Under the pieces are notes generated by a model. It did no database searches and had not been told where the DNA came from. It saw only the letters and a list, made by a program, of their open reading frames with translations. A stretch of 30,759 nucleotides of DNA. Origin: Rickettsiales bacterium (lineage in GTDB: Bacteria > Pseudomonadota > Alphaproteobacteria > Rs-D84 > CACZYB01). Position 1 is the first letter of the stretch. The number at the start of each line of letters is the position of its first letter. The stretch lies in the NCBI GenBank assembly GCA_031288035.1, contig JAITSG010000019.1:1-30759 (forward strand), given 5' to 3'. A program made the translations under genes and the position numbers. This document shows, one piece after another, positions 1 to 30,759 of the stretch.

Positions 1-134
1 CAGTGCCCGGCCATCGCTATGCGGATGACGCCCGGTCGGCTGAGGATGCGGCTATCGGCGCGCGCGGAGCGGCCGCGGACGTGGCGGACTAGGGCGCGAA
101 AGCCGCCGCGTGGATGACGCCGTCTATTGCCATA

Positions 135-809
135 TCAAGTATTGAAGTTTTCCTTCGTCATCTCGCCGGACAGTATCGTGCGTCCGTCGAGGATGAGGCC
201 GCCGTTGATGTCGAGCCCTTCGAACACGCCTGTTATCGTTTCGCCACGGGACAGGATGGTTATCCGCTTTCCGATCCGGTACATGCGCGGGCTTATCCCC
301 TCTATGATTTTTGTAAAGTCTAGCGCAAGGTTGGCAAAGAGCCGCGCGATTATCCTTTCGCCAAGTTTTTCGGCGGTGATAGCTATCCCCTCGCGGGCGA
401 GGGAGGTGGTCGGATACGCGGATATGCCGGGGGGCGGGGCGTGGATTACGTTGACTCCTATGCCCGCTATCGCGAATTCGCCGTCGCGTTCGACCAGTAT
501 GCCGCATGCTTTCTTCACGTTGACGAGTATGTCGTTCGGCCATTTCACGAGAACCGCGTCCGAGTCTATCGCCTCCGCGACCGTCAGGGCGCTGACGAGC
601 GCCATGTCGGAAAACCGGCGGTTGCCAAGGCGTATCGCGGCGCTTAGGAACAGGTTGCCGCGCGGGCTGTACCATTTGTCGCCCTTCGTCGTGCGCCCGC
701 TCGTTTGTTCGTTCGCCGTGACGACGTACTCGCCGGGGGCGCGCTGCAAAAGCTCCTTCGCATAGTCGTTCGTGCTGCCCACGGTGTCCAGGTGTATCCT
801 ATTGAGCAT
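135..809 (-). CDS. birA: Biotin--[acetyl-CoA-carboxylase] ligase, no N-terminal HTH
   Basis: Motifs GSTND, ANEQTSGR..W.SP, KWPNDIL..KKACGILVE and a C-terminal SH3-like segment (G.F.GLD..G.LIL). Confidence 0.93.
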   Translation of the reverse strand: MLNRIHLDTVGSTNDYAKELLQRAPGEYVVTANEQTSGRTTKGDKWYSPRGNLFLSAAIRLGNRRFSDMALVSALTVAEAIDSDAVLVKWPNDILVNVKKACGILVERDGEFAIAGIGVNVIHAPPPGISAYPTTSLAREGIAITAEKLGERIIARLFANLALDFTKIIEGISPRMYRIGKRITILSRGETITGVFEGLDINGGLILDGRTILSGEMTKENFNT

Positions 810-1422
810 ATTTTCTCACCGGCGCGTATGTTTTTCGGTGCAGGGGCGTCGGGCCGTATTTGGCGAGCTCGGCCATGTGCGCGGCCGTGCCGTATCCCTT
901 GTGCCTCGCGAAGTCGAACTGCGGGTATTCGCGGCCGAGGCTCTTGAGGGTCCTGTCTTTGATGACCTTGGCGACTATGGACGCCGCGGCGACGGAATAC
1001 GATCTCGAGTCCCCCTTGACCGCGCACACGGCGTTCGGAAGGTTTGGCGCGCGGTTGCCGTCTATTATATAATGCGCCCCCGGTATTTCGCGCGCGAGCT
1101 TTAGCCCGGCCTCGCGCATGGACTCCATCGTCGCGGCCAGTATGTTTGTTTCGTCTATCCGTCCTGCGTCCGCGGTCGCGAAGGCGTAAGCGAACGTGTC
1201 GCGTGGCAGGGCGGCCATCTCGTCGAATATCTCCTCGCGTTGGCGTTCGGAAAGTGTTTTCGAATCTTGTATCCGCGCCAGTGTTTCCGCCGGGAATTTT
1301 TCGCGGTTGATGAACGCGGCCGCTGCCGCCACAGGCCCGGCCAGGCACCCGCGCCCCGCCTCGTCTATCCCTATCGCCGGGCCGGGAAGCCCGTCCTCTA
1401 TTTCAAACGTCGGCCTATTCAC
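799..1422 (-). CDS. rnhB: Ribonuclease HII
   Basis: GIDEAGRG.LAGPV, DSKTLS, IIDGN, KGD..S..VAAASIVAKV, HKGYGT..H, HRKTY. Start moved to the GTG at 1422 (GGAG RBS; overlaps the upstream stop). Confidence 0.96.
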   Translation of the reverse strand: MNRPTFEIEDGLPGPAIGIDEAGRGCLAGPVAAAAAFINREKFPAETLARIQDSKTLSERQREEIFDEMAALPRDTFAYAFATADAGRIDETNILAATMESMREAGLKLAREIPGAHYIIDGNRAPNLPNAVCAVKGDSRSYSVAAASIVAKVIKDRTLKSLGREYPQFDFARHKGYGTAAHMAELAKYGPTPLHRKTYAPVRKYAQ

Positions 1423-3283
1423 GCGGATTCTCCGGCCGCGCCGCGATGCCGGCCTGGGAAAGTTCGTCCGGGCCTTCCTCGGCCTCGGCTTCCTCCCCGC
1501 TCTTCTTGTCAAGGTACTGTTCCAGCTCATGCATCTCGTCGGAGGTCAGGCGCTTGAAGTTGTGCGTGTCCGACGTGTATACCGGCCATTCGCCGCGCTC
1601 TATTTCCTCGAGGAACTCGTCCTTCTGGTACAGGCGGTTTTTGTATATCCACAGGTTGGCCATGACGCGCTTTATGTATATGCGCGTTTCCTTGAACCTT
1701 ACCGATTCGACGAAGAACAGGGGATCGTTTTCCCCGCCGTCCGTTTTCGCCAGCTGGCGCTTCAGGTTGCCCGGCCCGGCGTTATAGGCCAGCAGGAACT
1801 TGAACAGGTTGCCGTCTATCTCCGGCAGGTTCAGGAGATAGTCTATGTACATCTGGCCTATGTTGAGGTTTGTGGCGGCGTCGTACAGCTTGTCGCGTTT
1901 TTTCTTCCTGAGCGAGGAATCCTTCGCGATGAACGACGCGGTCGACGGCATTATTTGCAAAAGGCCGCGTGCGCCGACGTACGACTTCGCGCGCGGGTTG
2001 AAGCGCGATTCCTGCCTTATGACCGCGTTGATGAGGGCCGGGTCGATTTTCCATCCGTCGTCGGGATCTATGTCGAGTATCGGGTAGGCGGGCGCGGCGA
2101 ACCGGTTGGCCTCGGAATACTCCTTTATGTAATTGGCGACGTTTATGGACAGGAAAGGCATGTTCGCGATTTCCGCGACCGCCAGCACCGCGTTGACCAG
2201 CCCGTCTCCGGCGTCCGACACCGTAGCCAGCAGGTGTTTGAGCTCGTTCGCGGCCAGCTGCTTCTTGTCCAGCTGTAGGAGGGCCAGGGCGCGCACGCCG
2301 CCCGACCACGAGATTATCTCGCGCGCGTTTTCGAGCGTGAACCTCGGCTCGTCCCAGTTGATGTTGAATTTTTTGTTTAGCGTCTTTTGGGCGAGTATGC
2401 CGTAGAACGTCTTCGGGTACGACGCCGCTATGTCGAGGAGTTCTTCGCCGTCCGCCCGCGCGTCCTTGTCCTCTATGCGTTCGTTCGCGCGCCAGGCCCA
2501 GTACGCGCCCGCGGATATGTTGTCGGCCGGAAGGTATTTCTCGGTTGCGACCCGCCGGAAATGGTCGCGGGACTTTTCATAGTTCTTCTGCCGCCAGTGC
2601 ACGAGCCCGAGGACCCAGTTCGCGATATAGAAGTCGAGCTCTTCCGAGGGCTCGGCCGCCCACAGTATGGCGTCGTCGTCGTCGTCGTTCAGGAAGAACG
2701 CGAAGGCCAGGAACGCCTCCATGCGGAGATAGTCCGCGCGCGCGATGAACCTTTTCGCGCTCGGGTGCTCCATGGCGTTGCGCGCGCTTTTCGTGTCCGT
2801 CTTTCGTATGGCGCGGTTGAACCGGCGCAGCAGTGTCTTGACGTCCTGGGCCGCGGCCTTTCCCAGGTGGCCGTACCCGTACTGTATCATCTGGTATAGC
2901 TTCGCGTTGTCGTTCGGGAAATACGACGTCGGCGACGATTCCCTCTTCGGTTTCTTCAGGTCCTTTTTCGCGCCCTTCCTGAGCCCTAGGTTGTATATGT
3001 CGTTCGCGACGGGAAGGTCGCTGTATTTCTTAAGCCAGTCGCGCGCCTCTGAGAACCTGGTGGCGTAGTAGGGGCTCATGTAGCGCTGGTGGAGCACGTA
3101 TCCCATCAATATGTCGTTGGATATATTCTTTATTTCCTTGTCCGCGGCCGCGAATGCCCCCTTGTCCTGGATTTCGAACACCTTCGCGTACGTTTCGACG
3201 TCGTTGTCGTACAGGACCCTCGGCGTCTGCGCCGTTGCTGCCGTCGATGCAGCCAGAGCGATCATAAGTACGAGTTTTTTCAA
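1415..3283 (-). CDS. Soluble lytic transglycosylase (Slt-like) with signal peptide
   Basis: SLT domain AVIRQESRFNPRAKSYVGARGLLQIMPSTA ... LLAYNAGPG ... ETRIYIKRV. TTG start at 3283 gives the signal peptide MKKLVLMIALAASTAATA, with a GGAAGG RBS. Confidence 0.92.
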   Translation of the reverse strand: MKKLVLMIALAASTAATAQTPRVLYDNDVETYAKVFEIQDKGAFAAADKEIKNISNDILMGYVLHQRYMSPYYATRFSEARDWLKKYSDLPVANDIYNLGLRKGAKKDLKKPKRESSPTSYFPNDNAKLYQMIQYGYGHLGKAAAQDVKTLLRRFNRAIRKTDTKSARNAMEHPSAKRFIARADYLRMEAFLAFAFFLNDDDDDAILWAAEPSEELDFYIANWVLGLVHWRQKNYEKSRDHFRRVATEKYLPADNISAGAYWAWRANERIEDKDARADGEELLDIAASYPKTFYGILAQKTLNKKFNINWDEPRFTLENAREIISWSGGVRALALLQLDKKQLAANELKHLLATVSDAGDGLVNAVLAVAEIANMPFLSINVANYIKEYSEANRFAAPAYPILDIDPDDGWKIDPALINAVIRQESRFNPRAKSYVGARGLLQIMPSTASFIAKDSSLRKKKRDKLYDAATNLNIGQMYIDYLLNLPEIDGNLFKFLLAYNAGPGNLKRQLAKTDGGENDPLFFVESVRFKETRIYIKRVMANLWIYKNRLYQKDEFLEEIERGEWPVYTSDTHNFKRLTSDEMHELEQYLDKKSGEEAEAEEGPDELSQAGIAARPENPRE

Positions 3284-3308
3284 TTTTTCCTTCCGGTCAC
3301 GATGAGCC

Positions 3309-3337
3309 ATTCTAACCCGCCCGTGAAATTTTTGCAA
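3309..3337 (-). promoter_or_regulatory. sigma70-like promoter of the slt-rnhB-birA operon
   Basis: Minus strand TTGCAA-17 nt-TAGAAT; back-to-back with the plus-strand promoter at 3346. Confidence 0.65.
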
Positions 3338-3345
3338 TTTTTAAC

Positions 3346-3374
3346 TTGACATCTGAGAACAAATAGCGTATATT
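3346..3374 (+). promoter_or_regulatory. sigma70-like promoter heading the phage-like cluster
   Basis: TTGACA (3346-3351)-17 nt-TATATT (3369-3374). Confidence 0.75.
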
Positions 3375-3385
3375 GCGGCTCAAGT

Positions 3386-3416
3386 CAACGGGGAAAGTGT
3401 GCCCGTTGTTTTTTTT
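3386..3416 (+). terminator. Promoter-proximal intrinsic terminator
   Basis: CAACGGG-9 nt loop-CCCGTTG followed by T8, starting about 5 nt after the predicted transcription start. Confidence 0.75.
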
Positions 3417-3455
3417 GTCGCTTTGCGGCGGATTTTTTCATTTTTGGAAACGGAC

Positions 3456-3863
3456 ATGGCGACTGGTCTTTATACGGCGCGCAACGCGTCGGCATTGGCC
3501 CGCGCTTTGTTCGCGACGCAAAAGGACGCGCCGCCTATCCTCCGCCTCGCCATCGCGCATGCGGCCGTCAACCGGTATCTGTACGAGCGAGACCTCGATC
3601 CCGGCGCGGACTTCGTGTCCGTCGTCGCGGACGAAGAGCTGTTCGAATGCTGGGGCGACCCGCGGTCTTTCTCGGAATGCACGGGCGACGCCCGGTACGG
3701 CGAGTGCTTCGCCGCGGCCAAGGGCGTCCTGAGCGGCGGCCTCGGCGATCCGACGAATTGCTCGCGCCGGTTCCATGCGCGGTTCCGCAGCCCTGTATGG
3801 GCCATAGGGCTCGTCCCCGCCGCGCGCATAGGCGGATATCTTTTCTATAACAACTGCGACTAG
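3456..3863 (+). CDS. Cell-wall hydrolase SleB/CwlJ (Hydrolase_2)-like protein, catalytic Glu apparently absent
   Basis: Pattern LARAL...AIAHAAVNR...FECW...DPT...FH...P.WA...IG..LFY matches the family. ALFATQKD stands where GEARGE is normally found. Confidence 0.75.
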   Translation: MATGLYTARNASALARALFATQKDAPPILRLAIAHAAVNRYLYERDLDPGADFVSVVADEELFECWGDPRSFSECTGDARYGECFAAAKGVLSGGLGDPTNCSRRFHARFRSPVWAIGLVPAARIGGYLFYNNCD

Positions 3864-3878
3864 CTGAAAGGAAGCACG

Positions 3879-4448
3879 ATGAAGAAAGAAAACAAGGACG
3901 GGGATTCCGTTTTGGATCTGGCTCTCGCCACGGACGGGGATTCGGCCGGGAGTTGCGGCCCGGACATAAAGGACGGCATGGCGGAGGCGTGCGAGGCCAT
4001 TGCCGGGCGGCTCAGGGCCTCCGGCATGACGCCCGGCCAGATCAAGCTGGTGTGCGATCTGGCCGCCGAGGTCCTGGAGCCGGCGATAGAAAGCGTGGCC
4101 GAGCATTACCGCGCCTTGCGCGAGCTGGAAAAGCTCGAGGAGTATTTCGGCGGCGAGGAGCGCTTCGACGAGATAAGCCGCCAGATAATCTCGTGGGGAA
4201 GGAAGAGCCTTCCGTCGGACGTCTTTGAGACTCTCGGCACCACGTGCCAGGGCGTGATAGCGCTGTACGGCATGATGCAGAGCTCCGAGCCTGTGGTCGC
4301 GAACGTCGCCGGCGCGAAGCCCGGCGCGATGACCGAGGCAAAGCTCCGCGACATGATGCGCGATCCGCGTTATTGGCGCGACAACGACGCCGAGTTCGTT
4401 AAATCCGTCGGCGATGGTTTCAGGAAATTGTACGACCGCCGGGCGTGA
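3879..4448 (+). CDS. Capsid assembly scaffolding protein (T7 gp9-like)
   Basis: Acidic helical protein ending in LRDMMRDPRYWRD...GFRKLY, as in podovirus scaffold C-termini; upstream of the capsid gene; GAAAGGA RBS. Confidence 0.7.
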   Translation: MKKENKDGDSVLDLALATDGDSAGSCGPDIKDGMAEACEAIAGRLRASGMTPGQIKLVCDLAAEVLEPAIESVAEHYRALRELEKLEEYFGGEERFDEISRQIISWGRKSLPSDVFETLGTTCQGVIALYGMMQSSEPVVANVAGAKPGAMTEAKLRDMMRDPRYWRDNDAEFVKSVGDGFRKLYDRRA

Positions 4449-4463
4449 TTTTTAAATTGCCTC

Positions 4464-4492
4464 TTGCGTATATGGGAAACATATGTTAAAAT
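4464..4492 (+). promoter_or_regulatory. sigma70-like promoter of the histone-like gene
   Basis: TTGCGT-17 nt-TAAAAT; the spacer contains a short inverted repeat ATATG-5 nt-CATAT. Confidence 0.65.
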
Positions 4493-4525
4493 GAAAGCGT
4501 CTTTTGTTTAACATAGGAGAGAGAA

Positions 4526-4798
4526 ATGTTCAAAAGCATAATAAAGAAGACGACCGCGAAGCCGGCTGCGAAGAAGCCCGCCGTGAAGAAGGCCGTCAAG
4601 AAGCCCGCGGTGGCTGCGAAAAAGCCGGTGAAGAAGGTGGCGGCCAAGAAGCCCGTCGCCAAGAAGTCGGTGACCGTGAAAAAGGCTCCCGCGAAGAAGA
4701 AGCCCGTCGCGAAGAAGGCTTCGGTGAAGGTTTCCGTCGCGAAGAAGCCCGTTGCCAAGAAGGCGCCGGCTAAAAAAAAAGTAGCGAAAAAGAAATAA
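4526..4798 (+). CDS. Histone H1-like Lys/Ala/Pro-rich DNA-binding protein
   Basis: 36 of 90 residues are Lys, none acidic, repeated KKPAAKK/KKPVAKK; strong AGGAGA RBS. Confidence 0.85.
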   Translation: MFKSIIKKTTAKPAAKKPAVKKAVKKPAVAAKKPVKKVAAKKPVAKKSVTVKKAPAKKKPVAKKASVKVSVAKKPVAKKAPAKKKVAKKK

Positions 4799-4845
4799 GT
4801 TCTGTTCGTTTGCTAAGGGGGAATCCCGCCGCGGCCAAGGACATT

Positions 4846-5370
4846 GTGTTCAAGAGCCGGCTGGCGGGATTTTTCTACGCCAGGGCCAAGGGCATCCTGC
4901 ACGTGTGGATGACCATAGTCGTGGTGGGATCGTTTTTGAACATATTCTCCAAGAAGATAATCGCCTATCGCGAGCTCGCGTTCACCATGTCGCCGATAGA
5001 GGTGATGTCCATAGAGCTGATGAACAGCATAGCCGTCATGATGCTCGAGTTGTTCCTGCCCGTCCTGTTGGTTGTTTCGGCGGTGAAGGTGCTTATAGCG
5101 CGCAGGTACGGCGTGTATCTTCCGCAGAAGCTGCGCGACGGGACTAAGTACAGGCTGCGCGTTTCGCTCCTTCTTGGCGGCCTTCTCGGGCTGTGGTTCT
5201 TCGCGTACACGAACACGTTCGCCGGATCGGCCGGCCTCGGGATATTGCTGCGCTCGTCCGCCGAGGTGGCCGTGATGCTGTTCGCGTGCTCGTTCCTGAC
5301 GTTCGCGATGCTGGCCGGCCTGATGCACGGCTTTTCGCCCATACTCTCTCTCAAGGCGCGAAGGAAATAG
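4846..5370 (+). CDS. Multi-pass membrane protein of unknown function
   Basis: Four to five hydrophobic segments. Probable GTG start at 4846 after AAGGA (ORF track starts at 4810). Confidence 0.65.
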   Translation: MFKSRLAGFFYARAKGILHVWMTIVVVGSFLNIFSKKIIAYRELAFTMSPIEVMSIELMNSIAVMMLELFLPVLLVVSAVKVLIARRYGVYLPQKLRDGTKYRLRVSLLLGGLLGLWFFAYTNTFAGSAGLGILLRSSAEVAVMLFACSFLTFAMLAGLMHGFSPILSLKARRK

Positions 5371-5397
5371 TTTCGGCGTTTCGTCGGAAACACACCG

Positions 5398-5425
5398 TCC
5401 CCCGGTTCGTCCGGGGGATTTTTTT
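5398..5425 (+). terminator. Intrinsic terminator immediately upstream of the capsid gene
   Basis: TCCCCCGG-TTCGT-CCGGGGGA then T7; ends 17 nt before the capsid ATG. Confidence 0.75.
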
Positions 5426-5442
5426 AACTGAAAGGAAAAAAT

Positions 5443-6267
5443 ATGAGCATAGAAGATTCGTTTATCAAGCAGTTCGAGGCCGAAGTGCACCTTGCTTTCC
5501 AGCAGACGGGGACCAAGCTCAGGTCGACCGTCCGCACGAAGACGGGTGTGAAGGGCTCCAGCACCACGTTCCAGAAGATCGGGACCGGCGCCGCGGCCAC
5601 GAAGACCAGGAACGGCGCGGTCCCGGTGATGAGCCTGGAGCACGCTCCGGTCGAATGCGTCCTTACCGACTATTACGCCGGCGACTATATAGACGAGCTT
5701 GACGAGATCAAGGTGAATATAGACGAGCGCCGCGTGGTGGCCTCGGCCGGCGCGTACGCCCTCGGGCGAAAGTCGGACGAGCTTATCGTGGCCAAGCTCG
5801 CCTCCGCGACGCAGTCCGTTCCTGTCGGGACTTCCGGCATGACGAAGGCGAAGGTCCTCGCCGCGCTCGAGATCATAAACGGCGCGGACGTCCCCGACGA
5901 CGGCCAGCGCTTCGGCATAGTCGGCGTCCACCAGTGGAACGAGCTCTTGAACATGCCGGAATTTTCGAGCGCCGAATACGTGGGCGATTCGTATCCTCTG
6001 CTCAAGGGCACGGAATCGAGGAAGTGGATGGGCGTCAACTGGATAATGTACAACGGCCTTCCGTTCGCCTCCGGCAACCGCACGTGCTTCGTCTATCACA
6101 AGAACGCCGTGGGCCACGCGAGCGGCTCCGAGGTCAAGACCGACATATCGTGGGTCGGCGAGAAGGCCGCGCATTTCGTGTCCAGCTCCATGAGCCAGGG
6201 CGCGGCGCTTATCGACGTCTCCGGCGTGGTGAAGATAGTGTGCGACGACGACGCCGCGATAGCTTAA
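5443..6267 (+). CDS. Major capsid protein (podovirus-type)
   Basis: N-terminus FIKQFEAEVHLAFQQ.G.KLR.TV, then D..D.LD..K...D.R...A.ALGRK.D..I, typical of HK97-fold T7-like capsids; 274 aa; context of scaffold and tail genes. Confidence 0.88.
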   Translation: MSIEDSFIKQFEAEVHLAFQQTGTKLRSTVRTKTGVKGSSTTFQKIGTGAAATKTRNGAVPVMSLEHAPVECVLTDYYAGDYIDELDEIKVNIDERRVVASAGAYALGRKSDELIVAKLASATQSVPVGTSGMTKAKVLAALEIINGADVPDDGQRFGIVGVHQWNELLNMPEFSSAEYVGDSYPLLKGTESRKWMGVNWIMYNGLPFASGNRTCFVYHKNAVGHASGSEVKTDISWVGEKAAHFVSSSMSQGAALIDVSGVVKIVCDDDAAIA

Positions 6268-6275
6268 GCCGGCAA

Positions 6276-6333
6276 GCCCGCCCGCCCGCCGTTTCCACGG
6301 CCGTTTTCCGGCCCCGGGCGGCGGGCGTTTTTT
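6276..6333 (+). terminator. Intrinsic terminator after the capsid gene
   Basis: GCCCGCCCGCCCG pairs with CGGGCGGCGGGC (one bulge), followed by T6; position analogous to T7 Tphi. Confidence 0.6.
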
Positions 6334-6349
6334 ATCGAAAGGATTTCAC

Positions 6350-6586
6350 ATGGACTCGAAGAACCTGTCCGTTCTCTCGTATTCGAACGGATTCACGCTT
6401 TGGCACTACAAGACCGACGACGACAGGGCGGCCGTCATGGGGCCCGGGTATTTTTCCGTCATGGCGGGCGTTTTCAATCCCGGCGACGCGATGTTCGTCA
6501 CGTATTGCGGCGGCAGGCGCAGGTTTTCCGAGCTTGCCGTCATGGACGGCTCCGGCGGCGAGGTGACCCTCGTCGGTATGAGATAG
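6350..6586 (+). CDS. Small phage protein, possible capsid decoration protein
   Basis: 78 aa, NLSVLSYSNGFTLWHYKT...GYF...GD, which I recall following capsid genes in related alphaproteobacterial loci (unverified); GAAAGGA RBS. Confidence 0.55.
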   Translation: MDSKNLSVLSYSNGFTLWHYKTDDDRAAVMGPGYFSVMAGVFNPGDAMFVTYCGGRRRFSELAVMDGSGGEVTLVGMR

Positions 6587-6594
6587 GGGGACTT

Positions 6595-7122
6595 ATGAAC
6601 AGTATAGAATTGTGCTCGCAGGCGCTCGTGAAGATAGGGGCGGCCCCGATAGTGTCGTTCGACGACGGCTCTCTGGAGGCTTCGGTCGCGTCGTACGCGT
6701 ATCCGCTTGCGAAAAGAAAGCTGCTTTCCAGCTTCGCGTGGGGCTTCGCCACGAAATCGGCGAGGCTGAGCAGCCTTTCCGGCGGGGCGTTCGCCGTTCC
6801 GAACGATTTCCTGCGCGCGATATGCGTGCGCCCGAAATGTGCGTACGCGATAACGGGCCACAAGCTCGCGGCCGACGCTGATGCGATAGAGCTCGACTAC
6901 GTCGCCGACGTTGGCGAGGAGCTTTTCCCGCCGCTTTTCGAAAGCGCGCTGATGTATTCGCTTGCGGCGGAGTTTGCGATGTCGCTTTTGGATGACAGCG
7001 CCAGGTACAACCTTATGGAGCATACCGCGCTCTTGGAATTGCGCGAGGCTAGGTTCCAGGACAGCAGCCAGAAGAGCGCGAAGTCGATAAAGGGCTTCCC
7101 TCTCGTCGATGCGAGGAAATGA
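6595..7122 (+). CDS. Tail tubular protein A / head-tail adaptor (T7 gp11-like)
   Basis: LCSQAL.KIGA.PI.S.DDGS.EA......Y......LL....W.FA...P.DFLR...FPPLF..AL...LA.E; start moved to the ATG at 6595. Confidence 0.82.
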   Translation: MNSIELCSQALVKIGAAPIVSFDDGSLEASVASYAYPLAKRKLLSSFAWGFATKSARLSSLSGGAFAVPNDFLRAICVRPKCAYAITGHKLAADADAIELDYVADVGEELFPPLFESALMYSLAAEFAMSLLDDSARYNLMEHTALLELREARFQDSSQKSAKSIKGFPLVDARK

Positions 7123-7123
7123 C

Positions 7124-9007
7124 ATGTACAAGACGACGTTCACGAACACGGCGTTCTCCAGGGGCGAGATATCCCCGCACCTTCTGGCGCGCGGCGATTT
7201 CGAATCGTACAGGAGCTGCGCGATGAAGCTCAGGAACTTCCGCGTGCTTCCGGTCGGAAGCATAAGGCGCCGCCCGGGCACGGTGTTCGTAGCCGAGCTT
7301 CCGGGCGAGGCGAGGCTTATCCCGTTCGCGTATTCGCAAAGCGATTCGTTCCTGCTCGCCTTTACGTCCGGCCGGATACTGGTGTACTCTTCGTCCGGCC
7401 GGAATGTGGGGGAGCTTTCAAGCCCGTTCATGCCGGAGCATTTCGCGAGGATATGCTATGCGCAGAAAGGGGGCGAGCTGTACCTTTCGCACCCGGACGT
7501 GCCGCCAGCCGTCATATCGTACGATCCGATTGGGGGTTCGTGGAGCGTGTCCGGATGGAATTTTTCGACCATGCCGTTTTCAGAGTTCCCGGAATTTTCC
7601 GGAATCTCGGTGAAGCCTAGCGGAACCGGCGGAAGCATAAGCCTGTCGTCGGGCGCGGATTTTTTCACGGGCGATATGGTCGGCATAGCGTTTCGCATAA
7701 ACGGCGGCGAGGTTAGGGTGTCCTCCGTGTCCTCTCCGGCCGTGGCGTCTGCGGAGGTGCTCAGGGCGCTGGATTCGGCCGCCGCCTGCGATGATTTCAC
7801 CGAGCAGGCGTTTTCCGCCCGCCGCGGATGGCCCTCCAGCATAACGTTCCACCAGGACAGGCTCGTCATAGGCGGCAGCGCGGGCATACCGAACCGCCTG
7901 TGGTTTTCGAAGACCGGCGATTACCTGAACTTCGACCTTGGCGCCGGCCTCGACGACGAGGCGATAGAGTTCAACATGCTCTCCGACCGCGTGAACGACA
8001 TAGCGGCGGTTTTTGCCGGCCGTCACCTTCAGGTGTTCACGGGCGATTCCGAATGGATGGTGAGCGGCTCGCCCTTGACTCCGACTAGCGTTATGATACG
8101 CGAGCAGACCAAGATAGGCTCCATGACCTCGCGCCTGATAAAGCCGGTGCTGGTCGAGGGCTCTACTATATTCGTCGCCAGGAACGGCAGGGAAATCCGC
8201 GAGTTTTACTACGGCGAGATAGAGGGCGGTTACCGTTCGGACGACCTTGTCGCGCTCTCCAGCCATCTTATGCAAGGCCCGGTGGAGCAGGAGTACGATG
8301 CCTCCGGCCGCATGCTTTATGTAGTGCAGGGCGACGGGAGCATGGCGGTGCTTTCACTGAACAAGGGCATGGACATAAATGCATGGTCGCATTACGAGAC
8401 CGCGGGCGAGTTCAAGTCCATAGCGTGCGTCGGCGGATCGGTGTACGTGGCCGTCCGGCGCGGCGGCAGGTGGATGGTCGAATATTTCTCGGACGACGTT
8501 GGGAGCGACTCGTCGCGCGTCGAAAATTTCGGCGTCCCTTCGTCCGTAATGCCGGGCCTGTCGCACCTGGAGGGCGGGGACGTCGTGGCCGTGGCGGACG
8601 ACTATGTGTTCGCGGGCCGCGTGGAGGGCGGAGTCTTCGAAGTTTCCCGTCCCGCCCGGAACATAAGGGTCGGCCTGCCGTTCTCGCACTGCTACTGCCC
8701 GCTGCCGGCTTTCGTCGGCCGCTCGCGTCCTCCGCGGGCGTCGAGGCTTCTGGAGCTGGTGGTGCGCGTGATCGACACTCCGCTTGTCGAGATAGACGTG
8801 GGCCGCGGCCCGCGGGCGTTCACGGGCGCGCGCTTCGGCGGTCCTGGGATTTTGGACTCGCCGCTCGCGTATTTCACCGGCGACGTGCGCGCGCACGCCT
8901 CGGGCCTAGTCCGCGGGTTCGACGTGCCCATGTTCAAGATAGAGGGCTCGCTCCCTCTTCCTGTGCACATTTTAAGCATAACGCAGACTGTTGAATGCGT
9001 AAGGTAG
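7124..9007 (+). CDS. Tail tubular protein B / nozzle (T7 gp12-like)
   Basis: N-terminal FSRGEISP.L..R.D..Y.....LRNF.V.P.G...RRPG; internal WPS..TFHQDRL and WFSKTGDY.NF; about 627 aa. Confidence 0.85.
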   Translation: MYKTTFTNTAFSRGEISPHLLARGDFESYRSCAMKLRNFRVLPVGSIRRRPGTVFVAELPGEARLIPFAYSQSDSFLLAFTSGRILVYSSSGRNVGELSSPFMPEHFARICYAQKGGELYLSHPDVPPAVISYDPIGGSWSVSGWNFSTMPFSEFPEFSGISVKPSGTGGSISLSSGADFFTGDMVGIAFRINGGEVRVSSVSSPAVASAEVLRALDSAAACDDFTEQAFSARRGWPSSITFHQDRLVIGGSAGIPNRLWFSKTGDYLNFDLGAGLDDEAIEFNMLSDRVNDIAAVFAGRHLQVFTGDSEWMVSGSPLTPTSVMIREQTKIGSMTSRLIKPVLVEGSTIFVARNGREIREFYYGEIEGGYRSDDLVALSSHLMQGPVEQEYDASGRMLYVVQGDGSMAVLSLNKGMDINAWSHYETAGEFKSIACVGGSVYVAVRRGGRWMVEYFSDDVGSDSSRVENFGVPSSVMPGLSHLEGGDVVAVADDYVFAGRVEGGVFEVSRPARNIRVGLPFSHCYCPLPAFVGRSRPPRASRLLELVVRVIDTPLVEIDVGRGPRAFTGARFGGPGILDSPLAYFTGDVRAHASGLVRGFDVPMFKIEGSLPLPVHILSITQTVECVR

Positions 9008-9023
9008 TTAAAAGGAGAATGAT

Positions 9024-9455
9024 ATGTCAACATCGAACGCCCTGCTGACGGGCTTTGATTTAGCGAAGAACACGGTCGACAAGAAGGCCGAGAAGGCCAA
9101 GTCCGACGCGGAGGCGAAGGCCAGGCTCGACAGCGAGGCCGCAAAGGACGCGATAGATTCGGAAAAGATAAGGGCCAAGGTCTCCCTGTTCGCGCGCGAC
9201 CGCACGAATCTTCTGAACGCGAAGGTCGCGGCCAACCGCGCCCGCATGGCGGCCAGCGGGCTTGACGGCACGTCGAACAGCATCCGGGCGTTCTTCGCCG
9301 CGCTTCAGAGTGCCGCGAACGAGGAGATAAGCGGCAACGCGTACTTCGCCGACCTGGATTTGGCGAAATACGACCTGAACGACCCGTCCGCCGTTTCGAG
9401 CATACTCGCCGCAGCGCAGGGGAAAAGCAAAAAGAAAAAAGTAGTGGGGTTCTGA
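9024..9455 (+). CDS. Putative internal virion (ejection) protein, gp14-like
   Basis: Ala-rich helical protein with a RARMAASGL motif, lying after tail tube B; AAAGGAG RBS. Confidence 0.5.
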   Translation: MSTSNALLTGFDLAKNTVDKKAEKAKSDAEAKARLDSEAAKDAIDSEKIRAKVSLFARDRTNLLNAKVAANRARMAASGLDGTSNSIRAFFAALQSAANEEISGNAYFADLDLAKYDLNDPSAVSSILAAAQGKSKKKKVVGF

Positions 9456-9456
9456 A

Positions 9457-9897
9457 ATGCCGTATGAAAAAGAAAACACCTCGGTATCGTATAAAGCCGA
9501 CGGCTCGTCCGTGGAGTTCGAGTTCCCGTTTAGGATCTTCCGGCCGCAGGACGTGAAGGTCGAGATAGACGACGATCCGGTCGAGGAAGGGTTTTCCGTC
9601 GCAGGGGACAAGGTGGTGTTCGCCGCGCCTCCGCCGGCCGGATCGGACATAAGCATAAGGCGGTTCCTCGATTTCACGCGCATAGGCGCGTTCACGGCCG
9701 GCGGCCCGTTCAGGGCCGAGGATGTAAATACCGAGTTCGAATACACCCGCGCGTGCATCCGCCAGATATTCGACACGGATCTGGCCGACGCGGTTGCGTT
9801 CGTTGAGGATTGCCTGAGCGCCATAGAGGAAATATACGGCGAGCTGACCGACATATGGGGCGGCCAGCTCGACTGCGGAGGCTTGGCCGATGCCTAG
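9457..9897 (+). CDS. Stand-alone T7 gp17-type tail-fibre N-terminal adaptor domain
   Basis: Y.ADG....F.FPF..F...DV.V...V.F..PP..G..I.I.R.......F..G....A..LN.EF pattern; only 146 aa. Confidence 0.78.
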   Translation: MPYEKENTSVSYKADGSSVEFEFPFRIFRPQDVKVEIDDDPVEEGFSVAGDKVVFAAPPPAGSDISIRRFLDFTRIGAFTAGGPFRAEDVNTEFEYTRACIRQIFDTDLADAVAFVEDCLSAIEEIYGELTDIWGGQLDCGGLADA

Positions 9898-10501
9898 CGC
9901 AGCGGCCGATTCGTCGTTCGTTTCGTTCCTCGGGGGCTGGAACTCGCTTATGGGCTTGTCCACGCCCGCCCACCATGTCCGCATCGCGAGATGGCTCGAG
10001 CGCGTGTTCAAAAGCAGGAAGAGGCGCGGGCTCCTGCTGGCCTTCCGGGCGAGCGGCAAGTCGACTATAGTCGGCCTGTTCATAGGATGGCTGCTGCGCG
10101 AGGATCCGAATCTGCGCATTCTGGTCGTCGCGGCGGATTCCGTTCTGGCCAAGAAGATGGTGCGTAGCGCGAGGAGGATAATCGAGATGCACCCCGGCCT
10201 GGCCGTCATCCGCCCGGTCAGGAGGGTCGAATGGGCGGGCGGATGCTTTACGGTGGAGCGCGGCATGCCTTTGCGCGATCCAAGCGTGCTTGCCATGGGC
10301 ATAGGCGCGAACATTACGGGGAGCAGGGCGGACGTGATAGTGTGCGACGACGTGGAGGTTCCGAAGAACACTTCTACCGCGGCCAGGCGCGCGGAGTTGC
10401 GCGAAAAGCTCCTGGAGCTCGACTTCGTCCTCACTCCGGACGGCATGGAGGTTTTCATAGGGACCCCGCATGTCAAGGACACTATTTACCGTGTGCGATA
10501 G
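9890..10501 (+). CDS. Terminase large subunit, N-terminal ATPase half
   Basis: Walker A AFRASGKST, Walker B VIVCDDVE, motif C FIGTPH, then stop; GGAGG RBS 8 nt upstream. Confidence 0.88.
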   Translation: MPSAAADSSFVSFLGGWNSLMGLSTPAHHVRIARWLERVFKSRKRRGLLLAFRASGKSTIVGLFIGWLLREDPNLRILVVAADSVLAKKMVRSARRIIEMHPGLAVIRPVRRVEWAGGCFTVERGMPLRDPSVLAMGIGANITGSRADVIVCDDVEVPKNTSTAARRAELREKLLELDFVLTPDGMEVFIGTPHVKDTIYRVR

Positions 10502-10870
10502 CCGGCTTGCGTTCGCGGTCGTTCGTCCTGTTCGCGGCTTTCGCCAAGTGCGTGCGGCGCTGAACTGCGCGCGGCAACATTTGCGAAGCATCATGCCCTT
10601 GTGCGGGGAGGGCATCCGGCCGGAAGCGCATCCGCAGGAGCTGTTTTTCGATTCTCGCGCGGACAACGGCCCTTGCCGCATGGCCGGCGTTCCTCGTTTG
10701 CGCGGACAACGGCCTTCGTTTTGCGAACCTATGTCCCTCATTTCGCTCGGACGCCGCCCGTCATTCGCGCAAGATGGCAGATTATATTCCCAGCCATAGG
10801 CGGCAAGAAAGGCCAAAACAGGCCAGAATCCGCCGATTTTTAGACAACAAAGAAATATTGTATAATTTTA

Positions 10871-10900
10871 TTGACAAACGAATTATTTTTCGTATAGAAT
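10871..10900 (+). promoter_or_regulatory. sigma70-like promoter, sRNA candidate 1
   Basis: TTGACA (10871) with TATAGA at 16 nt or TAGAAT at 18 nt spacing, in an AT-rich context. Confidence 0.65.
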
Positions 10901-10906
10901 GCAGCC

Positions 10907-11013
10907 ATTCCGCGAAAGCGGTACGAGTTTGCCGGAACGACCCCTCATTTCGGCAATAACCCCCGGGTCATTCCCTCCTTATTTCTCTCTCTCCTCTTGA
11001 TCCGGGGGATTTT
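10907..11013 (+). ncRNA. Small RNA candidate 1 (three hairpins, CU-rich loops)
   Basis: CCGC-GAAA-GCGG; 9-bp stem with loop CGACCCCTCA; 11-bp stem CCCCCGGGTCA/TGATCCGGGGG with a 27-nt pyrimidine loop, then ATTTT; no credible ORF. Confidence 0.55.
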
Positions 11014-11067
11014 CAAAGGGCCGCGGCCTTGCGCCGAAAGCCGCGCGGACATGCGTCAAGTTTTTCC

Positions 11068-11096
11068 TTGCATACCTGGCTGTTGCCTGCTAGAGT
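11068..11096 (+). promoter_or_regulatory. sigma70-like promoter with extended -10
   Basis: TTGCAT-17 nt-TAGAGT, with TG at 11088-11089. Confidence 0.5.
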
Positions 11097-11108
11097 TGGA
11101 TTCGTACG

Positions 11109-11136
11109 GACCGGATTGCCGGTCGGGTATTTTTTT
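11109..11136 (+). terminator. Intrinsic terminator
   Basis: GACCGG-ATTG-CCGGTC, then GGGTA and T7. Confidence 0.6.
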
Positions 11137-11337
11137 ATGGGAAAGTTGGCGTTGCGAATCGCATGCTGACGAATCGCGTTTTTTGATGCGTCCGGCCCGT
11201 AAAAAAGAATCAATTTTTAGGCAGTTAGGGTGTGGAATATAAATATTGAATTAATTTTTTAGATTTTGTATTCGTTTGATTTTACTGTGATTTCGGTTGG
11301 AATCATATACGAAACTTCGGTTTTGTGTCGAAACCGC

Positions 11338-11366
11338 TTGACTTTTCAAAACCTATCGCCTATGAA
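11338..11366 (+). promoter_or_regulatory. sigma70-like promoter, sRNA candidate 2
   Basis: TTGACT-17 nt-TATGAA; loss of the -7 T is common in alphaproteobacterial promoters. Confidence 0.55.
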
Positions 11367-11372
11367 TCACTA

Positions 11373-11480
11373 TGCGAGGCGATGGAATTGTTCTCTCAAT
11401 AACAAAACCTCCGGATTATTCCCTGTTGTATTCCTTTTCTCTCCTTTCCTCCTTCTCTCCTTACAACAGGGAGTTTTTTT
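11373..11480 (+). ncRNA. Small RNA candidate 2 (terminator stem with CU-rich loop)
   Basis: 13-bp stem ATTCCCTGTTGTA/TACAACAGGGAGT enclosing a 31-nt pure pyrimidine loop, followed by a T-tract. Confidence 0.55.
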
Positions 11481-11482
11481 AT

Positions 11483-11511
11483 TTGTACGGCCTTTGATTT
11501 TGTGGTATAAT
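11483..11511 (+). promoter_or_regulatory. sigma70 promoter, apparently leaderless, of the secreted protein gene
   Basis: TTGTAC-17 nt-TATAAT with extended TG; ATG follows 7 nt later; no SD sequence. Confidence 0.7.
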
Positions 11512-11518
11512 TGGGTCG

Positions 11519-13474
11519 ATGAGGAAAGGAATCTGTCATATACTGGCGTTTTTGCTGGCCCTGTCGGCCTCCGCTGGCGCCGCGACCCAGAAAAAGGCCG
11601 CCAGATCCGCGGGCAAGACCGGCGGGCACAAGGCCAAGAGGGTCAAGAAGAAGGAAACGACCACACAGCGGCTCGTTGGCGTTCCGAACGCTCCGTCAGA
11701 GCCCGGCGCCACTGCGACCAGCCCGCCAGTGTTTCAGAAGTATTTCGAATATCCGAACATAACGTTCTATAACGGCCAGAGCTATCCGCTTCAAAGCTTC
11801 ATGACTCCTTCGGTGGTTCAGGCATATCAGGCCTACGGCTCCGATTCGCGGGGGGAAAGGCTGTGCTTTTCGTGCCTGACGCTCCAGGGGACCAGCTCCG
11901 GCGGCCTTCCGCCCGAAACCGTGTCCGCGACCGCGGCGCAGAAGGCCTGTACTCCGCTAAAGGCTGGATATTCGTATGTTTTCGTCGTTGACCAGAACGC
12001 GACCGCCACGTGCGGCATGTCCGGGACCTTGACGATGGAGGACGCGAACAAATCCGTCCGCGGCCAGATGCCTATAACGTTTTCGATAAACACGGCCGCC
12101 CTGTCCGATCCGAACAACTTCGACGATCCGGACAAGACGTTCGACCAGCTGTTCGCCAATTTCGACAAGGTCAGGAACGGGATAAAGAGCGCGTATGAGA
12201 ATGTGAACGAGAAGTGCCGCGCGGCCAAGAAAGGGGTTAGCTCCCTGAAGGCCGCGGTTTCCGGCGCCACGACCCTTTCCGGCATAGGCATAGCGACTAG
12301 CGCGCTCGGCACCGGGGCGAGCGCCTGGAGCACGATTAACACTAAGAAGATAAAGGGCGGCCAGGAGGATCTGGCCAACGCCGACAAGGCGATACGCGAC
12401 GCGCTTGCGGTGTTGGACGCGGAGGCTGTTAAGATAGCCGAGGGTGACGGGAGGACAGCTTGGAAAGAATCTGAGAAATACGCCGCTATCCTTGAAGGCG
12501 GCCGGTGGGAGCCGGACGATTCGTCCGCGACCGAGGGGAAGATAAAGCTGTTTAAGAGCAAGAGTGTCGATGAAAAAGCCCAGGCCGACCATACCATTAA
12601 CTTCACCCAGGCGGTGAAGGAGTTGGAGAAGAATAGGAATGCCGAGCCATTGGCAGAGAATGATATTATTCGGCAATCCTCTCTAGTTACAACAGCCGCC
12701 AACAACGGAACAAAGCTTTGTGATGTCGATATTACTGGCAAGACCATCGCAGATAAGGATATCCAAGAGGTTAGATCTGATCTGAACAGTTCCGTTGACG
12801 ATTTTAGAAACAACGGAACCGGAGCTGCGGAAATGGCGGCTGGTGAAAAATACGACCTGCTTATAAAGGAGTGCGATACCGCAAAAGATAACGCGAGTAA
12901 AGCGGTTGGCAAGACTGATTCGCAATCTATAAGGAGTAGAGAAAATTTTGAAAGAAATTATGGGGAGGGATTTGACTGCAAGCCTGATCCGGATCAATCC
13001 CCTGGTGCAAATGTTCCTGTCAAAAAAGCAGCTTTGCAGAAAGCTCGTTATAATTTGACCGCAGCTGGCGTTGCTCTTACTCCTGAACAAAAAAGCAAAA
13101 TAAGATGCGTGGAAGACGCTATTGCCAAGCTCAACGAAGTGCAAAACGGCACCGGCTTCAACGAGAAGCTTGCCAAGCTTAGGACTGCCGAGGCCGCTGC
13201 GAAGTCGTTCGAGGATACGAAGGAGGACGCCCAGAGCGCGCGCAACCTGTCGTTCGGGCTCGACATGGGCGCGTCGGCCGCCGGTCTTGCCACGACCGGC
13301 TTGTCCGCCTTCGGTCTGGGCAAGGGCGCGGAAGCGGCAGGGGACGTGGACAAGGCGGCCGAGCAGGTCAAGGCCTGCGCCGACGCGTCGGCCGGATTGA
13401 CCAAGGCCCTGTCCGACTACGACGAATACGTCCGCTCGCTCGAGGAGGAGGAAGAGGAGGATTTCATATGGTAA
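11519..13474 (+). CDS. Large secreted helical protein with two Gly/Ala-rich hydrophobic helices
   Basis: Signal peptide (ILAFLLALSASAGA); hydrophobic segments LSGIGIATSALGTGASAW and LSFGLDMGASAAGLATTGLSAFGLG; acidic tail. Confidence 0.8.
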   Translation: MRKGICHILAFLLALSASAGAATQKKAARSAGKTGGHKAKRVKKKETTTQRLVGVPNAPSEPGATATSPPVFQKYFEYPNITFYNGQSYPLQSFMTPSVVQAYQAYGSDSRGERLCFSCLTLQGTSSGGLPPETVSATAAQKACTPLKAGYSYVFVVDQNATATCGMSGTLTMEDANKSVRGQMPITFSINTAALSDPNNFDDPDKTFDQLFANFDKVRNGIKSAYENVNEKCRAAKKGVSSLKAAVSGATTLSGIGIATSALGTGASAWSTINTKKIKGGQEDLANADKAIRDALAVLDAEAVKIAEGDGRTAWKESEKYAAILEGGRWEPDDSSATEGKIKLFKSKSVDEKAQADHTINFTQAVKELEKNRNAEPLAENDIIRQSSLVTTAANNGTKLCDVDITGKTIADKDIQEVRSDLNSSVDDFRNNGTGAAEMAAGEKYDLLIKECDTAKDNASKAVGKTDSQSIRSRENFERNYGEGFDCKPDPDQSPGANVPVKKAALQKARYNLTAAGVALTPEQKSKIRCVEDAIAKLNEVQNGTGFNEKLAKLRTAEAAAKSFEDTKEDAQSARNLSFGLDMGASAAGLATTGLSAFGLGKGAEAAGDVDKAAEQVKACADASAGLTKALSDYDEYVRSLEEEEEEDFIW

Positions 13475-14022
13475 GGCGCAAGGCAATCGTCGTTCCCGGC
13501 CGTCTCGCCGTTCCCGCGCGTGCGGGCGTGGCTATGGCCTGGTTTCTCGCGTTCTCGGCCCCCGCGTTTTCCGCCGACGCGCGCATCACGGGGCCGAAGA
13601 AAAAGCTCGACGCCCAGATTGAGGCCCTGAACGCTGTTTCCCAGAAATGCCGTCCGAACAGCAAGGACATCTCGGATATTTCCGGCTCGCTGACCGCGGG
13701 CAATATCACGAACGCCGTCGCGATAGCCGGCGGCGGTACGGCCATGGTGACTAGCGGTATTTCCGTCTTCAAGGAATTCCAGTACAAGGGATTGCAGAAG
13801 AAAGATGAGCTGACGGACGAGGAAAAGAAGAAGATGGAGAAGACTACCGACGCGCAGGGCAAGCTCCGCCTCGCCTCCGCCATAGGTTCTGGCGTCGCCA
13901 CGGCCGGCAACACGGTTTCCACCCTCACGCTGAACAGCGCGGCTGGCAAGCTGGATAAGGCCCTGGAGTATTACGGCGGATGCTTCGATGCGCTCGAGGC
14001 CGTGGACACGACCGGCTGGTGA
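13468..14022 (+). CDS. Secreted protein, compact paralog of the upstream gene
   Basis: Signal-peptide-like segment AMAWFLAFSAPAFSA; shared motifs KCR, two Gly-rich helices, DAQ..R and DKA.E...C.DA. Confidence 0.75.
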   Translation: MVRRKAIVVPGRLAVPARAGVAMAWFLAFSAPAFSADARITGPKKKLDAQIEALNAVSQKCRPNSKDISDISGSLTAGNITNAVAIAGGGTAMVTSGISVFKEFQYKGLQKKDELTDEEKKKMEKTTDAQGKLRLASAIGSGVATAGNTVSTLTLNSAAGKLDKALEYYGGCFDALEAVDTTGW

Positions 14023-14178
14023 TGGTCCCGTCGTTCCGGCGCAGGCCGGTTCAGTCACCCCGGCGCAGGCCGGGGCCCCCTGTTCGGTATAGTTGCATAT
14101 TCTTTGCCGCGGGATGGCTGCCTTTCGGCTTCGCTTTGTTTCGCCGGGGCAAGCCGCCGGCATGATAACGGCCTTTAC

Positions 14179-14205
14179 TCCCCGCCTCCCGCGGGGATTT
14201 TTTTT
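14179..14205 (+). terminator. Intrinsic terminator immediately upstream of the portal gene
   Basis: TCCCCGC-CTCCC-GCGGGGA then T8; the portal RBS begins 12 nt later. Confidence 0.72.
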
Positions 14206-14230
14206 ATTTCAACGACAGAAAGGAGAAGCA

Positions 14231-15625
14231 ATGGACATGTTTGCCGTATATGAGAAATACAAGCGCGCATTCGAGGAGCGGAGCCGGTTCGAGCCGGTAT
14301 GGGACGACTGCAGGAGGTATTCCCAGCCGGGCGCGGCCGATGAGTGCGTGTTCGATTCTACCGCCGCGAATGCGGTGGACAACCTGGCCTCGAGCCTGCT
14401 GGCCCAGCTTACTCCGCCGTGGTCGCGCTGGTTCGGGCTCAGTTCCGGCTCTCCGGAGGCCGCGGGCGCGGTAGCGGAGGCCGAGCGCGTGCTCCAGAGC
14501 CACATGGAGCGCAGCAATTTTTATGTCGAGGCGCACCAGTGCTATCTCGACCTGGTGACGTTCGGCACGGCGGTCATGCTGTTCGAGGAGGCTCCGGTCG
14601 GCTGGCCGAGCGCGTTCAAGTTCTCGGCCGTTCCGTTCGAGGAGGTCGCGCTCGGCTCGCAAGACGAGGTATTCCGCCGCACTGTTTTGTCCCGCGATAT
14701 TATGCGCGCGAAGTTTCCGTCGCTCCCGCTGCCCGAGGGCAAGGATTCGTTCACGGTGGTCGAATCCTCGGCTCCGCGCATGACGGCGAGCGGCCCGCAG
14801 GGGTTCGGCTATATGGTTTTCGCCGACGTGGACGGATCGCCGCTCTTGATATCCGAGGGCGTGTTCGGCATGTCGCCGTTCATAGTCTTCCGCTGGATGA
14901 AGATGCCCTCCGAGGTCTACGGCCGCAGCCCGATGATGAAGGCGCTTCCCGACGTCAAGACCGCGAACAAGGTTGTCGAGCTTGTCCTCAAGAACGCGTC
15001 CATGTCCGTCTCCGGCGTGTGGATGGCCGACGACGACGGCGTGATGAACCTGGACAACATAACGCTTTCCCCCGGAACGATAATACCAAAGGCCGTGGGA
15101 TCCAGCGGCCTCACGCCGCTCAGGACCGGCGCGGATTTCAACGTAAGCCAGCTCGTGCTTTCCGAGCTTCGGTCGAACATAGAGCGCTGCCTCCTGGCCG
15201 ACCGGCTGTCGGATTTTAGGGGGGCGCGCATGACCGCGACCGAGGTTGTGGAGCGCAGCGAGTCCGTCTCTCGGGTGCTCGGCGCGACGTACGGGCGGCT
15301 GCAGAGCGAGTTCCTGACCATGGTCATCCTGCGCGCGGTGGGCATACTGAAGCGCCGGGGCGAGATAGGCCCTCTGTTCGTCAACGGTCGCGAGGTGGAT
15401 TTGAAATACCAATCGCCTCTGGCCGGCGCCCAGGCCGTGCGCGACGCCGAGAACGTCCTCGGCTGGATAAGGGCCATGGGCGACCTCGGCGGCGGCGCGC
15501 TGGAGCGCGTGGACAGGGACGCCGTTGCGAAATACCTGTCGCGCGTATTCGGGATAAGCGGCGACTTCACGGCCGATGCCGCTTCTCCCGGCGCGGGGAG
15601 CCCGTCAACGGGCCCGGAGGACTAG
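14231..15625 (+). CDS. Head-tail connector / portal protein (T7 gp8-like)
   Basis: FDSTA..AV.NLAS.L...LTPP...WF.L; DL.TFGTA; RW...PSEVYGRSP; TATEV.ER; GRLQ.EF; start at the ATG after GAAAGGAG. Confidence 0.92.
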   Translation: MDMFAVYEKYKRAFEERSRFEPVWDDCRRYSQPGAADECVFDSTAANAVDNLASSLLAQLTPPWSRWFGLSSGSPEAAGAVAEAERVLQSHMERSNFYVEAHQCYLDLVTFGTAVMLFEEAPVGWPSAFKFSAVPFEEVALGSQDEVFRRTVLSRDIMRAKFPSLPLPEGKDSFTVVESSAPRMTASGPQGFGYMVFADVDGSPLLISEGVFGMSPFIVFRWMKMPSEVYGRSPMMKALPDVKTANKVVELVLKNASMSVSGVWMADDDGVMNLDNITLSPGTIIPKAVGSSGLTPLRTGADFNVSQLVLSELRSNIERCLLADRLSDFRGARMTATEVVERSESVSRVLGATYGRLQSEFLTMVILRAVGILKRRGEIGPLFVNGREVDLKYQSPLAGAQAVRDAENVLGWIRAMGDLGGGALERVDRDAVAKYLSRVFGISGDFTADAASPGAGSPSTGPED

Positions 15626-15627
15626 CC

Positions 15628-16458
15628 ATGGAAGACCGGGATGATCCGCCGTTTTTGGAGGGGTTCGACCTGCTGAAGATTCCGGTGGTCGAGGACGGCC
15701 GGCCCGTGTGGCCGGAAAAGTTCCCGCTTGATAAGATAGAGCGGGTGCGCAGGTCTGCCGGCCCGCGGAAGTTCATGAGCCAGATGATGCTCGCCGTTCC
15801 GGACGGGGACGGCGGCCGGCTGTCCCCGGAAAGCCTGAAATTCTATTCGGCCGAGATAGAGGCGAGCGAGCGCAACCATGTCGTTTCGCATTCCGTCGCG
15901 GGCAGGCCGCTGGCCGGATATTCGTGCTGGTGGGATCCGTCGTTCGGATCGGCCAAGGGCGACGCGAGCGTCGTTGCCTATGTCCTTGTGGGCTGCGGAG
16001 GCGAGCGGTACCTGCACGACGTCGAGTATATCGCGGTGGACGATTCCGCGCGCTCGGCCGAGATACAGTGCGCCCGCATAGCCGGGTTCCTCGCCCGCCA
16101 TTCGATACGGACTATCCGGGTCGAGGACAACGGGCTCGGCAAGTTTCTGCCGGAGATACTGCGCGCCCGCACCGGCGCGGCGGTGATAGCGGAGCGTTCC
16201 AAGGCGCCGAAGGAGAAGAGGATACTCGATTCGTTGGAGGTCGCGGCGTCGGCCGGGCTGCTCTATGTTCACGAAAGGGTGAGGTCTGCGCGCTGGATGG
16301 ACGAATTTATGGGCTGGACGCCGGGCGGAGGTTCGCCGGACGACGGACTTGACGCCGCGGCCGGCGCCATGTCCGCCCCGTTCGCCAAGTTCCCGTTCGC
16401 GCTGGTCCGGCGCCGTTTCCCGCCGCGAGGCAAGACATACAAGGTAAGATGGAGGTGA
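15628..16458 (+). CDS. Terminase large subunit, C-terminal RNase H-like nuclease half
   Basis: Begins with the inter-domain region (PFLEGF..L.IP...G..VWPE.F...GPRKF.SQM), then WWDPSFG..KGDAS, VEDNG and PDDGLDA; GGAGG RBS 7 nt upstream. Confidence 0.85.
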   Translation: MEDRDDPPFLEGFDLLKIPVVEDGRPVWPEKFPLDKIERVRRSAGPRKFMSQMMLAVPDGDGGRLSPESLKFYSAEIEASERNHVVSHSVAGRPLAGYSCWWDPSFGSAKGDASVVAYVLVGCGGERYLHDVEYIAVDDSARSAEIQCARIAGFLARHSIRTIRVEDNGLGKFLPEILRARTGAAVIAERSKAPKEKRILDSLEVAASAGLLYVHERVRSARWMDEFMGWTPGGGSPDDGLDAAAGAMSAPFAKFPFALVRRRFPPRGKTYKVRWR

Positions 16459-16485
16459 AAAAAAGCTTTTGCATGGGTTATATAC

Positions 16486-16515
16486 TTGACAAAACATTTA
16501 TTTAGGCTATATTAT
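16486..16515 (+). promoter_or_regulatory. sigma70-like promoter
   Basis: TTGACA with TATATT at 16 nt or TATTAT at 18 nt spacing, upstream of the 16540 gene. Confidence 0.6.
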
Positions 16516-16539
16516 CCATATGAACAGAAAGGATATATT

Positions 16540-17382
16540 ATGTCCAAGAAATATCTGATTGTTTTTTGTGGATTATTTCTGATAATCGCCGGCGTTGCGA
16601 TTCGGTTTCTTACCCGCAATTCTGCAAAGCCGGATGTTGCCATAGTGCCGGCCGTTGTTCCCTCCGCGCCGGAAAAGGTAGCTGGCAAGGGCACTCAGAT
16701 ATCGGCCGTGACCGCGGACAAGGTCCTGTCCATAAAGGTTTCCGCGCCGAAATACAAGACGACTCTGGGCGTGCATTATGCGTACGAGGGCGAAGCCGCC
16801 GCGCCGAAGCCCCGGCCGAAGGCCAAGGACAAGCTGGACGGGACCAGGATCTCTTGCGCCGGCCTCGATTGCGGCAGGCCGCGCTCGCCCAAGGCCGAGG
16901 CCAGGCTGGAGGCGAACGTGCGCGCCAAGGCAAAGGCCAGGGATTCCGCCCGCGCCGCCCGCTCCGCTTCACTGAAGGCCGCGAAGAAATCCGCCACGCC
17001 CACGCCCTCGGCGACCCGCGCCTCGTCCGGCGTTTCCGTTTCCGTCGCGAAGGGCAAGGCCGCCTCCGCAGCCCGGCCCGTTCTTCCGTCGCAGATTTGC
17101 GGGAATTGCAAGTGGAAGAAGGGTTCGGTCGTCATAACCAAGAATACCGTCGGAGAGCTCAAGTGCAGCGGCGTCATCCTGGGCGACCTGTACATCGCGA
17201 ACATCGACGGGCTGAAGCTTCCCGAGAAGATGGTCGTCATGGGCAGCGTGTACGTGTACAATTCCGTCCGTCTGTCCTTCGGGCCGAAGTCCTATGTGCG
17301 CGGGAACATATTTGTCCGCGGCAGGAGTTCGATAAAGACGCTGTCCAAGGGGACGCTTCTCGGCGGGCAGATATTCGTATAG
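16540..17382 (+). CDS. Membrane-anchored protein with Pro/Ala/Lys linker and C-terminal beta-solenoid-like repeats
   Basis: N-terminal TM (YLIVFCGLFLIIAGVAI); repeats ILGDLYI, VMGSVYV, VRGNIFV, LGGQIFV; GAAAGGA RBS. Confidence 0.75.
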   Translation: MSKKYLIVFCGLFLIIAGVAIRFLTRNSAKPDVAIVPAVVPSAPEKVAGKGTQISAVTADKVLSIKVSAPKYKTTLGVHYAYEGEAAAPKPRPKAKDKLDGTRISCAGLDCGRPRSPKAEARLEANVRAKAKARDSARAARSASLKAAKKSATPTPSATRASSGVSVSVAKGKAASAARPVLPSQICGNCKWKKGSVVITKNTVGELKCSGVILGDLYIANIDGLKLPEKMVVMGSVYVYNSVRLSFGPKSYVRGNIFVRGRSSIKTLSKGTLLGGQIFV

Positions 17383-17392
17383 GGAGGTTGCC

Positions 17393-18058
17393 GTGAATAT
17401 AGTGAAGCTCTCTGGCATATCCGAAGGCGTGCAGTCCGCCGTATCCTATGGCAGGGTGATTTCCGCGGGGCGCGTCGACGTGTATCCGGACAGGAGCTTT
17501 TCCAGCTTTCCGTCGGCCATGCGTCCGTACGTCATACGCGAGGTGTACTCCGCCGTGTTCGACGCCCTGCCGCAGGAATCGTACGACAGCATAGGCGGGA
17601 TGTTTCTGCCCATGAACGCCATAGACGGCCGCGTCTCCAAGTGGACGTTGATTTACAAGATAAACAGTCTGGACAGGCGGCACGACGACGTGCTCATCGC
17701 CAAGGCCGAGCCGAGGCTGCCGCCGGGATTGCTGGACTGCTTCAATTCGAGGCACGACGTGGACTACGAGTACGCCAACCGCCGCATCGCGGGTCTGCTC
17801 CACAGGCTGTATCTGGAAAGGCGGAAATATTCCAGTATCAACGATCTTGTCGGGAAGAACGCCGGGAAGCACCCGTATATCAGGGCGCTGGTCAAGCGCG
17901 TGTACAAGGATCCCGAATTCATGGAAAGCGTGGAATGGATGCTGGACGCCATCCTGCCGGAAGGGTACGGAGGCCTGGATGCGAGCGGCAAGAAGTCCGT
18001 CGCCATGTTTGTCGTGCACGGCATCCGGCGTAGTCAGGAGCGCGTCAAGGATTCTTGA
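17393..18058 (+). CDS. Hypothetical protein
   Basis: 221-aa ORF with GGAGG RBS, GTG start and coding-like GC3 bias; no family recognised. Confidence 0.7.
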   Translation: MNIVKLSGISEGVQSAVSYGRVISAGRVDVYPDRSFSSFPSAMRPYVIREVYSAVFDALPQESYDSIGGMFLPMNAIDGRVSKWTLIYKINSLDRRHDDVLIAKAEPRLPPGLLDCFNSRHDVDYEYANRRIAGLLHRLYLERRKYSSINDLVGKNAGKHPYIRALVKRVYKDPEFMESVEWMLDAILPEGYGGLDASGKKSVAMFVVHGIRRSQERVKDS

Positions 18059-18671
18059 GGCGCCCGGCCGCCGCCGCGAAGTCCTTCTGCCTCGTTATGA
18101 AGCTTCCCGACACTATGCCCGTCGCCCCGGCCTGTTCGCACAGTTTCGCGGTGTCGTAGTTTATTCCGCCGTCCGCGTATATTTCGCCCGCGAAATTTTC
18201 CTTTGCCCGCGCTATCCTGTCCAGGGATTTTTCAAAGAACGGCTGGCCGCTTTTCCCGGTCGCCGCGGTCATGATCTGAATCTTGTCTGCTATTTTGAGA
18301 TAGGGTTTCAGTTTTTCTATCTTCGTCTCCAGCCGTATGGCGATCCCGGCTTTAAGCCCGAGCGACTTCGCTATCCTCATCGCGTCCATGGCCCCGTCCG
18401 ATTCTGCGTGTACTATTATCTCGTCCGCGCCGGCCTCGGCGAACCGCGCCGCTTGCGCGGCCGGGTCTATGGTCATGAGGTGGGCTTCGAACGTCTTTTT
18501 GCTGAGTTTTCTCAGGTCGGCGATTATCTTCGGCCCGTGGGTTATGTCCGGCGCGAAGATCCCGTCCATTATGTCGAAATGCACGGCGTCCGCGGTCGAC
18601 TCGTCTATTTTCCTGAGCGTCGCGCCTATGTCTAGCACGTCGGCCTGCCATATTCCGACCGAAAGCTTCAT
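18045..18671 (-). CDS. rpe: Ribulose-phosphate 3-epimerase
   Basis: HFDIMDG.F.P.IT.G, EAHLM, IVHAE, IQIMT...G..GQ.F, ADGGIN, IVSGS. True start at 18671 with an ATGA overlap; the longer 874-aa ORF is an artefact. Confidence 0.93.
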   Translation of the reverse strand: MKLSVGIWQADVLDIGATLRKIDESTADAVHFDIMDGIFAPDITHGPKIIADLRKLSKKTFEAHLMTIDPAAQAARFAEAGADEIIVHAESDGAMDAMRIAKSLGLKAGIAIRLETKIEKLKPYLKIADKIQIMTAATGKSGQPFFEKSLDRIARAKENFAGEIYADGGINYDTAKLCEQAGATGIVSGSFITRQKDFAAAAGRLKNP

Positions 18672-20428
18672 TTTTTCCTGAACACCCTCCTGAACGACGC
18701 GCGGTTCTGCCCGTCCTCCGCGTGTTCTTCCTCCCTGTTCTTTTCCGACGCGGTTATTATCCCGTCGTTTAGCAGGATTTCTATCCTGTCCGCGTGCCAA
18801 GGCGCGGTTTCCGACGCGATCGCTATCCTGTCTGCGGCGACGGAGGCTATTGCGTCCATGAATTTGTCGCGGCTTGTGGAGCTCAGTCCGGACAGGGGCT
18901 TGTCGAACAGCATTACGCGCGGATTTCCGACGAATGCGCGCGCCAGGCTCAAAAGCTTCAGGTTTTCCTCGCTCATAAGCCGGGTTTTGCTGTCTATTAT
19001 GGTGTTGTATCCGTTCGGCAGTGCGCGTATCGCGGATTCGAGGCCGAGCATGTCCGCCGCGTCGCGGTATCCTATGAATCCGGCGTATTTCTTCGCGTCC
19101 GCCGATTCCGAGGTGAGGCAGTTCAGGTTTTCCTTTATCGTGCCGTCTATTGCGAAGTATCCTTCCGGCACGTAGCGGATATAGTCCTTGATGCTTTTGG
19201 GCTGGAGCGTCGAGACGTCGTACCGGTCGAACAGTATCCGTCCGTCGTCCGCGCCGTATCCGCCCATTAGGGCGCGCAGCAGGAGCGAGCCCTCGAACGT
19301 GTTGTTCGCGCGTATCACGTATGGCCGCCCGTCCTTGAACGCGAACGTCTGGCGGTTGAGTATGACCTCGTCCTTTTCGCCCGTCACGGTGGCTTTTTCG
19401 AGTTTTATCTCGCCGTCGGTTATGTCCTCTATCCTTTCGGTCTTCGACTGCGTTTCCTGGTCGGCTATGGCCTGTCCCAGCCTTTCGATGGAGTTTATGA
19501 AGCGGAAGTATTCCGGCAGGAACCTCAGGAAGTTGCTCGTCAGGAAGAAGTTGTAGGAAAACAGGAGGACCGCGGCGATTGTCGATCCGACGCTCATGGC
19601 CCCGCGGCTTATGGAATACACCCCAACGACCGACAGTATCACCAGCCCGAGGAGGTATATCGCCTGCCCCAGCACCGAAAAGAGGTCTAGGCTGTAGCTC
19701 CGCTTGTACGTTGCCTCGACTATCGCGGCCTGGTAGTCCTCCCACATCTTTTGTATCTTTTCTGTGATGAGCATGGTTTTTATCTCGCCCATGTTGTAGA
19801 CGGTGTTGGAAACCAGCTCGTCGCGCTCCTTGGTGGCGAGCTTTTCCCTGTCGTCCATCATGGAGGCAGAGTGCATGGTGGCCAGTATGAAGGCCGCGTA
19901 TATGCACGTGAACACCAGGATTATGAAGAAATGCCGGCCGAACAGGACGCACAGCGTCGCCATGAAGAGGAGCGTGAACGGGGCGTCGAGGAAGTTCGAT
20001 ATGTGCCCGGTGGTCAGTCCGCCGCGTATGATGTCTATGTCCGTGAACACGCTGCGCCAGAAGCTTTCCATTTTCTTGTCGCGCACGGGGATCTTGAACA
20101 CGCGTTCTAGTATTCCGCCGGACACCTTGGCGTCGATTTTGTACAGCATCTGGCTTATTATGCCGGAGCGCGCGTACCGCACCACGAAGTTCAGGCCGAG
20201 GACGAGGGCTATCGCGGCCATGCCCCATGTGCTGAAGCTCCTGTCGCCGAAAGCTATCTTCCCGTCGAAGAAGAACATGAGGAATATCGGCACGCACGCG
20301 GTCAGGAGGTTTATAGCGAAGCTCAGCCCGAACAGGTGCATGAGCGCGCCCTTGAACGCCGATATGACCGACGCGCCGTATCCGCCGCGGTTGTAGTAGT
20401 ATTCGGGGATCGGGTTTGTCGGTTGCAT
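18668..20428 (-). CDS. Type I secretion-type ABC transporter (TMD plus NBD) with degenerate ATPase motifs
   Basis: TM domain of PrtD/HlyB type. NBD fold cues are kept (YVPE, GTIKENL, LP.GY.T, LSLARAF...P.VMLFD.P), but Walker A and the signature are eroded. Confidence 0.8.
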   Translation of the reverse strand: MQPTNPIPEYYYNRGGYGASVISAFKGALMHLFGLSFAINLLTACVPIFLMFFFDGKIAFGDRSFSTWGMAAIALVLGLNFVVRYARSGIISQMLYKIDAKVSGGILERVFKIPVRDKKMESFWRSVFTDIDIIRGGLTTGHISNFLDAPFTLLFMATLCVLFGRHFFIILVFTCIYAAFILATMHSASMMDDREKLATKERDELVSNTVYNMGEIKTMLITEKIQKMWEDYQAAIVEATYKRSYSLDLFSVLGQAIYLLGLVILSVVGVYSISRGAMSVGSTIAAVLLFSYNFFLTSNFLRFLPEYFRFINSIERLGQAIADQETQSKTERIEDITDGEIKLEKATVTGEKDEVILNRQTFAFKDGRPYVIRANNTFEGSLLLRALMGGYGADDGRILFDRYDVSTLQPKSIKDYIRYVPEGYFAIDGTIKENLNCLTSESADAKKYAGFIGYRDAADMLGLESAIRALPNGYNTIIDSKTRLMSEENLKLLSLARAFVGNPRVMLFDKPLSGLSSTSRDKFMDAIASVAADRIAIASETAPWHADRIEILLNDGIITASEKNREEEHAEDGQNRASFRRVFRKK

Positions 20429-20449
20429 TTTGGATTCCGGTGCTTTGGC

Positions 20450-21538
20450 CTATTTTACTCCGCTCCGGCGGACATAAGCAATGATTTTTTTGACTCCGGC
20501 GGCGGCTCTGGTCATATGCCTGGGCGCGGCCGTTTCCGCGCCCGTGCCCGTTCTTTTGGAATACAGCCTTACCGCGCCTTCCAGCTTTCTTTGCGCTTCC
20601 GGCCGTCCGCCGAGTATCTTCGCCCCTCCGCCGATAAGCGCCCCGCCTCCGGTTATGATTATGTCGCACAGCAGGCCTGCCAGGGCGCCGTCCTCCATCT
20701 GCTCGATTCTTTCCCGCATTTTATGGGCGATCGCGCTCATGGCCAGGTTGGATGCCTGCAGTATCTCGGACTTCGGGACTATCCTTTCGCCGCCGTCCGG
20801 CGTGGCCAGGGCTATCTGCGCGGAGAAGTCGAATCCCTGCGGCGCCCGCGCGCCGTATTTTAGCTTTAGGGCCTCCGCCTCCGCGGTTCCGATTCCAAGC
20901 TTCTGCGCGATGAAGTTCGTAACCGCGTCGCCGCCGAGCCCGGTACAGAATCCGCTTACGAATTTTCCCTTCGCGAACAGTCCCACGCGCATTCCGCCCG
21001 CCCCTATGTCCGCGATTGCGCCGTCCTTGATTGCCCGGCCCGCGCCCTCGGCGTACGCCGACGAGACTAGGCGCACGGGGTTCAGGTTGCATTTGCGTAT
21101 CAGGGCGTGGATGCGCTCCCTCTCGTCGCTTGGCATGGAGACTATGTGGACGAGCGCGGCGACGCCGCCGTCTATGTCGCCCGGATGCGCCGAGTATTTG
21201 AGCGGTATCACGTGCAGGAGGGATTCCGAGTCGAGCTCGCCTGTCGGGGCTTTTCTTATGGTCTTTATTATGTCCTCTTCCGTCACGGTGCGCGTGCGCC
21301 TGAAATCAGTCTGCGCCTTGGCCGCGCGCGACCTGACGTGCCCGGACACTATGACTATCGCATCTGAGAGCCTCTCGTCTATCTTCGATTCTATCTGGGC
21401 TATCGCGGCGTTCACGGCCGCCGCCTCGTTTCCGGCGTTCGGCGCCTCCGAGGCGGCGAGTATCCTTCCGCCGTGGGCCGCCGCCGCGCGCACGTGCGTC
21501 TGTCCTATGTCCAGGAAGGCGAGCGGGCCGCCGTTCAT
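20450..21538 (-). CDS. ftsA: Cell division protein FtsA (divergent, short)
   Basis: LDIG, HVIP..Y, DIGAG, GG..VT..IA..L.....EAE.LK.KYG, IIITGGG, amphipathic C-terminus; coupled to ftsQ. Confidence 0.8.
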   Translation of the reverse strand: MNGGPLAFLDIGQTHVRAAAAHGGRILAASEAPNAGNEAAAVNAAIAQIESKIDERLSDAIVIVSGHVRSRAAKAQTDFRRTRTVTEEDIIKTIRKAPTGELDSESLLHVIPLKYSAHPGDIDGGVAALVHIVSMPSDERERIHALIRKCNLNPVRLVSSAYAEGAGRAIKDGAIADIGAGGMRVGLFAKGKFVSGFCTGLGGDAVTNFIAQKLGIGTAEAEALKLKYGARAPQGFDFSAQIALATPDGGERIVPKSEILQASNLAMSAIAHKMRERIEQMEDGALAGLLCDIIITGGGALIGGGAKILGGRPEAQRKLEGAVRLYSKRTGTGAETAAPRHMTRAAAGVKKIIAYVRRSGVK

Positions 21539-22257
21539 TTCGGCTTCACCATTATCTTGTCGGGGATCCGGGCGTCTATGGCGGAGATTTTGCGCTTTAG
21601 TATGTCGCCCTTGCGGTCCAGCGCGGCTATCTCGTCGACCGATCTTTGCGCGTCCTCTGCGGACAGCATTATGACGAGCCCGTCGTCTGCGTCGTAGAGC
21701 GTTATGTTCCAGCGCGTCCCGGAGACGCGCTCCGCCGCGGCTAGGTTCGACAGGAGCGGCGGATACGAGGCGAGCGTCCTGAGGAGGGCGGGGGCTTTTT
21801 CCGGCGCGTCCTCGCCGTAGAGCATCGGGGGGAAGGCCTTGTCCGTTTCCTCGCGCACGGCCTCTCCGTTTTCGTCCACGGGAATATGCTCCCGTCCGTT
21901 GCTCCACGTGGCTATTATGTTTTTGGGCTCGACGTAGGCGGCTAGCCTGCGTGGGTATTCGCGCCGCACGGCGACGTTCTTCACCCATCCTGTTTTTTTT
22001 ATCCTGGCCGCTATGTCGCCTATGTTCGCGAGGGCGAGCTTGTTCGTGGTCATGGCGCCGGCCGCGGCCTCGCGTATGCTCTTGCCGAGCGCCTCTTCGT
22101 CCGTGCGCGCGCCGCCGACTATCTCGACTCTGGCGGAGGCGAAGTTGAATTCATCGCCCGTCATGGCGGTCCTGATAGCTATGGCCGTGGCGGCCAGGGC
22201 TCCGGTTCCCATGGCCGCGGCGGACCAGTTTCCTATTCTTTCCAGCCATCTCCTCAT
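21535..22257 (-). CDS. ftsQ: Cell division protein FtsQ/DivIB
   Basis: TM then POTRA (GWVKNVAVRREYP..L...VE), AAERVSGTRWNI, IDARIPDKIMV. Confidence 0.88.
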   Translation of the reverse strand: MRRWLERIGNWSAAAMGTGALAATAIAIRTAMTGDEFNFASARVEIVGGARTDEEALGKSIREAAAGAMTTNKLALANIGDIAARIKKTGWVKNVAVRREYPRRLAAYVEPKNIIATWSNGREHIPVDENGEAVREETDKAFPPMLYGEDAPEKAPALLRTLASYPPLLSNLAAAERVSGTRWNITLYDADDGLVIMLSAEDAQRSVDEIAALDRKGDILKRKISAIDARIPDKIMVKPK

Positions 22258-22316
22258 ATGGCCATGATACCATAAAAAGGCTTCCTTTTGAATAAGAATT
22301 ATCATAAAATCGCGGT

Positions 22317-23015
22317 ATGGGTATGGTTCGCGTGCACGTAGAGGATATATCGCCTAGGCTCGAGCTCAAGGGCGCGGATTTCCATTACCTGCATGATGTG
22401 ATGAGGCTGGGGCCGGGCGGCGCCGTCAATGTGTTCAACGAAGCCGACGGCGAGTTCGGGGCCAGGGTCTCCGAAGTTTCGCGCCGCTCTGTCGTGCTGG
22501 ATGTGGGGGGCATGGTGCGCGGCCCGGAAAGCGAGAGCCTGCAAGACATAGGGCTCGCCTTCTCGCCGATTCGCCACGCGCGGCAGGATTTCATGGTAGA
22601 GCACGCAACCGAGCTCGGCGCCATGTCCCTCTCGCCGGTCGTGATGGAAAGGTCGCAGGTGCGCGCGTTCAACGCCGGGCGCGCCCGCGAGATAGCCAGG
22701 CAGGCCTCCGAGCAGTCCCGCCGCCTGTCCGTTCCGGAGGTGCTATCTCCCGTCCGGTTCGCCGATTTCATGGCGGGGTTCGATTTCAAGTCCCGCAGGC
22801 TCGTGTTCCTGGACGAGCGTCCGTCTGCGAAAAGGGCTCCCATGCCGCCCGCGCCGGCTACGTTCCTCGTGGGGCCGGAGGGCGGTTTTTCGGAGGCGGA
22901 GTTCGCCGCGCTCGATGCCTCTCCCGCCGTCGGGATTTCGCTCGGGCCTCTTGTCCTGCGTTCGGAAACCGCGGCCCTTGCGGCGCTGGCCGCGTACGGT
23001 GCGGGGGCGCGATGA
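22317..23015 (+). CDS. rsmE: 16S rRNA m3U1498 methyltransferase
   Basis: HYL..VMRL, ATELG, A..ASEQS.R...PE, LVGPEGGFS.AE, LGP.VLRSETA. Confidence 0.95.
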   Translation: MGMVRVHVEDISPRLELKGADFHYLHDVMRLGPGGAVNVFNEADGEFGARVSEVSRRSVVLDVGGMVRGPESESLQDIGLAFSPIRHARQDFMVEHATELGAMSLSPVVMERSQVRAFNAGRAREIARQASEQSRRLSVPEVLSPVRFADFMAGFDFKSRRLVFLDERPSAKRAPMPPAPATFLVGPEGGFSEAEFAALDASPAVGISLGPLVLRSETAALAALAAYGAGAR

Positions 23016-24301
23016 ACACGGCCGCCCTGGATTTCATGCGCGCTATGAGGGCCGAGCTCGCCGCGACGAATTCCTCGCTTGAAAAGCAGGGTATTTTGAG
23101 GCGCTATTTCGATTCCGATCCGGAAACCTTCCGCCGCCTTATGTCGTACCTGTATGATTATGACAGGATGTTTTACGTCACGTCCCAGACCGTGTCCGAC
23201 TGCGCCGCCGCGCCTGCGTCGCAGTCGGCGCTGGACTTTTCCGGCATAGGGACGGTGTTCGACATGCTCGACGCCCTTCACTCCCGGGCGTACACGGGCA
23301 ACGCCGCGCGCGCGTTCGTCGCGGGGTACATAGCGGCGGTCGGCGACGGGTACGCGGATCTGGTGAAATGCTTTTTGGACAAGGACCTGCATGTCCGCGT
23401 TTCCATCGCCACGATAAACAAGGCGGCGCCCGGCACGGTCAAGGAGTTTTCCTGCGCCCTTGCCAACAAGTTCCACGAGCGCGAGAAAAAGATAGACGTG
23501 GCGGATTATTACATAAGCCGCAAGATCGACGGCTGCCGCTGCCTGACCTTCACCTCGACCGGGGAGTCGTACTCGCGCGAGGGGCACGAGTTCGAGACCT
23601 TGGGTCTGATACGCGGGGCCGTGCGCGCTCTCGGCCGCCCCGGCTTCGTGATAGACGGCGAGGTATGCATAGTCGACGAGAACGATCGCGAGGACTTCCA
23701 GGCTATAATGAAGCTTATCAAGAGGAAGGACTTCACCATTCCCAACCCGAAGTACAAGATATTCGACATCCTGACCGAGGGCGAGTTCTACGGCAAGTAC
23801 GCCGACGTCCCGTACGAGGAGAGGATGGCGCGGTTGGATTTCGGGGGCGATCCGCTGTTCGACCCTCTTCCGTTCTATCCGTCGGACTGTTTCGACGAGC
23901 TTGTCAAGCAGGTGTCCGCGGGCGTGTTCGAGGGGATAATATACCGCCACAGGAGGATATACGAGGGCAAGCGCTCGGACGCCCTGTTGAAGTACAAGGA
24001 GTTCGAGGACGCGGAATTCAGGGTCGTGGCTACGACCGGGGGGATTATGCCCGTCCTCGAGGGCGGCGTCATGGTCGACACTCCGGTCCTGGCCAACGTC
24101 ATCATAGATCTCGGCGGCGGCGGCACGTGCGAGGTCGGCTCGGGATTTTCTGTGGAGGAGAGGCTCGAGTTCCTCGCGCATCCTGAGCGCATAGTCGGCC
24201 ACATGATAACGGTCAAGTATTTCGAGCGCACGACCGACCAGTTCGGGAAGCCCTCTCTCCGCTTCCCCATATTCAAGGGCATAAGGGACGAGATGCTGTA
24301 G
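23012..24301 (+). CDS. ATP-dependent DNA ligase, phage-type
   Basis: Motif I KIDGCR, III VIDGE, IIIa KIFD, IV EGII, V LLKYK; OB-fold GSGFS...VKYFE...LRFP.FK. Confidence 0.92.
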   Translation: MNTAALDFMRAMRAELAATNSSLEKQGILRRYFDSDPETFRRLMSYLYDYDRMFYVTSQTVSDCAAAPASQSALDFSGIGTVFDMLDALHSRAYTGNAARAFVAGYIAAVGDGYADLVKCFLDKDLHVRVSIATINKAAPGTVKEFSCALANKFHEREKKIDVADYYISRKIDGCRCLTFTSTGESYSREGHEFETLGLIRGAVRALGRPGFVIDGEVCIVDENDREDFQAIMKLIKRKDFTIPNPKYKIFDILTEGEFYGKYADVPYEERMARLDFGGDPLFDPLPFYPSDCFDELVKQVSAGVFEGIIYRHRRIYEGKRSDALLKYKEFEDAEFRVVATTGGIMPVLEGGVMVDTPVLANVIIDLGGGGTCEVGSGFSVEERLEFLAHPERIVGHMITVKYFERTTDQFGKPSLRFPIFKGIRDEML

Positions 24302-24313
24302 GAGCTCGTCGGT

Positions 24314-24765
24314 TTATGCGGGAAGTTTGAAGATTTCCCGGACGCATTTTTGGATTTCACGGAAGATTGGGGCAGGCAGGAAGCTCTTCTTGAAATTCGC
24401 ATGCAAGTTGCCGCGGCCGAGGAACGGCGGTTGCAATCTGTCCAGGCTTACGGCCTGGACCATGTCGCATAATGCCCAGCAATCTTTTTGGCAAGCACTC
24501 CCGTCAGTAGCCCCGGCCTTAGATGGACGGTATGCCGGACTTCTTTCGTCGGATCCTGCGATGTGAAAGGAACTACTATGGCAAGCCTTGCGCGCTTGTG
24601 TGAATGGACTATGGCTACCGGCCGAAGCTTGCCTATCTCCGGCCTTATGTTCGCTGATAACTTTCCCTCACGGACTATGGAGTCATCCTCCCTATTCCGG
24701 CAAGCCTCGAAAAAACACATCAGGACCTGTCCGTCTTTGACAAATTTAAGGGGTGCGAGAGGCAT
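24314..24765 (-). pseudogene. Frameshifted PemK/MazF-like endoribonuclease
   Basis: Frame 0 gives PEIGKLRPVAIV...LAIVVPFTS. After an A5 run (24485-24489) the -1 frame continues CWALCDMVQAVSLDRL to TAA at 24314-24316. Confidence 0.75.
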
Positions 24766-24834
24766 ACTTCTCTTCTTGATTTTAGACCCCGCCGAAGCGG
24801 GGCCGGTAAACTCATTTCTGGGAAATTCATTTTC

Positions 24835-24863
24835 TTTATAGTCGATTCCTAGGCAAAAGTCAA
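24835..24863 (-). promoter_or_regulatory. sigma70-like promoter of the PemK-like gene
   Basis: Minus strand TTGACT-17 nt-TATAAA; the leader contains a cUUCGg hairpin (24787-24802). Confidence 0.65.
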
Positions 24864-24940
24864 GTAGTTTGTGCAGTCCCTTTGTATCCGTCCCTATCCG
24901 AATATATACAAGCTATAGGCGTTATACGCTTGTTCGTGCC

Positions 24941-25138
24941 AAAAACTTGACTGCGCCCCGGCCCCGCATACGCCGTTCTTGGACCCTTTCGGGATAGAAG
25001 GGCGGGGAGTTACAATATCATAATAAGAAATGACCTCTTTGGCCTTTGGGGCGGACCCTTGGACATACGCCAAAGACTCCCCTGTTCGGGATGTCCTCTT
25101 ATTACGAACTTGTACGGTCCGGCGCCGTCTCCGGTGCG
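24941..25138 (-). ncRNA. ssrS: Probable 6S RNA
   Basis: About 195 nt, no ORF, own strong promoter, ends pair, internal GGGGAGU/ACUCCCC stem. The 3' motif CCCGCCCU...GGGUCCAAGAACGGC resembles recalled 6S conserved regions (GGGUUCAA...AACGGC). Confidence 0.55.
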
Positions 25139-25144
25139 GATAGT

Positions 25145-25173
25145 ATTATATTCCTGATTTCGGGAAATGTAAA
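25145..25173 (-). promoter_or_regulatory. sigma70 promoter of the ncRNA
   Basis: Minus strand TTTACA-17 nt-TATAAT. Confidence 0.75.
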
Positions 25174-25179
25174 ATGAAA

Positions 25180-25217
25180 TTTGCCTCGCCTGAAATATTT
25201 TGCCTCGCCTGGAATAT
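25180..25217. repeat. Tandem 19-bp direct repeat
   Basis: TTTGCCTCGCCTGAAATAT / TTTGCCTCGCCTGGAATAT, one mismatch. Confidence 0.85.
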
Positions 25218-25315
25218 AAGCACGCGGCCGTGTCAGGGTCGCGGGCTTTTCTGATTTGCGAAATCCTATGCCTTGCCTATTGATTGTCAAGGCGGTATGG
25301 ATAAGGCGTTTGTCG

Positions 25316-26365
25316 TTATCTCGAATACTGTTTCTTTATGTCCAGCAGCTGCTCTGTGGCGGACGGGTTGAAATCTTCGCCCGCAAGCTTGAAGAATGCG
25401 TCGATATAGCGGTCGACGGTCGCGTCCACGACAATGTCCGGAAGGGTCGGCTGGGACTTTCCGTTCCATCTTCCTTCCTTTTCCTCTTTCGTTAGGAAGT
25501 CGCGGACCGGCTGCTTGTCGAAGGATTTCGGCTCCCTGCCCGCGGCGAAGGCCTCTATGTAGTCGTCTGCGTCCCAGAAGCGGGAGGAATCCGGAGTCAG
25601 CGCCTCGTCGCCGAGGATAACGGCCTCGTTTCCTTTTCTGTTTTCCTCTTCGTCGATTCCGAATTCGAGCTTCGTGTCGGCCAGGATTATGCTTTTCTCG
25701 GCGGCGTGTTCGCGCGCGGCTGAGAAGATTGCGACGGCCAGCTGCTCGGCCTTTCGCGCGGTCTCGGCGCTAAATCCGGAGGAGCGGATTATCTCCGCGG
25801 CGCGCGTTCTCGATATATTCTTGTCGTGGAACCCGGACTCGGCCTTGGTCGAGGGGGTGTAGATTGGCGTTTCGAGCCTGCTCTCCGGCTTGATGTTCCT
25901 TCCTATCGCGTGGTCGAACAGGGTGCCGGCCTCTGCATCGTAGTCCGACTTGCCGTTGGCGTCCTTTTTCAGGACCGAGCCGGTCAGGTGCCCGCGGACT
26001 ATGGCCTCTATGGGAAGCATTTCCAGTTTCCTGACCAATGCGACGCGGTTCCTGAGCGCTTCCTTGTGTGGCGCGAGGTCGGGGTAGGCCCTGGCTATGG
26101 AATCTATGTCGGTGTCGATAAGATGGTTTGGTATCCCGAGTTTTGCGAGTTTCCCCATCCAGAAATTCGAGAGCTGGGAAAGCACTACGCCCTTTCCTGG
26201 AATGCCCGGGTTGAGGATGATGTCGAGCGCGGATATGCGGTCGCTTGTTACCACAAGGAGCTTGCCCTTTTCGATATTGTAGGAATCGCGGACCTTTCCG
26301 GAGTGCGGCTCTCCCAGCGATTTCGGGAGCCTGATGCTGGTTTCTGCTTTATTTACTTTATTCAT
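25316..26365 (-). CDS. purC: SAICAR synthetase
   Basis: SGKVRD.Y, V.SDRISA.D, IPGKG, P.EAIVRG.LTGS, TPSTKA, ILADTKLEFG, DEALTPDSSRFW, DKQPVRD. Confidence 0.96.
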   Translation of the reverse strand: MNKVNKAETSIRLPKSLGEPHSGKVRDSYNIEKGKLLVVTSDRISALDIILNPGIPGKGVVLSQLSNFWMGKLAKLGIPNHLIDTDIDSIARAYPDLAPHKEALRNRVALVRKLEMLPIEAIVRGHLTGSVLKKDANGKSDYDAEAGTLFDHAIGRNIKPESRLETPIYTPSTKAESGFHDKNISRTRAAEIIRSSGFSAETARKAEQLAVAIFSAAREHAAEKSIILADTKLEFGIDEEENRKGNEAVILGDEALTPDSSRFWDADDYIEAFAAGREPKSFDKQPVRDFLTKEEKEGRWNGKSQPTLPDIVVDATVDRYIDAFFKLAGEDFNPSATEQLLDIKKQYSR

Positions 26366-26400
26366 TTTTAGCCTTTCGTTGATTTTGCCCCCGGGGGAGG

Positions 26401-26429
26401 ATTATACGGGCGTGCGCGGCCGGACGCAA
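26401..26429 (-). promoter_or_regulatory. purC promoter
   Basis: Minus strand TTGCGT-17 nt-TATAAT. Confidence 0.7.
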
Positions 26430-26497
26430 GGGATTTCTGTCCGTCCGTCCGATATTTGTTGCGTCTCTTTGGCGCGCTTCTCCCCGGCCGGTTTTCC

Positions 26498-26526
26498 TTG
26501 TCTATGCGGCGGGCGCGTGGTACAAT
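26498..26526 (+). promoter_or_regulatory. Promoter, apparently leaderless, of the NlpC/P60-like gene
   Basis: TTGTCT-17 nt-TACAAT with extended TG; ATG 6 nt later. Confidence 0.65.
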
Positions 26527-26532
26527 TTTTTT

Positions 26533-27072
26533 ATGGGTTGTTTTACTTCCGAGTATTCGCATAAGAATCGCGCCGAGATGCGCGGAGGCGCGCCGCATCT
26601 TATGTATGATTGCAGCGGATTTGTGGCGCTGCACTTGGCGCGAGCCGGGCGGCTTCGCGCGTTGGCGGAGGTGCGCGGCTGGCTGCGGGAGGCCGGGTTC
26701 ATAAAGATAAACCGCTTTTATTGCCAGGACTGCGGCCGGCTGCTTGCGCGGCGCGGCGGGCTGAGATACATAAAGGTTTCGCCTGCGCCGGCGGCGGGCG
26801 ACGTTCTGGTCGTTGTTTTCGGCGACGGCAACGGGCATTGTATGGTTGTCGAGGATATTCTGTCGCGAACGCCGGAGGAAATAAGCTTGCGCATCGCCGA
26901 CAGCACCCGTTTCCCGCATAGGAACGACACCCGCGCGGAAGGCCAAACCGGCATTGGCAGCGGGGAGATAAGGCTGCTCGGCGCGGGCGGGAAATACGAT
27001 GTTTACGATGCTCAAAATCCCGGGCTGCCGCCGCGGAAGGCGGAGATATATTTTTTAAGGTTTCCGGGATGA
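26533..27072 (+). CDS. NlpC/P60-superfamily Cys-His hydrolase-like protein
   Basis: YDCSGFV, GDVLVV and GHCMVV motifs. Confidence 0.7.
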   Translation: MGCFTSEYSHKNRAEMRGGAPHLMYDCSGFVALHLARAGRLRALAEVRGWLREAGFIKINRFYCQDCGRLLARRGGLRYIKVSPAPAAGDVLVVVFGDGNGHCMVVEDILSRTPEEISLRIADSTRFPHRNDTRAEGQTGIGSGEIRLLGAGGKYDVYDAQNPGLPPRKAEIYFLRFPG

Positions 27073-27147
27073 AGTCATCGCGGGTTTCTGTCGCCTCGTC
27101 CAGCCCGGCGGATCTCGTCGGGACAAAGCCGTTCTCGCCATAAGAAG

Positions 27148-27681
27148 CTACCTGGCGCGGAAGGCGCGTCCCGTTATGCCCGTTATGCCCGTTATGTCTG
27201 CAAATCTGTTGAGATTCCCCTCGAGTTTCGCTCTTGTCCGCATCAATATCTTTCCAAGATGATTTTCGCCTTTCCCGTCGCAAACGCCCCAGAAGACGTC
27301 TCCCCAAGTATTGCCTTCTATCAATTCTGCGCTGCCTGTATTCAAAAGCATTTGTTTCAATTCGTCGTTGAAGAAGAATTTTTGCCATACCAAACCGGTC
27401 ATTACGTCGATTTTTATTTTATCCCAATCTTTTCGAATTGCCAATCCGCCGTTATCCGCAAAATTTTTGGCCCAAAACGGAGTAGCGTCTATAAATTTTA
27501 GCATATCGTCTGGGTTGGCCGCTTTGGCGGCCTGATAGGCGTTCTCGACGCAGTTGAAATTATGCCCTCCGTAAGAAACCCTGACGATATGCGGATACAT
27601 ATCTCCGTTTTTATTCTTATATGGATAGAAGTTCGATAGGAATCTTGTTTCCGTAGTTGTAAAGGTTTCTATTTTTTTCAT
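27148..27681 (-). CDS. NADAR (YbiA-like) family protein
   Basis: FLSNFY, E.AYQAAK, R.DW, KF, L..TG...LIE...W.D.FWG...G.G.N.LG..LM; low GC; start at the ATG at 27681. Confidence 0.92.
   Translation of the reverse strand: MKKIETFTTTETRFLSNFYPYKNKNGDMYPHIVRVSYGGHNFNCVENAYQAAKAANPDDMLKFIDATPFWAKNFADNGGLAIRKDWDKIKIDVMTGLVWQKFFFNDELKQMLLNTGSAELIEGNTWGDVFWGVCDGKGENHLGKILMRTRAKLEGNLNRFADITGITGITGRAFRAR
27170..27196. repeat. 3 x 9-bp tandem repeat (CCCGTTATG)
   Basis: Exact repeats encoding ITG x3 at the NADAR C-terminus. Confidence 0.9.
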
Positions 27682-27781
27682 CTCGATACCAGATTCTGGT
27701 TTTTCCAAATTATAAGGCTGCGTTTTAGGAATAAAGATAGAAAATGCGATTTGGCGTATGTCGGCGAGTTTTTTGAAAGAT

Positions 27782-27801
27782 TCCCCTCCGGCCGGAGGGG
27801 A
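27782..27801 (-). terminator. Possible terminator of the LysM gene
   Basis: TCCCCTCC-GGCC-GGAGGGGA 8-bp hairpin just after the stop; U-tract is weak. Confidence 0.45.
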
Positions 27802-27806
27802 GGGGT

Positions 27807-29078
27807 TTATTTCTTGGTTTTGACGGGCGCGGCCGGGGCGGGCTTTTTCTTTATATGGTCTATCCTCTCGACCTGGGGCCCGGCCCCGTTCTTCGCGTCG
27901 GCGGGTTTTGCGGCCGGTCTTTTCGTGGCCGTCGCGGGCTTTGTCGGGGCGGCCGGCTTCGGGGCGGGCTTCTTGGCCTCGCTCCCGGCGGCCCGGGGCT
28001 TTTTCGTGGCCGGGAGGGGCTTGGCCGCGTTTGCCTTGAAGAACTCGCCGTCCTTTTTCGGAATGACGAATGTCTGCTTCACGTATATGAGGTCCGGGTC
28101 GCGTATCTGGGACTTGTTGGCCTCGAATATCACGACGTAGTTCGCGCCGCGGCCGTATTCGCGAAGCGCCAGGTTCCACAGGCAGTCGCCCTTCTTTATC
28201 ATGACCATGGTGTTCTTGTCGTCGAAGAACGTCGGCGTGAACTTGTATTCCACGCGCCGTGCGACCTTTTTGCCGTCAGCGGTCATCATGTCGGCGCGGA
28301 GCGCGTGGGGCCTAGCCTCCATTTTCCTGTCGGCGTCTATCGTCCAGGCCTTGCCGGAAGAAGCTTCGCCCACCAGTTCGTTGTCCAGGAACAAGCGCAC
28401 CTTGCGGCCGCTGAGCGCCACGCCCTCGGCGTGGAATTCGCCGGATTCGGTATAGTCGAGCTTGGCTATCCTGAGGGCGCCTATGTCCTGTCCCCTGGGC
28501 GCCGCGATTACGGTGGATTTCTTGCCGCCCATTATCGCGGCCACGTCGTCCTTGCCGGTTTTCGACACGTGCAGGAGGGCGCTCTGCTTGCTCTTGACCT
28601 TGGCTCCGTCGCGGATCGCGAACAGAGACAGCCTGCGGTTGCCCGGCGCCAGGGATTTTTTGGGAAGGAACACCCACTGGCCGTTCGCGTCGGCCTTTTC
28701 GATGCCTATTTCGCGGCCGTTGTCGAGGATGTGGACTTCCTCGCCGGCCTTTGCGCGGCCGGAGGCGACGACTTCGCCTTTTTCCATGCGCACTATGTCG
28801 AAGCTGGGCGGGGCTGCGGCTGCGACCTCCTGGGGCGCCTCCGCGACGTTGGGCTCGGTTCTGAAGGCCGAGATTATCCACACCACCGCTCCGGCCACGG
28901 CCAGGAATATAAGGGCGGCTATGGCTATTTTCTTTTTGCTAAGAGCGGAAGCGGCGGGCCTTTTGCGTTCCGTCTTTTCGGCCTTCCTGTCGAGCATTCT
29001 GTTGCCTGCCGAGAACGTCGCGCGGTTTTCCTGCGCGTCCGAGTTTCCGGCGATAAGCATGGGCTCTTTTTTATCCAT
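27807..29078 (-). CDS. Membrane-anchored LysM peptidoglycan-binding protein with Ig-like domains
   Basis: N-terminal TM; GDCLWNLA..EYG.G..Y..IFEANK.QI.DPDLIY..Q...IP; K/A/P-rich tail. Confidence 0.9.
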   Translation of the reverse strand: MDKKEPMLIAGNSDAQENRATFSAGNRMLDRKAEKTERKRPAASALSKKKIAIAALIFLAVAGAVVWIISAFRTEPNVAEAPQEVAAAAPPSFDIVRMEKGEVVASGRAKAGEEVHILDNGREIGIEKADANGQWVFLPKKSLAPGNRRLSLFAIRDGAKVKSKQSALLHVSKTGKDDVAAIMGGKKSTVIAAPRGQDIGALRIAKLDYTESGEFHAEGVALSGRKVRLFLDNELVGEASSGKAWTIDADRKMEARPHALRADMMTADGKKVARRVEYKFTPTFFDDKNTMVMIKKGDCLWNLALREYGRGANYVVIFEANKSQIRDPDLIYVKQTFVIPKKDGEFFKANAAKPLPATKKPRAAGSEAKKPAPKPAAPTKPATATKRPAAKPADAKNGAGPQVERIDHIKKKPAPAAPVKTKK

Positions 29079-29264
29079 TTTGTGCTCCTTTGTTAAAACT
29101 TGACATAAAAATAGGGCATTTGTTCAAATTTGTCAAGTTTAGAAATAATAGCGGCCGATAAAAAGCGCGCGCCGGTGCCGGATGCGCGGGTTTCTTTGTC
29201 GAATTTCCTTGATTTCCCGGGTGTTCGGGGGTACGCTGGAATCATTAGAAAGCAAAGGTTAGAT

Positions 29265-30759
29265 ATGAAAGGCGGTAAAACGCGGTTGACGGTCTTGCCG
29301 CATGGCGTGTTTGCGTTTATATGGCATTTTCTTTCCAAGCGCAAATGGCTGTTCTGGGCCCAGGTCGTGCTTATATTCCTGCGCGGGGCGAGCAATATGG
29401 CCTGGCCCTATTCGATAAAGATGCTGGCCGACGCGTTCGGCCGCGCGACGCCAGAAACCGTGTGGGAAAGCGTGCGCGCGGTGCTGTTCCTCTATTTTTC
29501 GATATACGCGGCGCACATATTGGTCAACCGCGTGTACAAGTTAATCGGCAACTATTTCTATCCGGCCATGTCCACGGCGGTCAGGTCGGAGGTCGTGTCC
29601 GGGATACAGTCGAAGTCGTTCTCGTTTTTCATCAACAATTTCACGGGCTCGATGGTGAACAAGATCGGCGACCTTACGCGCGAATCGCGCGAGCTTACGA
29701 AGCTTTCGCTGTGGATTCTGGAGATATGGGCGTTCGTATTCGCCGGGTTCGCGATGTTCGCGCCGATACATTGGGGGATAACCGCCGTATGCTGCGCATG
29801 GATATTCGCGCACATAAGTTTCTGCCTGTTCCGGTTGAGGACGTGGAACAAGCTTGCCTACGACACCAGCGAGGCTGCGAGCGCGGTGACCGGCCGCATC
29901 GCGGATTCGCTTTCGAACTACGGTTCGGTCAAGTCCTTCGCCAGAGAGAAGGCCGAGCGCCGCTACATCATGCCGTTCCTCATGGACAGGCAGCGCAAGG
30001 ACACGAAATGGGGCCGGACGATAAACCGCGACTATTTATTGCTGGACTTTCTGTCGTTCTTCGGCCTGTACGTCCCCGTGTTCGCGATGATAATAGCGCT
30101 CTATAGGAACGGGACCGTCGGGGTGGGCAGCATTTTGTTCGTCACGACGGCGGTGGATTGGATAAACGGCCGCATATACGACCTCGGGGACAAGCTGTCG
30201 GCCTTTTCTGAATCCTACGGCACCATGAAGCAGGCCATGTGGGTCGTCACGGCTCCGCTCGAGATAGAGGATGCGAAGGGCGCGGCGGAGCTGAAGGTCA
30301 AGGACGCGGTGATAGAGTTCGACCGCGTGCGTTTCCGGTACGACAGCCGCCGGGACGTGCTTTTCGACGGCTTCGGCCTCAAGATAGGCTCTGGCGAGAA
30401 GGTCGGCCTGGTCGGATCTAGCGGCGCGGGGAAAAGCTCGATAATCCACCTGCTATTGCGCTATTTCGACGTGCAGGGCGGTGCGATACTCATCGACGGC
30501 CAGGACATCCGCGGCGTGACGCAGGAGAGCCTGAGGCGGGCGATAGCCTTCATCCCCCAGGACACGAGCCTGTTCCACCGCACGATTCGCGACAACATAG
30601 CCTACGGCCGCCAGGACGCGGCGCAGGCCGAGGTCGAATCCGCGGCGAGGAAGGCTTATGCGCACGAGCTTATCATGGGCACGCCCGACGGGTATTCGAG
30701 CCTGGTGGGCGACCGCGGCATAAAGCTTTCCGTGGGCCAGAGGCAGAGGATAGCCATAG
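29265..30759 (+). CDS. ABC exporter, permease plus ATPase (MsbA-like), truncated by the window end
   Basis: Open frame from the ATG at 29265 to the window end; TM helices, Walker A GSSGAGKS, Q-loop IPQD, signature LSVGQRQRIA; promoter TTGATT-17 nt-TACGCT at 29209-29237. Confidence 0.92.
   Translation, partial: MKGGKTRLTVLPHGVFAFIWHFLSKRKWLFWAQVVLIFLRGASNMAWPYSIKMLADAFGRATPETVWESVRAVLFLYFSIYAAHILVNRVYKLIGNYFYPAMSTAVRSEVVSGIQSKSFSFFINNFTGSMVNKIGDLTRESRELTKLSLWILEIWAFVFAGFAMFAPIHWGITAVCCAWIFAHISFCLFRLRTWNKLAYDTSEAASAVTGRIADSLSNYGSVKSFAREKAERRYIMPFLMDRQRKDTKWGRTINRDYLLLDFLSFFGLYVPVFAMIIALYRNGTVGVGSILFVTTAVDWINGRIYDLGDKLSAFSESYGTMKQAMWVVTAPLEIEDAKGAAELKVKDAVIEFDRVRFRYDSRRDVLFDGFGLKIGSGEKVGLVGSSGAGKSSIIHLLLRYFDVQGGAILIDGQDIRGVTQESLRRAIAFIPQDTSLFHRTIRDNIAYGRQDAAQAEVESAARKAYAHELIMGTPDGYSSLVGDRGIKLSVGQRQRIAI

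Follow-up and report, generated by a model that had tools for sequence, protein, structure and literature searches.

The window analysed here, a stretch of 30,759 nucleotides from Rickettsiales bacterium (JAITSG010000019.1), carries at positions 3346-16458 a cluster of T7-type head, tail and packaging genes that probably marks an undescribed gene-transfer-agent (GTA)-like particle. The bearer is a gut alphaproteobacterium with a tiny genome and belongs to the order Rs-D84, whose members are uncultured and have genomes of about 0.5-1.3 Mb. We lean towards the reading that the cluster is a domesticated remnant of an ancient HTVC010P/T7-type podovirus, whose genes for a GTA-like particle are inherited vertically and kept by selection. 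A preliminary description of the sequence had proposed a podovirus-type GTA rather than an active prophage. Domestication by the host is supported by the tests reported below, while the GTA function (formation of particles, packaging of random DNA and its transfer) is a role that we infer from the genes. As judged from sequence, the present module combines genes for morphogenesis and DNA packaging with lysin-derived ones, and other genes are scattered among them (Table 1). In the literature, no paper describing a T7-like host-kept module of Rs-D84 was found.

Table 1. Features of the module and its immediate surroundings (positions in the window).
Feature	Position	Strand	Evidence or remark
Promoter-like site TTGACA-17-TATATT (11/12), then hairpin and T-run elements	3346..3440	+	Scan and sequence; putative
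SleB-type cell-wall hydrolase homologue (PF07486 family, endolysin-derived)	3456..3863	+	Structure and profile
T7 gp9-type scaffolding protein	3879..4448	+	PF05396 4.6e-12; kept in relatives
Lys-rich (40% K) histone-H1/HC2-like basic protein	4526..4798	+	PF07382 3e-8, under curated cut-off
186-aa protein	4810..5370	+	Position kept within the window's own family; tblastn matches in f1 loci; no Pfam or PHROG match
Terminator-like hairpin, 9 bp, 7 GC, T-run	5397..5419	+	Directly before capsid RBS
Major capsid protein, HK97 fold, T7/HTVC010P-type	5443..6267	+	PF19821 1.3e-71; phrog_3437 4.5e-73
Small head-associated protein	6263..6586	+	Weak phrog_18004 match, 1.5e-4
gp11-type tail adaptor (tail tubular protein A)	6595..7122	+	AF2 pLDDT 91, Foldseek
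gp12-type tail nozzle (tail tubular protein B)	7109..9007	+	phrog_376 1.1e-110
143-aa helical Lys/Glu-rich protein	9024..9455	+	T7 gp13/gp14 position; conserved in f1 and f6; no family match
Tail fibre cut to gp17-type N-terminal tail-attachment domain, 146 aa	9457..9897	+	PF03906 6e-9
TerL-N, terminase ATPase core as own gene	9890..10501	+	T7 gp19 residues 19-211, E 3.2e-24
Variable insert between TerL halves	10502..14230	.	Size and content vary among genera
gp8-type portal protein	14231..15625	+	PF12236 1e-94
TerL-C, lid and RNase-H-like nuclease as own gene	15628..16458	+	phrog_38 positions 482-701, 6.3e-39
Membrane-anchored protein, conserved C-terminal beta-solenoid	16540..17382	+	Alignment and AF2

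Gene content of the module

The T7-like set is complete for the gp8 portal, gp9 scaffold, gp10-type capsid, gp11 adaptor, gp12 nozzle and gp17 N-domain, and a small head protein accompanies it. The preliminary description had listed these genes and TerL as intact ORFs, which is right for most of them: the scaffold, capsid, nozzle and portal were confirmed by profile matches, the portal with a real start at ATG 14231 that has an RBS and follows a terminator-like hairpin (14179-14197). The two exceptions are TerL, which is divided between two genes, and the fibre, where the assignment as an adaptor stands and the whole gene encodes nothing beyond this N-terminal domain, without any receptor-binding domain; its end overlaps the start of TerL-N (9897 vs 9890).

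The capsid gene is the most conserved of the module, with 54-76% identity across Rs-D84 as against 44% to the capsid of Pelagibacter phage EXVC031P Hodr, the isolate phage closest to the module; HTVC010P-type and Vibrio phages are further phage relatives of this capsid family. The small head protein, proposed earlier and accepted here on its weak match and its conservation in the order and the class, lies 3’ of the capsid gene as in Hodr. A Lys-rich ORF occupies the same place in 64 of 67 loci. In families f1 and f4 it is a conserved member of the cluster, filling the gap from scaffold to capsid, so that the interrupting genes are not all evidently unrelated ones.

Sequence-family searches gave no match for the gp11-like gene, and its identification, also anticipated in the preliminary description, is structural. 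The best Foldseek matches of the AF2 model are podovirus adaptors, namely that of Carin-1 (8ck1_E, E 3.3e-12, TM 0.81), followed by KP32 TTPA and T7 gp11 (7box_M, TM 0.74), and the protein is 31% identical to its Hodr orthologue. Large ORFs do not follow gp12: the locus lacks large ejection or internal proteins like those of Hodr (783 and 1247 aa), for which BLAST gave no match elsewhere in the genome either, and the gp14-gp16-type position holds just the 143-aa helical protein, a candidate internal or ejection protein.

The cluster opens with a gene that had been overlooked (start ATG 3456; Atlas feature score 0.97; structure TM 0.81). PF07486 is matched by 12 of the 16 members of its gene family (best 9.6e-22), and the family profile matches SleB 4F55 at 1.9e-6. 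It is an endolysin-derived SleB homologue, and the module therefore contains a lysis-type gene. In the alignment, the YGE(A/S)RGE motif has Thr in place of its canonical catalytic Glu in the window, and this Glu is likewise absent from the window's family and from two of three aligned Enterousia lysin homologues. The TM/coiled-coil partner of the lysin, w103, was found neither in the window's genome nor in Enterousia.

The terminase halves lie 5.1 kb apart, separated by the insert and the portal gene. The Walker A (GKS), Walker B (DD.E) and GTPH motifs of TerL-N are intact, as are the acidic motifs of TerL-C, in which WDP, ExNG and DDxxD are invariant. TerL is split in 93 of 93 Rs-D84 loci, so a single-chain gp19-type large terminase was rejected for the order, and it is fused in all 13 loci outside the order that held both halves. 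Docking of TerL-N to TerL-C was predicted with a score of 0.90 (best control 0.01), a value reached by 58 of 80 solved complexes and 2 of 110 mismatched pairs; the prediction may be mere memory of single-chain TerL folds. The insert encodes two secreted-looking proteins, at 11519-13474 (651 aa, low GC) and 13468-14022 (184 aa), for which family searches gave no informative matches.

Upstream, the module is bounded by genes for RNase HII, biotin ligase and Slt transglycosylase, and downstream by those for an ABC transporter, FtsA, FtsQ and RsmE, in agreement with the housekeeping flanks noted before. Its GC content is host-like, as had been stated, at 0.57-0.63, but falls to 0.51-0.53 within the insert, at 11-13 kb. 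Near-consensus promoter-like sites were located at 3346, before the first cluster gene (3456), at 10871 within the insert and at 16486 (16 promoter-like sites observed in the scan vs 4.5 expected). Family searches of the module ORFs had no match to integrase, polymerase or primase, the scanned flanks contained no att-like repeats, no TerS was recognised at the locus, and no phage replication or integration genes were found in or beside the module, all as described previously; PF00940 (T7-type RNA polymerase) had no match in five genomes, a search in which the control genomes were silent too. Beyond TerL-C, the membrane-anchored protein is a conserved neighbour in four families; its C-terminal domain was predicted by AF2 at pLDDT 88-96, and a fold search with the predicted structure gave no significant match.

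Distribution, descent and selection

The capsid gene was found in 243 of 260 genomes of Rs-D84 (211 of 224 high-quality genomes, 23 of 24 genera and all six families), and was not found in the remaining 17. In the species-genome collection, capsid relatives are encoded on at least 383 stretches. The distribution is near-universal, not patchy, which favours domestication. The gene order Sc-CAP-s-11-12-(F)-TerLN...TerLC/portal is kept in 80 further species, demonstrating synteny. All GTDB families come out as monophyletic on the module tree, which has 17 of 24 bipartitions in common with the RpoB tree (mean 0.14 and maximum 2 with permuted labels); the patristic distances of module and RpoB are correlated with r = 0.88. 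Both observations agree with vertical descent.

The dN/dS ratios were 0.015-0.43 across every module gene tested, and for the closest pair 0.06-0.18 for the module compared with 0.03 for rpoB, indicating purifying selection. Among 27 genomes checked, internal stops were seen just in G024, where they affect gp12 and the fibre N-domain, an outcome that likewise favours domestication. The GC content of the module follows that of rpoB (r=0.985; 43 genomes, 30-70% GC). The module is single-copy, and of the Hodr genes just the four structural ones hit the window's genome, all of them on this contig. In two Enterousia genomes the sole dnaB match sits between the TerL halves. Two traits by which GTAs are recognised are thus found here: chromosomal phage structural and packaging genes unaccompanied by replication or integration genes, and vertical inheritance together with purifying selection.

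In rumen metatranscriptomes, the capsid gene of Enterousia is covered by contigs (one, of 1161 nt, at depth 24.7) whose depths resemble those of dnaB; such contigs can contain DNA, and their source is related species at 86-95% identity. ComEC is encoded in five of five and DprA in four of five reduced Rs-D84 genomes; since both are common in bacteria, their presence is weak support for the GTA reading.

Occurrence in other Alphaproteobacteria

Among 298 other alphaproteobacterial genomes, sampled evenly, about 46 encode a strongly similar capsid, and trees are congruent at the class level too (13 of 23 bipartitions in common, permutation maximum 3). Two loci outside the order have annotated flanks; they contain structural genes only, with housekeeping genes alongside. 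The one annotated in detail, G307, encodes a complete fibre of 359 aa with a Tail Collar domain and a lysis cassette consisting of a TM-protein and SleB-hydrolase pair, again within housekeeping flanks. The element predates the order, in which it descends from a module occurring in many alphaproteobacterial families, and domestication, as read earlier, holds without being tied to this lineage. The Rs-D84 version is reduced and derived, with TerL split, the fibre truncated and the lysin, in the majority of the members examined, devoid of the catalytic Glu. A divergent capsid lineage in the alphaproteobacterial genomes G530, G498, G343 and G566 may represent true prophages.

Proposed mechanism and alternative explanations

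In the proposed mechanism, scaffold, capsid and portal would form a procapsid under host control, and the TerL-N ATPase and TerL-C nuclease would reassemble on the portal as a two-chain terminase. Because no TerS is recognisable, heads would be packed with host DNA irrespective of its sequence. Closure of the head by the gp11 adaptor and the gp12 nozzle would then give a stub tail that bears only the fibre adaptor, and the finished particles would act as a gene transfer agent. As gp14-16-type ejection proteins are missing, the delivered DNA would enter through the recipient's ComEC/DprA, as with RcGTA. Since the lysin of the majority of Rs-D84 members examined lacks the Glu and the fibre lacks a receptor-binding part, release and adsorption would have to depart from the ancestral mode or rely on genes elsewhere.

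A selected functional particle or sub-assembly with a role other than gene transfer is an unlikely explanation that nevertheless carries some weight. Such a role could be interference with infecting T7-like phages through decoy or competing capsids or terminase, killing of or adhesion to partner cells, or the compaction, storage or export of DNA tied to the Lys-rich H1-like protein and a lifestyle that depends on a host. The parts that reach another cell are reduced (fibre cut to the adaptor, no ejection proteins found, lysin Glu lost), yet capsid, portal and terminase are strongly constrained; the histone-like basic protein is widely conserved, and dependence of the order on other cells has been proposed (PMC12306168). 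However, the intact terminase ATPase and nuclease point to DNA-filled heads, the Tail Collar fibre and lysis pair of G307 are the equipment of a released, adsorbing particle, and no hallmark of a defence system was seen beside the module in searches run without a defence library.

We regard a functionless prophage remnant, decaying and still unerased, as very improbable: genomes so strongly reduced have kept the capsid almost throughout, almost every locus examined has intact module genes, the low dN/dS ratios go together with invariant catalytic motifs in both TerL halves, and the module co-diverges with RpoB over six families and beyond the order. These observations outweigh signs that decay would explain, such as the split TerL, the truncated fibre, the displaced portal, the inserted unrelated genes, the failure to find replication, integration and TerS genes, the stops in G024 and the genomes with no capsid found. 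Mis-binning of phage contigs is argued against by the embedded dnaB and by housekeeping flanks on long contigs. It is just as hard to see an active mobile element here, be it a temperate T7-like phage or a capsid-forming satellite with replication or helper functions elsewhere. The capsid does have phage relatives, and the divergent capsid lineage mentioned above possibly belongs to true prophages, but the module is single-copy, fully host-matched in GC and congruent with the host phylogeny, integrase and att repeats were not found, Enterousia has an essential host gene, dnaB, inside it, and, beyond its four structural genes, Hodr has no match in the genome. A capsid-forming phage satellite of the cf-PICI type was rejected in view of the failure to find integrase and att repeats, the presence of adaptor and nozzle genes and the vertical inheritance.

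Comparison with known systems

The Rs-D84 module resembles RcGTA (Rhodogtaviriformidae: Rhodobacter capsulatus, Caulobacter, Dinoroseobacter) in being a chromosomal head-tail-packaging cluster of about 10-15 kb in which no replication or integration genes were found, inherited vertically across a large part of the class under purifying selection, with lysis genes associated and recipient Com machinery available. It differs in its unrelated ancestor and in being known from genes alone; instead of the HK97-type siphovirus set of RcGTA it has a PF19821 capsid, a gp8-type portal, a gp11/gp12 stub tail and a gp19-type TerL, which in the order is encoded by two genes, and no recognised TerS. Membership in Rhodogtaviriformidae was rejected, since the capsid is of the PF19821 type; the RcGTA-type capsid PF05065 was not found in five genomes of the order (Caulobacter control positive), and the T7-type capsid is therefore the sole capsid-type element detected there.

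BaGTA of Bartonella, too, is a phage cluster domesticated in Alphaproteobacteria and co-diverging with its host, but it occurs in a single genus, coupled with a run-off replication origin of phage descent; likened by description, the Rs-D84 module is different in that no run-off origin or replication gene was found in it. With T7/HTVC010P-type podophages, it shares homologous scaffold, capsid, small protein, adaptor, nozzle, fibre N-domain and portal in equal relative order, and its TerL ATPase aligns to T7 gp19. In contrast to T7 and Hodr phages, the module yielded no early, replication or RNA polymerase genes, lacks the large internal and ejection proteins and has a truncated fibre and a split TerL; its GC content is host-matched and its inheritance follows the host. 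FpGTA, compared by description only, likewise belongs to a gut bacterium and is a DNA-packaging particle system encoded in the chromosome, derived from a phage and probably short-tailed. Its bearer belongs to a different phylum, and its packaging of host DNA is backed by experimental evidence, whereas the Rs-D84 module, known from its genes, is T7-type and spread across a whole bacterial class.

Gene content and flanks of the module

Open reading frames of the window were called using third-position GC and then scanned against PHROG and Pfam. All genes of the module, the T7-like head, tail and packaging gene cluster at 3346-16458, are on the plus strand (see the table). The 175-aa protein had no sequence-family match in these scans; its AlphaFold model (pLDDT 91) matches podovirus adaptor proteins, namely the Carin-1 adaptor (E 3.3e-12, TM 0.81), KP32 tail tubular protein A and T7 gp11 (TM 0.74), which bears out the gp11 assignment made in the preliminary description.

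Genes of the module, their positions in the window and the supporting matches
Feature	Position	Strand	Evidence
SleB-type cell-wall hydrolase homologue, 135 aa	3456-3863	+	Atlas, PF07486, SleB structure 4F55
T7 gp9-type scaffold	3879-4448	+	PF05396, 4.6e-12
Lys-rich protein, 90 aa, 40% lysine	4526-4798	+	
186-aa protein	4810-5370	+	
Capsid	5443-6267	+	PF19821, 1.3e-71
Small protein	6263-6586	+	
gp11-type adaptor, 175 aa	6595-7122	+	AlphaFold model and structure matches
gp12-type nozzle	7109-9007	+	phrog_376, 1.1e-110
Helical protein, 143 aa	9024-9455	+	
T7 fibre N-terminal domain	9457-9897	+	PF03906, 6e-9
TerL-N, terminase fragment	9890-10501	+	T7 gp19 alignment
Insert of lower GC, 3.7 kb	between TerL-N and portal		
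Portal	14231-15625	+	PF12236, 1e-94
TerL-C, second terminase fragment	15628-16458	+	phrog_38 positions 482-701

The first gene of the cluster was identified by an Atlas feature score of 0.97 (structure TM 0.81), by PF07486, matched by 12 of the 16 members of its family (best 9.6e-22), and by the family profile, which matches the SleB structure at 1.9e-6. A lysin-derived gene is thus part of the cluster, and the earlier inventory, which had no lysis-type gene, needs correction. The hydrolase motif YGE(A/S)RGE is kept outside Rs-D84 and in two of the six families of this order (f5 and f6). Its Glu, which we take to be catalytic from what is known of SleB and lytic transglycosylases, is replaced by Thr in the window and is also replaced in all other aligned members of the window's family and in two of three aligned Enterousia members, so the catalytic glutamate has apparently decayed in Rs-D84. 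The fibre gene does encode the tail-attachment domain expected of the fibre adaptor described earlier, but consists of nothing beyond that domain.

Housekeeping genes border the module, as had been noted: RNase HII, biotin ligase and an Slt transglycosylase upstream, and an ABC transporter, FtsA, FtsQ and RsmE downstream. The ftsA-like and ftsQ genes (20450-22305, minus strand) are 4-6 kb from the module. No att-like direct repeats were found flanking it and no integrase, polymerase or primase was matched in the PHROG and Pfam scans of the module and flanks, in line with the absences reported before; taken as a whole, the earlier observation is partly confirmed. An Rfam scan of the whole window matched no family.

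Several neighbouring proteins were considered as virion components, of which the first was rejected and the others received no assignment. The Slt transglycosylase (1415-3337) was a candidate gp16-like internal virion protein; only its SLT domain matches phage families, it is never linked to the module in any relative, and in size and layout it is like a host Slt70-type enzyme. For the 651-aa (11519-13474) and 184-aa (13468-14022) insert proteins, considered as fibre or ejection proteins, the searches yielded nothing supportive: neither has a Pfam or PHROG match, and an Atlas search with the larger one returned low-confidence, uninformative matches only. Both look secreted, and the surrounding insert has a low GC (0.51-0.53); homologues of the 651-aa protein, whose Atlas model is poor (pLDDT 0.45), follow TerL-N in a few relatives. 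The 298-aa neighbour of TerL-C, considered as a tail spike, has a TM helix and a beta-solenoid in its model and no significant fold match. The ORF-poor stretch after TerL-N (10839-11480) contains promoter-like sites at 10839, 10871 (11/12) and 11331 (minus strand) and several terminator-like hairpins, with no Rfam family.

The large terminase is split

TerL, previously listed as an intact ORF, is encoded by two genes. TerL-N, the ATPase part, aligns end to end with T7 gp19 residues 19-211 and carries Walker A, Walker B and the GTPH motif, and TerL-C corresponds to the nuclease part. Compared with an unsplit 493-aa homologue, the break is just past GTPH..IY, at approximately residue 203, and TerL-C starts about 10 residues further on. 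All conserved motifs are invariant across the split and unsplit forms, both in the ATPase (G56-K57-S58, D153-D154-x-E156, G191-T192-P193-H194) and in the nuclease (W102-D103-P104, D112, E166-x-N168-G169, D238-D239-x-x-D242). TerL is split in 93 of 93 Rs-D84 loci; each of the 13 outside loci with both halves has it as one ORF. The predicted complex of the two chains has a docking score of 0.90 (best control, 0.01), a mark attained by 58 of 80 solved complexes and by two of 110 mismatched pairs, although the prediction may simply reproduce learned single-chain terminase folds. Such a natural two-chain terminase, whose ATPase and nuclease are distinct polypeptides, lends itself to studies of packaging-motor mechanics.

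Distribution and gene order in Rs-D84

The window's genome (0.81 Mb, 92% completeness) comes from a termite-gut metagenome, and related loci were found in records titled Candidatus Enterousia and uncultured gut Alphaproteobacteria. Enterousia was placed in the GTDB order Rs-D84 by a 2025 paper (PMC12306168), which characterises the order in its entirety as genome-reduced and probably reliant on other cells; phage genes are not mentioned there. Among the 260 Rs-D84 genomes that are at least 85% complete, 243 have a gene matching the capsid profile (211 of the 224 high-quality ones), representing 23 of 24 genera and all six families, so that the distribution is not patchy; a scan of the species-genome collection yielded at least 383 stretches encoding a capsid relative. 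Gene order is kept as well: scaffold, capsid, small protein, gp11, gp12, (fibre N-domain) and TerL-N follow each other in 80 further species. After TerL-N come TerL-C and then the portal in Enterousia, the portal and then TerL-C in the window's family, and TerL-C, with a more distant portal, in three other families.

Selection and inheritance

In the concatenated capsid, gp12, portal, TerL-N and TerL-C tree of 27 genomes all GTDB families are recovered, and no fewer label changes would be possible. Of 24 bipartitions, 17 are shared with the RpoB tree of these genomes (label permutation mean 0.14, maximum 2), and the patristic distances correlate at r=0.88, in agreement with vertical descent. 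We calculated Nei-Gojobori dN/dS ratios for the scaffold, capsid, small protein, gp11, gp12, TerL-N, portal and TerL-C in ten species pairs. The ratios, 0.015-0.43 with dS partly saturated in the more distant pairs, are not neutral; in the closest pair they are 0.06-0.18, versus 0.03 for rpoB. Stops within tblastn matches are nearly all at match ends, and among the 27 genomes checked internal stops occur in one (G024, locus L140, family f2), in gp12 and the fibre N-domain, reflecting either decay or assembly errors. The GC content of the module tracks that of rpoB (r=0.985, 43 genomes, 30 to 70% GC, mean difference 0.9 points).

In an Enterousia locus (L011 of genome G021), 3.4 kb between TerL-N and TerL-C (7099-10430) hold three opposite-strand genes: dnaB, a gene for a protein with two XRE-type HTH domains, possibly a regulator of the cluster, and a 224-aa gene. 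A 100%-complete and a single-contig Enterousia genome have no DnaB_C match besides this dnaB. Rumen and sheep-gut metatranscriptome contigs cover the Enterousia capsid gene (for example, 1161 nt, depth 24.7, 86% identity) at a depth comparable to that over dnaB. This is only suggestive of expression, since DNA may be present in RNA libraries and the species behind the contigs are relatives. No RNA data were found for the organism of the window itself, and it was present only in the source termite-gut DNA run.

A decaying prophage was rejected on the strength of the distribution, the tree congruence and the dN/dS ratios. Together with synteny and GC tracking, these observations support domestication by the host, as proposed in the preliminary description, and show that the host inherits, and keeps under selection, a set of genes for a T7-type head, portal, stub tail and packaging motor.

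The module outside Rs-D84

The capsid profile was also searched in 301 genomes drawn evenly from Alphaproteobacteria, 298 of them outside Rs-D84. It matched in 72 of the 301 at E<=1e-5, and in approximately 46 of the 298 at E<1e-100; the latter belong to many families and range from 0.9 to 6.5 Mb. Eighteen outside loci with a GC of 38 to 70% were fetched. Most are recognisably the same module, with varying gene order and completeness: the core order is capsid, small protein, gp11, gp12, fibre, TerL and hydrolase, and some loci have portal and scaffold ahead of the capsid. In one 4.6-Mb genome (G307) the 359-aa fibre includes a Tail Collar domain. Ahead of TerL lies a 111-aa protein (phrog_31793); TerL is followed by a 103-aa protein combining a TM helix with a coiled coil (phrog_29007) and by the hydrolase, a pair that looks like a lysis cassette; next come DUF952, dihydroorotate dehydrogenase and an EAL protein. 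A TM/coiled-coil partner of the hydrolase was not found in the window's genome or in Enterousia. In G374 (1.1 Mb), sister to Rs-D84 in both the module and RpoB trees, the module spans 9 kb and is followed by a MacAB-TolC pump and polyprenyl synthase genes.

At class depth the module and RpoB trees have 13 of 23 bipartitions in common (permutation maximum 3) and the same nesting of Rs-D84 within G374 and then a further genome, G375. The module is older than the order Rs-D84. Derived in Rs-D84 are the split TerL, the fibre lacking its receptor-binding part, the relocated portal and hydrolase, and the gain of a Lys-rich H1-like gene between scaffold and capsid, seen in 64 of 67 loci with enough flank. 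The region of this H1/HC2-like gene (4526-4798 in the window; 9380-9757 in the relative's locus L043) has rumen metatranscriptome depths of 934, 272 and 186, with AAG-rich repeats making the mapping non-specific. In four loci (L164, L172, L173 and L175 of G530, G498, G343 and G566) capsid, gp11 and gp12 belong to a divergent lineage whose tree position disagrees with that of the host, and TerL was not found on these loci; they may be true prophages of the same phage group.

Relation to phages and gene transfer agents

The closest isolated phage is Pelagibacter phage Hodr (EXVC031P; capsid 44%, portal 32%). When all its ORFs were compared with the window's genome, matches were confined to capsid, gp11, gp12, portal and the lysin tail and lay without exception on this contig; the 783-aa and 1247-aa proteins following gp12 in Hodr have no counterparts in the module and none were found elsewhere in the genome. 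A T7 RNA polymerase search gave no match, control genomes being equally silent. The module is a T7-type morphogenesis set, but probably not a T7-like phage or prophage, since no ejection, replication or integration genes were found in these searches. MT838907.1, a 5084-bp record from human faeces filed as 'Bacteriophage sp.', is closer to the module than any isolated phage (capsid 58% and portal 46% identical to the window's), and may be a piece of a bacterial copy of the module and not a phage. At E<=1e-30 the capsid has 3299 clusters, and the names among 120 listed are only 'hypothetical protein' or 'phage capsid protein'.

To our knowledge, the studied gene transfer agents (GTAs) of Alphaproteobacteria are either of siphovirus-type ancestry (RcGTA and its relatives) or genus-specific (BaGTA). 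The module does not belong to the RcGTA family, since it differs in the types of its capsid, portal, tail and terminase; an RcGTA-type capsid was not found in five Rs-D84 genomes. We found no description of a T7-type domesticated module of Alphaproteobacteria in the open-access full-text literature. Short-tailed GTAs are no longer unprecedented, as FpGTA of Faecalibacterium has been called the first GTA-like element of podovirus-like morphology (2026 paper, PMC12946183).

Possible function

The two-chain terminase, acting without a specificity subunit, would load host DNA into procapsids, gp11 and gp12 would close the filled heads, and the particles could serve DNA exchange as a GTA would. Since there is no ejectosome, DNA would be brought only to the envelope, and its import could then proceed by ComEC, kept in all five genomes tested, and DprA, kept in four of them. 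Such a working would be similar to that of RcGTA-type agents. GTA function is plausible, and a GTA-like role is the reading that we hold to be rather probable. The losses in Rs-D84 temper this estimate: they leave real room for a different role, so that some other particle function, though unlikely, deserves appreciable weight. Retention of a near-universal capsid in an order with genomes of about 0.5-1.3 Mb, which has lost nearly all non-essential genes, argues for a real cellular function.

If a GTA, the module would stand apart from the siphovirus-type and genus-specific agents as a T7-type element that is inherited vertically and maintained under selection. With a strongly similar capsid in about one sixth of the sampled alphaproteobacterial genomes, it would shift estimates of the frequency of phage-derived DNA-packaging machines among gut bacteria. 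Laboratory tests of the GTA hypothesis are feasible, since the unsplit form is found in large, fully assembled genomes of 1.9-6.5 Mb, among them G307, G310, G324, G355 and G365, whose hosts can probably be cultivated.

A bolder reading, which we consider improbable, is that Alphaproteobacteria domesticated a second viriform lineage independently and very early, with an age and spread like those of RcGTA. The module would have existed close to the base of the class, with numerous later losses, and may then be the structural half of an ancient T7-like prophage. The hypotheses of Filee and Forterre and of Shutt and Gray propose that mitochondria co-opted the replication genes of such a prophage (single-subunit RNA polymerase, primase-helicase and family-A DNA polymerase), and it may have been the same one. 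The two-chain terminase, the lack of a receptor-binding fibre, the inactive lysin and the added histone-like protein would then represent re-tooling in Rs-D84, suggesting cell-associated DNA packaging rather than a freely released transducing particle.

An ATP-dependent ligase in the window

The window also encodes an ATP-dependent DNA ligase (23012-24301, plus strand; PF01068, PF14743). The NAD-dependent LigA (PF01653) was not found in the window's genome, which is 92% complete, and four relatives encode LigA and lack any homologue of this ligase. In the window's genus an ATP-dependent, phage-type ligase may have taken the place of LigA.

Follow-up and report, generated by a model that had tools for sequence, protein, structure and literature searches.

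The late operon of lambdoid phages is built around the pR' promoter, the tR' terminator, and the Q antiterminator. Processive antitermination can also be factor-independent, as in the case of the put RNA of HK022, which is composed of two defined stem-loops. T7-type structural modules of free phages are read by the phage's own polymerase; in T7, the terminator Tphi lies after the capsid gene, between gene 10 (capsid) and gene 11 (tail tubular A), and stops part of the polymerases. Late operons can further contain morons, independently expressed units with their own promoter and terminator, and the ant moron of P22 affects read-through into the tailspike gene (PMC2629481). Among domesticated phage-like clusters, GafZ enables read-through of the terminators of the CcGTA cluster in Caulobacter (PMC11150451), and the capsid operon of BaGTA in Bartonella is driven by BrrG, a Q21-like processive antiterminator (bioRxiv 10.1101/2024.11.20.624540).

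The T7-like cluster and its tight terminators

The window analyzed here is a stretch of 30,759 nucleotides from a Rickettsiales bacterium (GCA_031288035.1, contig JAITSG010000019.1), whose genome has a size of 807 kb and is 92% complete. The contigs that contain it are DNA contigs from a termite-gut metagenome. The phage-derived cluster in the window is a domesticated T7-like morphogenesis module; all its features described below are located on the + strand. It includes the T7-type scaffolding protein (3879..4448; PF05396, E 4.6e-12), the T7-like major capsid protein (5443..6267; phrog_3437, E 4.5e-73), and a promoter-less block at 6350..10799, which encodes a 78-aa protein, tail tubular proteins A and B, a 143-aa protein, the fibre N-domain, the ATPase part of TerL, and a 109-aa ORF. 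The portal (14231-15625) and the nuclease part of TerL (15628-16458) follow, also without promoters of their own. The large terminase is in two parts and only the N-domain of the fibre is present; all genes of the cluster are intact. No replication, integration, or immunity genes were found in the window, so the element is not a prophage.

Three hairpins with T-tracts stand directly before genes of the module. The pre-capsid intrinsic terminator (5397..5425) has a stem at 5397-5419 (9 bp, 7 GC, dG -18.1) and T7 at 5419-5425. The post-capsid terminator (6283..6333) has a stem at 6283-6327 (dG -32.3) and T6 at 6328-6333, whereby the capsid gene is flanked by two strong hairpins. The pre-portal intrinsic terminator (14179..14205) has a stem at 14179-14197 (7 bp, 6 GC, dG -13.0) and T8 at 14198-14205. 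All three have the form of an intrinsic terminator, with stems of 7-9 or more bp, 6-7 GC pairs, and T6-T8 abutting the stem, and they are probably genuine terminators for the host RNA polymerase. Sequence reading and scans confirmed the first-pass annotation, which had described these elements before the three ATGs, including the gaps between T-tract and ATG: 17 nt to the capsid (5443), 16 nt to the 78-aa protein (6350), and 25 nt to the portal (14231). Canonical terminators of the cluster lie 15-157 nt after the preceding stop codon in the orientation of the coding strand, and the terminator scan revealed none at the junctions inside the 6350..10799 block.

When a canonical terminator is defined by dG <= -10 and at least six T in eight, the region 3300-18100 contains six sites on the + strand and none on the - strand; 100 dinucleotide shuffles of this region gave a mean of 1.12 sites (sd 0.98, maximum 3). 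A loose definition resulted in 31 matches vs 23.9 +/- 5.7 in the shuffles, that is, in no enrichment, and only the stricter criteria separate signal from noise. Genome-wide, 105 canonical intergenic terminators were found; in seven cases a co-directional start is no more than 35 nt away, and the sites described here account for three of these seven tight junctions (Fisher p about 0.002, with rough gene calls); the figures are approximate, as the gene caller used misses some genes. The ending GGATTTTT is shared by hairpins at 3430, 4867, 5416, and 14195, with further copies at 7657, 18225, and 28653. Its recurrence, noticed at first inspection, is real; its reading as a signal of the module did not survive a check of genome frequency, since GGATTTTT is the general, genome-wide terminator ending of the host and does not mark the module.

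Promoters and inserted units

When the 200 nt in front of the capsid, 78-aa protein, and portal genes were scanned, neither a sigma-70-like nor an extended -10 promoter was revealed, in line with the earlier remark that the hairpins leave no room for a downstream promoter. Promoters are present at the inserted units. The autonomous unit encoding a Lys-rich HC2/H1-like protein (4526..4798; PF07382, below the cut-off) has a promoter at 4466..4492, with the extended -10 TGTTAAAAT at 4484-4492, and a terminator at 4823..4875 (stem 4823-4870, dG -25.5, then a T-run). About 32 nt separate this stem from the next start, which makes a fourth tight junction. The membrane protein gene of the scaffold-capsid interval (4903..5370) is conserved in family f1, to which the window belongs, with 24-33% identity in the six f1 loci in which it was detected (L021-L024, L037, and L038). 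An autonomous cargo unit at 11503..14022 comprises genes for 651-aa and 184-aa proteins and starts with the extended -10 promoter TGGTATAAT at 11503-11511.

These insertions have the features of morons: their own promoters (4484, 11503), their own terminators (4823, 5397, 14179), and flanking genes that are neighbors in Pelagibacter phage Hodr and in the loci G022 and G026, where scaffold and capsid are adjacent. Lambdoid late operons likewise carry independently expressed promoter-gene-terminator units between structural genes. The HC2-like gene, earlier counted among inserted host genes, did not enter recently from the host; a similar Lys-rich gene is located directly upstream of the capsid leader throughout the sister family f4. 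Where an inserted gene separates scaffold and capsid (18 loci), a pre-capsid terminator is always present; of the two loci where these genes are adjacent, one has it, and Hodr has none. This distribution fits the insulation idea of the first-pass annotation: the internal terminators would close the autonomous inserted units, and the structural genes would thereby be insulated.

Conservation of the terminators across the order

When 20 syntenic loci of the same order were compared with the window, the positions of the terminators were found to be kept, whereas the stem sequences differ, with complementarity maintained. The pre-capsid position is kept in 20 of 21 loci; family f1 has this terminator in 8/8 loci, and its nearest stem end is 23-67 nt from the ATG in seven of them. 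Of 19 loci, 15 have a terminator between the capsid stop and the start of tail tubular A, in most cases 20-43 nt ahead of it. The pre-portal terminator is present in all eight f1 loci despite a differing upstream gene, and it is retained although the upstream cargo gene of this genome differs from that of genus g3. The three terminators are held by selection at fixed junctions of the cluster. A lack of hairpins in orthologous loci, named beforehand as evidence against their role, was not observed; the same junctions carry hairpins. Locus G022 contains the promoter and leader at the start of the cluster (the gate, see below) and no internal terminators; therefore, internal terminators are not obligatory. 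In the nearest free phage, Hodr (44% capsid identity), the capsid gene is not preceded by a hairpin, and the hairpin before tail tubular A lacks a T-run, so T-tract terminators are a feature of the domesticated cluster.

The split large terminase and the fibre cut to its N-domain could be taken as signs of a decaying prophage remnant, in which the terminators would be ordinary ends of neighboring genes and their closeness to the starts would have no function. This is very improbable given the intact genes, the conserved terminator positions, and stems that vary with complementarity kept. In addition, the order-wide search of 61 genomes found the cluster with its split terminase conserved in 53 of them, across six families; the major capsid protein is present in these 53 genomes and missing from the other eight.

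Several further elements accompany the pre-capsid terminators of relatives. The capsid leader of family f4 is long and structured and contains a conserved RNA motif of two hairpins, with another hairpin and the RBS after it. Within this motif, 93.5% of the cells are paired, 7/13 pairs show double changes, and none of 500 shuffles reaches the observed values; the hairpins have A(C/U)AA internal loops. Most f1 loci contain a -10-like motif, ATACT(T/C)T, a few nucleotides before the first pre-capsid terminator, and in genus g3 a palindrome and a GGGATAAC hairpin are located between two pre-capsid terminators. The structured capsid leader of f4 and the extra elements of g3 hint at local, not purely processive, control.

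Such elements could mean that every terminator serves as expression platform for a regulated leader of its own, or stands behind an activator-dependent promoter that the scan does not recognise, with the capsid, tail, and portal units switched separately and without a single modification at the gate. Besides the f4, f1, and g3 motifs, this explanation can draw on a winged-helix (Trans_reg_C) gene of 166 aa, which immediately precedes the gate in three genomes of g3. Nevertheless, we consider it unlikely. The covariance model of the f4 capsid leader (R1) matches neither the window nor the other f1 loci; in the window, the stop of the membrane protein gene and the pre-capsid hairpin are just 26 nt apart, and no alternative antiterminator pairing is apparent there. 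No promoter passes the scan, and the pre-portal terminator lacks a comparable preceding element. The 166-aa winged-helix gene has no counterpart in this genome.

The gate promoter and the control of the cluster

The cluster begins with a near-consensus sigma-70 promoter (3346..3374; TTGACA-17-TATATT, 11/12 match), from which transcription meets one or two leader terminators straight away; the window has them at 3386..3416 (stem 3386-3408 and T8) and 3414..3438 (stem 3414-3432 and T6). The loop of the first terminator holds a conserved leader box, GGGGAAAGTGTGCCC in the window and GGGATAAGTGTGCCC in relatives. Promoter, spacer, and box are conserved in nine related loci, and this order of promoter, spacer, leader box, and terminators is shared by 10 loci with a GC content of 30-59%. 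The spacer sequence AAATAG(Y)G is conserved, as is the box GGGATAAGT, which lies some 14 nt downstream of the -10 element; the box fits the -10 consensus only partially and doubles as the terminator loop. It occurs in a single copy in the genome and was therefore rejected as the mark of a regulon. A looser copy, GGGGATAAGT, was found behind a promoter on contig C30, where it leads only into a short non-coding stretch.

The first gated gene (3456..3863) has no Pfam or PHROG match. Its product is a SleB-type cell-wall hydrolase with the Hydrolase_2 fold (feature score 0.97, structure TM 0.81) and a probable lysis enzyme. The same fold ruled out the possibility that this 135-aa protein is a Zn-finger antiterminator. 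Since the first gene behind it encodes a cell-wall hydrolase, the gate would prevent lysis.

By analogy, the layout of the gate is that of antitermination-controlled late operons and of the two studied GTAs. As in the lambdoid late operon, a terminator comes immediately after a strong constitutive promoter and before the late genes, which is a feature of Q-type cassettes, and the structural operon has no internal promoters. The differences are that the structural genes are T7-like and no Q-family gene was detected here; the conserved spacer and leader box no more than hint at a Q-binding element and a sigma-dependent pause site. The CcGTA cluster appears analogous as a domesticated phage-like cluster in which a factor is needed to pass a terminator near the cluster start, and its production has to be tightly gated because it ends in lysis. 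However, CcGTA is HK97-like, and its terminator consists of 150-bp GC-rich repeats after the first gene, without a series of canonical hairpins and T-tracts (PMC11150451). The BaGTA operon, which is of other phage ancestry, would resemble the gate in combining a promoter with an attenuating leader and a -10-like element. With HK022 put, the analogy is limited to a conserved structured leader element between promoter and terminators; in the present cluster, the box itself makes up the loop of leader terminator 1, and Rfam families found in the window and five related loci were tRNAs only.

Candidate factors were searched for in the 92%-complete genome. The Q, AlpA, and Antiterm families (PF06530, PF03589, PF05930) are absent, which is weak evidence because Q proteins are diverse in sequence. 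A second NusG was not found. T7 has its own single-subunit RNA polymerase, whereas none was detected here with PF00940, a weak test given that control genomes also lacked a match. Pfam and PHROG searches with the cluster ORFs of 78, 143, 109, 280, and 221 aa, located at 6350-6586, 9024-9455, 10470-10799, 16540-17382, and 17393-18058, respectively, gave no match suggesting a regulator.

The failure to find an antiterminator in the genome favors leaky attenuators without a dedicated factor, in which partial stops would set a fixed gradient of expression. The hairpins would also shield the 3' ends of upstream mRNAs, above all the capsid mRNA, from exonucleases, and the U-rich tract beside the Shine-Dalgarno sequence may aid translation. 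The two strong hairpins flanking the capsid gene are consistent with this. Moreover, the post-capsid hairpin occupies the position of T7 Tphi: in both, a hairpin with a U-run comes right after the capsid unit and before tail tubular genes that have no promoter there, and Hodr, too, has a hairpin before tail tubular A. In contrast to T7, the window has additional pre-capsid and pre-portal terminators, which the nearest free phage lacks. Leaky read-through alone might suffice, but we regard this explanation as rather doubtful. A gradient starting at 3346 would place the capsid, which has the highest copy need, behind four terminators and below the scaffold. The stems at 5397 and 6283 outrank 82% and 99% of the canonical intergenic terminators of the genome in energy, although the stem at 14179 outranks only 38% and is near the median. 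A conserved promoter leading into tandem terminators before a lysis enzyme also resembles an on/off gate and not a rheostat.

With moderate confidence, we favor control of the cluster by lambda-Q- or GTA-like processive antitermination from the gate. We infer the read-through, its processivity, and the existence of a factor. Since strong stop signals precede the capsid, tail, and portal genes and are kept in relatives, these genes are most likely read only under antitermination. Transcription of the whole cluster would begin at the 3346-3374 promoter and fire straight into the leader terminators, and in the off state almost no polymerase would get past the gate. The inserted units (the HC2-like and membrane protein genes; the 651-aa and 184-aa genes) would be expressed from their own extended -10 promoters and stopped by the terminators at 4823, 5397, and 14179. 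The capsid block, the tail and terminase-ATPase block, and the portal and terminase-nuclease block would be made only by termination-resistant polymerase from the gate, which would pass every terminator, as with lambda Q, Caulobacter GafZ, and Bartonella BrrG. More tentatively, a new processive antitermination system, formed by a new protein or by a leader RNA using the GGGAUAAGU box, possibly controls a podovirus-derived GTA-like particle across the order, whose members have small genomes, with sister lineages having added the structured two-hairpin capsid leader.

If processive antitermination operates here, a structural module of the T7 type has been brought under the host polymerase and is gated by terminators in the style of lambda, and its internal terminators would let host-benefit genes live in the cluster without leaking into capsid and lysis genes. 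The gate promoter, the leader box, and the three terminators offer handles for finding the missing switch factor. Antitermination as a means of controlling domesticated phage particles would then extend past the two studied alphaproteobacterial GTAs.

A vertically kept morphogenesis module and its gate

The cluster, a set of T7-like morphogenesis genes, lies on contig C6, which the window covers in full. C6 belongs to a metagenome-assembled genome of 807 kb and 92% completeness from a termite-gut metagenome. Ordinary host genes flank the cluster, with RNase HII, biotin ligase and an SLT transglycosylase at one end and ribulose-phosphate epimerase, purC and an ABC transporter at the other. The forward strand encodes the scaffold (3879-4448, PF05396), major capsid (5443-6267), tail tubular A and B (6595-9007), fibre N-domain (9457-9897), large terminase ATPase (9890-10501), portal (14231-15625) and large terminase nuclease (15628-16458), the two terminase genes being halves of a split terminase. 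The window contains no genes for replication, integration or an RNA polymerase. Because the capsid gene is present in 53 of the 61 genomes of the order, at 53-78% identity, and gene order and split terminase are the same in 20 fetched loci, the cluster is a vertically kept domesticated module and not a fresh prophage.

The terminase ATPase and nuclease genes are separate in every related locus with both parts detected (L021-L040). The window's family, f1, has the order ATPase, cargo, portal, nuclease; the halves are adjacent in several loci of families f2, f3 and f5, and the nuclease gene stands just before the portal in most f4 loci. Among database entries, GenBank MT838907.1, a 5-kb 'Bacteriophage sp.' from human faeces, matches the capsid best, at 58% identity; it probably represents a piece of the domesticated cluster in a related bacterium and not the genome of a phage.

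The cluster promoter, or gate, is conserved across families in genomes of 30-59% GC (alignment A3; window 3336-3416). An A/T-rich upstream stretch is followed by TTGAC(A/T), a 17-nt spacer holding a conserved AAATAG(Y)G, and TATAGT or TATATT. A leader box, GGGATAAGTNTNCC, follows the -10 after about 14 nt; its window version, GGGGAAAGTGTGCCC, makes up the first terminator's loop and is the only copy in the genome. The spacer element and the leader box could be a regulator loading site or an RNA element. One to three canonical terminators lie between the gate promoter and the first ORF; in the window there are two, directly after the promoter on the forward strand (3386-3416 and 3414-3438). The gate layout is the same as that of lambda pR'-tR' and resembles those of the two GTAs with established control, the Caulobacter GTA under GafZ control (PMC11150451) and the Bartonella GTA under the control of the Q21-like BrrG (bioRxiv 10.1101/2024.11.20.624540).

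The first gated gene (3456-3863) has a SleB-type cell-wall hydrolase fold, and its homologue is preceded in several relatives (L022, L023, L024, L034, L037) by a small membrane protein missing in the window; the gate therefore guards probable lysis genes. The relatives' protein, located between the leader terminators and the hydrolase, is holin-like: it has about 95 aa, with a single membrane helix plus a coiled coil.

Immediately ahead of the gate promoter and on the same strand, three genomes of genus g3 encode an OmpR-type winged-helix protein (PF00486) of about 166 aa (L021 16098-16595, minus strand; L023 310-813; L037). No counterpart was found in the window's genome, whose sole PF00486 protein, encoded on contig C27, is an ordinary response regulator. 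The same genome has a second promoter unit adjoining era on contig C30 (L063, about 3410-3520, minus strand), which consists of a TTGCAA-17-TATAAT promoter, GGGGATAAGT and a hairpin; since no clear ORF follows, it may be a small RNA.

Terminators before the structural genes

Sequence inspection and terminator scans located all three hairpins that the first-pass annotation had claimed in front of structural genes, all on the forward strand. The pre-capsid terminator (stem 5397-5419, T7 5419-5425, dG -18.1 kcal/mol) precedes the ATG at 5443, the post-capsid terminator (stem 6283-6327, T6 6328-6333, dG -32.3 kcal/mol) the ATG at 6350, which opens a 78-aa gene, and the pre-portal terminator (stem 14179-14197, T8 14198-14205, dG -13.0 kcal/mol) the ATG at 14231. 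A fourth close spacing of this kind is found after the HC2-like gene (stem 4823-4870, forward strand; next start about 32 nt downstream). With a permissive terminator definition, no enrichment over shuffles was seen in the window; a stricter definition gave six sites on the plus strand and none on the minus strand of 3300-18100, versus 1.1 +/- 1.0 (maximum 3) in dinucleotide shuffles. Of the 105 canonical intergenic terminators in the genome, only 7 have a co-directional start codon no more than 35 nt away, and the pre-capsid, post-capsid and pre-portal sites account for three of the 7 (Fisher p ~0.002, an approximate value, as gene calls are rough). The terminators are confirmed and are clearly more than chance.

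The ending GGATTTTT, described as common to several hairpins of the module, is present at all four places named, yet it is not specific to the module: the genome has 95 copies, versus about 10 expected from base composition, and TCCC...GGGA terminators with T-runs are found on many other contigs and in relatives; therefore, the cluster terminators are in the host's own style.

In the 200 nt ahead of the capsid, 78-aa and portal genes, the promoter scan revealed neither a sigma-70-like nor an extended -10 promoter; clear extended -10 promoters precede the HC2-like gene (4484) and a 651-aa gene (11503). In the stretch 11503-11521, the promoter of the 651-aa gene, a perfect TGGTATAAT, ends 7 nt before the ATG; the 651-aa message would be leaderless, or the real start codon would lie further downstream. 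In the 157-nt non-coding stretch from a 184-aa gene to the pre-portal terminator, the GC-rich palindromic CCGGCGCAGGCCGG stands twice in direct orientation (14030-14075), followed by a TATAGT hexamer at 14088.

Conservation of the terminators and the inserted genes

Canonical terminators were compared in the window and 20 syntenic loci of 30-55% GC. Upstream of the capsid, they were found in 20 of 21 loci, including all eight of f1, where they often form a tandem pair and the nearest stem ends 23-67 nt from the ATG in seven of the eight. Between the capsid stop and the tail tubular A start they are present in 15 of 19 loci, mostly 20-43 nt before tail tubular A, and directly after the capsid in the window and in genome G005. 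The pre-portal terminator is universal in f1 (8/8) and occurs in two other loci; in f1 its stem ends 33-65 nt before the assigned ATG, although some g3 portal starts are probably mis-assigned, the first ATG after an RBS being about 30-35 nt from the stem end. Stems are nearly wholly different between genera, yet they retain full complementarity, and every T-tract is long. In this 59%-GC genome and in relatives of 31-35% GC, orthology can be recognised for the pre-portal terminator and for the short segment leading to the RBS, despite a different upstream gene. Thus, hairpins are not missing from orthologous loci but occur at the same junctions; such conservation makes a functionless remnant extremely improbable.

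A conserved non-coding motif, TTAATTATACTTT in g3, lies 3-17 nt before the first pre-capsid terminator (L002-L012, f1), with CATACTC (5340-5346) as its window counterpart. Between its two pre-capsid terminators, g3 has a palindrome, TTTTGCAA...TTGCAAAA; genome G015 has one in the gate leader.

The pre-capsid terminator tracks the presence of genes inserted between scaffold and capsid. The insert is a membrane protein gene, sometimes with the HC2-like gene, in f1, the HC2-like gene in f4, and about 1 kb of other DNA in f2 and f3, and every f1-f4 locus with an insert has the terminator. Of two loci with adjacent scaffold and capsid, one has it and one does not. At the pre-portal site, a variable cargo region separates the portal from the terminase ATPase gene in f1, and the terminator is mostly missing where the portal directly follows the nuclease gene. 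In lambdoid phages, morons are independently expressed late-operon units able to alter the number of polymerases from the late promoter that arrive at the following structural gene (PMC2629481), and the cluster's inserted units with terminators match this concept. The match supports the proposal that terminators insulate the module from inserted host genes, except that the HC2-like gene is no recent arrival. In all of f4, and also in G011, this Lys-rich HC2/H1-like gene (4526-4798 in the window) immediately precedes the capsid region, and for this reason it is an old, conserved cluster member and not a stray host gene.

In the nearest free phage found, Pelagibacter phage Hodr (capsid identity 44%), the scaffold gene adjoins the capsid gene and no hairpin separates the two, nothing stands between the capsid and the small gene next to it, and tail tubular A is preceded only by a hairpin without a T-run. 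By this single-phage comparison, a hairpin after the capsid unit looks ancestral, as with T7 Tphi, and the T-tract terminators before capsid and portal belong to the domesticated form.

Read-through, attenuation and local control

The simplest account, to which we give about an even chance, combines antitermination read-through started at the gate with terminators that stop transcripts from internal promoters. Host polymerase leaving the gate would normally be halted in the leader; a termination-resistant polymerase would pass the leader and all internal terminators, so that capsid, tail, portal and terminase are transcribed, and the same terminators would stop polymerases from internal constitutive promoters.

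No Q, AlpA or Antiterm family proteins, second NusG or phage-type polymerase were detected in the 92%-complete genome, and none of the cluster's ORFs without assigned function hinted at a switch factor. This would suit leaky attenuation without a dedicated factor, as would the Tphi-like post-capsid site. However, the capsid sits behind four terminators, the gate stands before a lysis enzyme, and the stems at 5397 and 6283 surpass in energy those of 82% and 99%, respectively, of all canonical terminators in the genome (that at 14179 is near the median), which makes leaky attenuation possible but rather unlikely.

Local control of each unit is a distinctly doubtful alternative. One argument for it is the f4 capsid leader, where a conserved two-hairpin RNA motif spans about 70 nt and lies some 60-150 nt ahead of the capsid ATG (L015-L019, L027-L030, L039-L040, L042-L061), with good covariation: 93.5% of cells are paired, versus 26-49% in slid controls, and 7 of 13 pairs have double changes (alignment A2). 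Also in its favour are a -10-like ATACT(T/C)T just ahead of the first pre-capsid terminator in most f1 loci, the further conserved elements between the two g3 terminators, and the winged-helix gene at the gate of three g3 genomes. Against it, the f4 motif is not in the window, where only 26 nt separate the preceding stop codon from the pre-capsid hairpin. Hairpin 1 of the motif reads NGG-A(C/U)AAU-stem-A-C-CCN and hairpin 2 UGG-C-GCA...UGC-AUAA-CCA; there is no Rfam match, its covariance model (R1) finds none in f1 or the window, and it is a candidate new cis-regulatory RNA.

Antitermination with insulation, as the first-pass annotation read the locus, is thus partly supported: the conserved terminators, the absent promoters and the conserved gate argue for it, no factor was found, and the read-through, its processivity and the factor are what we infer. 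Control of this kind has precedents in moron-bearing late operons of lambdoid phages, in T7 Tphi and in GTA antitermination. The novelty would be that host polymerase transcribes a T7-type module under such control, via a putative switch, and to this picture the internal terminators and their conservation are the contribution made here.

Follow-up and report, generated by a model that had tools for sequence, protein, structure and literature searches.

What does a large terminase (TerL) do when its gene comes in two pieces? In every tailed phage and herpesvirus studied to date, to our knowledge, TerL is one chain in which intrachain contacts couple ATP hydrolysis, DNA translocation and the final cut. 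We analyzed a stretch of 30,759 nucleotides (the window) in which a T7-like morphogenesis cluster has one ORF for the TerL ATPase core and another, beyond the portal, for the nuclease. The sequence-only reading of this DNA proposed a maintained two-polypeptide motor, with cleavage possibly regulated separately in a way suited to headful packaging of host DNA, and named the breakpoint in relatives, selection on both halves, a heterodimer model and the assembly as points to check. The features concerned are listed below; annotation pipelines name the TerL halves "hypothetical protein".

3879-4448, + strand: scaffold gene, T7-like morphogenesis cluster (upstream part, 3879-9455)
5443-6267, + strand: capsid gene, same cluster
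6400-7122, + strand: tail tube A gene, same cluster
7109-9007, + strand: tail tube B gene, same cluster
9024-9455, + strand: gene for a 143-aa protein, same cluster
9457-9897, + strand: tail-fiber N-terminal (tail-attachment) domain only, 146 aa (PF03906, E 6e-9; phrog_1640)
9890-10501, + strand: TerL-N, RecA-type ATPase core of a T7-type large terminase, 203 aa
10502-11518, + strand: non-coding spacer after TerL-N, 1 kb, low-GC (~49%)
10871-10900, + strand: candidate near-consensus promoter in the spacer (consensus scan)
10960-11014, + strand: hairpin in the spacer, long CU-rich loop then U run
11421-11484, + strand: hairpin in the spacer, long CU-rich loop then U run
11519-13474, + strand: 651-aa non-terminase protein of unknown family, between the TerL halves
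13468-14022, + strand: 184-aa protein between the TerL halves, weak match to virion structural family phrog_9927 (E 3e-4)
14179-14207, + strand: terminator-like hairpin, 7 bp (6 GC) and T8, just upstream of the portal start (consensus scan only)
14231-15625, + strand: T7-type portal (head-to-tail connector; PF12236, E 1e-94)
15628-16458, + strand: TerL-C, remainder of the ATPase module and RNase H-like nuclease, 276 aa

TerL-N matches the TerL family phrog_38 over positions 268-458 of 760 (E 1e-39) and the NCBIfam model NF033889 (termin_lrg_T7) over positions 1-189 of 500, with 232 bits against a cut-off of 150, and aligns to residues 16-210 of T7 gp19 (PDB 4bij). It carries Walker A (G56-K57-S58), Walker B with the catalytic residues (D153-D154-x-E156) and motif III (G191-T192-P193-H194), all invariant among 30 orthologs. 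Its C terminus reads ...GTPHVKDTIYRVR-stop, nine residues past the GTPH of motif III, so that the chain does end right after this motif (motif C in the sequence-only reading). TerL-C matches phrog_38 at positions 482-701 (E 6e-39), PF22530 (the T7 terminase RNase H-like domain) and positions 232-461 of NF033889; the last match, at 96.6 bits, is alone below the cut-off of 150, and the two halves simply added reach ~329 bits, compared with 415 bits for the full-length relative P0027. On T7 gp19 it aligns to 257-294 (TerL-C residues 1-65) and 406-480. Residues ~1-65 are the segment that follows motif III in the ATPase module, with P19, W28, G45, F49, Q52, M53 and L55 in the first 60 residues invariant among orthologs. 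Residues ~68-255 are the RNase H-like nuclease, whose acidic residues D103 (WWDPS), E166 (VEDNG) and D238/D239/D242 (PDDGLD) are invariant in 30 orthologs; the continuing segment and the acidic residues had both been recognized from the sequence alone. Modeled by itself, TerL-C adopts the nuclease fold from residue ~68 (pLDDT >90 over 70-255; 47-76 over residues 1-65), with PhiV-1 TerL (8dgc; 8dgc_E) as the best fold match, followed by the terminase nuclease domains 5m1o, 3c6h and 5tge.

Together the chains make 203 + 276 = 479 aa, about one full TerL as previously estimated, from genes 5126 nt (~5.1 kb) apart. Against ten single-chain relatives (465-483 aa) the pair is collinear, and the halves neither overlap nor leave a segment missing; by this alignment, ORFs 9890-10501 and 15628-16458 are the N-terminal part and the rest of one T7-type TerL. 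Each has the well-spaced GGAGG ribosome-binding site already noted for it, 8 nt from the ATG of TerL-N (9890) and 7 nt from that of TerL-C (15628). The break interrupts the ATPase module ~10 residues past motif III, and is not at the ATPase/nuclease domain boundary. The initial description of separate ATPase and nuclease genes is thus right as to two genes and wrong as to where they part, since ~65 residues of the ATPase module reside on TerL-C.

The same split recurs across one order, probably GTDB Rs-D84, of gut Alphaproteobacteria with reduced genomes; these host organisms are uncultured. TerL-N is found in 53 of the 61 genomes of the order (frames of 197-251 aa) and TerL-C likewise in 53 of 61 (open frames of 268-379 aa), each half always a short separate ORF; every genome with both halves has them as two ORFs and none joins ATPase and nuclease in one polypeptide. 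In each of the 30 loci read, TerL-N ends 1-6 residues past GTPHxxxxIY; the TerL-C start is always a few residues ahead of (P/A)FLxG(F/Y). This breakpoint, which the sequence-only reading had wanted compared among relatives, is common to five of the six families; in the sixth (f6), one genome has TerL-N and the portal without TerL-C. Outside the order, TerL is one frame of at least 480 aa (74 of the best 80 genome loci). In a phylogenetic tree, a branch with SH-aLRT 99 separates 24 split TerLs from 74 full-length alphaproteobacterial TerLs; since the split forms make up one branch, a single change suffices. Within the order the tree groups by host family. As far as these comparisons reach, the split TerL and the relocated portal are confined to the order, and we found no published description of this two-gene TerL in the literature.

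What lies between the halves differs among families. In basal families they are adjacent, separated by a 174-550 nt gap holding a promoter and a CU-loop hairpin; another family has the order TerL-N, dnaB operon, TerL-C, portal, with dnaB on the opposite strand. The gene between the halves is the only strong DnaB of genome G051 and the only FtsZ of genome G003 (ftsZ takes this place in one genus). The window's family has TerL-N upstream and TerL-C after the portal, in the same order in ten other genomes of the family. The portal position highlighted by the sequence-only reading therefore holds for this family and does not extend to the others; judged from gene order, it is a derived, family-specific rearrangement, and adjacent halves look ancestral.

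Within the window, the fiber stop overlaps the TerL-N start by 8 nt, making TerL-N the last gene in the scaffold-to-fiber structural run. No terminase remnant follows its stop, in line with what had been read from the letters: the spacer is non-coding, and the 0.81-Mb genome has one match per half and no second remnant. Hairpins of the same design as the two in the spacer fill the inter-half gap in basal families; the 8-bp stem shows compensatory changes at 6 pairs and the element matches no Rfam family. The 651-aa protein, with no Pfam or PHROG match, has a weak relative at the same position in the sister genome L044 (tblastn), where the 184-aa protein also has a match. The portal ORF is open from 14093 with a likely start at the ATG at 14231, and its stop (TAG, 15623-15625) lies 2 nt ahead of the TerL-C ATG, the spacing originally reported. 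The hairpin at 14179-14207 suggests that portal and TerL-C form a transcription unit apart from TerL-N.

We then consider whether the two chains would act together. Complex prediction gave TerL-N plus TerL-C an ipSAE of 0.90 in three runs and the best control 0.00, a score that may echo solved single-chain TerLs learned by the model and so denote likeness rather than binding. The predicted interface sets TerL-N residues 24-57 and 171-203 against TerL-C residues 8-60, and is formed on the TerL-C side entirely by residues 1-65. TerL-N and TerL-C are thus predicted to make a TerL-like heterodimer and resemble obligate, interlocked partners, which speaks against a nuclease deployed freely and separately. 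Counting against a two-chain motor, the N and C domains of T4 gp17, expressed separately, reportedly failed to restore packaging in vitro.

A free nuclease is central to the best-surviving alternative, which resembles the idea of separately regulated cleavage and which we consider unlikely: TerL-N would be a stand-alone packaging ATPase (cf. phi29 gp16), and TerL-C a separately regulated nuclease for headful cutting or another host role. Consistent with this, the halves appear to belong to separate transcription units, promoter-like and terminator-like sites occur in the intervening DNA, and genome G023 (99% complete) has TerL-N, portal, capsid and tail tube genes with no TerL-C detectable even by profile search, showing that the halves can be lost separately. 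However, the stretch found after motif III in every single-chain relative is missing from TerL-N; this segment, as invariant in TerL-C as the catalytic residues, supplies the predicted contacts, and the halves co-occur apart from cases explained by contig ends.

A decaying prophage remnant, its terL broken by rearrangement and both pieces drifting to loss, would fit a cluster that is rearranged, has a truncated fiber (reduced in the window to the attachment domain), contains no small terminase recognizable by Pfam or PHROG and has been lost from some members of the order. Absence of the two halves and the portal from six genomes shows that the system is dispensable. Against decay, the breakpoint is identical in every family with both halves and in the f6 genome with TerL-N, and no internal stops occur in 30 TerL-N and 30 TerL-C orthologs, whose catalytic residues are intact. 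Median pairwise dN/dS is 0.087-0.161 for TerL-N, 0.120-0.250 for TerL-C (closest pair: dN 0.014, dS 0.173) and 0.050-0.250 for the portal, values that are approximate because dS is near saturation for most pairs. With dN/dS of 0.09-0.25, both halves are by this measure under purifying selection at a level like that of the portal, the second point that had been put forward for checking. The breakpoint, selection and motif tests contradict decay, which we regard as very improbable. These comparisons establish, at the level of sequence, that TerL is split, that the split arose once and that both halves are under selection with their motifs intact; on this evidence, the locus is an old two-piece design kept by selection and not a broken gene. 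Together with the predicted heterodimer, they sustain the initial proposal of a maintained two-polypeptide TerL.

We give slightly less credit still to a rejoining of the halves into a one-chain TerL, whether through an intron spliced in cis or in trans, a split intein or translational bypassing. Group I intron splicing does restore published split terL genes: Jug jumbo gut phages carry terL as two or three ORFs that splicing returns to one mRNA and one protein (PMC12880540), and Staphylococcus phage Twort, mentioned in PMC13729910, has an intron-split terL as well. The window differs in having no Rfam intron family, nor do five basal-family loci, and in giving each half its own ribosome-binding site, start and stop. 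Unrelated or host genes intervene, on the same strand here and as opposite-strand dnaB in another family, and the 174-550 nt spacers hold many stops. The halves sum to a full TerL with no extra residues at the junction, leaving no room for intein parts. Finally, a chimeric metagenome contig that put the portal inside terL deserves almost no credence: the window, a MAG contig, has low coverage (about 6x) and its sequence is in one DNA run only, but independent Logan contigs of that run (termite gut metagenome) are 100% identical to it, one (9429-11776) spanning the TerL-N stop and the DNA beyond and another (13592-15657) reaching 30 nt into TerL-C under a bridging rule of 31 nt, the ten other family genomes agree in order, about 50 genomes have the two-ORF form, and relatives' identical TerL-C proteins occur on up to 63 independent contigs.

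Altogether, we think it probable that this is a TerL split once, reassembling non-covalently from two chains and kept by selection. The ancestor of the order would have had a chromosomal T7-like head, short-tail and packaging cluster with a single-chain terL. This gene would have been cut once, ~10 residues past ATPase motif III, in a stretch of variable length among relatives; each piece would have acquired its own stop, start and ribosome-binding site, with purifying selection keeping both since. The two proteins most likely rejoin into a TerL-like protomer, to which TerL-N would contribute the RecA core with Walker A, Walker B and motif III, and TerL-C the RNase H-like nuclease and the remaining ~65 ATPase-module residues, packed against the N-terminal helices and last strand of TerL-N. 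Once docked on the portal in the manner of single-chain TerL, these heterodimers would carry out DNA translocation and cleavage. With contiguity of the halves no longer required, the gap may have become a rearrangement site, now holding the promoter and CU-loop hairpin (basal families), the dnaB operon (one family), ftsZ (one genus) or 5.1 kb including the portal (the window, where TerL-C would be translationally coupled to the portal).

T7-type TerLs (T7 gp19, 4BIJ; PhiV-1 TerL, 8DGC; NF033889) belong to the same family and have the same motif order, but are single chains of ~586 aa, in contrast to the 203 and 276 aa encoded 5.1 kb apart here. The closest TerLs, from other Alphaproteobacteria (Thalassospira, Magnetospirillum, Micavibrio, Asaia, Ca. 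Scatocola, CAG:495), share 52-59% identity with TerL-N and about 40% with TerL-C. Their clusters have portal, scaffold, capsid, tube A, tube B and fiber genes in common with the window, and the TerL tree largely groups them by host genus, but their TerL is one ORF of 465-500 aa in canonical T7 order, portal first and TerL last. Like TerL-N, phi29 gp16 is a packaging ATPase not fused to an active nuclease, and it translocates DNA; it has no nuclease partner, whereas in the window an intact nuclease is the second chain and carries part of the ATPase module. The single gp16 chain also includes a vestigial C-terminal domain (PMC7672431).

The cluster resembles gene transfer agents (GTAs; RcGTA, BaGTA, FpGTA) in consisting of chromosome-fixed, phage-derived particle genes that have host genes interspersed among them and that seem to pass vertically under selection. 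The GTAs known to us have a one-chain TerL. FpGTA, podovirus-like and from Faecalibacterium (Firmicutes), was described as the first podovirus-like GTA-like element (PMC12946183). Here, structural and packaging genes (scaffold, capsid, tubes, fiber N-terminal domain, portal, TerL halves) occur without replication, integration or lysogeny genes. No integrase, polymerase or replication module flanks them; the neighbors are host genes (biotin ligase, RNase HII, ABC transporters, RsmE and others). In place of the att sites, integrase, replication genes and sporadic distribution of a prophage, there are ~14 kb of structural genes only, order-wide and with both TerL halves in five families, with dN/dS of 0.05-0.25, rearranged jointly with host genes and in some lineages embedding the essential dnaB or ftsZ. 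IMG/VR lists pieces of it as viral contigs (16 of the best 80 viral-contig matches), although the cluster is chromosomal.

We infer that the motor is active and serves a GTA-like particle kept by the host. It is conceivable, and we propose it tentatively, that this is a working two-polypeptide viral-type motor, its ATPase active-site module completed in trans by the nuclease chain and used by a host-owned T7-like GTA particle in partner-dependent gut bacteria with genomes <1 Mb; the module of promoter and CU-loop hairpin where the ancestral cut lay, together with the TerL-C/portal coupling, would then set the ratio of translocating to cutting subunits. A selection-kept split through the ATPase module with order-level divergence would be a ready-made complementation system, and could reveal the contacts that couple ATPase core, lid segment and nuclease. 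The maintained split also argues strongly for use of the T7-like cluster by its host and against decay. These hosts have shed most biosynthetic pathways yet retain ~14 kb of particle genes with dnaB or ftsZ set among them, which bears on the existence of podovirus-type gene transfer agents in Alphaproteobacteria.

The T7-like morphogenesis cluster of the window occupies 3.9-16.5 kb on the plus strand, and its large terminase (TerL) is divided between two genes, TerL-N for the ATPase half and TerL-C for the remainder.

T7-like cluster of the window, in gene order
+, scaffold (PF05396), first in the cluster
+, capsid (PF19821), after the scaffold
+, tail tube A and B (phrog_394, phrog_376), after the capsid
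+, 143-aa protein, between tail tube B and the tail fibre
+, tail fibre, N-terminal domain only (PF03906), just before TerL-N
9890-10501, +, TerL-N, 203 aa
+, 1 kb of low-GC non-coding DNA, directly after TerL-N
+, two proteins of no known family (651 and 184 aa), between the non-coding 1 kb and the portal
+, portal (PF12236, E 1e-94), between the 184-aa protein and TerL-C
15628-16458, +, TerL-C, 276 aa, last of the cluster

As the sequence-only reading had described, TerL-N stops right after motif C, 9 residues past GTPH. It scores 232 bits against NF033889 (cut-off 150) over model positions 1-189 of 500 and aligns to residues 16-210 of T7 gp19. TerL-C is indeed the nuclease-bearing half, matching NF033889 positions 232-461 and the RNase H-like domain of the T7 terminase. 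The halves do not overlap and together amount to about one TerL, collinear with ten single-chain relatives (465-483 aa) with nothing left out; in this alignment, the break falls in a stretch that varies by ~10 residues in length among the relatives. A GGAGG lies 7-8 nt ahead of both starts, and TerL-C begins 2 nt past the portal stop, both as claimed. No terminase remnant was left over, with one match per half in the whole genome, and no second or intact terL was found elsewhere in it. Independent Logan contigs are 100% identical to the window, one covering the fibre, TerL-N and 1.2 kb of DNA beyond, another running through the portal and 30 nt into TerL-C; together with conserved synteny, they rule out a misassembly. 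The observation of a split TerL is thereby confirmed.

The window is one whole 30.8-kb contig of a 0.81-Mb genome (92% complete, ~60% GC), and the single run found to contain its sequence is a termite gut metagenome; this search, open to runs of any kind rather than dedicated to RNA, returned no RNA run. The cluster is flanked by host genes (biotin ligase, RNase HII, ABC transporters, RsmE, SAICAR synthetase and others), and neither an integrase nor a replication module lies in the flanks within the window. A 429-aa ATP-dependent DNA ligase (PF01068 and PF14743; 23012-24301), 5 kb downstream of the cluster, could be phage-derived, because T7-like phages encode such a ligase. Just upstream, 1415-3337 encodes on the opposite strand a protein of 640 aa that has an SLT transglycosylase domain, also matches phrog_342, internal virion proteins with an endolysin domain (E 1e-13), and may be a gp16-like core protein of the particle.

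We searched for TerL-C, TerL-N and the portal in 60 further genomes of the order, probably Rs-D84 to judge from genome size and habitat, all of 0.5-1.1 Mb. Including the source genome, they were present in 53/61, 53/61 and 55/61 genomes, respectively, each in five or six of the six families (f1 to f6, f1 being that of the window). The frames are open without exception (TerL-C 268-379 aa, TerL-N 197-251 aa). The breakpoint is shared: in the 30 loci read, every TerL-N ends with GTPHxxxxIY plus 1-6 residues, and TerL-C starts with Met and a few residues, then (P/A)FLxG(F/Y). In the 30 orthologues compared for each half, Walker A, Walker B/Glu, motif III and the acidic residues of the nuclease do not vary. 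Purifying selection was also apparent: pairwise comparisons within two genera and within f1 gave median dN/dS values of 0.087-0.161 for TerL-N, 0.120-0.250 for TerL-C and 0.050-0.250 for the portal, most dS values being near saturation; the closest pair for TerL-C gave a dN of 0.014 and a dS of 0.173. One half stands alone in four genomes, and in G007, G012 and G013 the match lies at a contig end. The f6 genome G023 (99% complete) retains TerL-N along with portal, capsid and tube genes, with no TerL-C detectable, profile search included. Its portal directly follows TerL-N (L022:13240-15316) in a reshuffled order of capsid, tube A, TerL-N, portal, tube B and scaffold.

A TerL homologue at ~40% identity was found in 60 of 401 sampled genomes of the class, and outside the order it is one frame of 480 aa or more. 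The best 80 genome-collection loci, from Thalassospira, Magnetospirillum, Micavibrio, Asaia, Ca. Scatocola, CAG:495 and others, include 74 with a single-chain TerL; of the remaining six, five belong to the order and one looks frameshifted. Single-chain clusters outside the order have the canonical T7 order, portal first and TerL last. In a maximum-likelihood tree, a branch with SH-aLRT 99 separates the 24 concatenated split TerLs from the 74 single-chain TerLs, and one fission event is therefore enough. An all-against-all search of representatives for splits in other lineages returned mostly proteins of 450-600 aa, the short ones being indistinguishable from contig-end fragments. To our knowledge, known GTAs (gene transfer agents) have a one-chain TerL. 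In the free-living Magnetospirillum sp. LM-5, whose TerL is single-chain, a GTA_holin_3TM gene (PF11351, E 4e-16; L093:10053-10775) and then host genes come after terL; homologous T7-like clusters outside the order may thus likewise be GTA-like systems kept by their hosts.

The DNA between the halves differs by family. In the basal families f2, f3 and f5, just 174-550 nt separate the neighbouring halves, and the portal lies 1-12 kb downstream. Family f4 has TerL-N, 3.3 kb, TerL-C and then the portal, the 3.3 kb being an opposite-strand block of DnaB, a double-HTH protein and a 224-aa protein; in the complete f4 genome G051, this DnaB is the sole strong DnaB match. In f1, the order is TerL-N, 3-8.7 kb, portal and TerL-C, and in 9/10 genomes the portal stop either overlaps the TerL-C start by 8 nt or precedes it by 2-15 nt; in the f1 genome G003, the only FtsZ of the genome sits between TerL-N and portal. 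Thus, the portal between the halves is a derived layout specific to f1. The earlier interpretation is supported in part, in that the maintained two-chain TerL stands.

Several other features vary with family. The portal measures ~407 aa in f4 (L016, L033-L043) versus 464-505 aa in f1, the f4 form being without the C-terminal 60-90 residues of the f1 portal (14231-15625 in the window). A tRNA gene separates TerL-C from the distant portal in basal families (L018:13179-13251, L019:7875-7947, L020:9692-9764, L021:8214-8286) and may be what is left of the site at which the T7-like ancestor first integrated. FtsZ/tubulin (PF00091) gave no match in G051 (single contig, 0.96 Mb, 97% complete) and one each in G000 and G003; cell division in the G051 lineage may not involve FtsZ, or the protein may have diverged beyond detection.

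In the basal families, each short spacer is non-coding and contains, besides a promoter-like site, one or two hairpins built of a GC-rich stem and a 20-40-nt CU-rich loop (CCUCC/UCUCC motifs), with a U run behind. The window has the same module.

CU-loop units
Window 10871-11014 and 11330-11484, promoter-led, without ORFs, directly after TerL-N
L017:12965-13149, between the TerL halves, basal family
L018:7209-7327 and 7509-7675, between the TerL halves, basal family
L019:10263-10390, minus strand, between the TerL halves, basal family
L020:12779-12904, minus strand, between the TerL halves, basal family
L021:17251-17374, minus strand, between the TerL halves, basal family

When eight units are aligned, they share an 8-bp stem in which 6/8 pairs show compensatory changes, and no Rfam family matched the module in the window and five basal loci. 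The units could act as an anti-Shine-Dalgarno small RNA or an attenuator, and the module either caused the fission by insertion or settled later in the gap.

We also considered whether the halves are rejoined or borrowed. Split terL genes of Jug phages are intron-interrupted and rejoined by splicing (PMC12880540), as is that of Twort according to a mention in PMC13729910. Here, by contrast, Rfam at gathering threshold returned only tRNAs and chance-level matches in the window and the five basal loci, as it did at E<=5 for 10500-11520, which argues against an intron or recoding. An intein is rejected on length, since the two halves together have no residues to spare for one. Nor is the same split found in real phages: GenBank phage matches are single-gene TerLs only, and IMG/VR contigs of 26-39 kb resembling whole phage genomes have a full-length TerL. 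Sixteen of the best 80 IMG/VR viral contigs, of 5-14 kb (L143, L146, L147, L151, L157-L159, L161-L163, L165-L167, L172-L174), carry a short TerL-N ORF with an f4-type tail and look like pieces of the bacterial chromosomal cluster filed as viruses.

Literature searches on split, non-spliced terminases, on T7-like GTAs and on phage genes in Rs-D84/Enterousia turned up no account of a non-spliced two-gene TerL. The one paper located on Rs-D84, a reduced-genome order, and Ca. Enterousia makes no mention of phage, capsid or terminase genes (PMC12306168). FpGTA, by its description the first podovirus-like GTA-like element, has a Firmicutes host (PMC12946183), and phi29 gp16 is without an active nuclease yet is one chain (PMC7672431). 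A Bartonella GTA paper deals with lambda-like genes and has no bearing here.

Contrary to the earlier proposal, the cut does not fall at the ATPase/nuclease boundary: T7 gp19 257-294, a stretch well ahead of the nuclease, is matched by TerL-C residues 24-59. When TerL-C was modeled by itself with AlphaFold, pLDDT was 47-76 over residues 1-65 and an RNase H-like fold (pLDDT >90) starts from ~68, with best fold matches to PhiV-1 TerL (8dgc) and the nuclease domains of the G20c, RB49, P74-26 and Sf6 terminases. Modeling the heterodimer gave an ipSAE of 0.90-0.91 in three runs versus 0.00 for the best control, which may reflect memory of solved single-chain TerLs; the pass mark was reached by 58/80 solved complexes and 2/110 mismatched pairs. 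The prediction shows that both chains can be modeled as one TerL, not that they bind. The entire predicted interface sets TerL-C 8-60 against TerL-N 24-57 and 171-203. In T4 gp17 structures, the ATPase lid subdomain is reportedly made of N-terminal helices and the segment after motif III. The predicted interface matches this picture and, if the picture holds, the lid here would be put together from both chains. Seven residues of TerL-C 1-60 do not vary anywhere in the order, consistent with the predicted contact with TerL-N still being under constraint.

We propose that TerL-N would be made as the final gene of the structural run, its start overlapping the fibre stop, and TerL-C with the portal, downstream of a terminator-like hairpin (14179-14207, from a consensus scan only). 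Together, the chains would make up a TerL-like heterodimer; oligomerised on the portal, it would both translocate and cut DNA. Because the modeled pair is tightly interlocked, the prediction argues against a freely, separately deployed nuclease, as first suggested; separate transcription units could still set the TerL-N:TerL-C ratio. Judged from its sequence, TerL here is a two-chain form of a known enzyme family, inside a candidate GTA-like element.

What the first reader, a model, noticed from the sequence alone, without database searches (positions are those of the whole stretch)
10871..11480. Two small-RNA units with the same design: terminator stem carrying an anti-Shine-Dalgarno pyrimidine loop
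Seen: two promoter-led, ORF-free units of about 107 nt each end in an 11-13 bp stem around a 27-31 nt C/U-rich loop. The stems differ in sequence but the architecture is the same. The loops contain CCCUCCUU, CCUCCUU and UCCUUUC, the complement of the GAAAGGA RBS used by the scaffold, capsid, head-protein and portal genes. Loop 1 (AUUUCUCUCUC) matches 11 nt over the RBS-to-start region of the histone-like gene (GAGAGAGAAAU). Known: alphaproteobacterial cuckoo/CcsR and AbcR sRNAs use CU-rich anti-SD loops. Inference: trans-acting translational repressors, possibly a second silencing layer on the module. Caveat: the loops are low complexity and mimic the 16S 3' end, so matches are expected for many genes.
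Basis: partly seen in the sequence, partly recalled or inferred. Interest (0 to 1): 0.7.

Follow-up and report, generated by a model that had tools for sequence, protein, structure and literature searches.

The report
Two conserved pyrimidine-loop small RNA genes
Two real small-RNA genes in a tiny-genome termite-gut alphaproteobacterium each display an evolutionarily frozen C/U-only loop that copies the ribosome's mRNA-docking sequence; they most likely block ribosome-binding sites of other genes, and they sit where a tamed T7-like phage's packaging-enzyme gene was split in two.

Summary

**What is shown**
- Unit 1 (10906-11013) and unit 2 (11375-11480) each have a near-consensus sigma-70 promoter, no ORF, and a terminal hairpin (11 and 13 bp) around a G-free 27- or 31-nt C/U loop.
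- Relatives keep the promoters and loops almost letter for letter, while all 10 terminator-stem pairs covary.
- 21 of 22 loops contain CCUCCUU, the anti-SD core of the relatives' 16S 3' end.
- The family matches no Rfam model. It was found only in the window's order (families f1, f2, f5, f6; a diverged form in f3). It was not found in f4 or in 150 other alphaproteobacterial families.
- No Hfq or CsrA was found.

**New context**
- The large terminase (TerL) is split throughout this order but intact elsewhere.
- In f2, f3 and f5 the RNA genes lie exactly in the gap. In f1 they follow terL-N.
- In one relative (G003) they are unlinked from the module, so they can act in trans.

**Not shown**
- No specific target was identified. 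Module ribosome-binding sites are ordinary, and complementarity is no better than for many other genes.
- Expression evidence is weak.

**Best reading:** Hfq-independent, trans-acting translational repressors that mimic the anti-SD.

This scan had already noted look-alike paired pyrimidine-loop RNAs in other gut alphaproteobacterial genomes.

The parts
10871..10900 (+). Unit 1 promoter: TTGACA, 18-nt spacer, TAGAAT
   Evidence: 11 of 12 consensus matches. The homologous TTGACAAAG...TGTATAAT promoter is conserved in relatives.
10906..11013 (+). Unit 1 small RNA, about 108 nt, no ORF
   Evidence: Fold z -3.6. Model R1 scores 93.9 bits here and 82-155 bits in other f1 family relatives.
10910..10921 (+). 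Unit 1 5' hairpin with a GAAA tetraloop; sequence varies among relatives
   Evidence: Relatives carry a different hairpin sequence at this position.
10929..10956 (+). Unit 1 second hairpin with a conserved C-rich loop (ACCCCUCAU); near-invariant within family f1
   Evidence: helix 1 is 96% paired.
10960..11008 (+). Unit 1 terminal hairpin: 11-bp stem (10960-10970 / 10998-11008) and a 27-nt G-free C/U loop (10971-10997) containing CCCUCCUUA
   Evidence: All 10 modelled stem pairs covary and are 100% paired.
11339..11368 (+). Unit 2 promoter: TTGACT, 17-nt spacer, TATGAAT
   Evidence: Direct reading. CTTGACTTTT...TAAGAATC is conserved in 8 relatives.
11375..11480 (+). Unit 2 small RNA, about 106 nt, no ORF; the 5' half varies among relatives
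   Evidence: Fold z -3.8. Model R2 scores 96.4 bits. Alignment A2.
11418..11474 (+). Unit 2 terminal hairpin: 13-bp stem (11418-11430 / 11462-11474) and a 31-nt C/U loop (11431-11461) containing CUCCUUUCCUCCUU, followed by U7
   Evidence: z -6.1. The loop is invariant in 10 genomes and the stem shows UA-to-CG exchanges.
9890..10501 (+). terL-N, the ATPase half of the split T7-like large terminase. The RNA genes follow this gene in most relatives.
15628..16458 (+). terL-C, the nuclease half. It lies directly after the RNA gene or genes in families f2, f3 and f5.

Best explanation
The stretch holds two paralogous genes for abundant, Hfq-independent small RNAs of about 105-110 nt. Each is transcribed from its own near-consensus sigma-70 promoter and ends at its own hairpin terminator.

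The stem of that hairpin serves only to display a 27-31-nt, G-free, C/U loop as single-stranded RNA. The loop carries the same CCUCCUU heptamer as the 3' end of 16S rRNA.

The most likely mechanism is that the loop pairs in trans with purine-rich Shine-Dalgarno regions of mRNAs. It would favour mRNAs with long GA-rich leaders, and it would keep 30S subunits off them, repressing translation.

Shown: the genes, the structure, the invariance of the loops and the identity to the anti-SD core.
Inferred: trans action by RBS occlusion, and any target.

The genes probably entered, or arose in, the gap of the split terminase gene of a domesticated T7-like particle cluster early in this order, and they have mostly stayed there.
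For: - Gene anatomy. Promoter and terminator scans and folds agree. Promoters are conserved across genera.
- Covariation. On 22 sequences, 98% of cells are paired, 18 of 22 pairs show double changes, and 0 of 500 shuffles reach the observed values. Slid controls give 30-59% paired. The terminator stem has 10 of 10 pairs covarying.
- Loop invariance. Loops are unchanged while the neighbouring TerL-N protein is only 50-67% identical and genome GC shifts.
- Anti-SD identity. CCUCCUU is present in 21 of 22 loops. The relatives' 16S ends in GGAUCACCUCCUUUCA.
- Rarity. Only these two such elements exist in the genome.
- Hfq was not found in 5 genomes that are 92-96% complete. This fits pairing through a large open loop, as in Hfq-independent C-rich-loop sRNAs.
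- Capacity to act in trans. In G003 both genes are on contigs other than the module.
- About half of the 11-13-nt perfect complements in the genome lie on real RBSs, including ribosomal protein S19, a psd-like gene and lipoprotein genes.
- Weak expression hint. A 178-nt bovine-gut metatranscriptome contig starts 5 nt inside the predicted 5' end of a relative's unit 1 and matches through its terminator.
Against: - No target is identified. No complement longer than 13 nt exists in the genome.
- Duplex-energy ranking is dominated by G-rich coding tracts.
- Pairing of C/U loops with purine-rich RBSs is inherently unspecific.
- A 20-30-nt invariant loop is much longer than a usual 7-12-nt seed. That hints at a partner other than diverse mRNAs, such as a protein or the ribosome.
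- Expression is not demonstrated. The RNA libraries laid also cover terL, so DNA carry-over or mRNA cannot be excluded.
- Near-constant placement beside terminase genes suggests that a cis role may also exist.
Confidence: 0.5

Rival explanations
1. Module-dedicated brake. The RNAs specifically silence the tamed T7-like particle genes, for example the Lys-rich DNA-binding gene at 4526, the capsid gene or g184. They would act as a constitutive safety lock against leaky, lethal expression.
For: - The genes lie in or beside the terminase gap in f1, f2, f3 and f5. In f5 a unit-1-like copy follows another module gene.
- There is an 11-12-bp match to the Lys-rich gene's RBS in the window and in G010.
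- A 20-nt pure-purine RBS region precedes g184, with predicted duplexes of -29 and -31 kcal/mol.
- GAAAGGA RBSs are over-represented in the module: 5 of 41 genome-wide cases.
Against: - Module RBSs across 12 relatives are ordinary and show no conserved extended complementarity.
- The Lys-rich gene pairing shifts register and shortens to 8-9 nt in other relatives.
- The g184 site ranks only about 20th of 8252 purine tracts.
- GAAAGGA pairs just as well with the 16S tail.
- In G003 the RNAs are unlinked from the module.
- Family f4 keeps the module and the split TerL without the RNAs.
Confidence: 0.17
2. Decoy for a factor that recognises the 16S 3' end or C/U-rich single strands. Candidates are an anti-SD-binding maturation or initiation factor, ribosomal protein S1, or Rho (whose primary sites bind YC dinucleotides). 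The RNAs would titrate a protein rather than pair with mRNAs.
For: - Invariance over 20-30 nt is far longer than a pairing seed.
- The loops are G-free and unstructured.
- The anti-SD heptamer is exact.
- Consensus promoters imply high abundance.
- No single mRNA target stands out.
Against: - No partner protein is identified or co-located.
- Rho or S1 binding would not demand an exact sequence.
- Nothing was tested directly.
Confidence: 0.15
3. Primarily a cis-acting piece of the module. The hairpins would be the terminators or insulators that close the capsid-to-terL-N operon and gate read-through into terL-C. The small transcripts would be by-products.
For: - In f2, f3 and f5 the position is exactly between terL-N and terL-C, 60-160 nt before the terL-C start.
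- The hairpins are followed by U-tracts.
Against: - A terminator does not need an invariant 27-31-nt loop, and large loops weaken terminators.
- Each unit has its own conserved strong promoter.
- In f1 the downstream gene differs: FtsZ, a secreted protein or a tRNA.
- In G003 the genes are elsewhere.
- G019 adds a separate classic terminator after the two C/U hairpins.
Confidence: 0.1

Closest known systems
Cuckoo / CcsR / alpha-r14 sRNAs (RSs0680a-d, SmrC14, NfeR1) of Alphaproteobacteria
   Same: - Alphaproteobacterial, with a modular hairpin design.
- Stems are poorly conserved and full of compensatory changes.
- The only conserved sequence is a C/U-rich, anti-SD-like loop motif.
- Hairpin modules duplicate: two genes here, and two tandem hairpins in one transcript in G019.
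- The proposed mechanism is RBS occlusion (PMC4615179).
   Different: - The defining loop motif CCUCCUCCC is absent. Here the cores are CCCUCCUUAUUU and UCCUUUCCUCCUU.
- Only the terminal hairpin carries the motif, not every hairpin.
- Loops are 27-33 nt and invariant throughout, against 9-27 nt allowed in the cuckoo matcher.
- CcsR is bound by Hfq (PMC4615179), while no Hfq was found here.
- No Rfam model of these families gives any hit at E up to 10.
ErsA / Pseudomon-1 (Rfam RF01719)
   Same: - Similar length.
- A C-rich loop is presented by the terminator hairpin.
- It is the only Rfam model that aligns end to end with unit 1.
   Different: - The score is 17.7 bits against a gathering score of 50, with E = 1.3, which is a chance-level match.
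- It belongs to a different phylum-level lineage.
- ErsA is Hfq-dependent (own knowledge).
Hfq-independent C-rich-loop sRNAs of Firmicutes (RNAIII UCCC loops, RsaE/RoxS)
   Same: - Exposed C-rich hairpin loops start pairing with G-rich SD sequences without Hfq (as summarised in PMC4615179; otherwise own knowledge).
   Different: - Unrelated sequences and hosts.
- Their motifs are 4-6 nt in small loops, not a 27-31-nt pure pyrimidine loop.
Look-alike paired pyrimidine-loop RNAs noted earlier in this scan in other gut alphaproteobacterial MAGs (e1-1109065, e1-1227190)
   Same: - Two neighbouring sRNA genes with loops of about 30 nt made only of C and U.
- They lie next to terminase-N or a tRNA-Phe, are unchanged across relatives, and have no Rfam family.
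- I saw the same arrangement in G008.
   Different: - Those notes concern other genomes and share only 2 of 25 sequence words with this one.
- This window is a GC-rich genus with GC-rich stems and no tRNA beside the units.

Membership tests
Cuckoo / CcsR / alpha-r14 | 2-4 adjacent hairpins, each loop carrying CCUCCUCCC (PMC4615179) | tested here: not met
   CCUCCUCCC is absent from both loops and from all 22 aligned relatives. Only the last hairpin carries a C/U loop.
Cuckoo / CcsR / alpha-r14 | Stems variable with compensatory changes; only the loop motif conserved | tested here: met
   10 of 10 terminator pairs covary and the loops are invariant.
Cuckoo / CcsR / alpha-r14, AbcR, alpha-r8 and all other Rfam families | Match to the family covariance model at the gathering score | tested here: not met
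   There are 0 gathering-level hits in the window. At E up to 10, only ErsA (17.7 bits) and a cyanobacterial leader (17.3 bits) appear.
ErsA / Pseudomon-1 RF01719 | At least 50 bits against the model | tested here: not met
   17.7 bits, E 1.3.
Trans-acting base-pairing sRNA (generic) | Own promoter and intrinsic terminator, no ORF | tested here: met
Trans-acting base-pairing sRNA (generic) | Conserved single-stranded seed | tested here: met
   The loops are invariant and unpaired in the MFE and centroid folds.
Trans-acting base-pairing sRNA (generic) | A discrete transcript is detected | tested here: inconclusive
   No RNA run holds the window. Metatranscriptome contigs of relatives cover the units, and one starts at the predicted 5' end, but terL is covered too.
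Trans-acting base-pairing sRNA (generic) | Identified target with conserved or compensatory pairing | tested here: inconclusive
   There are many 11-13-nt RBS matches, none unique or demonstrably conserved.
CsrA/RsmA-titrating sponge RNA (antisense strand) | CsrA present; the GGA-rich strand is the transcript | tested here: not met
   CsrA was not found in 5 genomes. The conserved promoter and U-tract are on the C/U strand.
Hfq-dependent sRNA | Hfq encoded in the genome | tested here: not met
   PF17209 was not found in G000, G010, G006, G016 or G024 (92-96% complete), and the controls were positive.

The most novel reading that the evidence does not exclude
The RNA cassette may be an integral, ancient component of the domesticated T7-like particle system. 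Its insertion would have created the order-wide split of the large terminase. The RNAs would then work with the particle genes in one of two ways: as a constitutive anti-SD lock that must be overcome for particle production, or as an RNA cofactor of the two-piece packaging motor, loosely comparable to phi29 pRNA.
Probability: 0.12. Interest if true: 0.85.

Novelty: new variant of a known kind. Interest (0 to 1): 0.55.

Why it matters
- The stretch defines an uncatalogued, strongly constrained small-RNA family in uncultured, tiny-genome gut Alphaproteobacteria that lack Hfq.
- The loops are as conserved as rRNA and copy the ribosome's anti-Shine-Dalgarno core. This makes them a clean natural test case for how a cell can use an anti-SD mimic to tune translation.
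- Their placement in the gap of a terminase gene that is split throughout one order, but intact elsewhere, ties an RNA gene to the domestication history of a T7-like particle cluster.
- It also offers a concrete hypothesis for how such a lethal cluster is kept silent.

Tried and rejected
- **Rfam.** There are no gathering-level hits in the window. Permissive hits are at chance level.
- **tRNA/tmRNA.** None in the window.
- **RNA runs.** No RNA holder is listed for the window; only the termite-gut DNA source run holds it. For a rumen relative, contigs of RNA libraries were laid. They cover the units but also terL, so they give no proof of transcription, ends or strand.
- **Long specific target.** No perfect complement longer than 13 nt exists for either loop or for hairpin 2.
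- **Genome-wide duplex energies.** These are uninformative because they are dominated by G-rich coding tracts (a first attempt timed out).
- **Module-specific complementarity.** Rejected after reading RBSs of 11 module genes in 12 relatives.
- **GAAAGGA as a module signature.** It is a general SD variant, with 41 RBS-like cases genome-wide.
- **Unit-2 loop pairing with the 5' end of the apparently leaderless gene at 11519.** The 10-nt, -17 kcal/mol pairing is not conserved, because the G008 homologue has a normal SD 400 nt away.
- **CsrA sponge.** No CsrA was found.
- **Hfq.** Not found.
- **16S in the window's own genome.** Not assembled, so relatives were used.
- **Family f4.** No model hit in f4 except one weak, diverged hit in G141. 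No CCUCCUU-containing pyrimidine tract was found in 5 f4 genomes.
- **Outside the order.** R1 was not found in 150 other families of the class.
- **Considered and rejected on anatomy.** A group I/II intron, an intein, or translational bypass joining the TerL halves were set aside because the units are too small, have their own promoters, and the halves lie 5 kb apart or are reordered in f1.

Full report
**Setting**

The window is an entire 30.8-kb contig (C6) of an 807-kb, 91-contig genome that is 92% complete and 59% GC. Record titles of relatives call them Alphaproteobacteria or Rickettsiales MAGs from termite, rumen and other guts. The only public run holding the stretch is a termite-gut metagenome.

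On the plus strand lies a T7-like structural cluster: scaffold, capsid, nozzle, fibre N-domain, portal and a terminase nuclease-like domain. Housekeeping genes follow. The finding lies in an AT-rich, ORF-poor gap (38-49% GC) between the gene at 9890-10501 and the gene at 11519.

- Unit 1 has a promoter matching 11 of 12 consensus positions. It folds into three hairpins. The last is an 11-bp stem around a 27-nt loop with no G.
- Unit 2 has a TTGACT/TATGAAT promoter and a 13-bp stem around a 31-nt C/U loop, followed by U7.
- Both fold better than shuffles (z -3.6 and -3.8; the unit 2 hairpin alone gives -6.1).
- In the whole genome only 3 of 258 long pyrimidine tracts are closed by a stem of at least 9 bp, and two of them are these units.

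**They are real, conserved RNA genes**

A DNA search of 60 relatives found the unit 2 hairpin at 89-95% identity and unit 1 at 68-81% identity. The two usually lie 400-1400 nt apart.

Reading the loci shows which parts are conserved and which are not:
- Conserved: both promoters, the whole 31-nt loop of unit 2 (identical in 10 genomes), the loop of unit 1, and unit 1's second hairpin.
- Not conserved: the 5' parts and the stems.

The stems change by paired substitutions. On a 22-sequence alignment spanning at least three families:
- 98% of cells are standard pairs.
- 18 of 22 pairs have double changes, and all 10 terminator pairs covary.
- No shuffle out of 500 reaches these values.
- Sliding the partner columns drops pairing to 30-59%.

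The alignment was fitted to the model, which favours the structure. However, an independent MAFFT/RNAalifold run gave the same two helices.

The window's stems are GC-rich where those of AT-rich relatives are AU-rich. The loops are nevertheless unchanged, so composition drift has acted on everything except the loops.

**What the loops are**

- 21 of 22 loops contain CCUCCUU.
- The own genome has no assembled 16S. In four relatives the 16S ends GGAUCACCUCCUUUCA.
- The loops therefore carry the exact anti-SD core, flanked by more C/U.
- The most conserved cores are UCCCUCCUUAUUU in unit 1 and UCCUUUCCUCCUU in unit 2.

**Distribution**

- Covariance models R1 and R2 find only these two copies in the own genome. 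Each model weakly detects the other unit, consistent with paralogy.
- In the order, R1 hits f1 14/18, f2 4/4, f5 2/2, f6 1/3 and f4 1/122.
- Five f4 genomes have no CCUCCUU-bearing pyrimidine tract.
- 150 other families of the class give nothing.
- No Rfam family matches.

**Context: the split terminase**

The gene upstream of unit 1 is the ATPase half of TerL.

- Where TerL is intact: homologues in Thalassospira, Azospirillum, Micavibrio and many gut MAGs are intact ORFs of 470-505 aa.
- Where it is split: in 139 of 151 genomes of the window's order, the ATPase part is a separate ORF of about 200-230 aa.
- RNA genes in the gap (f2, f3, f5): in f2 (G024, G019), f5 (G026) and f3 (G020, with a diverged loop), the RNA gene or genes lie exactly between terL-N and terL-C.
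- Family f1: unit 1 starts about 100 nt after terL-N, and terL-C has moved behind the portal gene.
- Family f4: the gap holds 3.4 kb of other genes and no such RNA.
- The linkage is not obligatory. In G003 the two RNAs sit on other contigs, and terL-N is followed by ftsZ. In G015 and G006 unit 2 is inverted. In f5 a unit-1-like copy follows a different module gene.

I read this as linkage by descent, possibly from the event that split TerL. It goes together with a capacity to work in trans.

**Mechanism**

Features pointing to an abundant trans-acting RNA that pairs with purine-rich RBSs through an open loop:
- near-consensus promoters;
- terminator-embedded, single-stranded loops identical to the anti-SD;
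- absence of Hfq;
- unlinked copies in G003.

This is the logic described for cuckoo/CcsR RNAs and for staphylococcal C-rich loops (PMC4615179).

I could not name a target:
- The longest perfect complements are 13 nt. About half of the 11-13-nt matches fall on true RBSs of unrelated genes.
- Energy ranking is swamped by G-rich coding tracts.
- Module RBSs are ordinary in the window and in 12 relatives.
- The match to the Lys-rich gene is kept at 11 nt only in G010. It is 8-9 nt in a shifted register elsewhere.

So the "second silencing layer on the module" rests on position, not on pairing.

The unusual length of the invariant loops keeps a protein or ribosome decoy role alive as a rival. A purely cis terminator role is unlikely, given the conserved promoters and the invariant loops.

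**Expression**

Only contigs from relatives' gut metatranscriptomes could be laid. One 178-nt contig begins 5 nt inside the predicted 5' end of unit 1 in a rumen relative and matches through the terminator. Others cover unit 2. But terL is covered as well, so this is no more than a hint.

**Comparison and novelty**

In function and design this resembles the anti-SD-loop sRNAs of Alphaproteobacteria. It fails their membership tests: the motif, the every-hairpin rule, Hfq and the covariance models.

It is best called a new variant of a known kind. It is an uncatalogued family with very long, frozen pyrimidine loops inside the terminator hairpin, restricted to one order of reduced gut Alphaproteobacteria, and embedded in the split terminase of a domesticated T7-like cluster.

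Earlier notes of this scan described look-alike RNA pairs in other genomes. I reached the same structural conclusion independently here. What I add is the order-wide TerL-gap context and the negative result on module-specific pairing.

Noticed in passing
window 9890-10501 and 15628-16458; loci L035-L100, L123, L127, L128, L130-L136: TerL is split into separate ATPase and nuclease ORFs in 139 of 151 genomes of this order, but is one intact 470-505-aa ORF in Thalassospira, Azospirillum, Micavibrio and other Alphaproteobacteria that carry the same T7-like cluster. The cluster itself is therefore widely conserved in the class.
   Followed up: partly
window 11483-11521: The secreted-protein gene at 11519 looks leaderless. 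An extended -10 (TGGTATAAT, 11503-11511) lies 7-8 nt before its ATG. The G008 homologue instead has a normal SD.
   Followed up: partly
window 11068-11136: A promoter-like TTGCAT-17-TAGAGT is followed after a few bases by a hairpin (11109-11124) and U7. This is either a tiny transcript or a back-up terminator for unit 1, whose own U-tract (AUUUUC) is weaker than in relatives.
   Followed up: no
window 3866, 5430, 6337, 14218, 16527: Five module genes share GAAAGGA exactly 13 nt before the ATG, several of them directly after a hairpin plus T-tract. The motif is enriched in the window (11 against 4.5 expected) but is also a common RBS elsewhere in the genome.
   Followed up: partly
window 13435-13468: A 20-nt pure-purine tract (GAGGAGGAGGAAGAGGAGGA) forms both the acidic C-terminus of the 651-aa protein and the RBS region of the next gene (13468). 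It is the strongest predicted partner of both loops within the window.
   Followed up: partly
L010 4139-5821; L021 6317-7843: In genera g3 and g4, ftsZ lies inside the T7-like cluster, between terL-N (with or without the RNAs) and the portal gene.
   Followed up: no
L123 4983-5200 (G019): In this f2 genome the two C/U-loop hairpins stand in tandem in one promoter-led unit. They are followed by a separate classic GC-rich terminator just before terL-C.
   Followed up: no
L004 (reverse strand) about 1561-1800; L003, L006, L008, L010: Relatives carry a recurring CGAGTA(A/T) motif or small hairpin right after both RNA terminators. In G008 there is a duplicated piece of about 66 bp and a tRNA gene next to unit 2.
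   Followed up: no
window 10640-10745: The extra 270 nt between terL-N and unit 1, absent in relatives, hold a direct repeat GCGCGGACAACGGCC (twice) and a partial copy (CCCTCATTTCG, 10735-10745) of the 3' half of unit 1's second hairpin.
   Followed up: no
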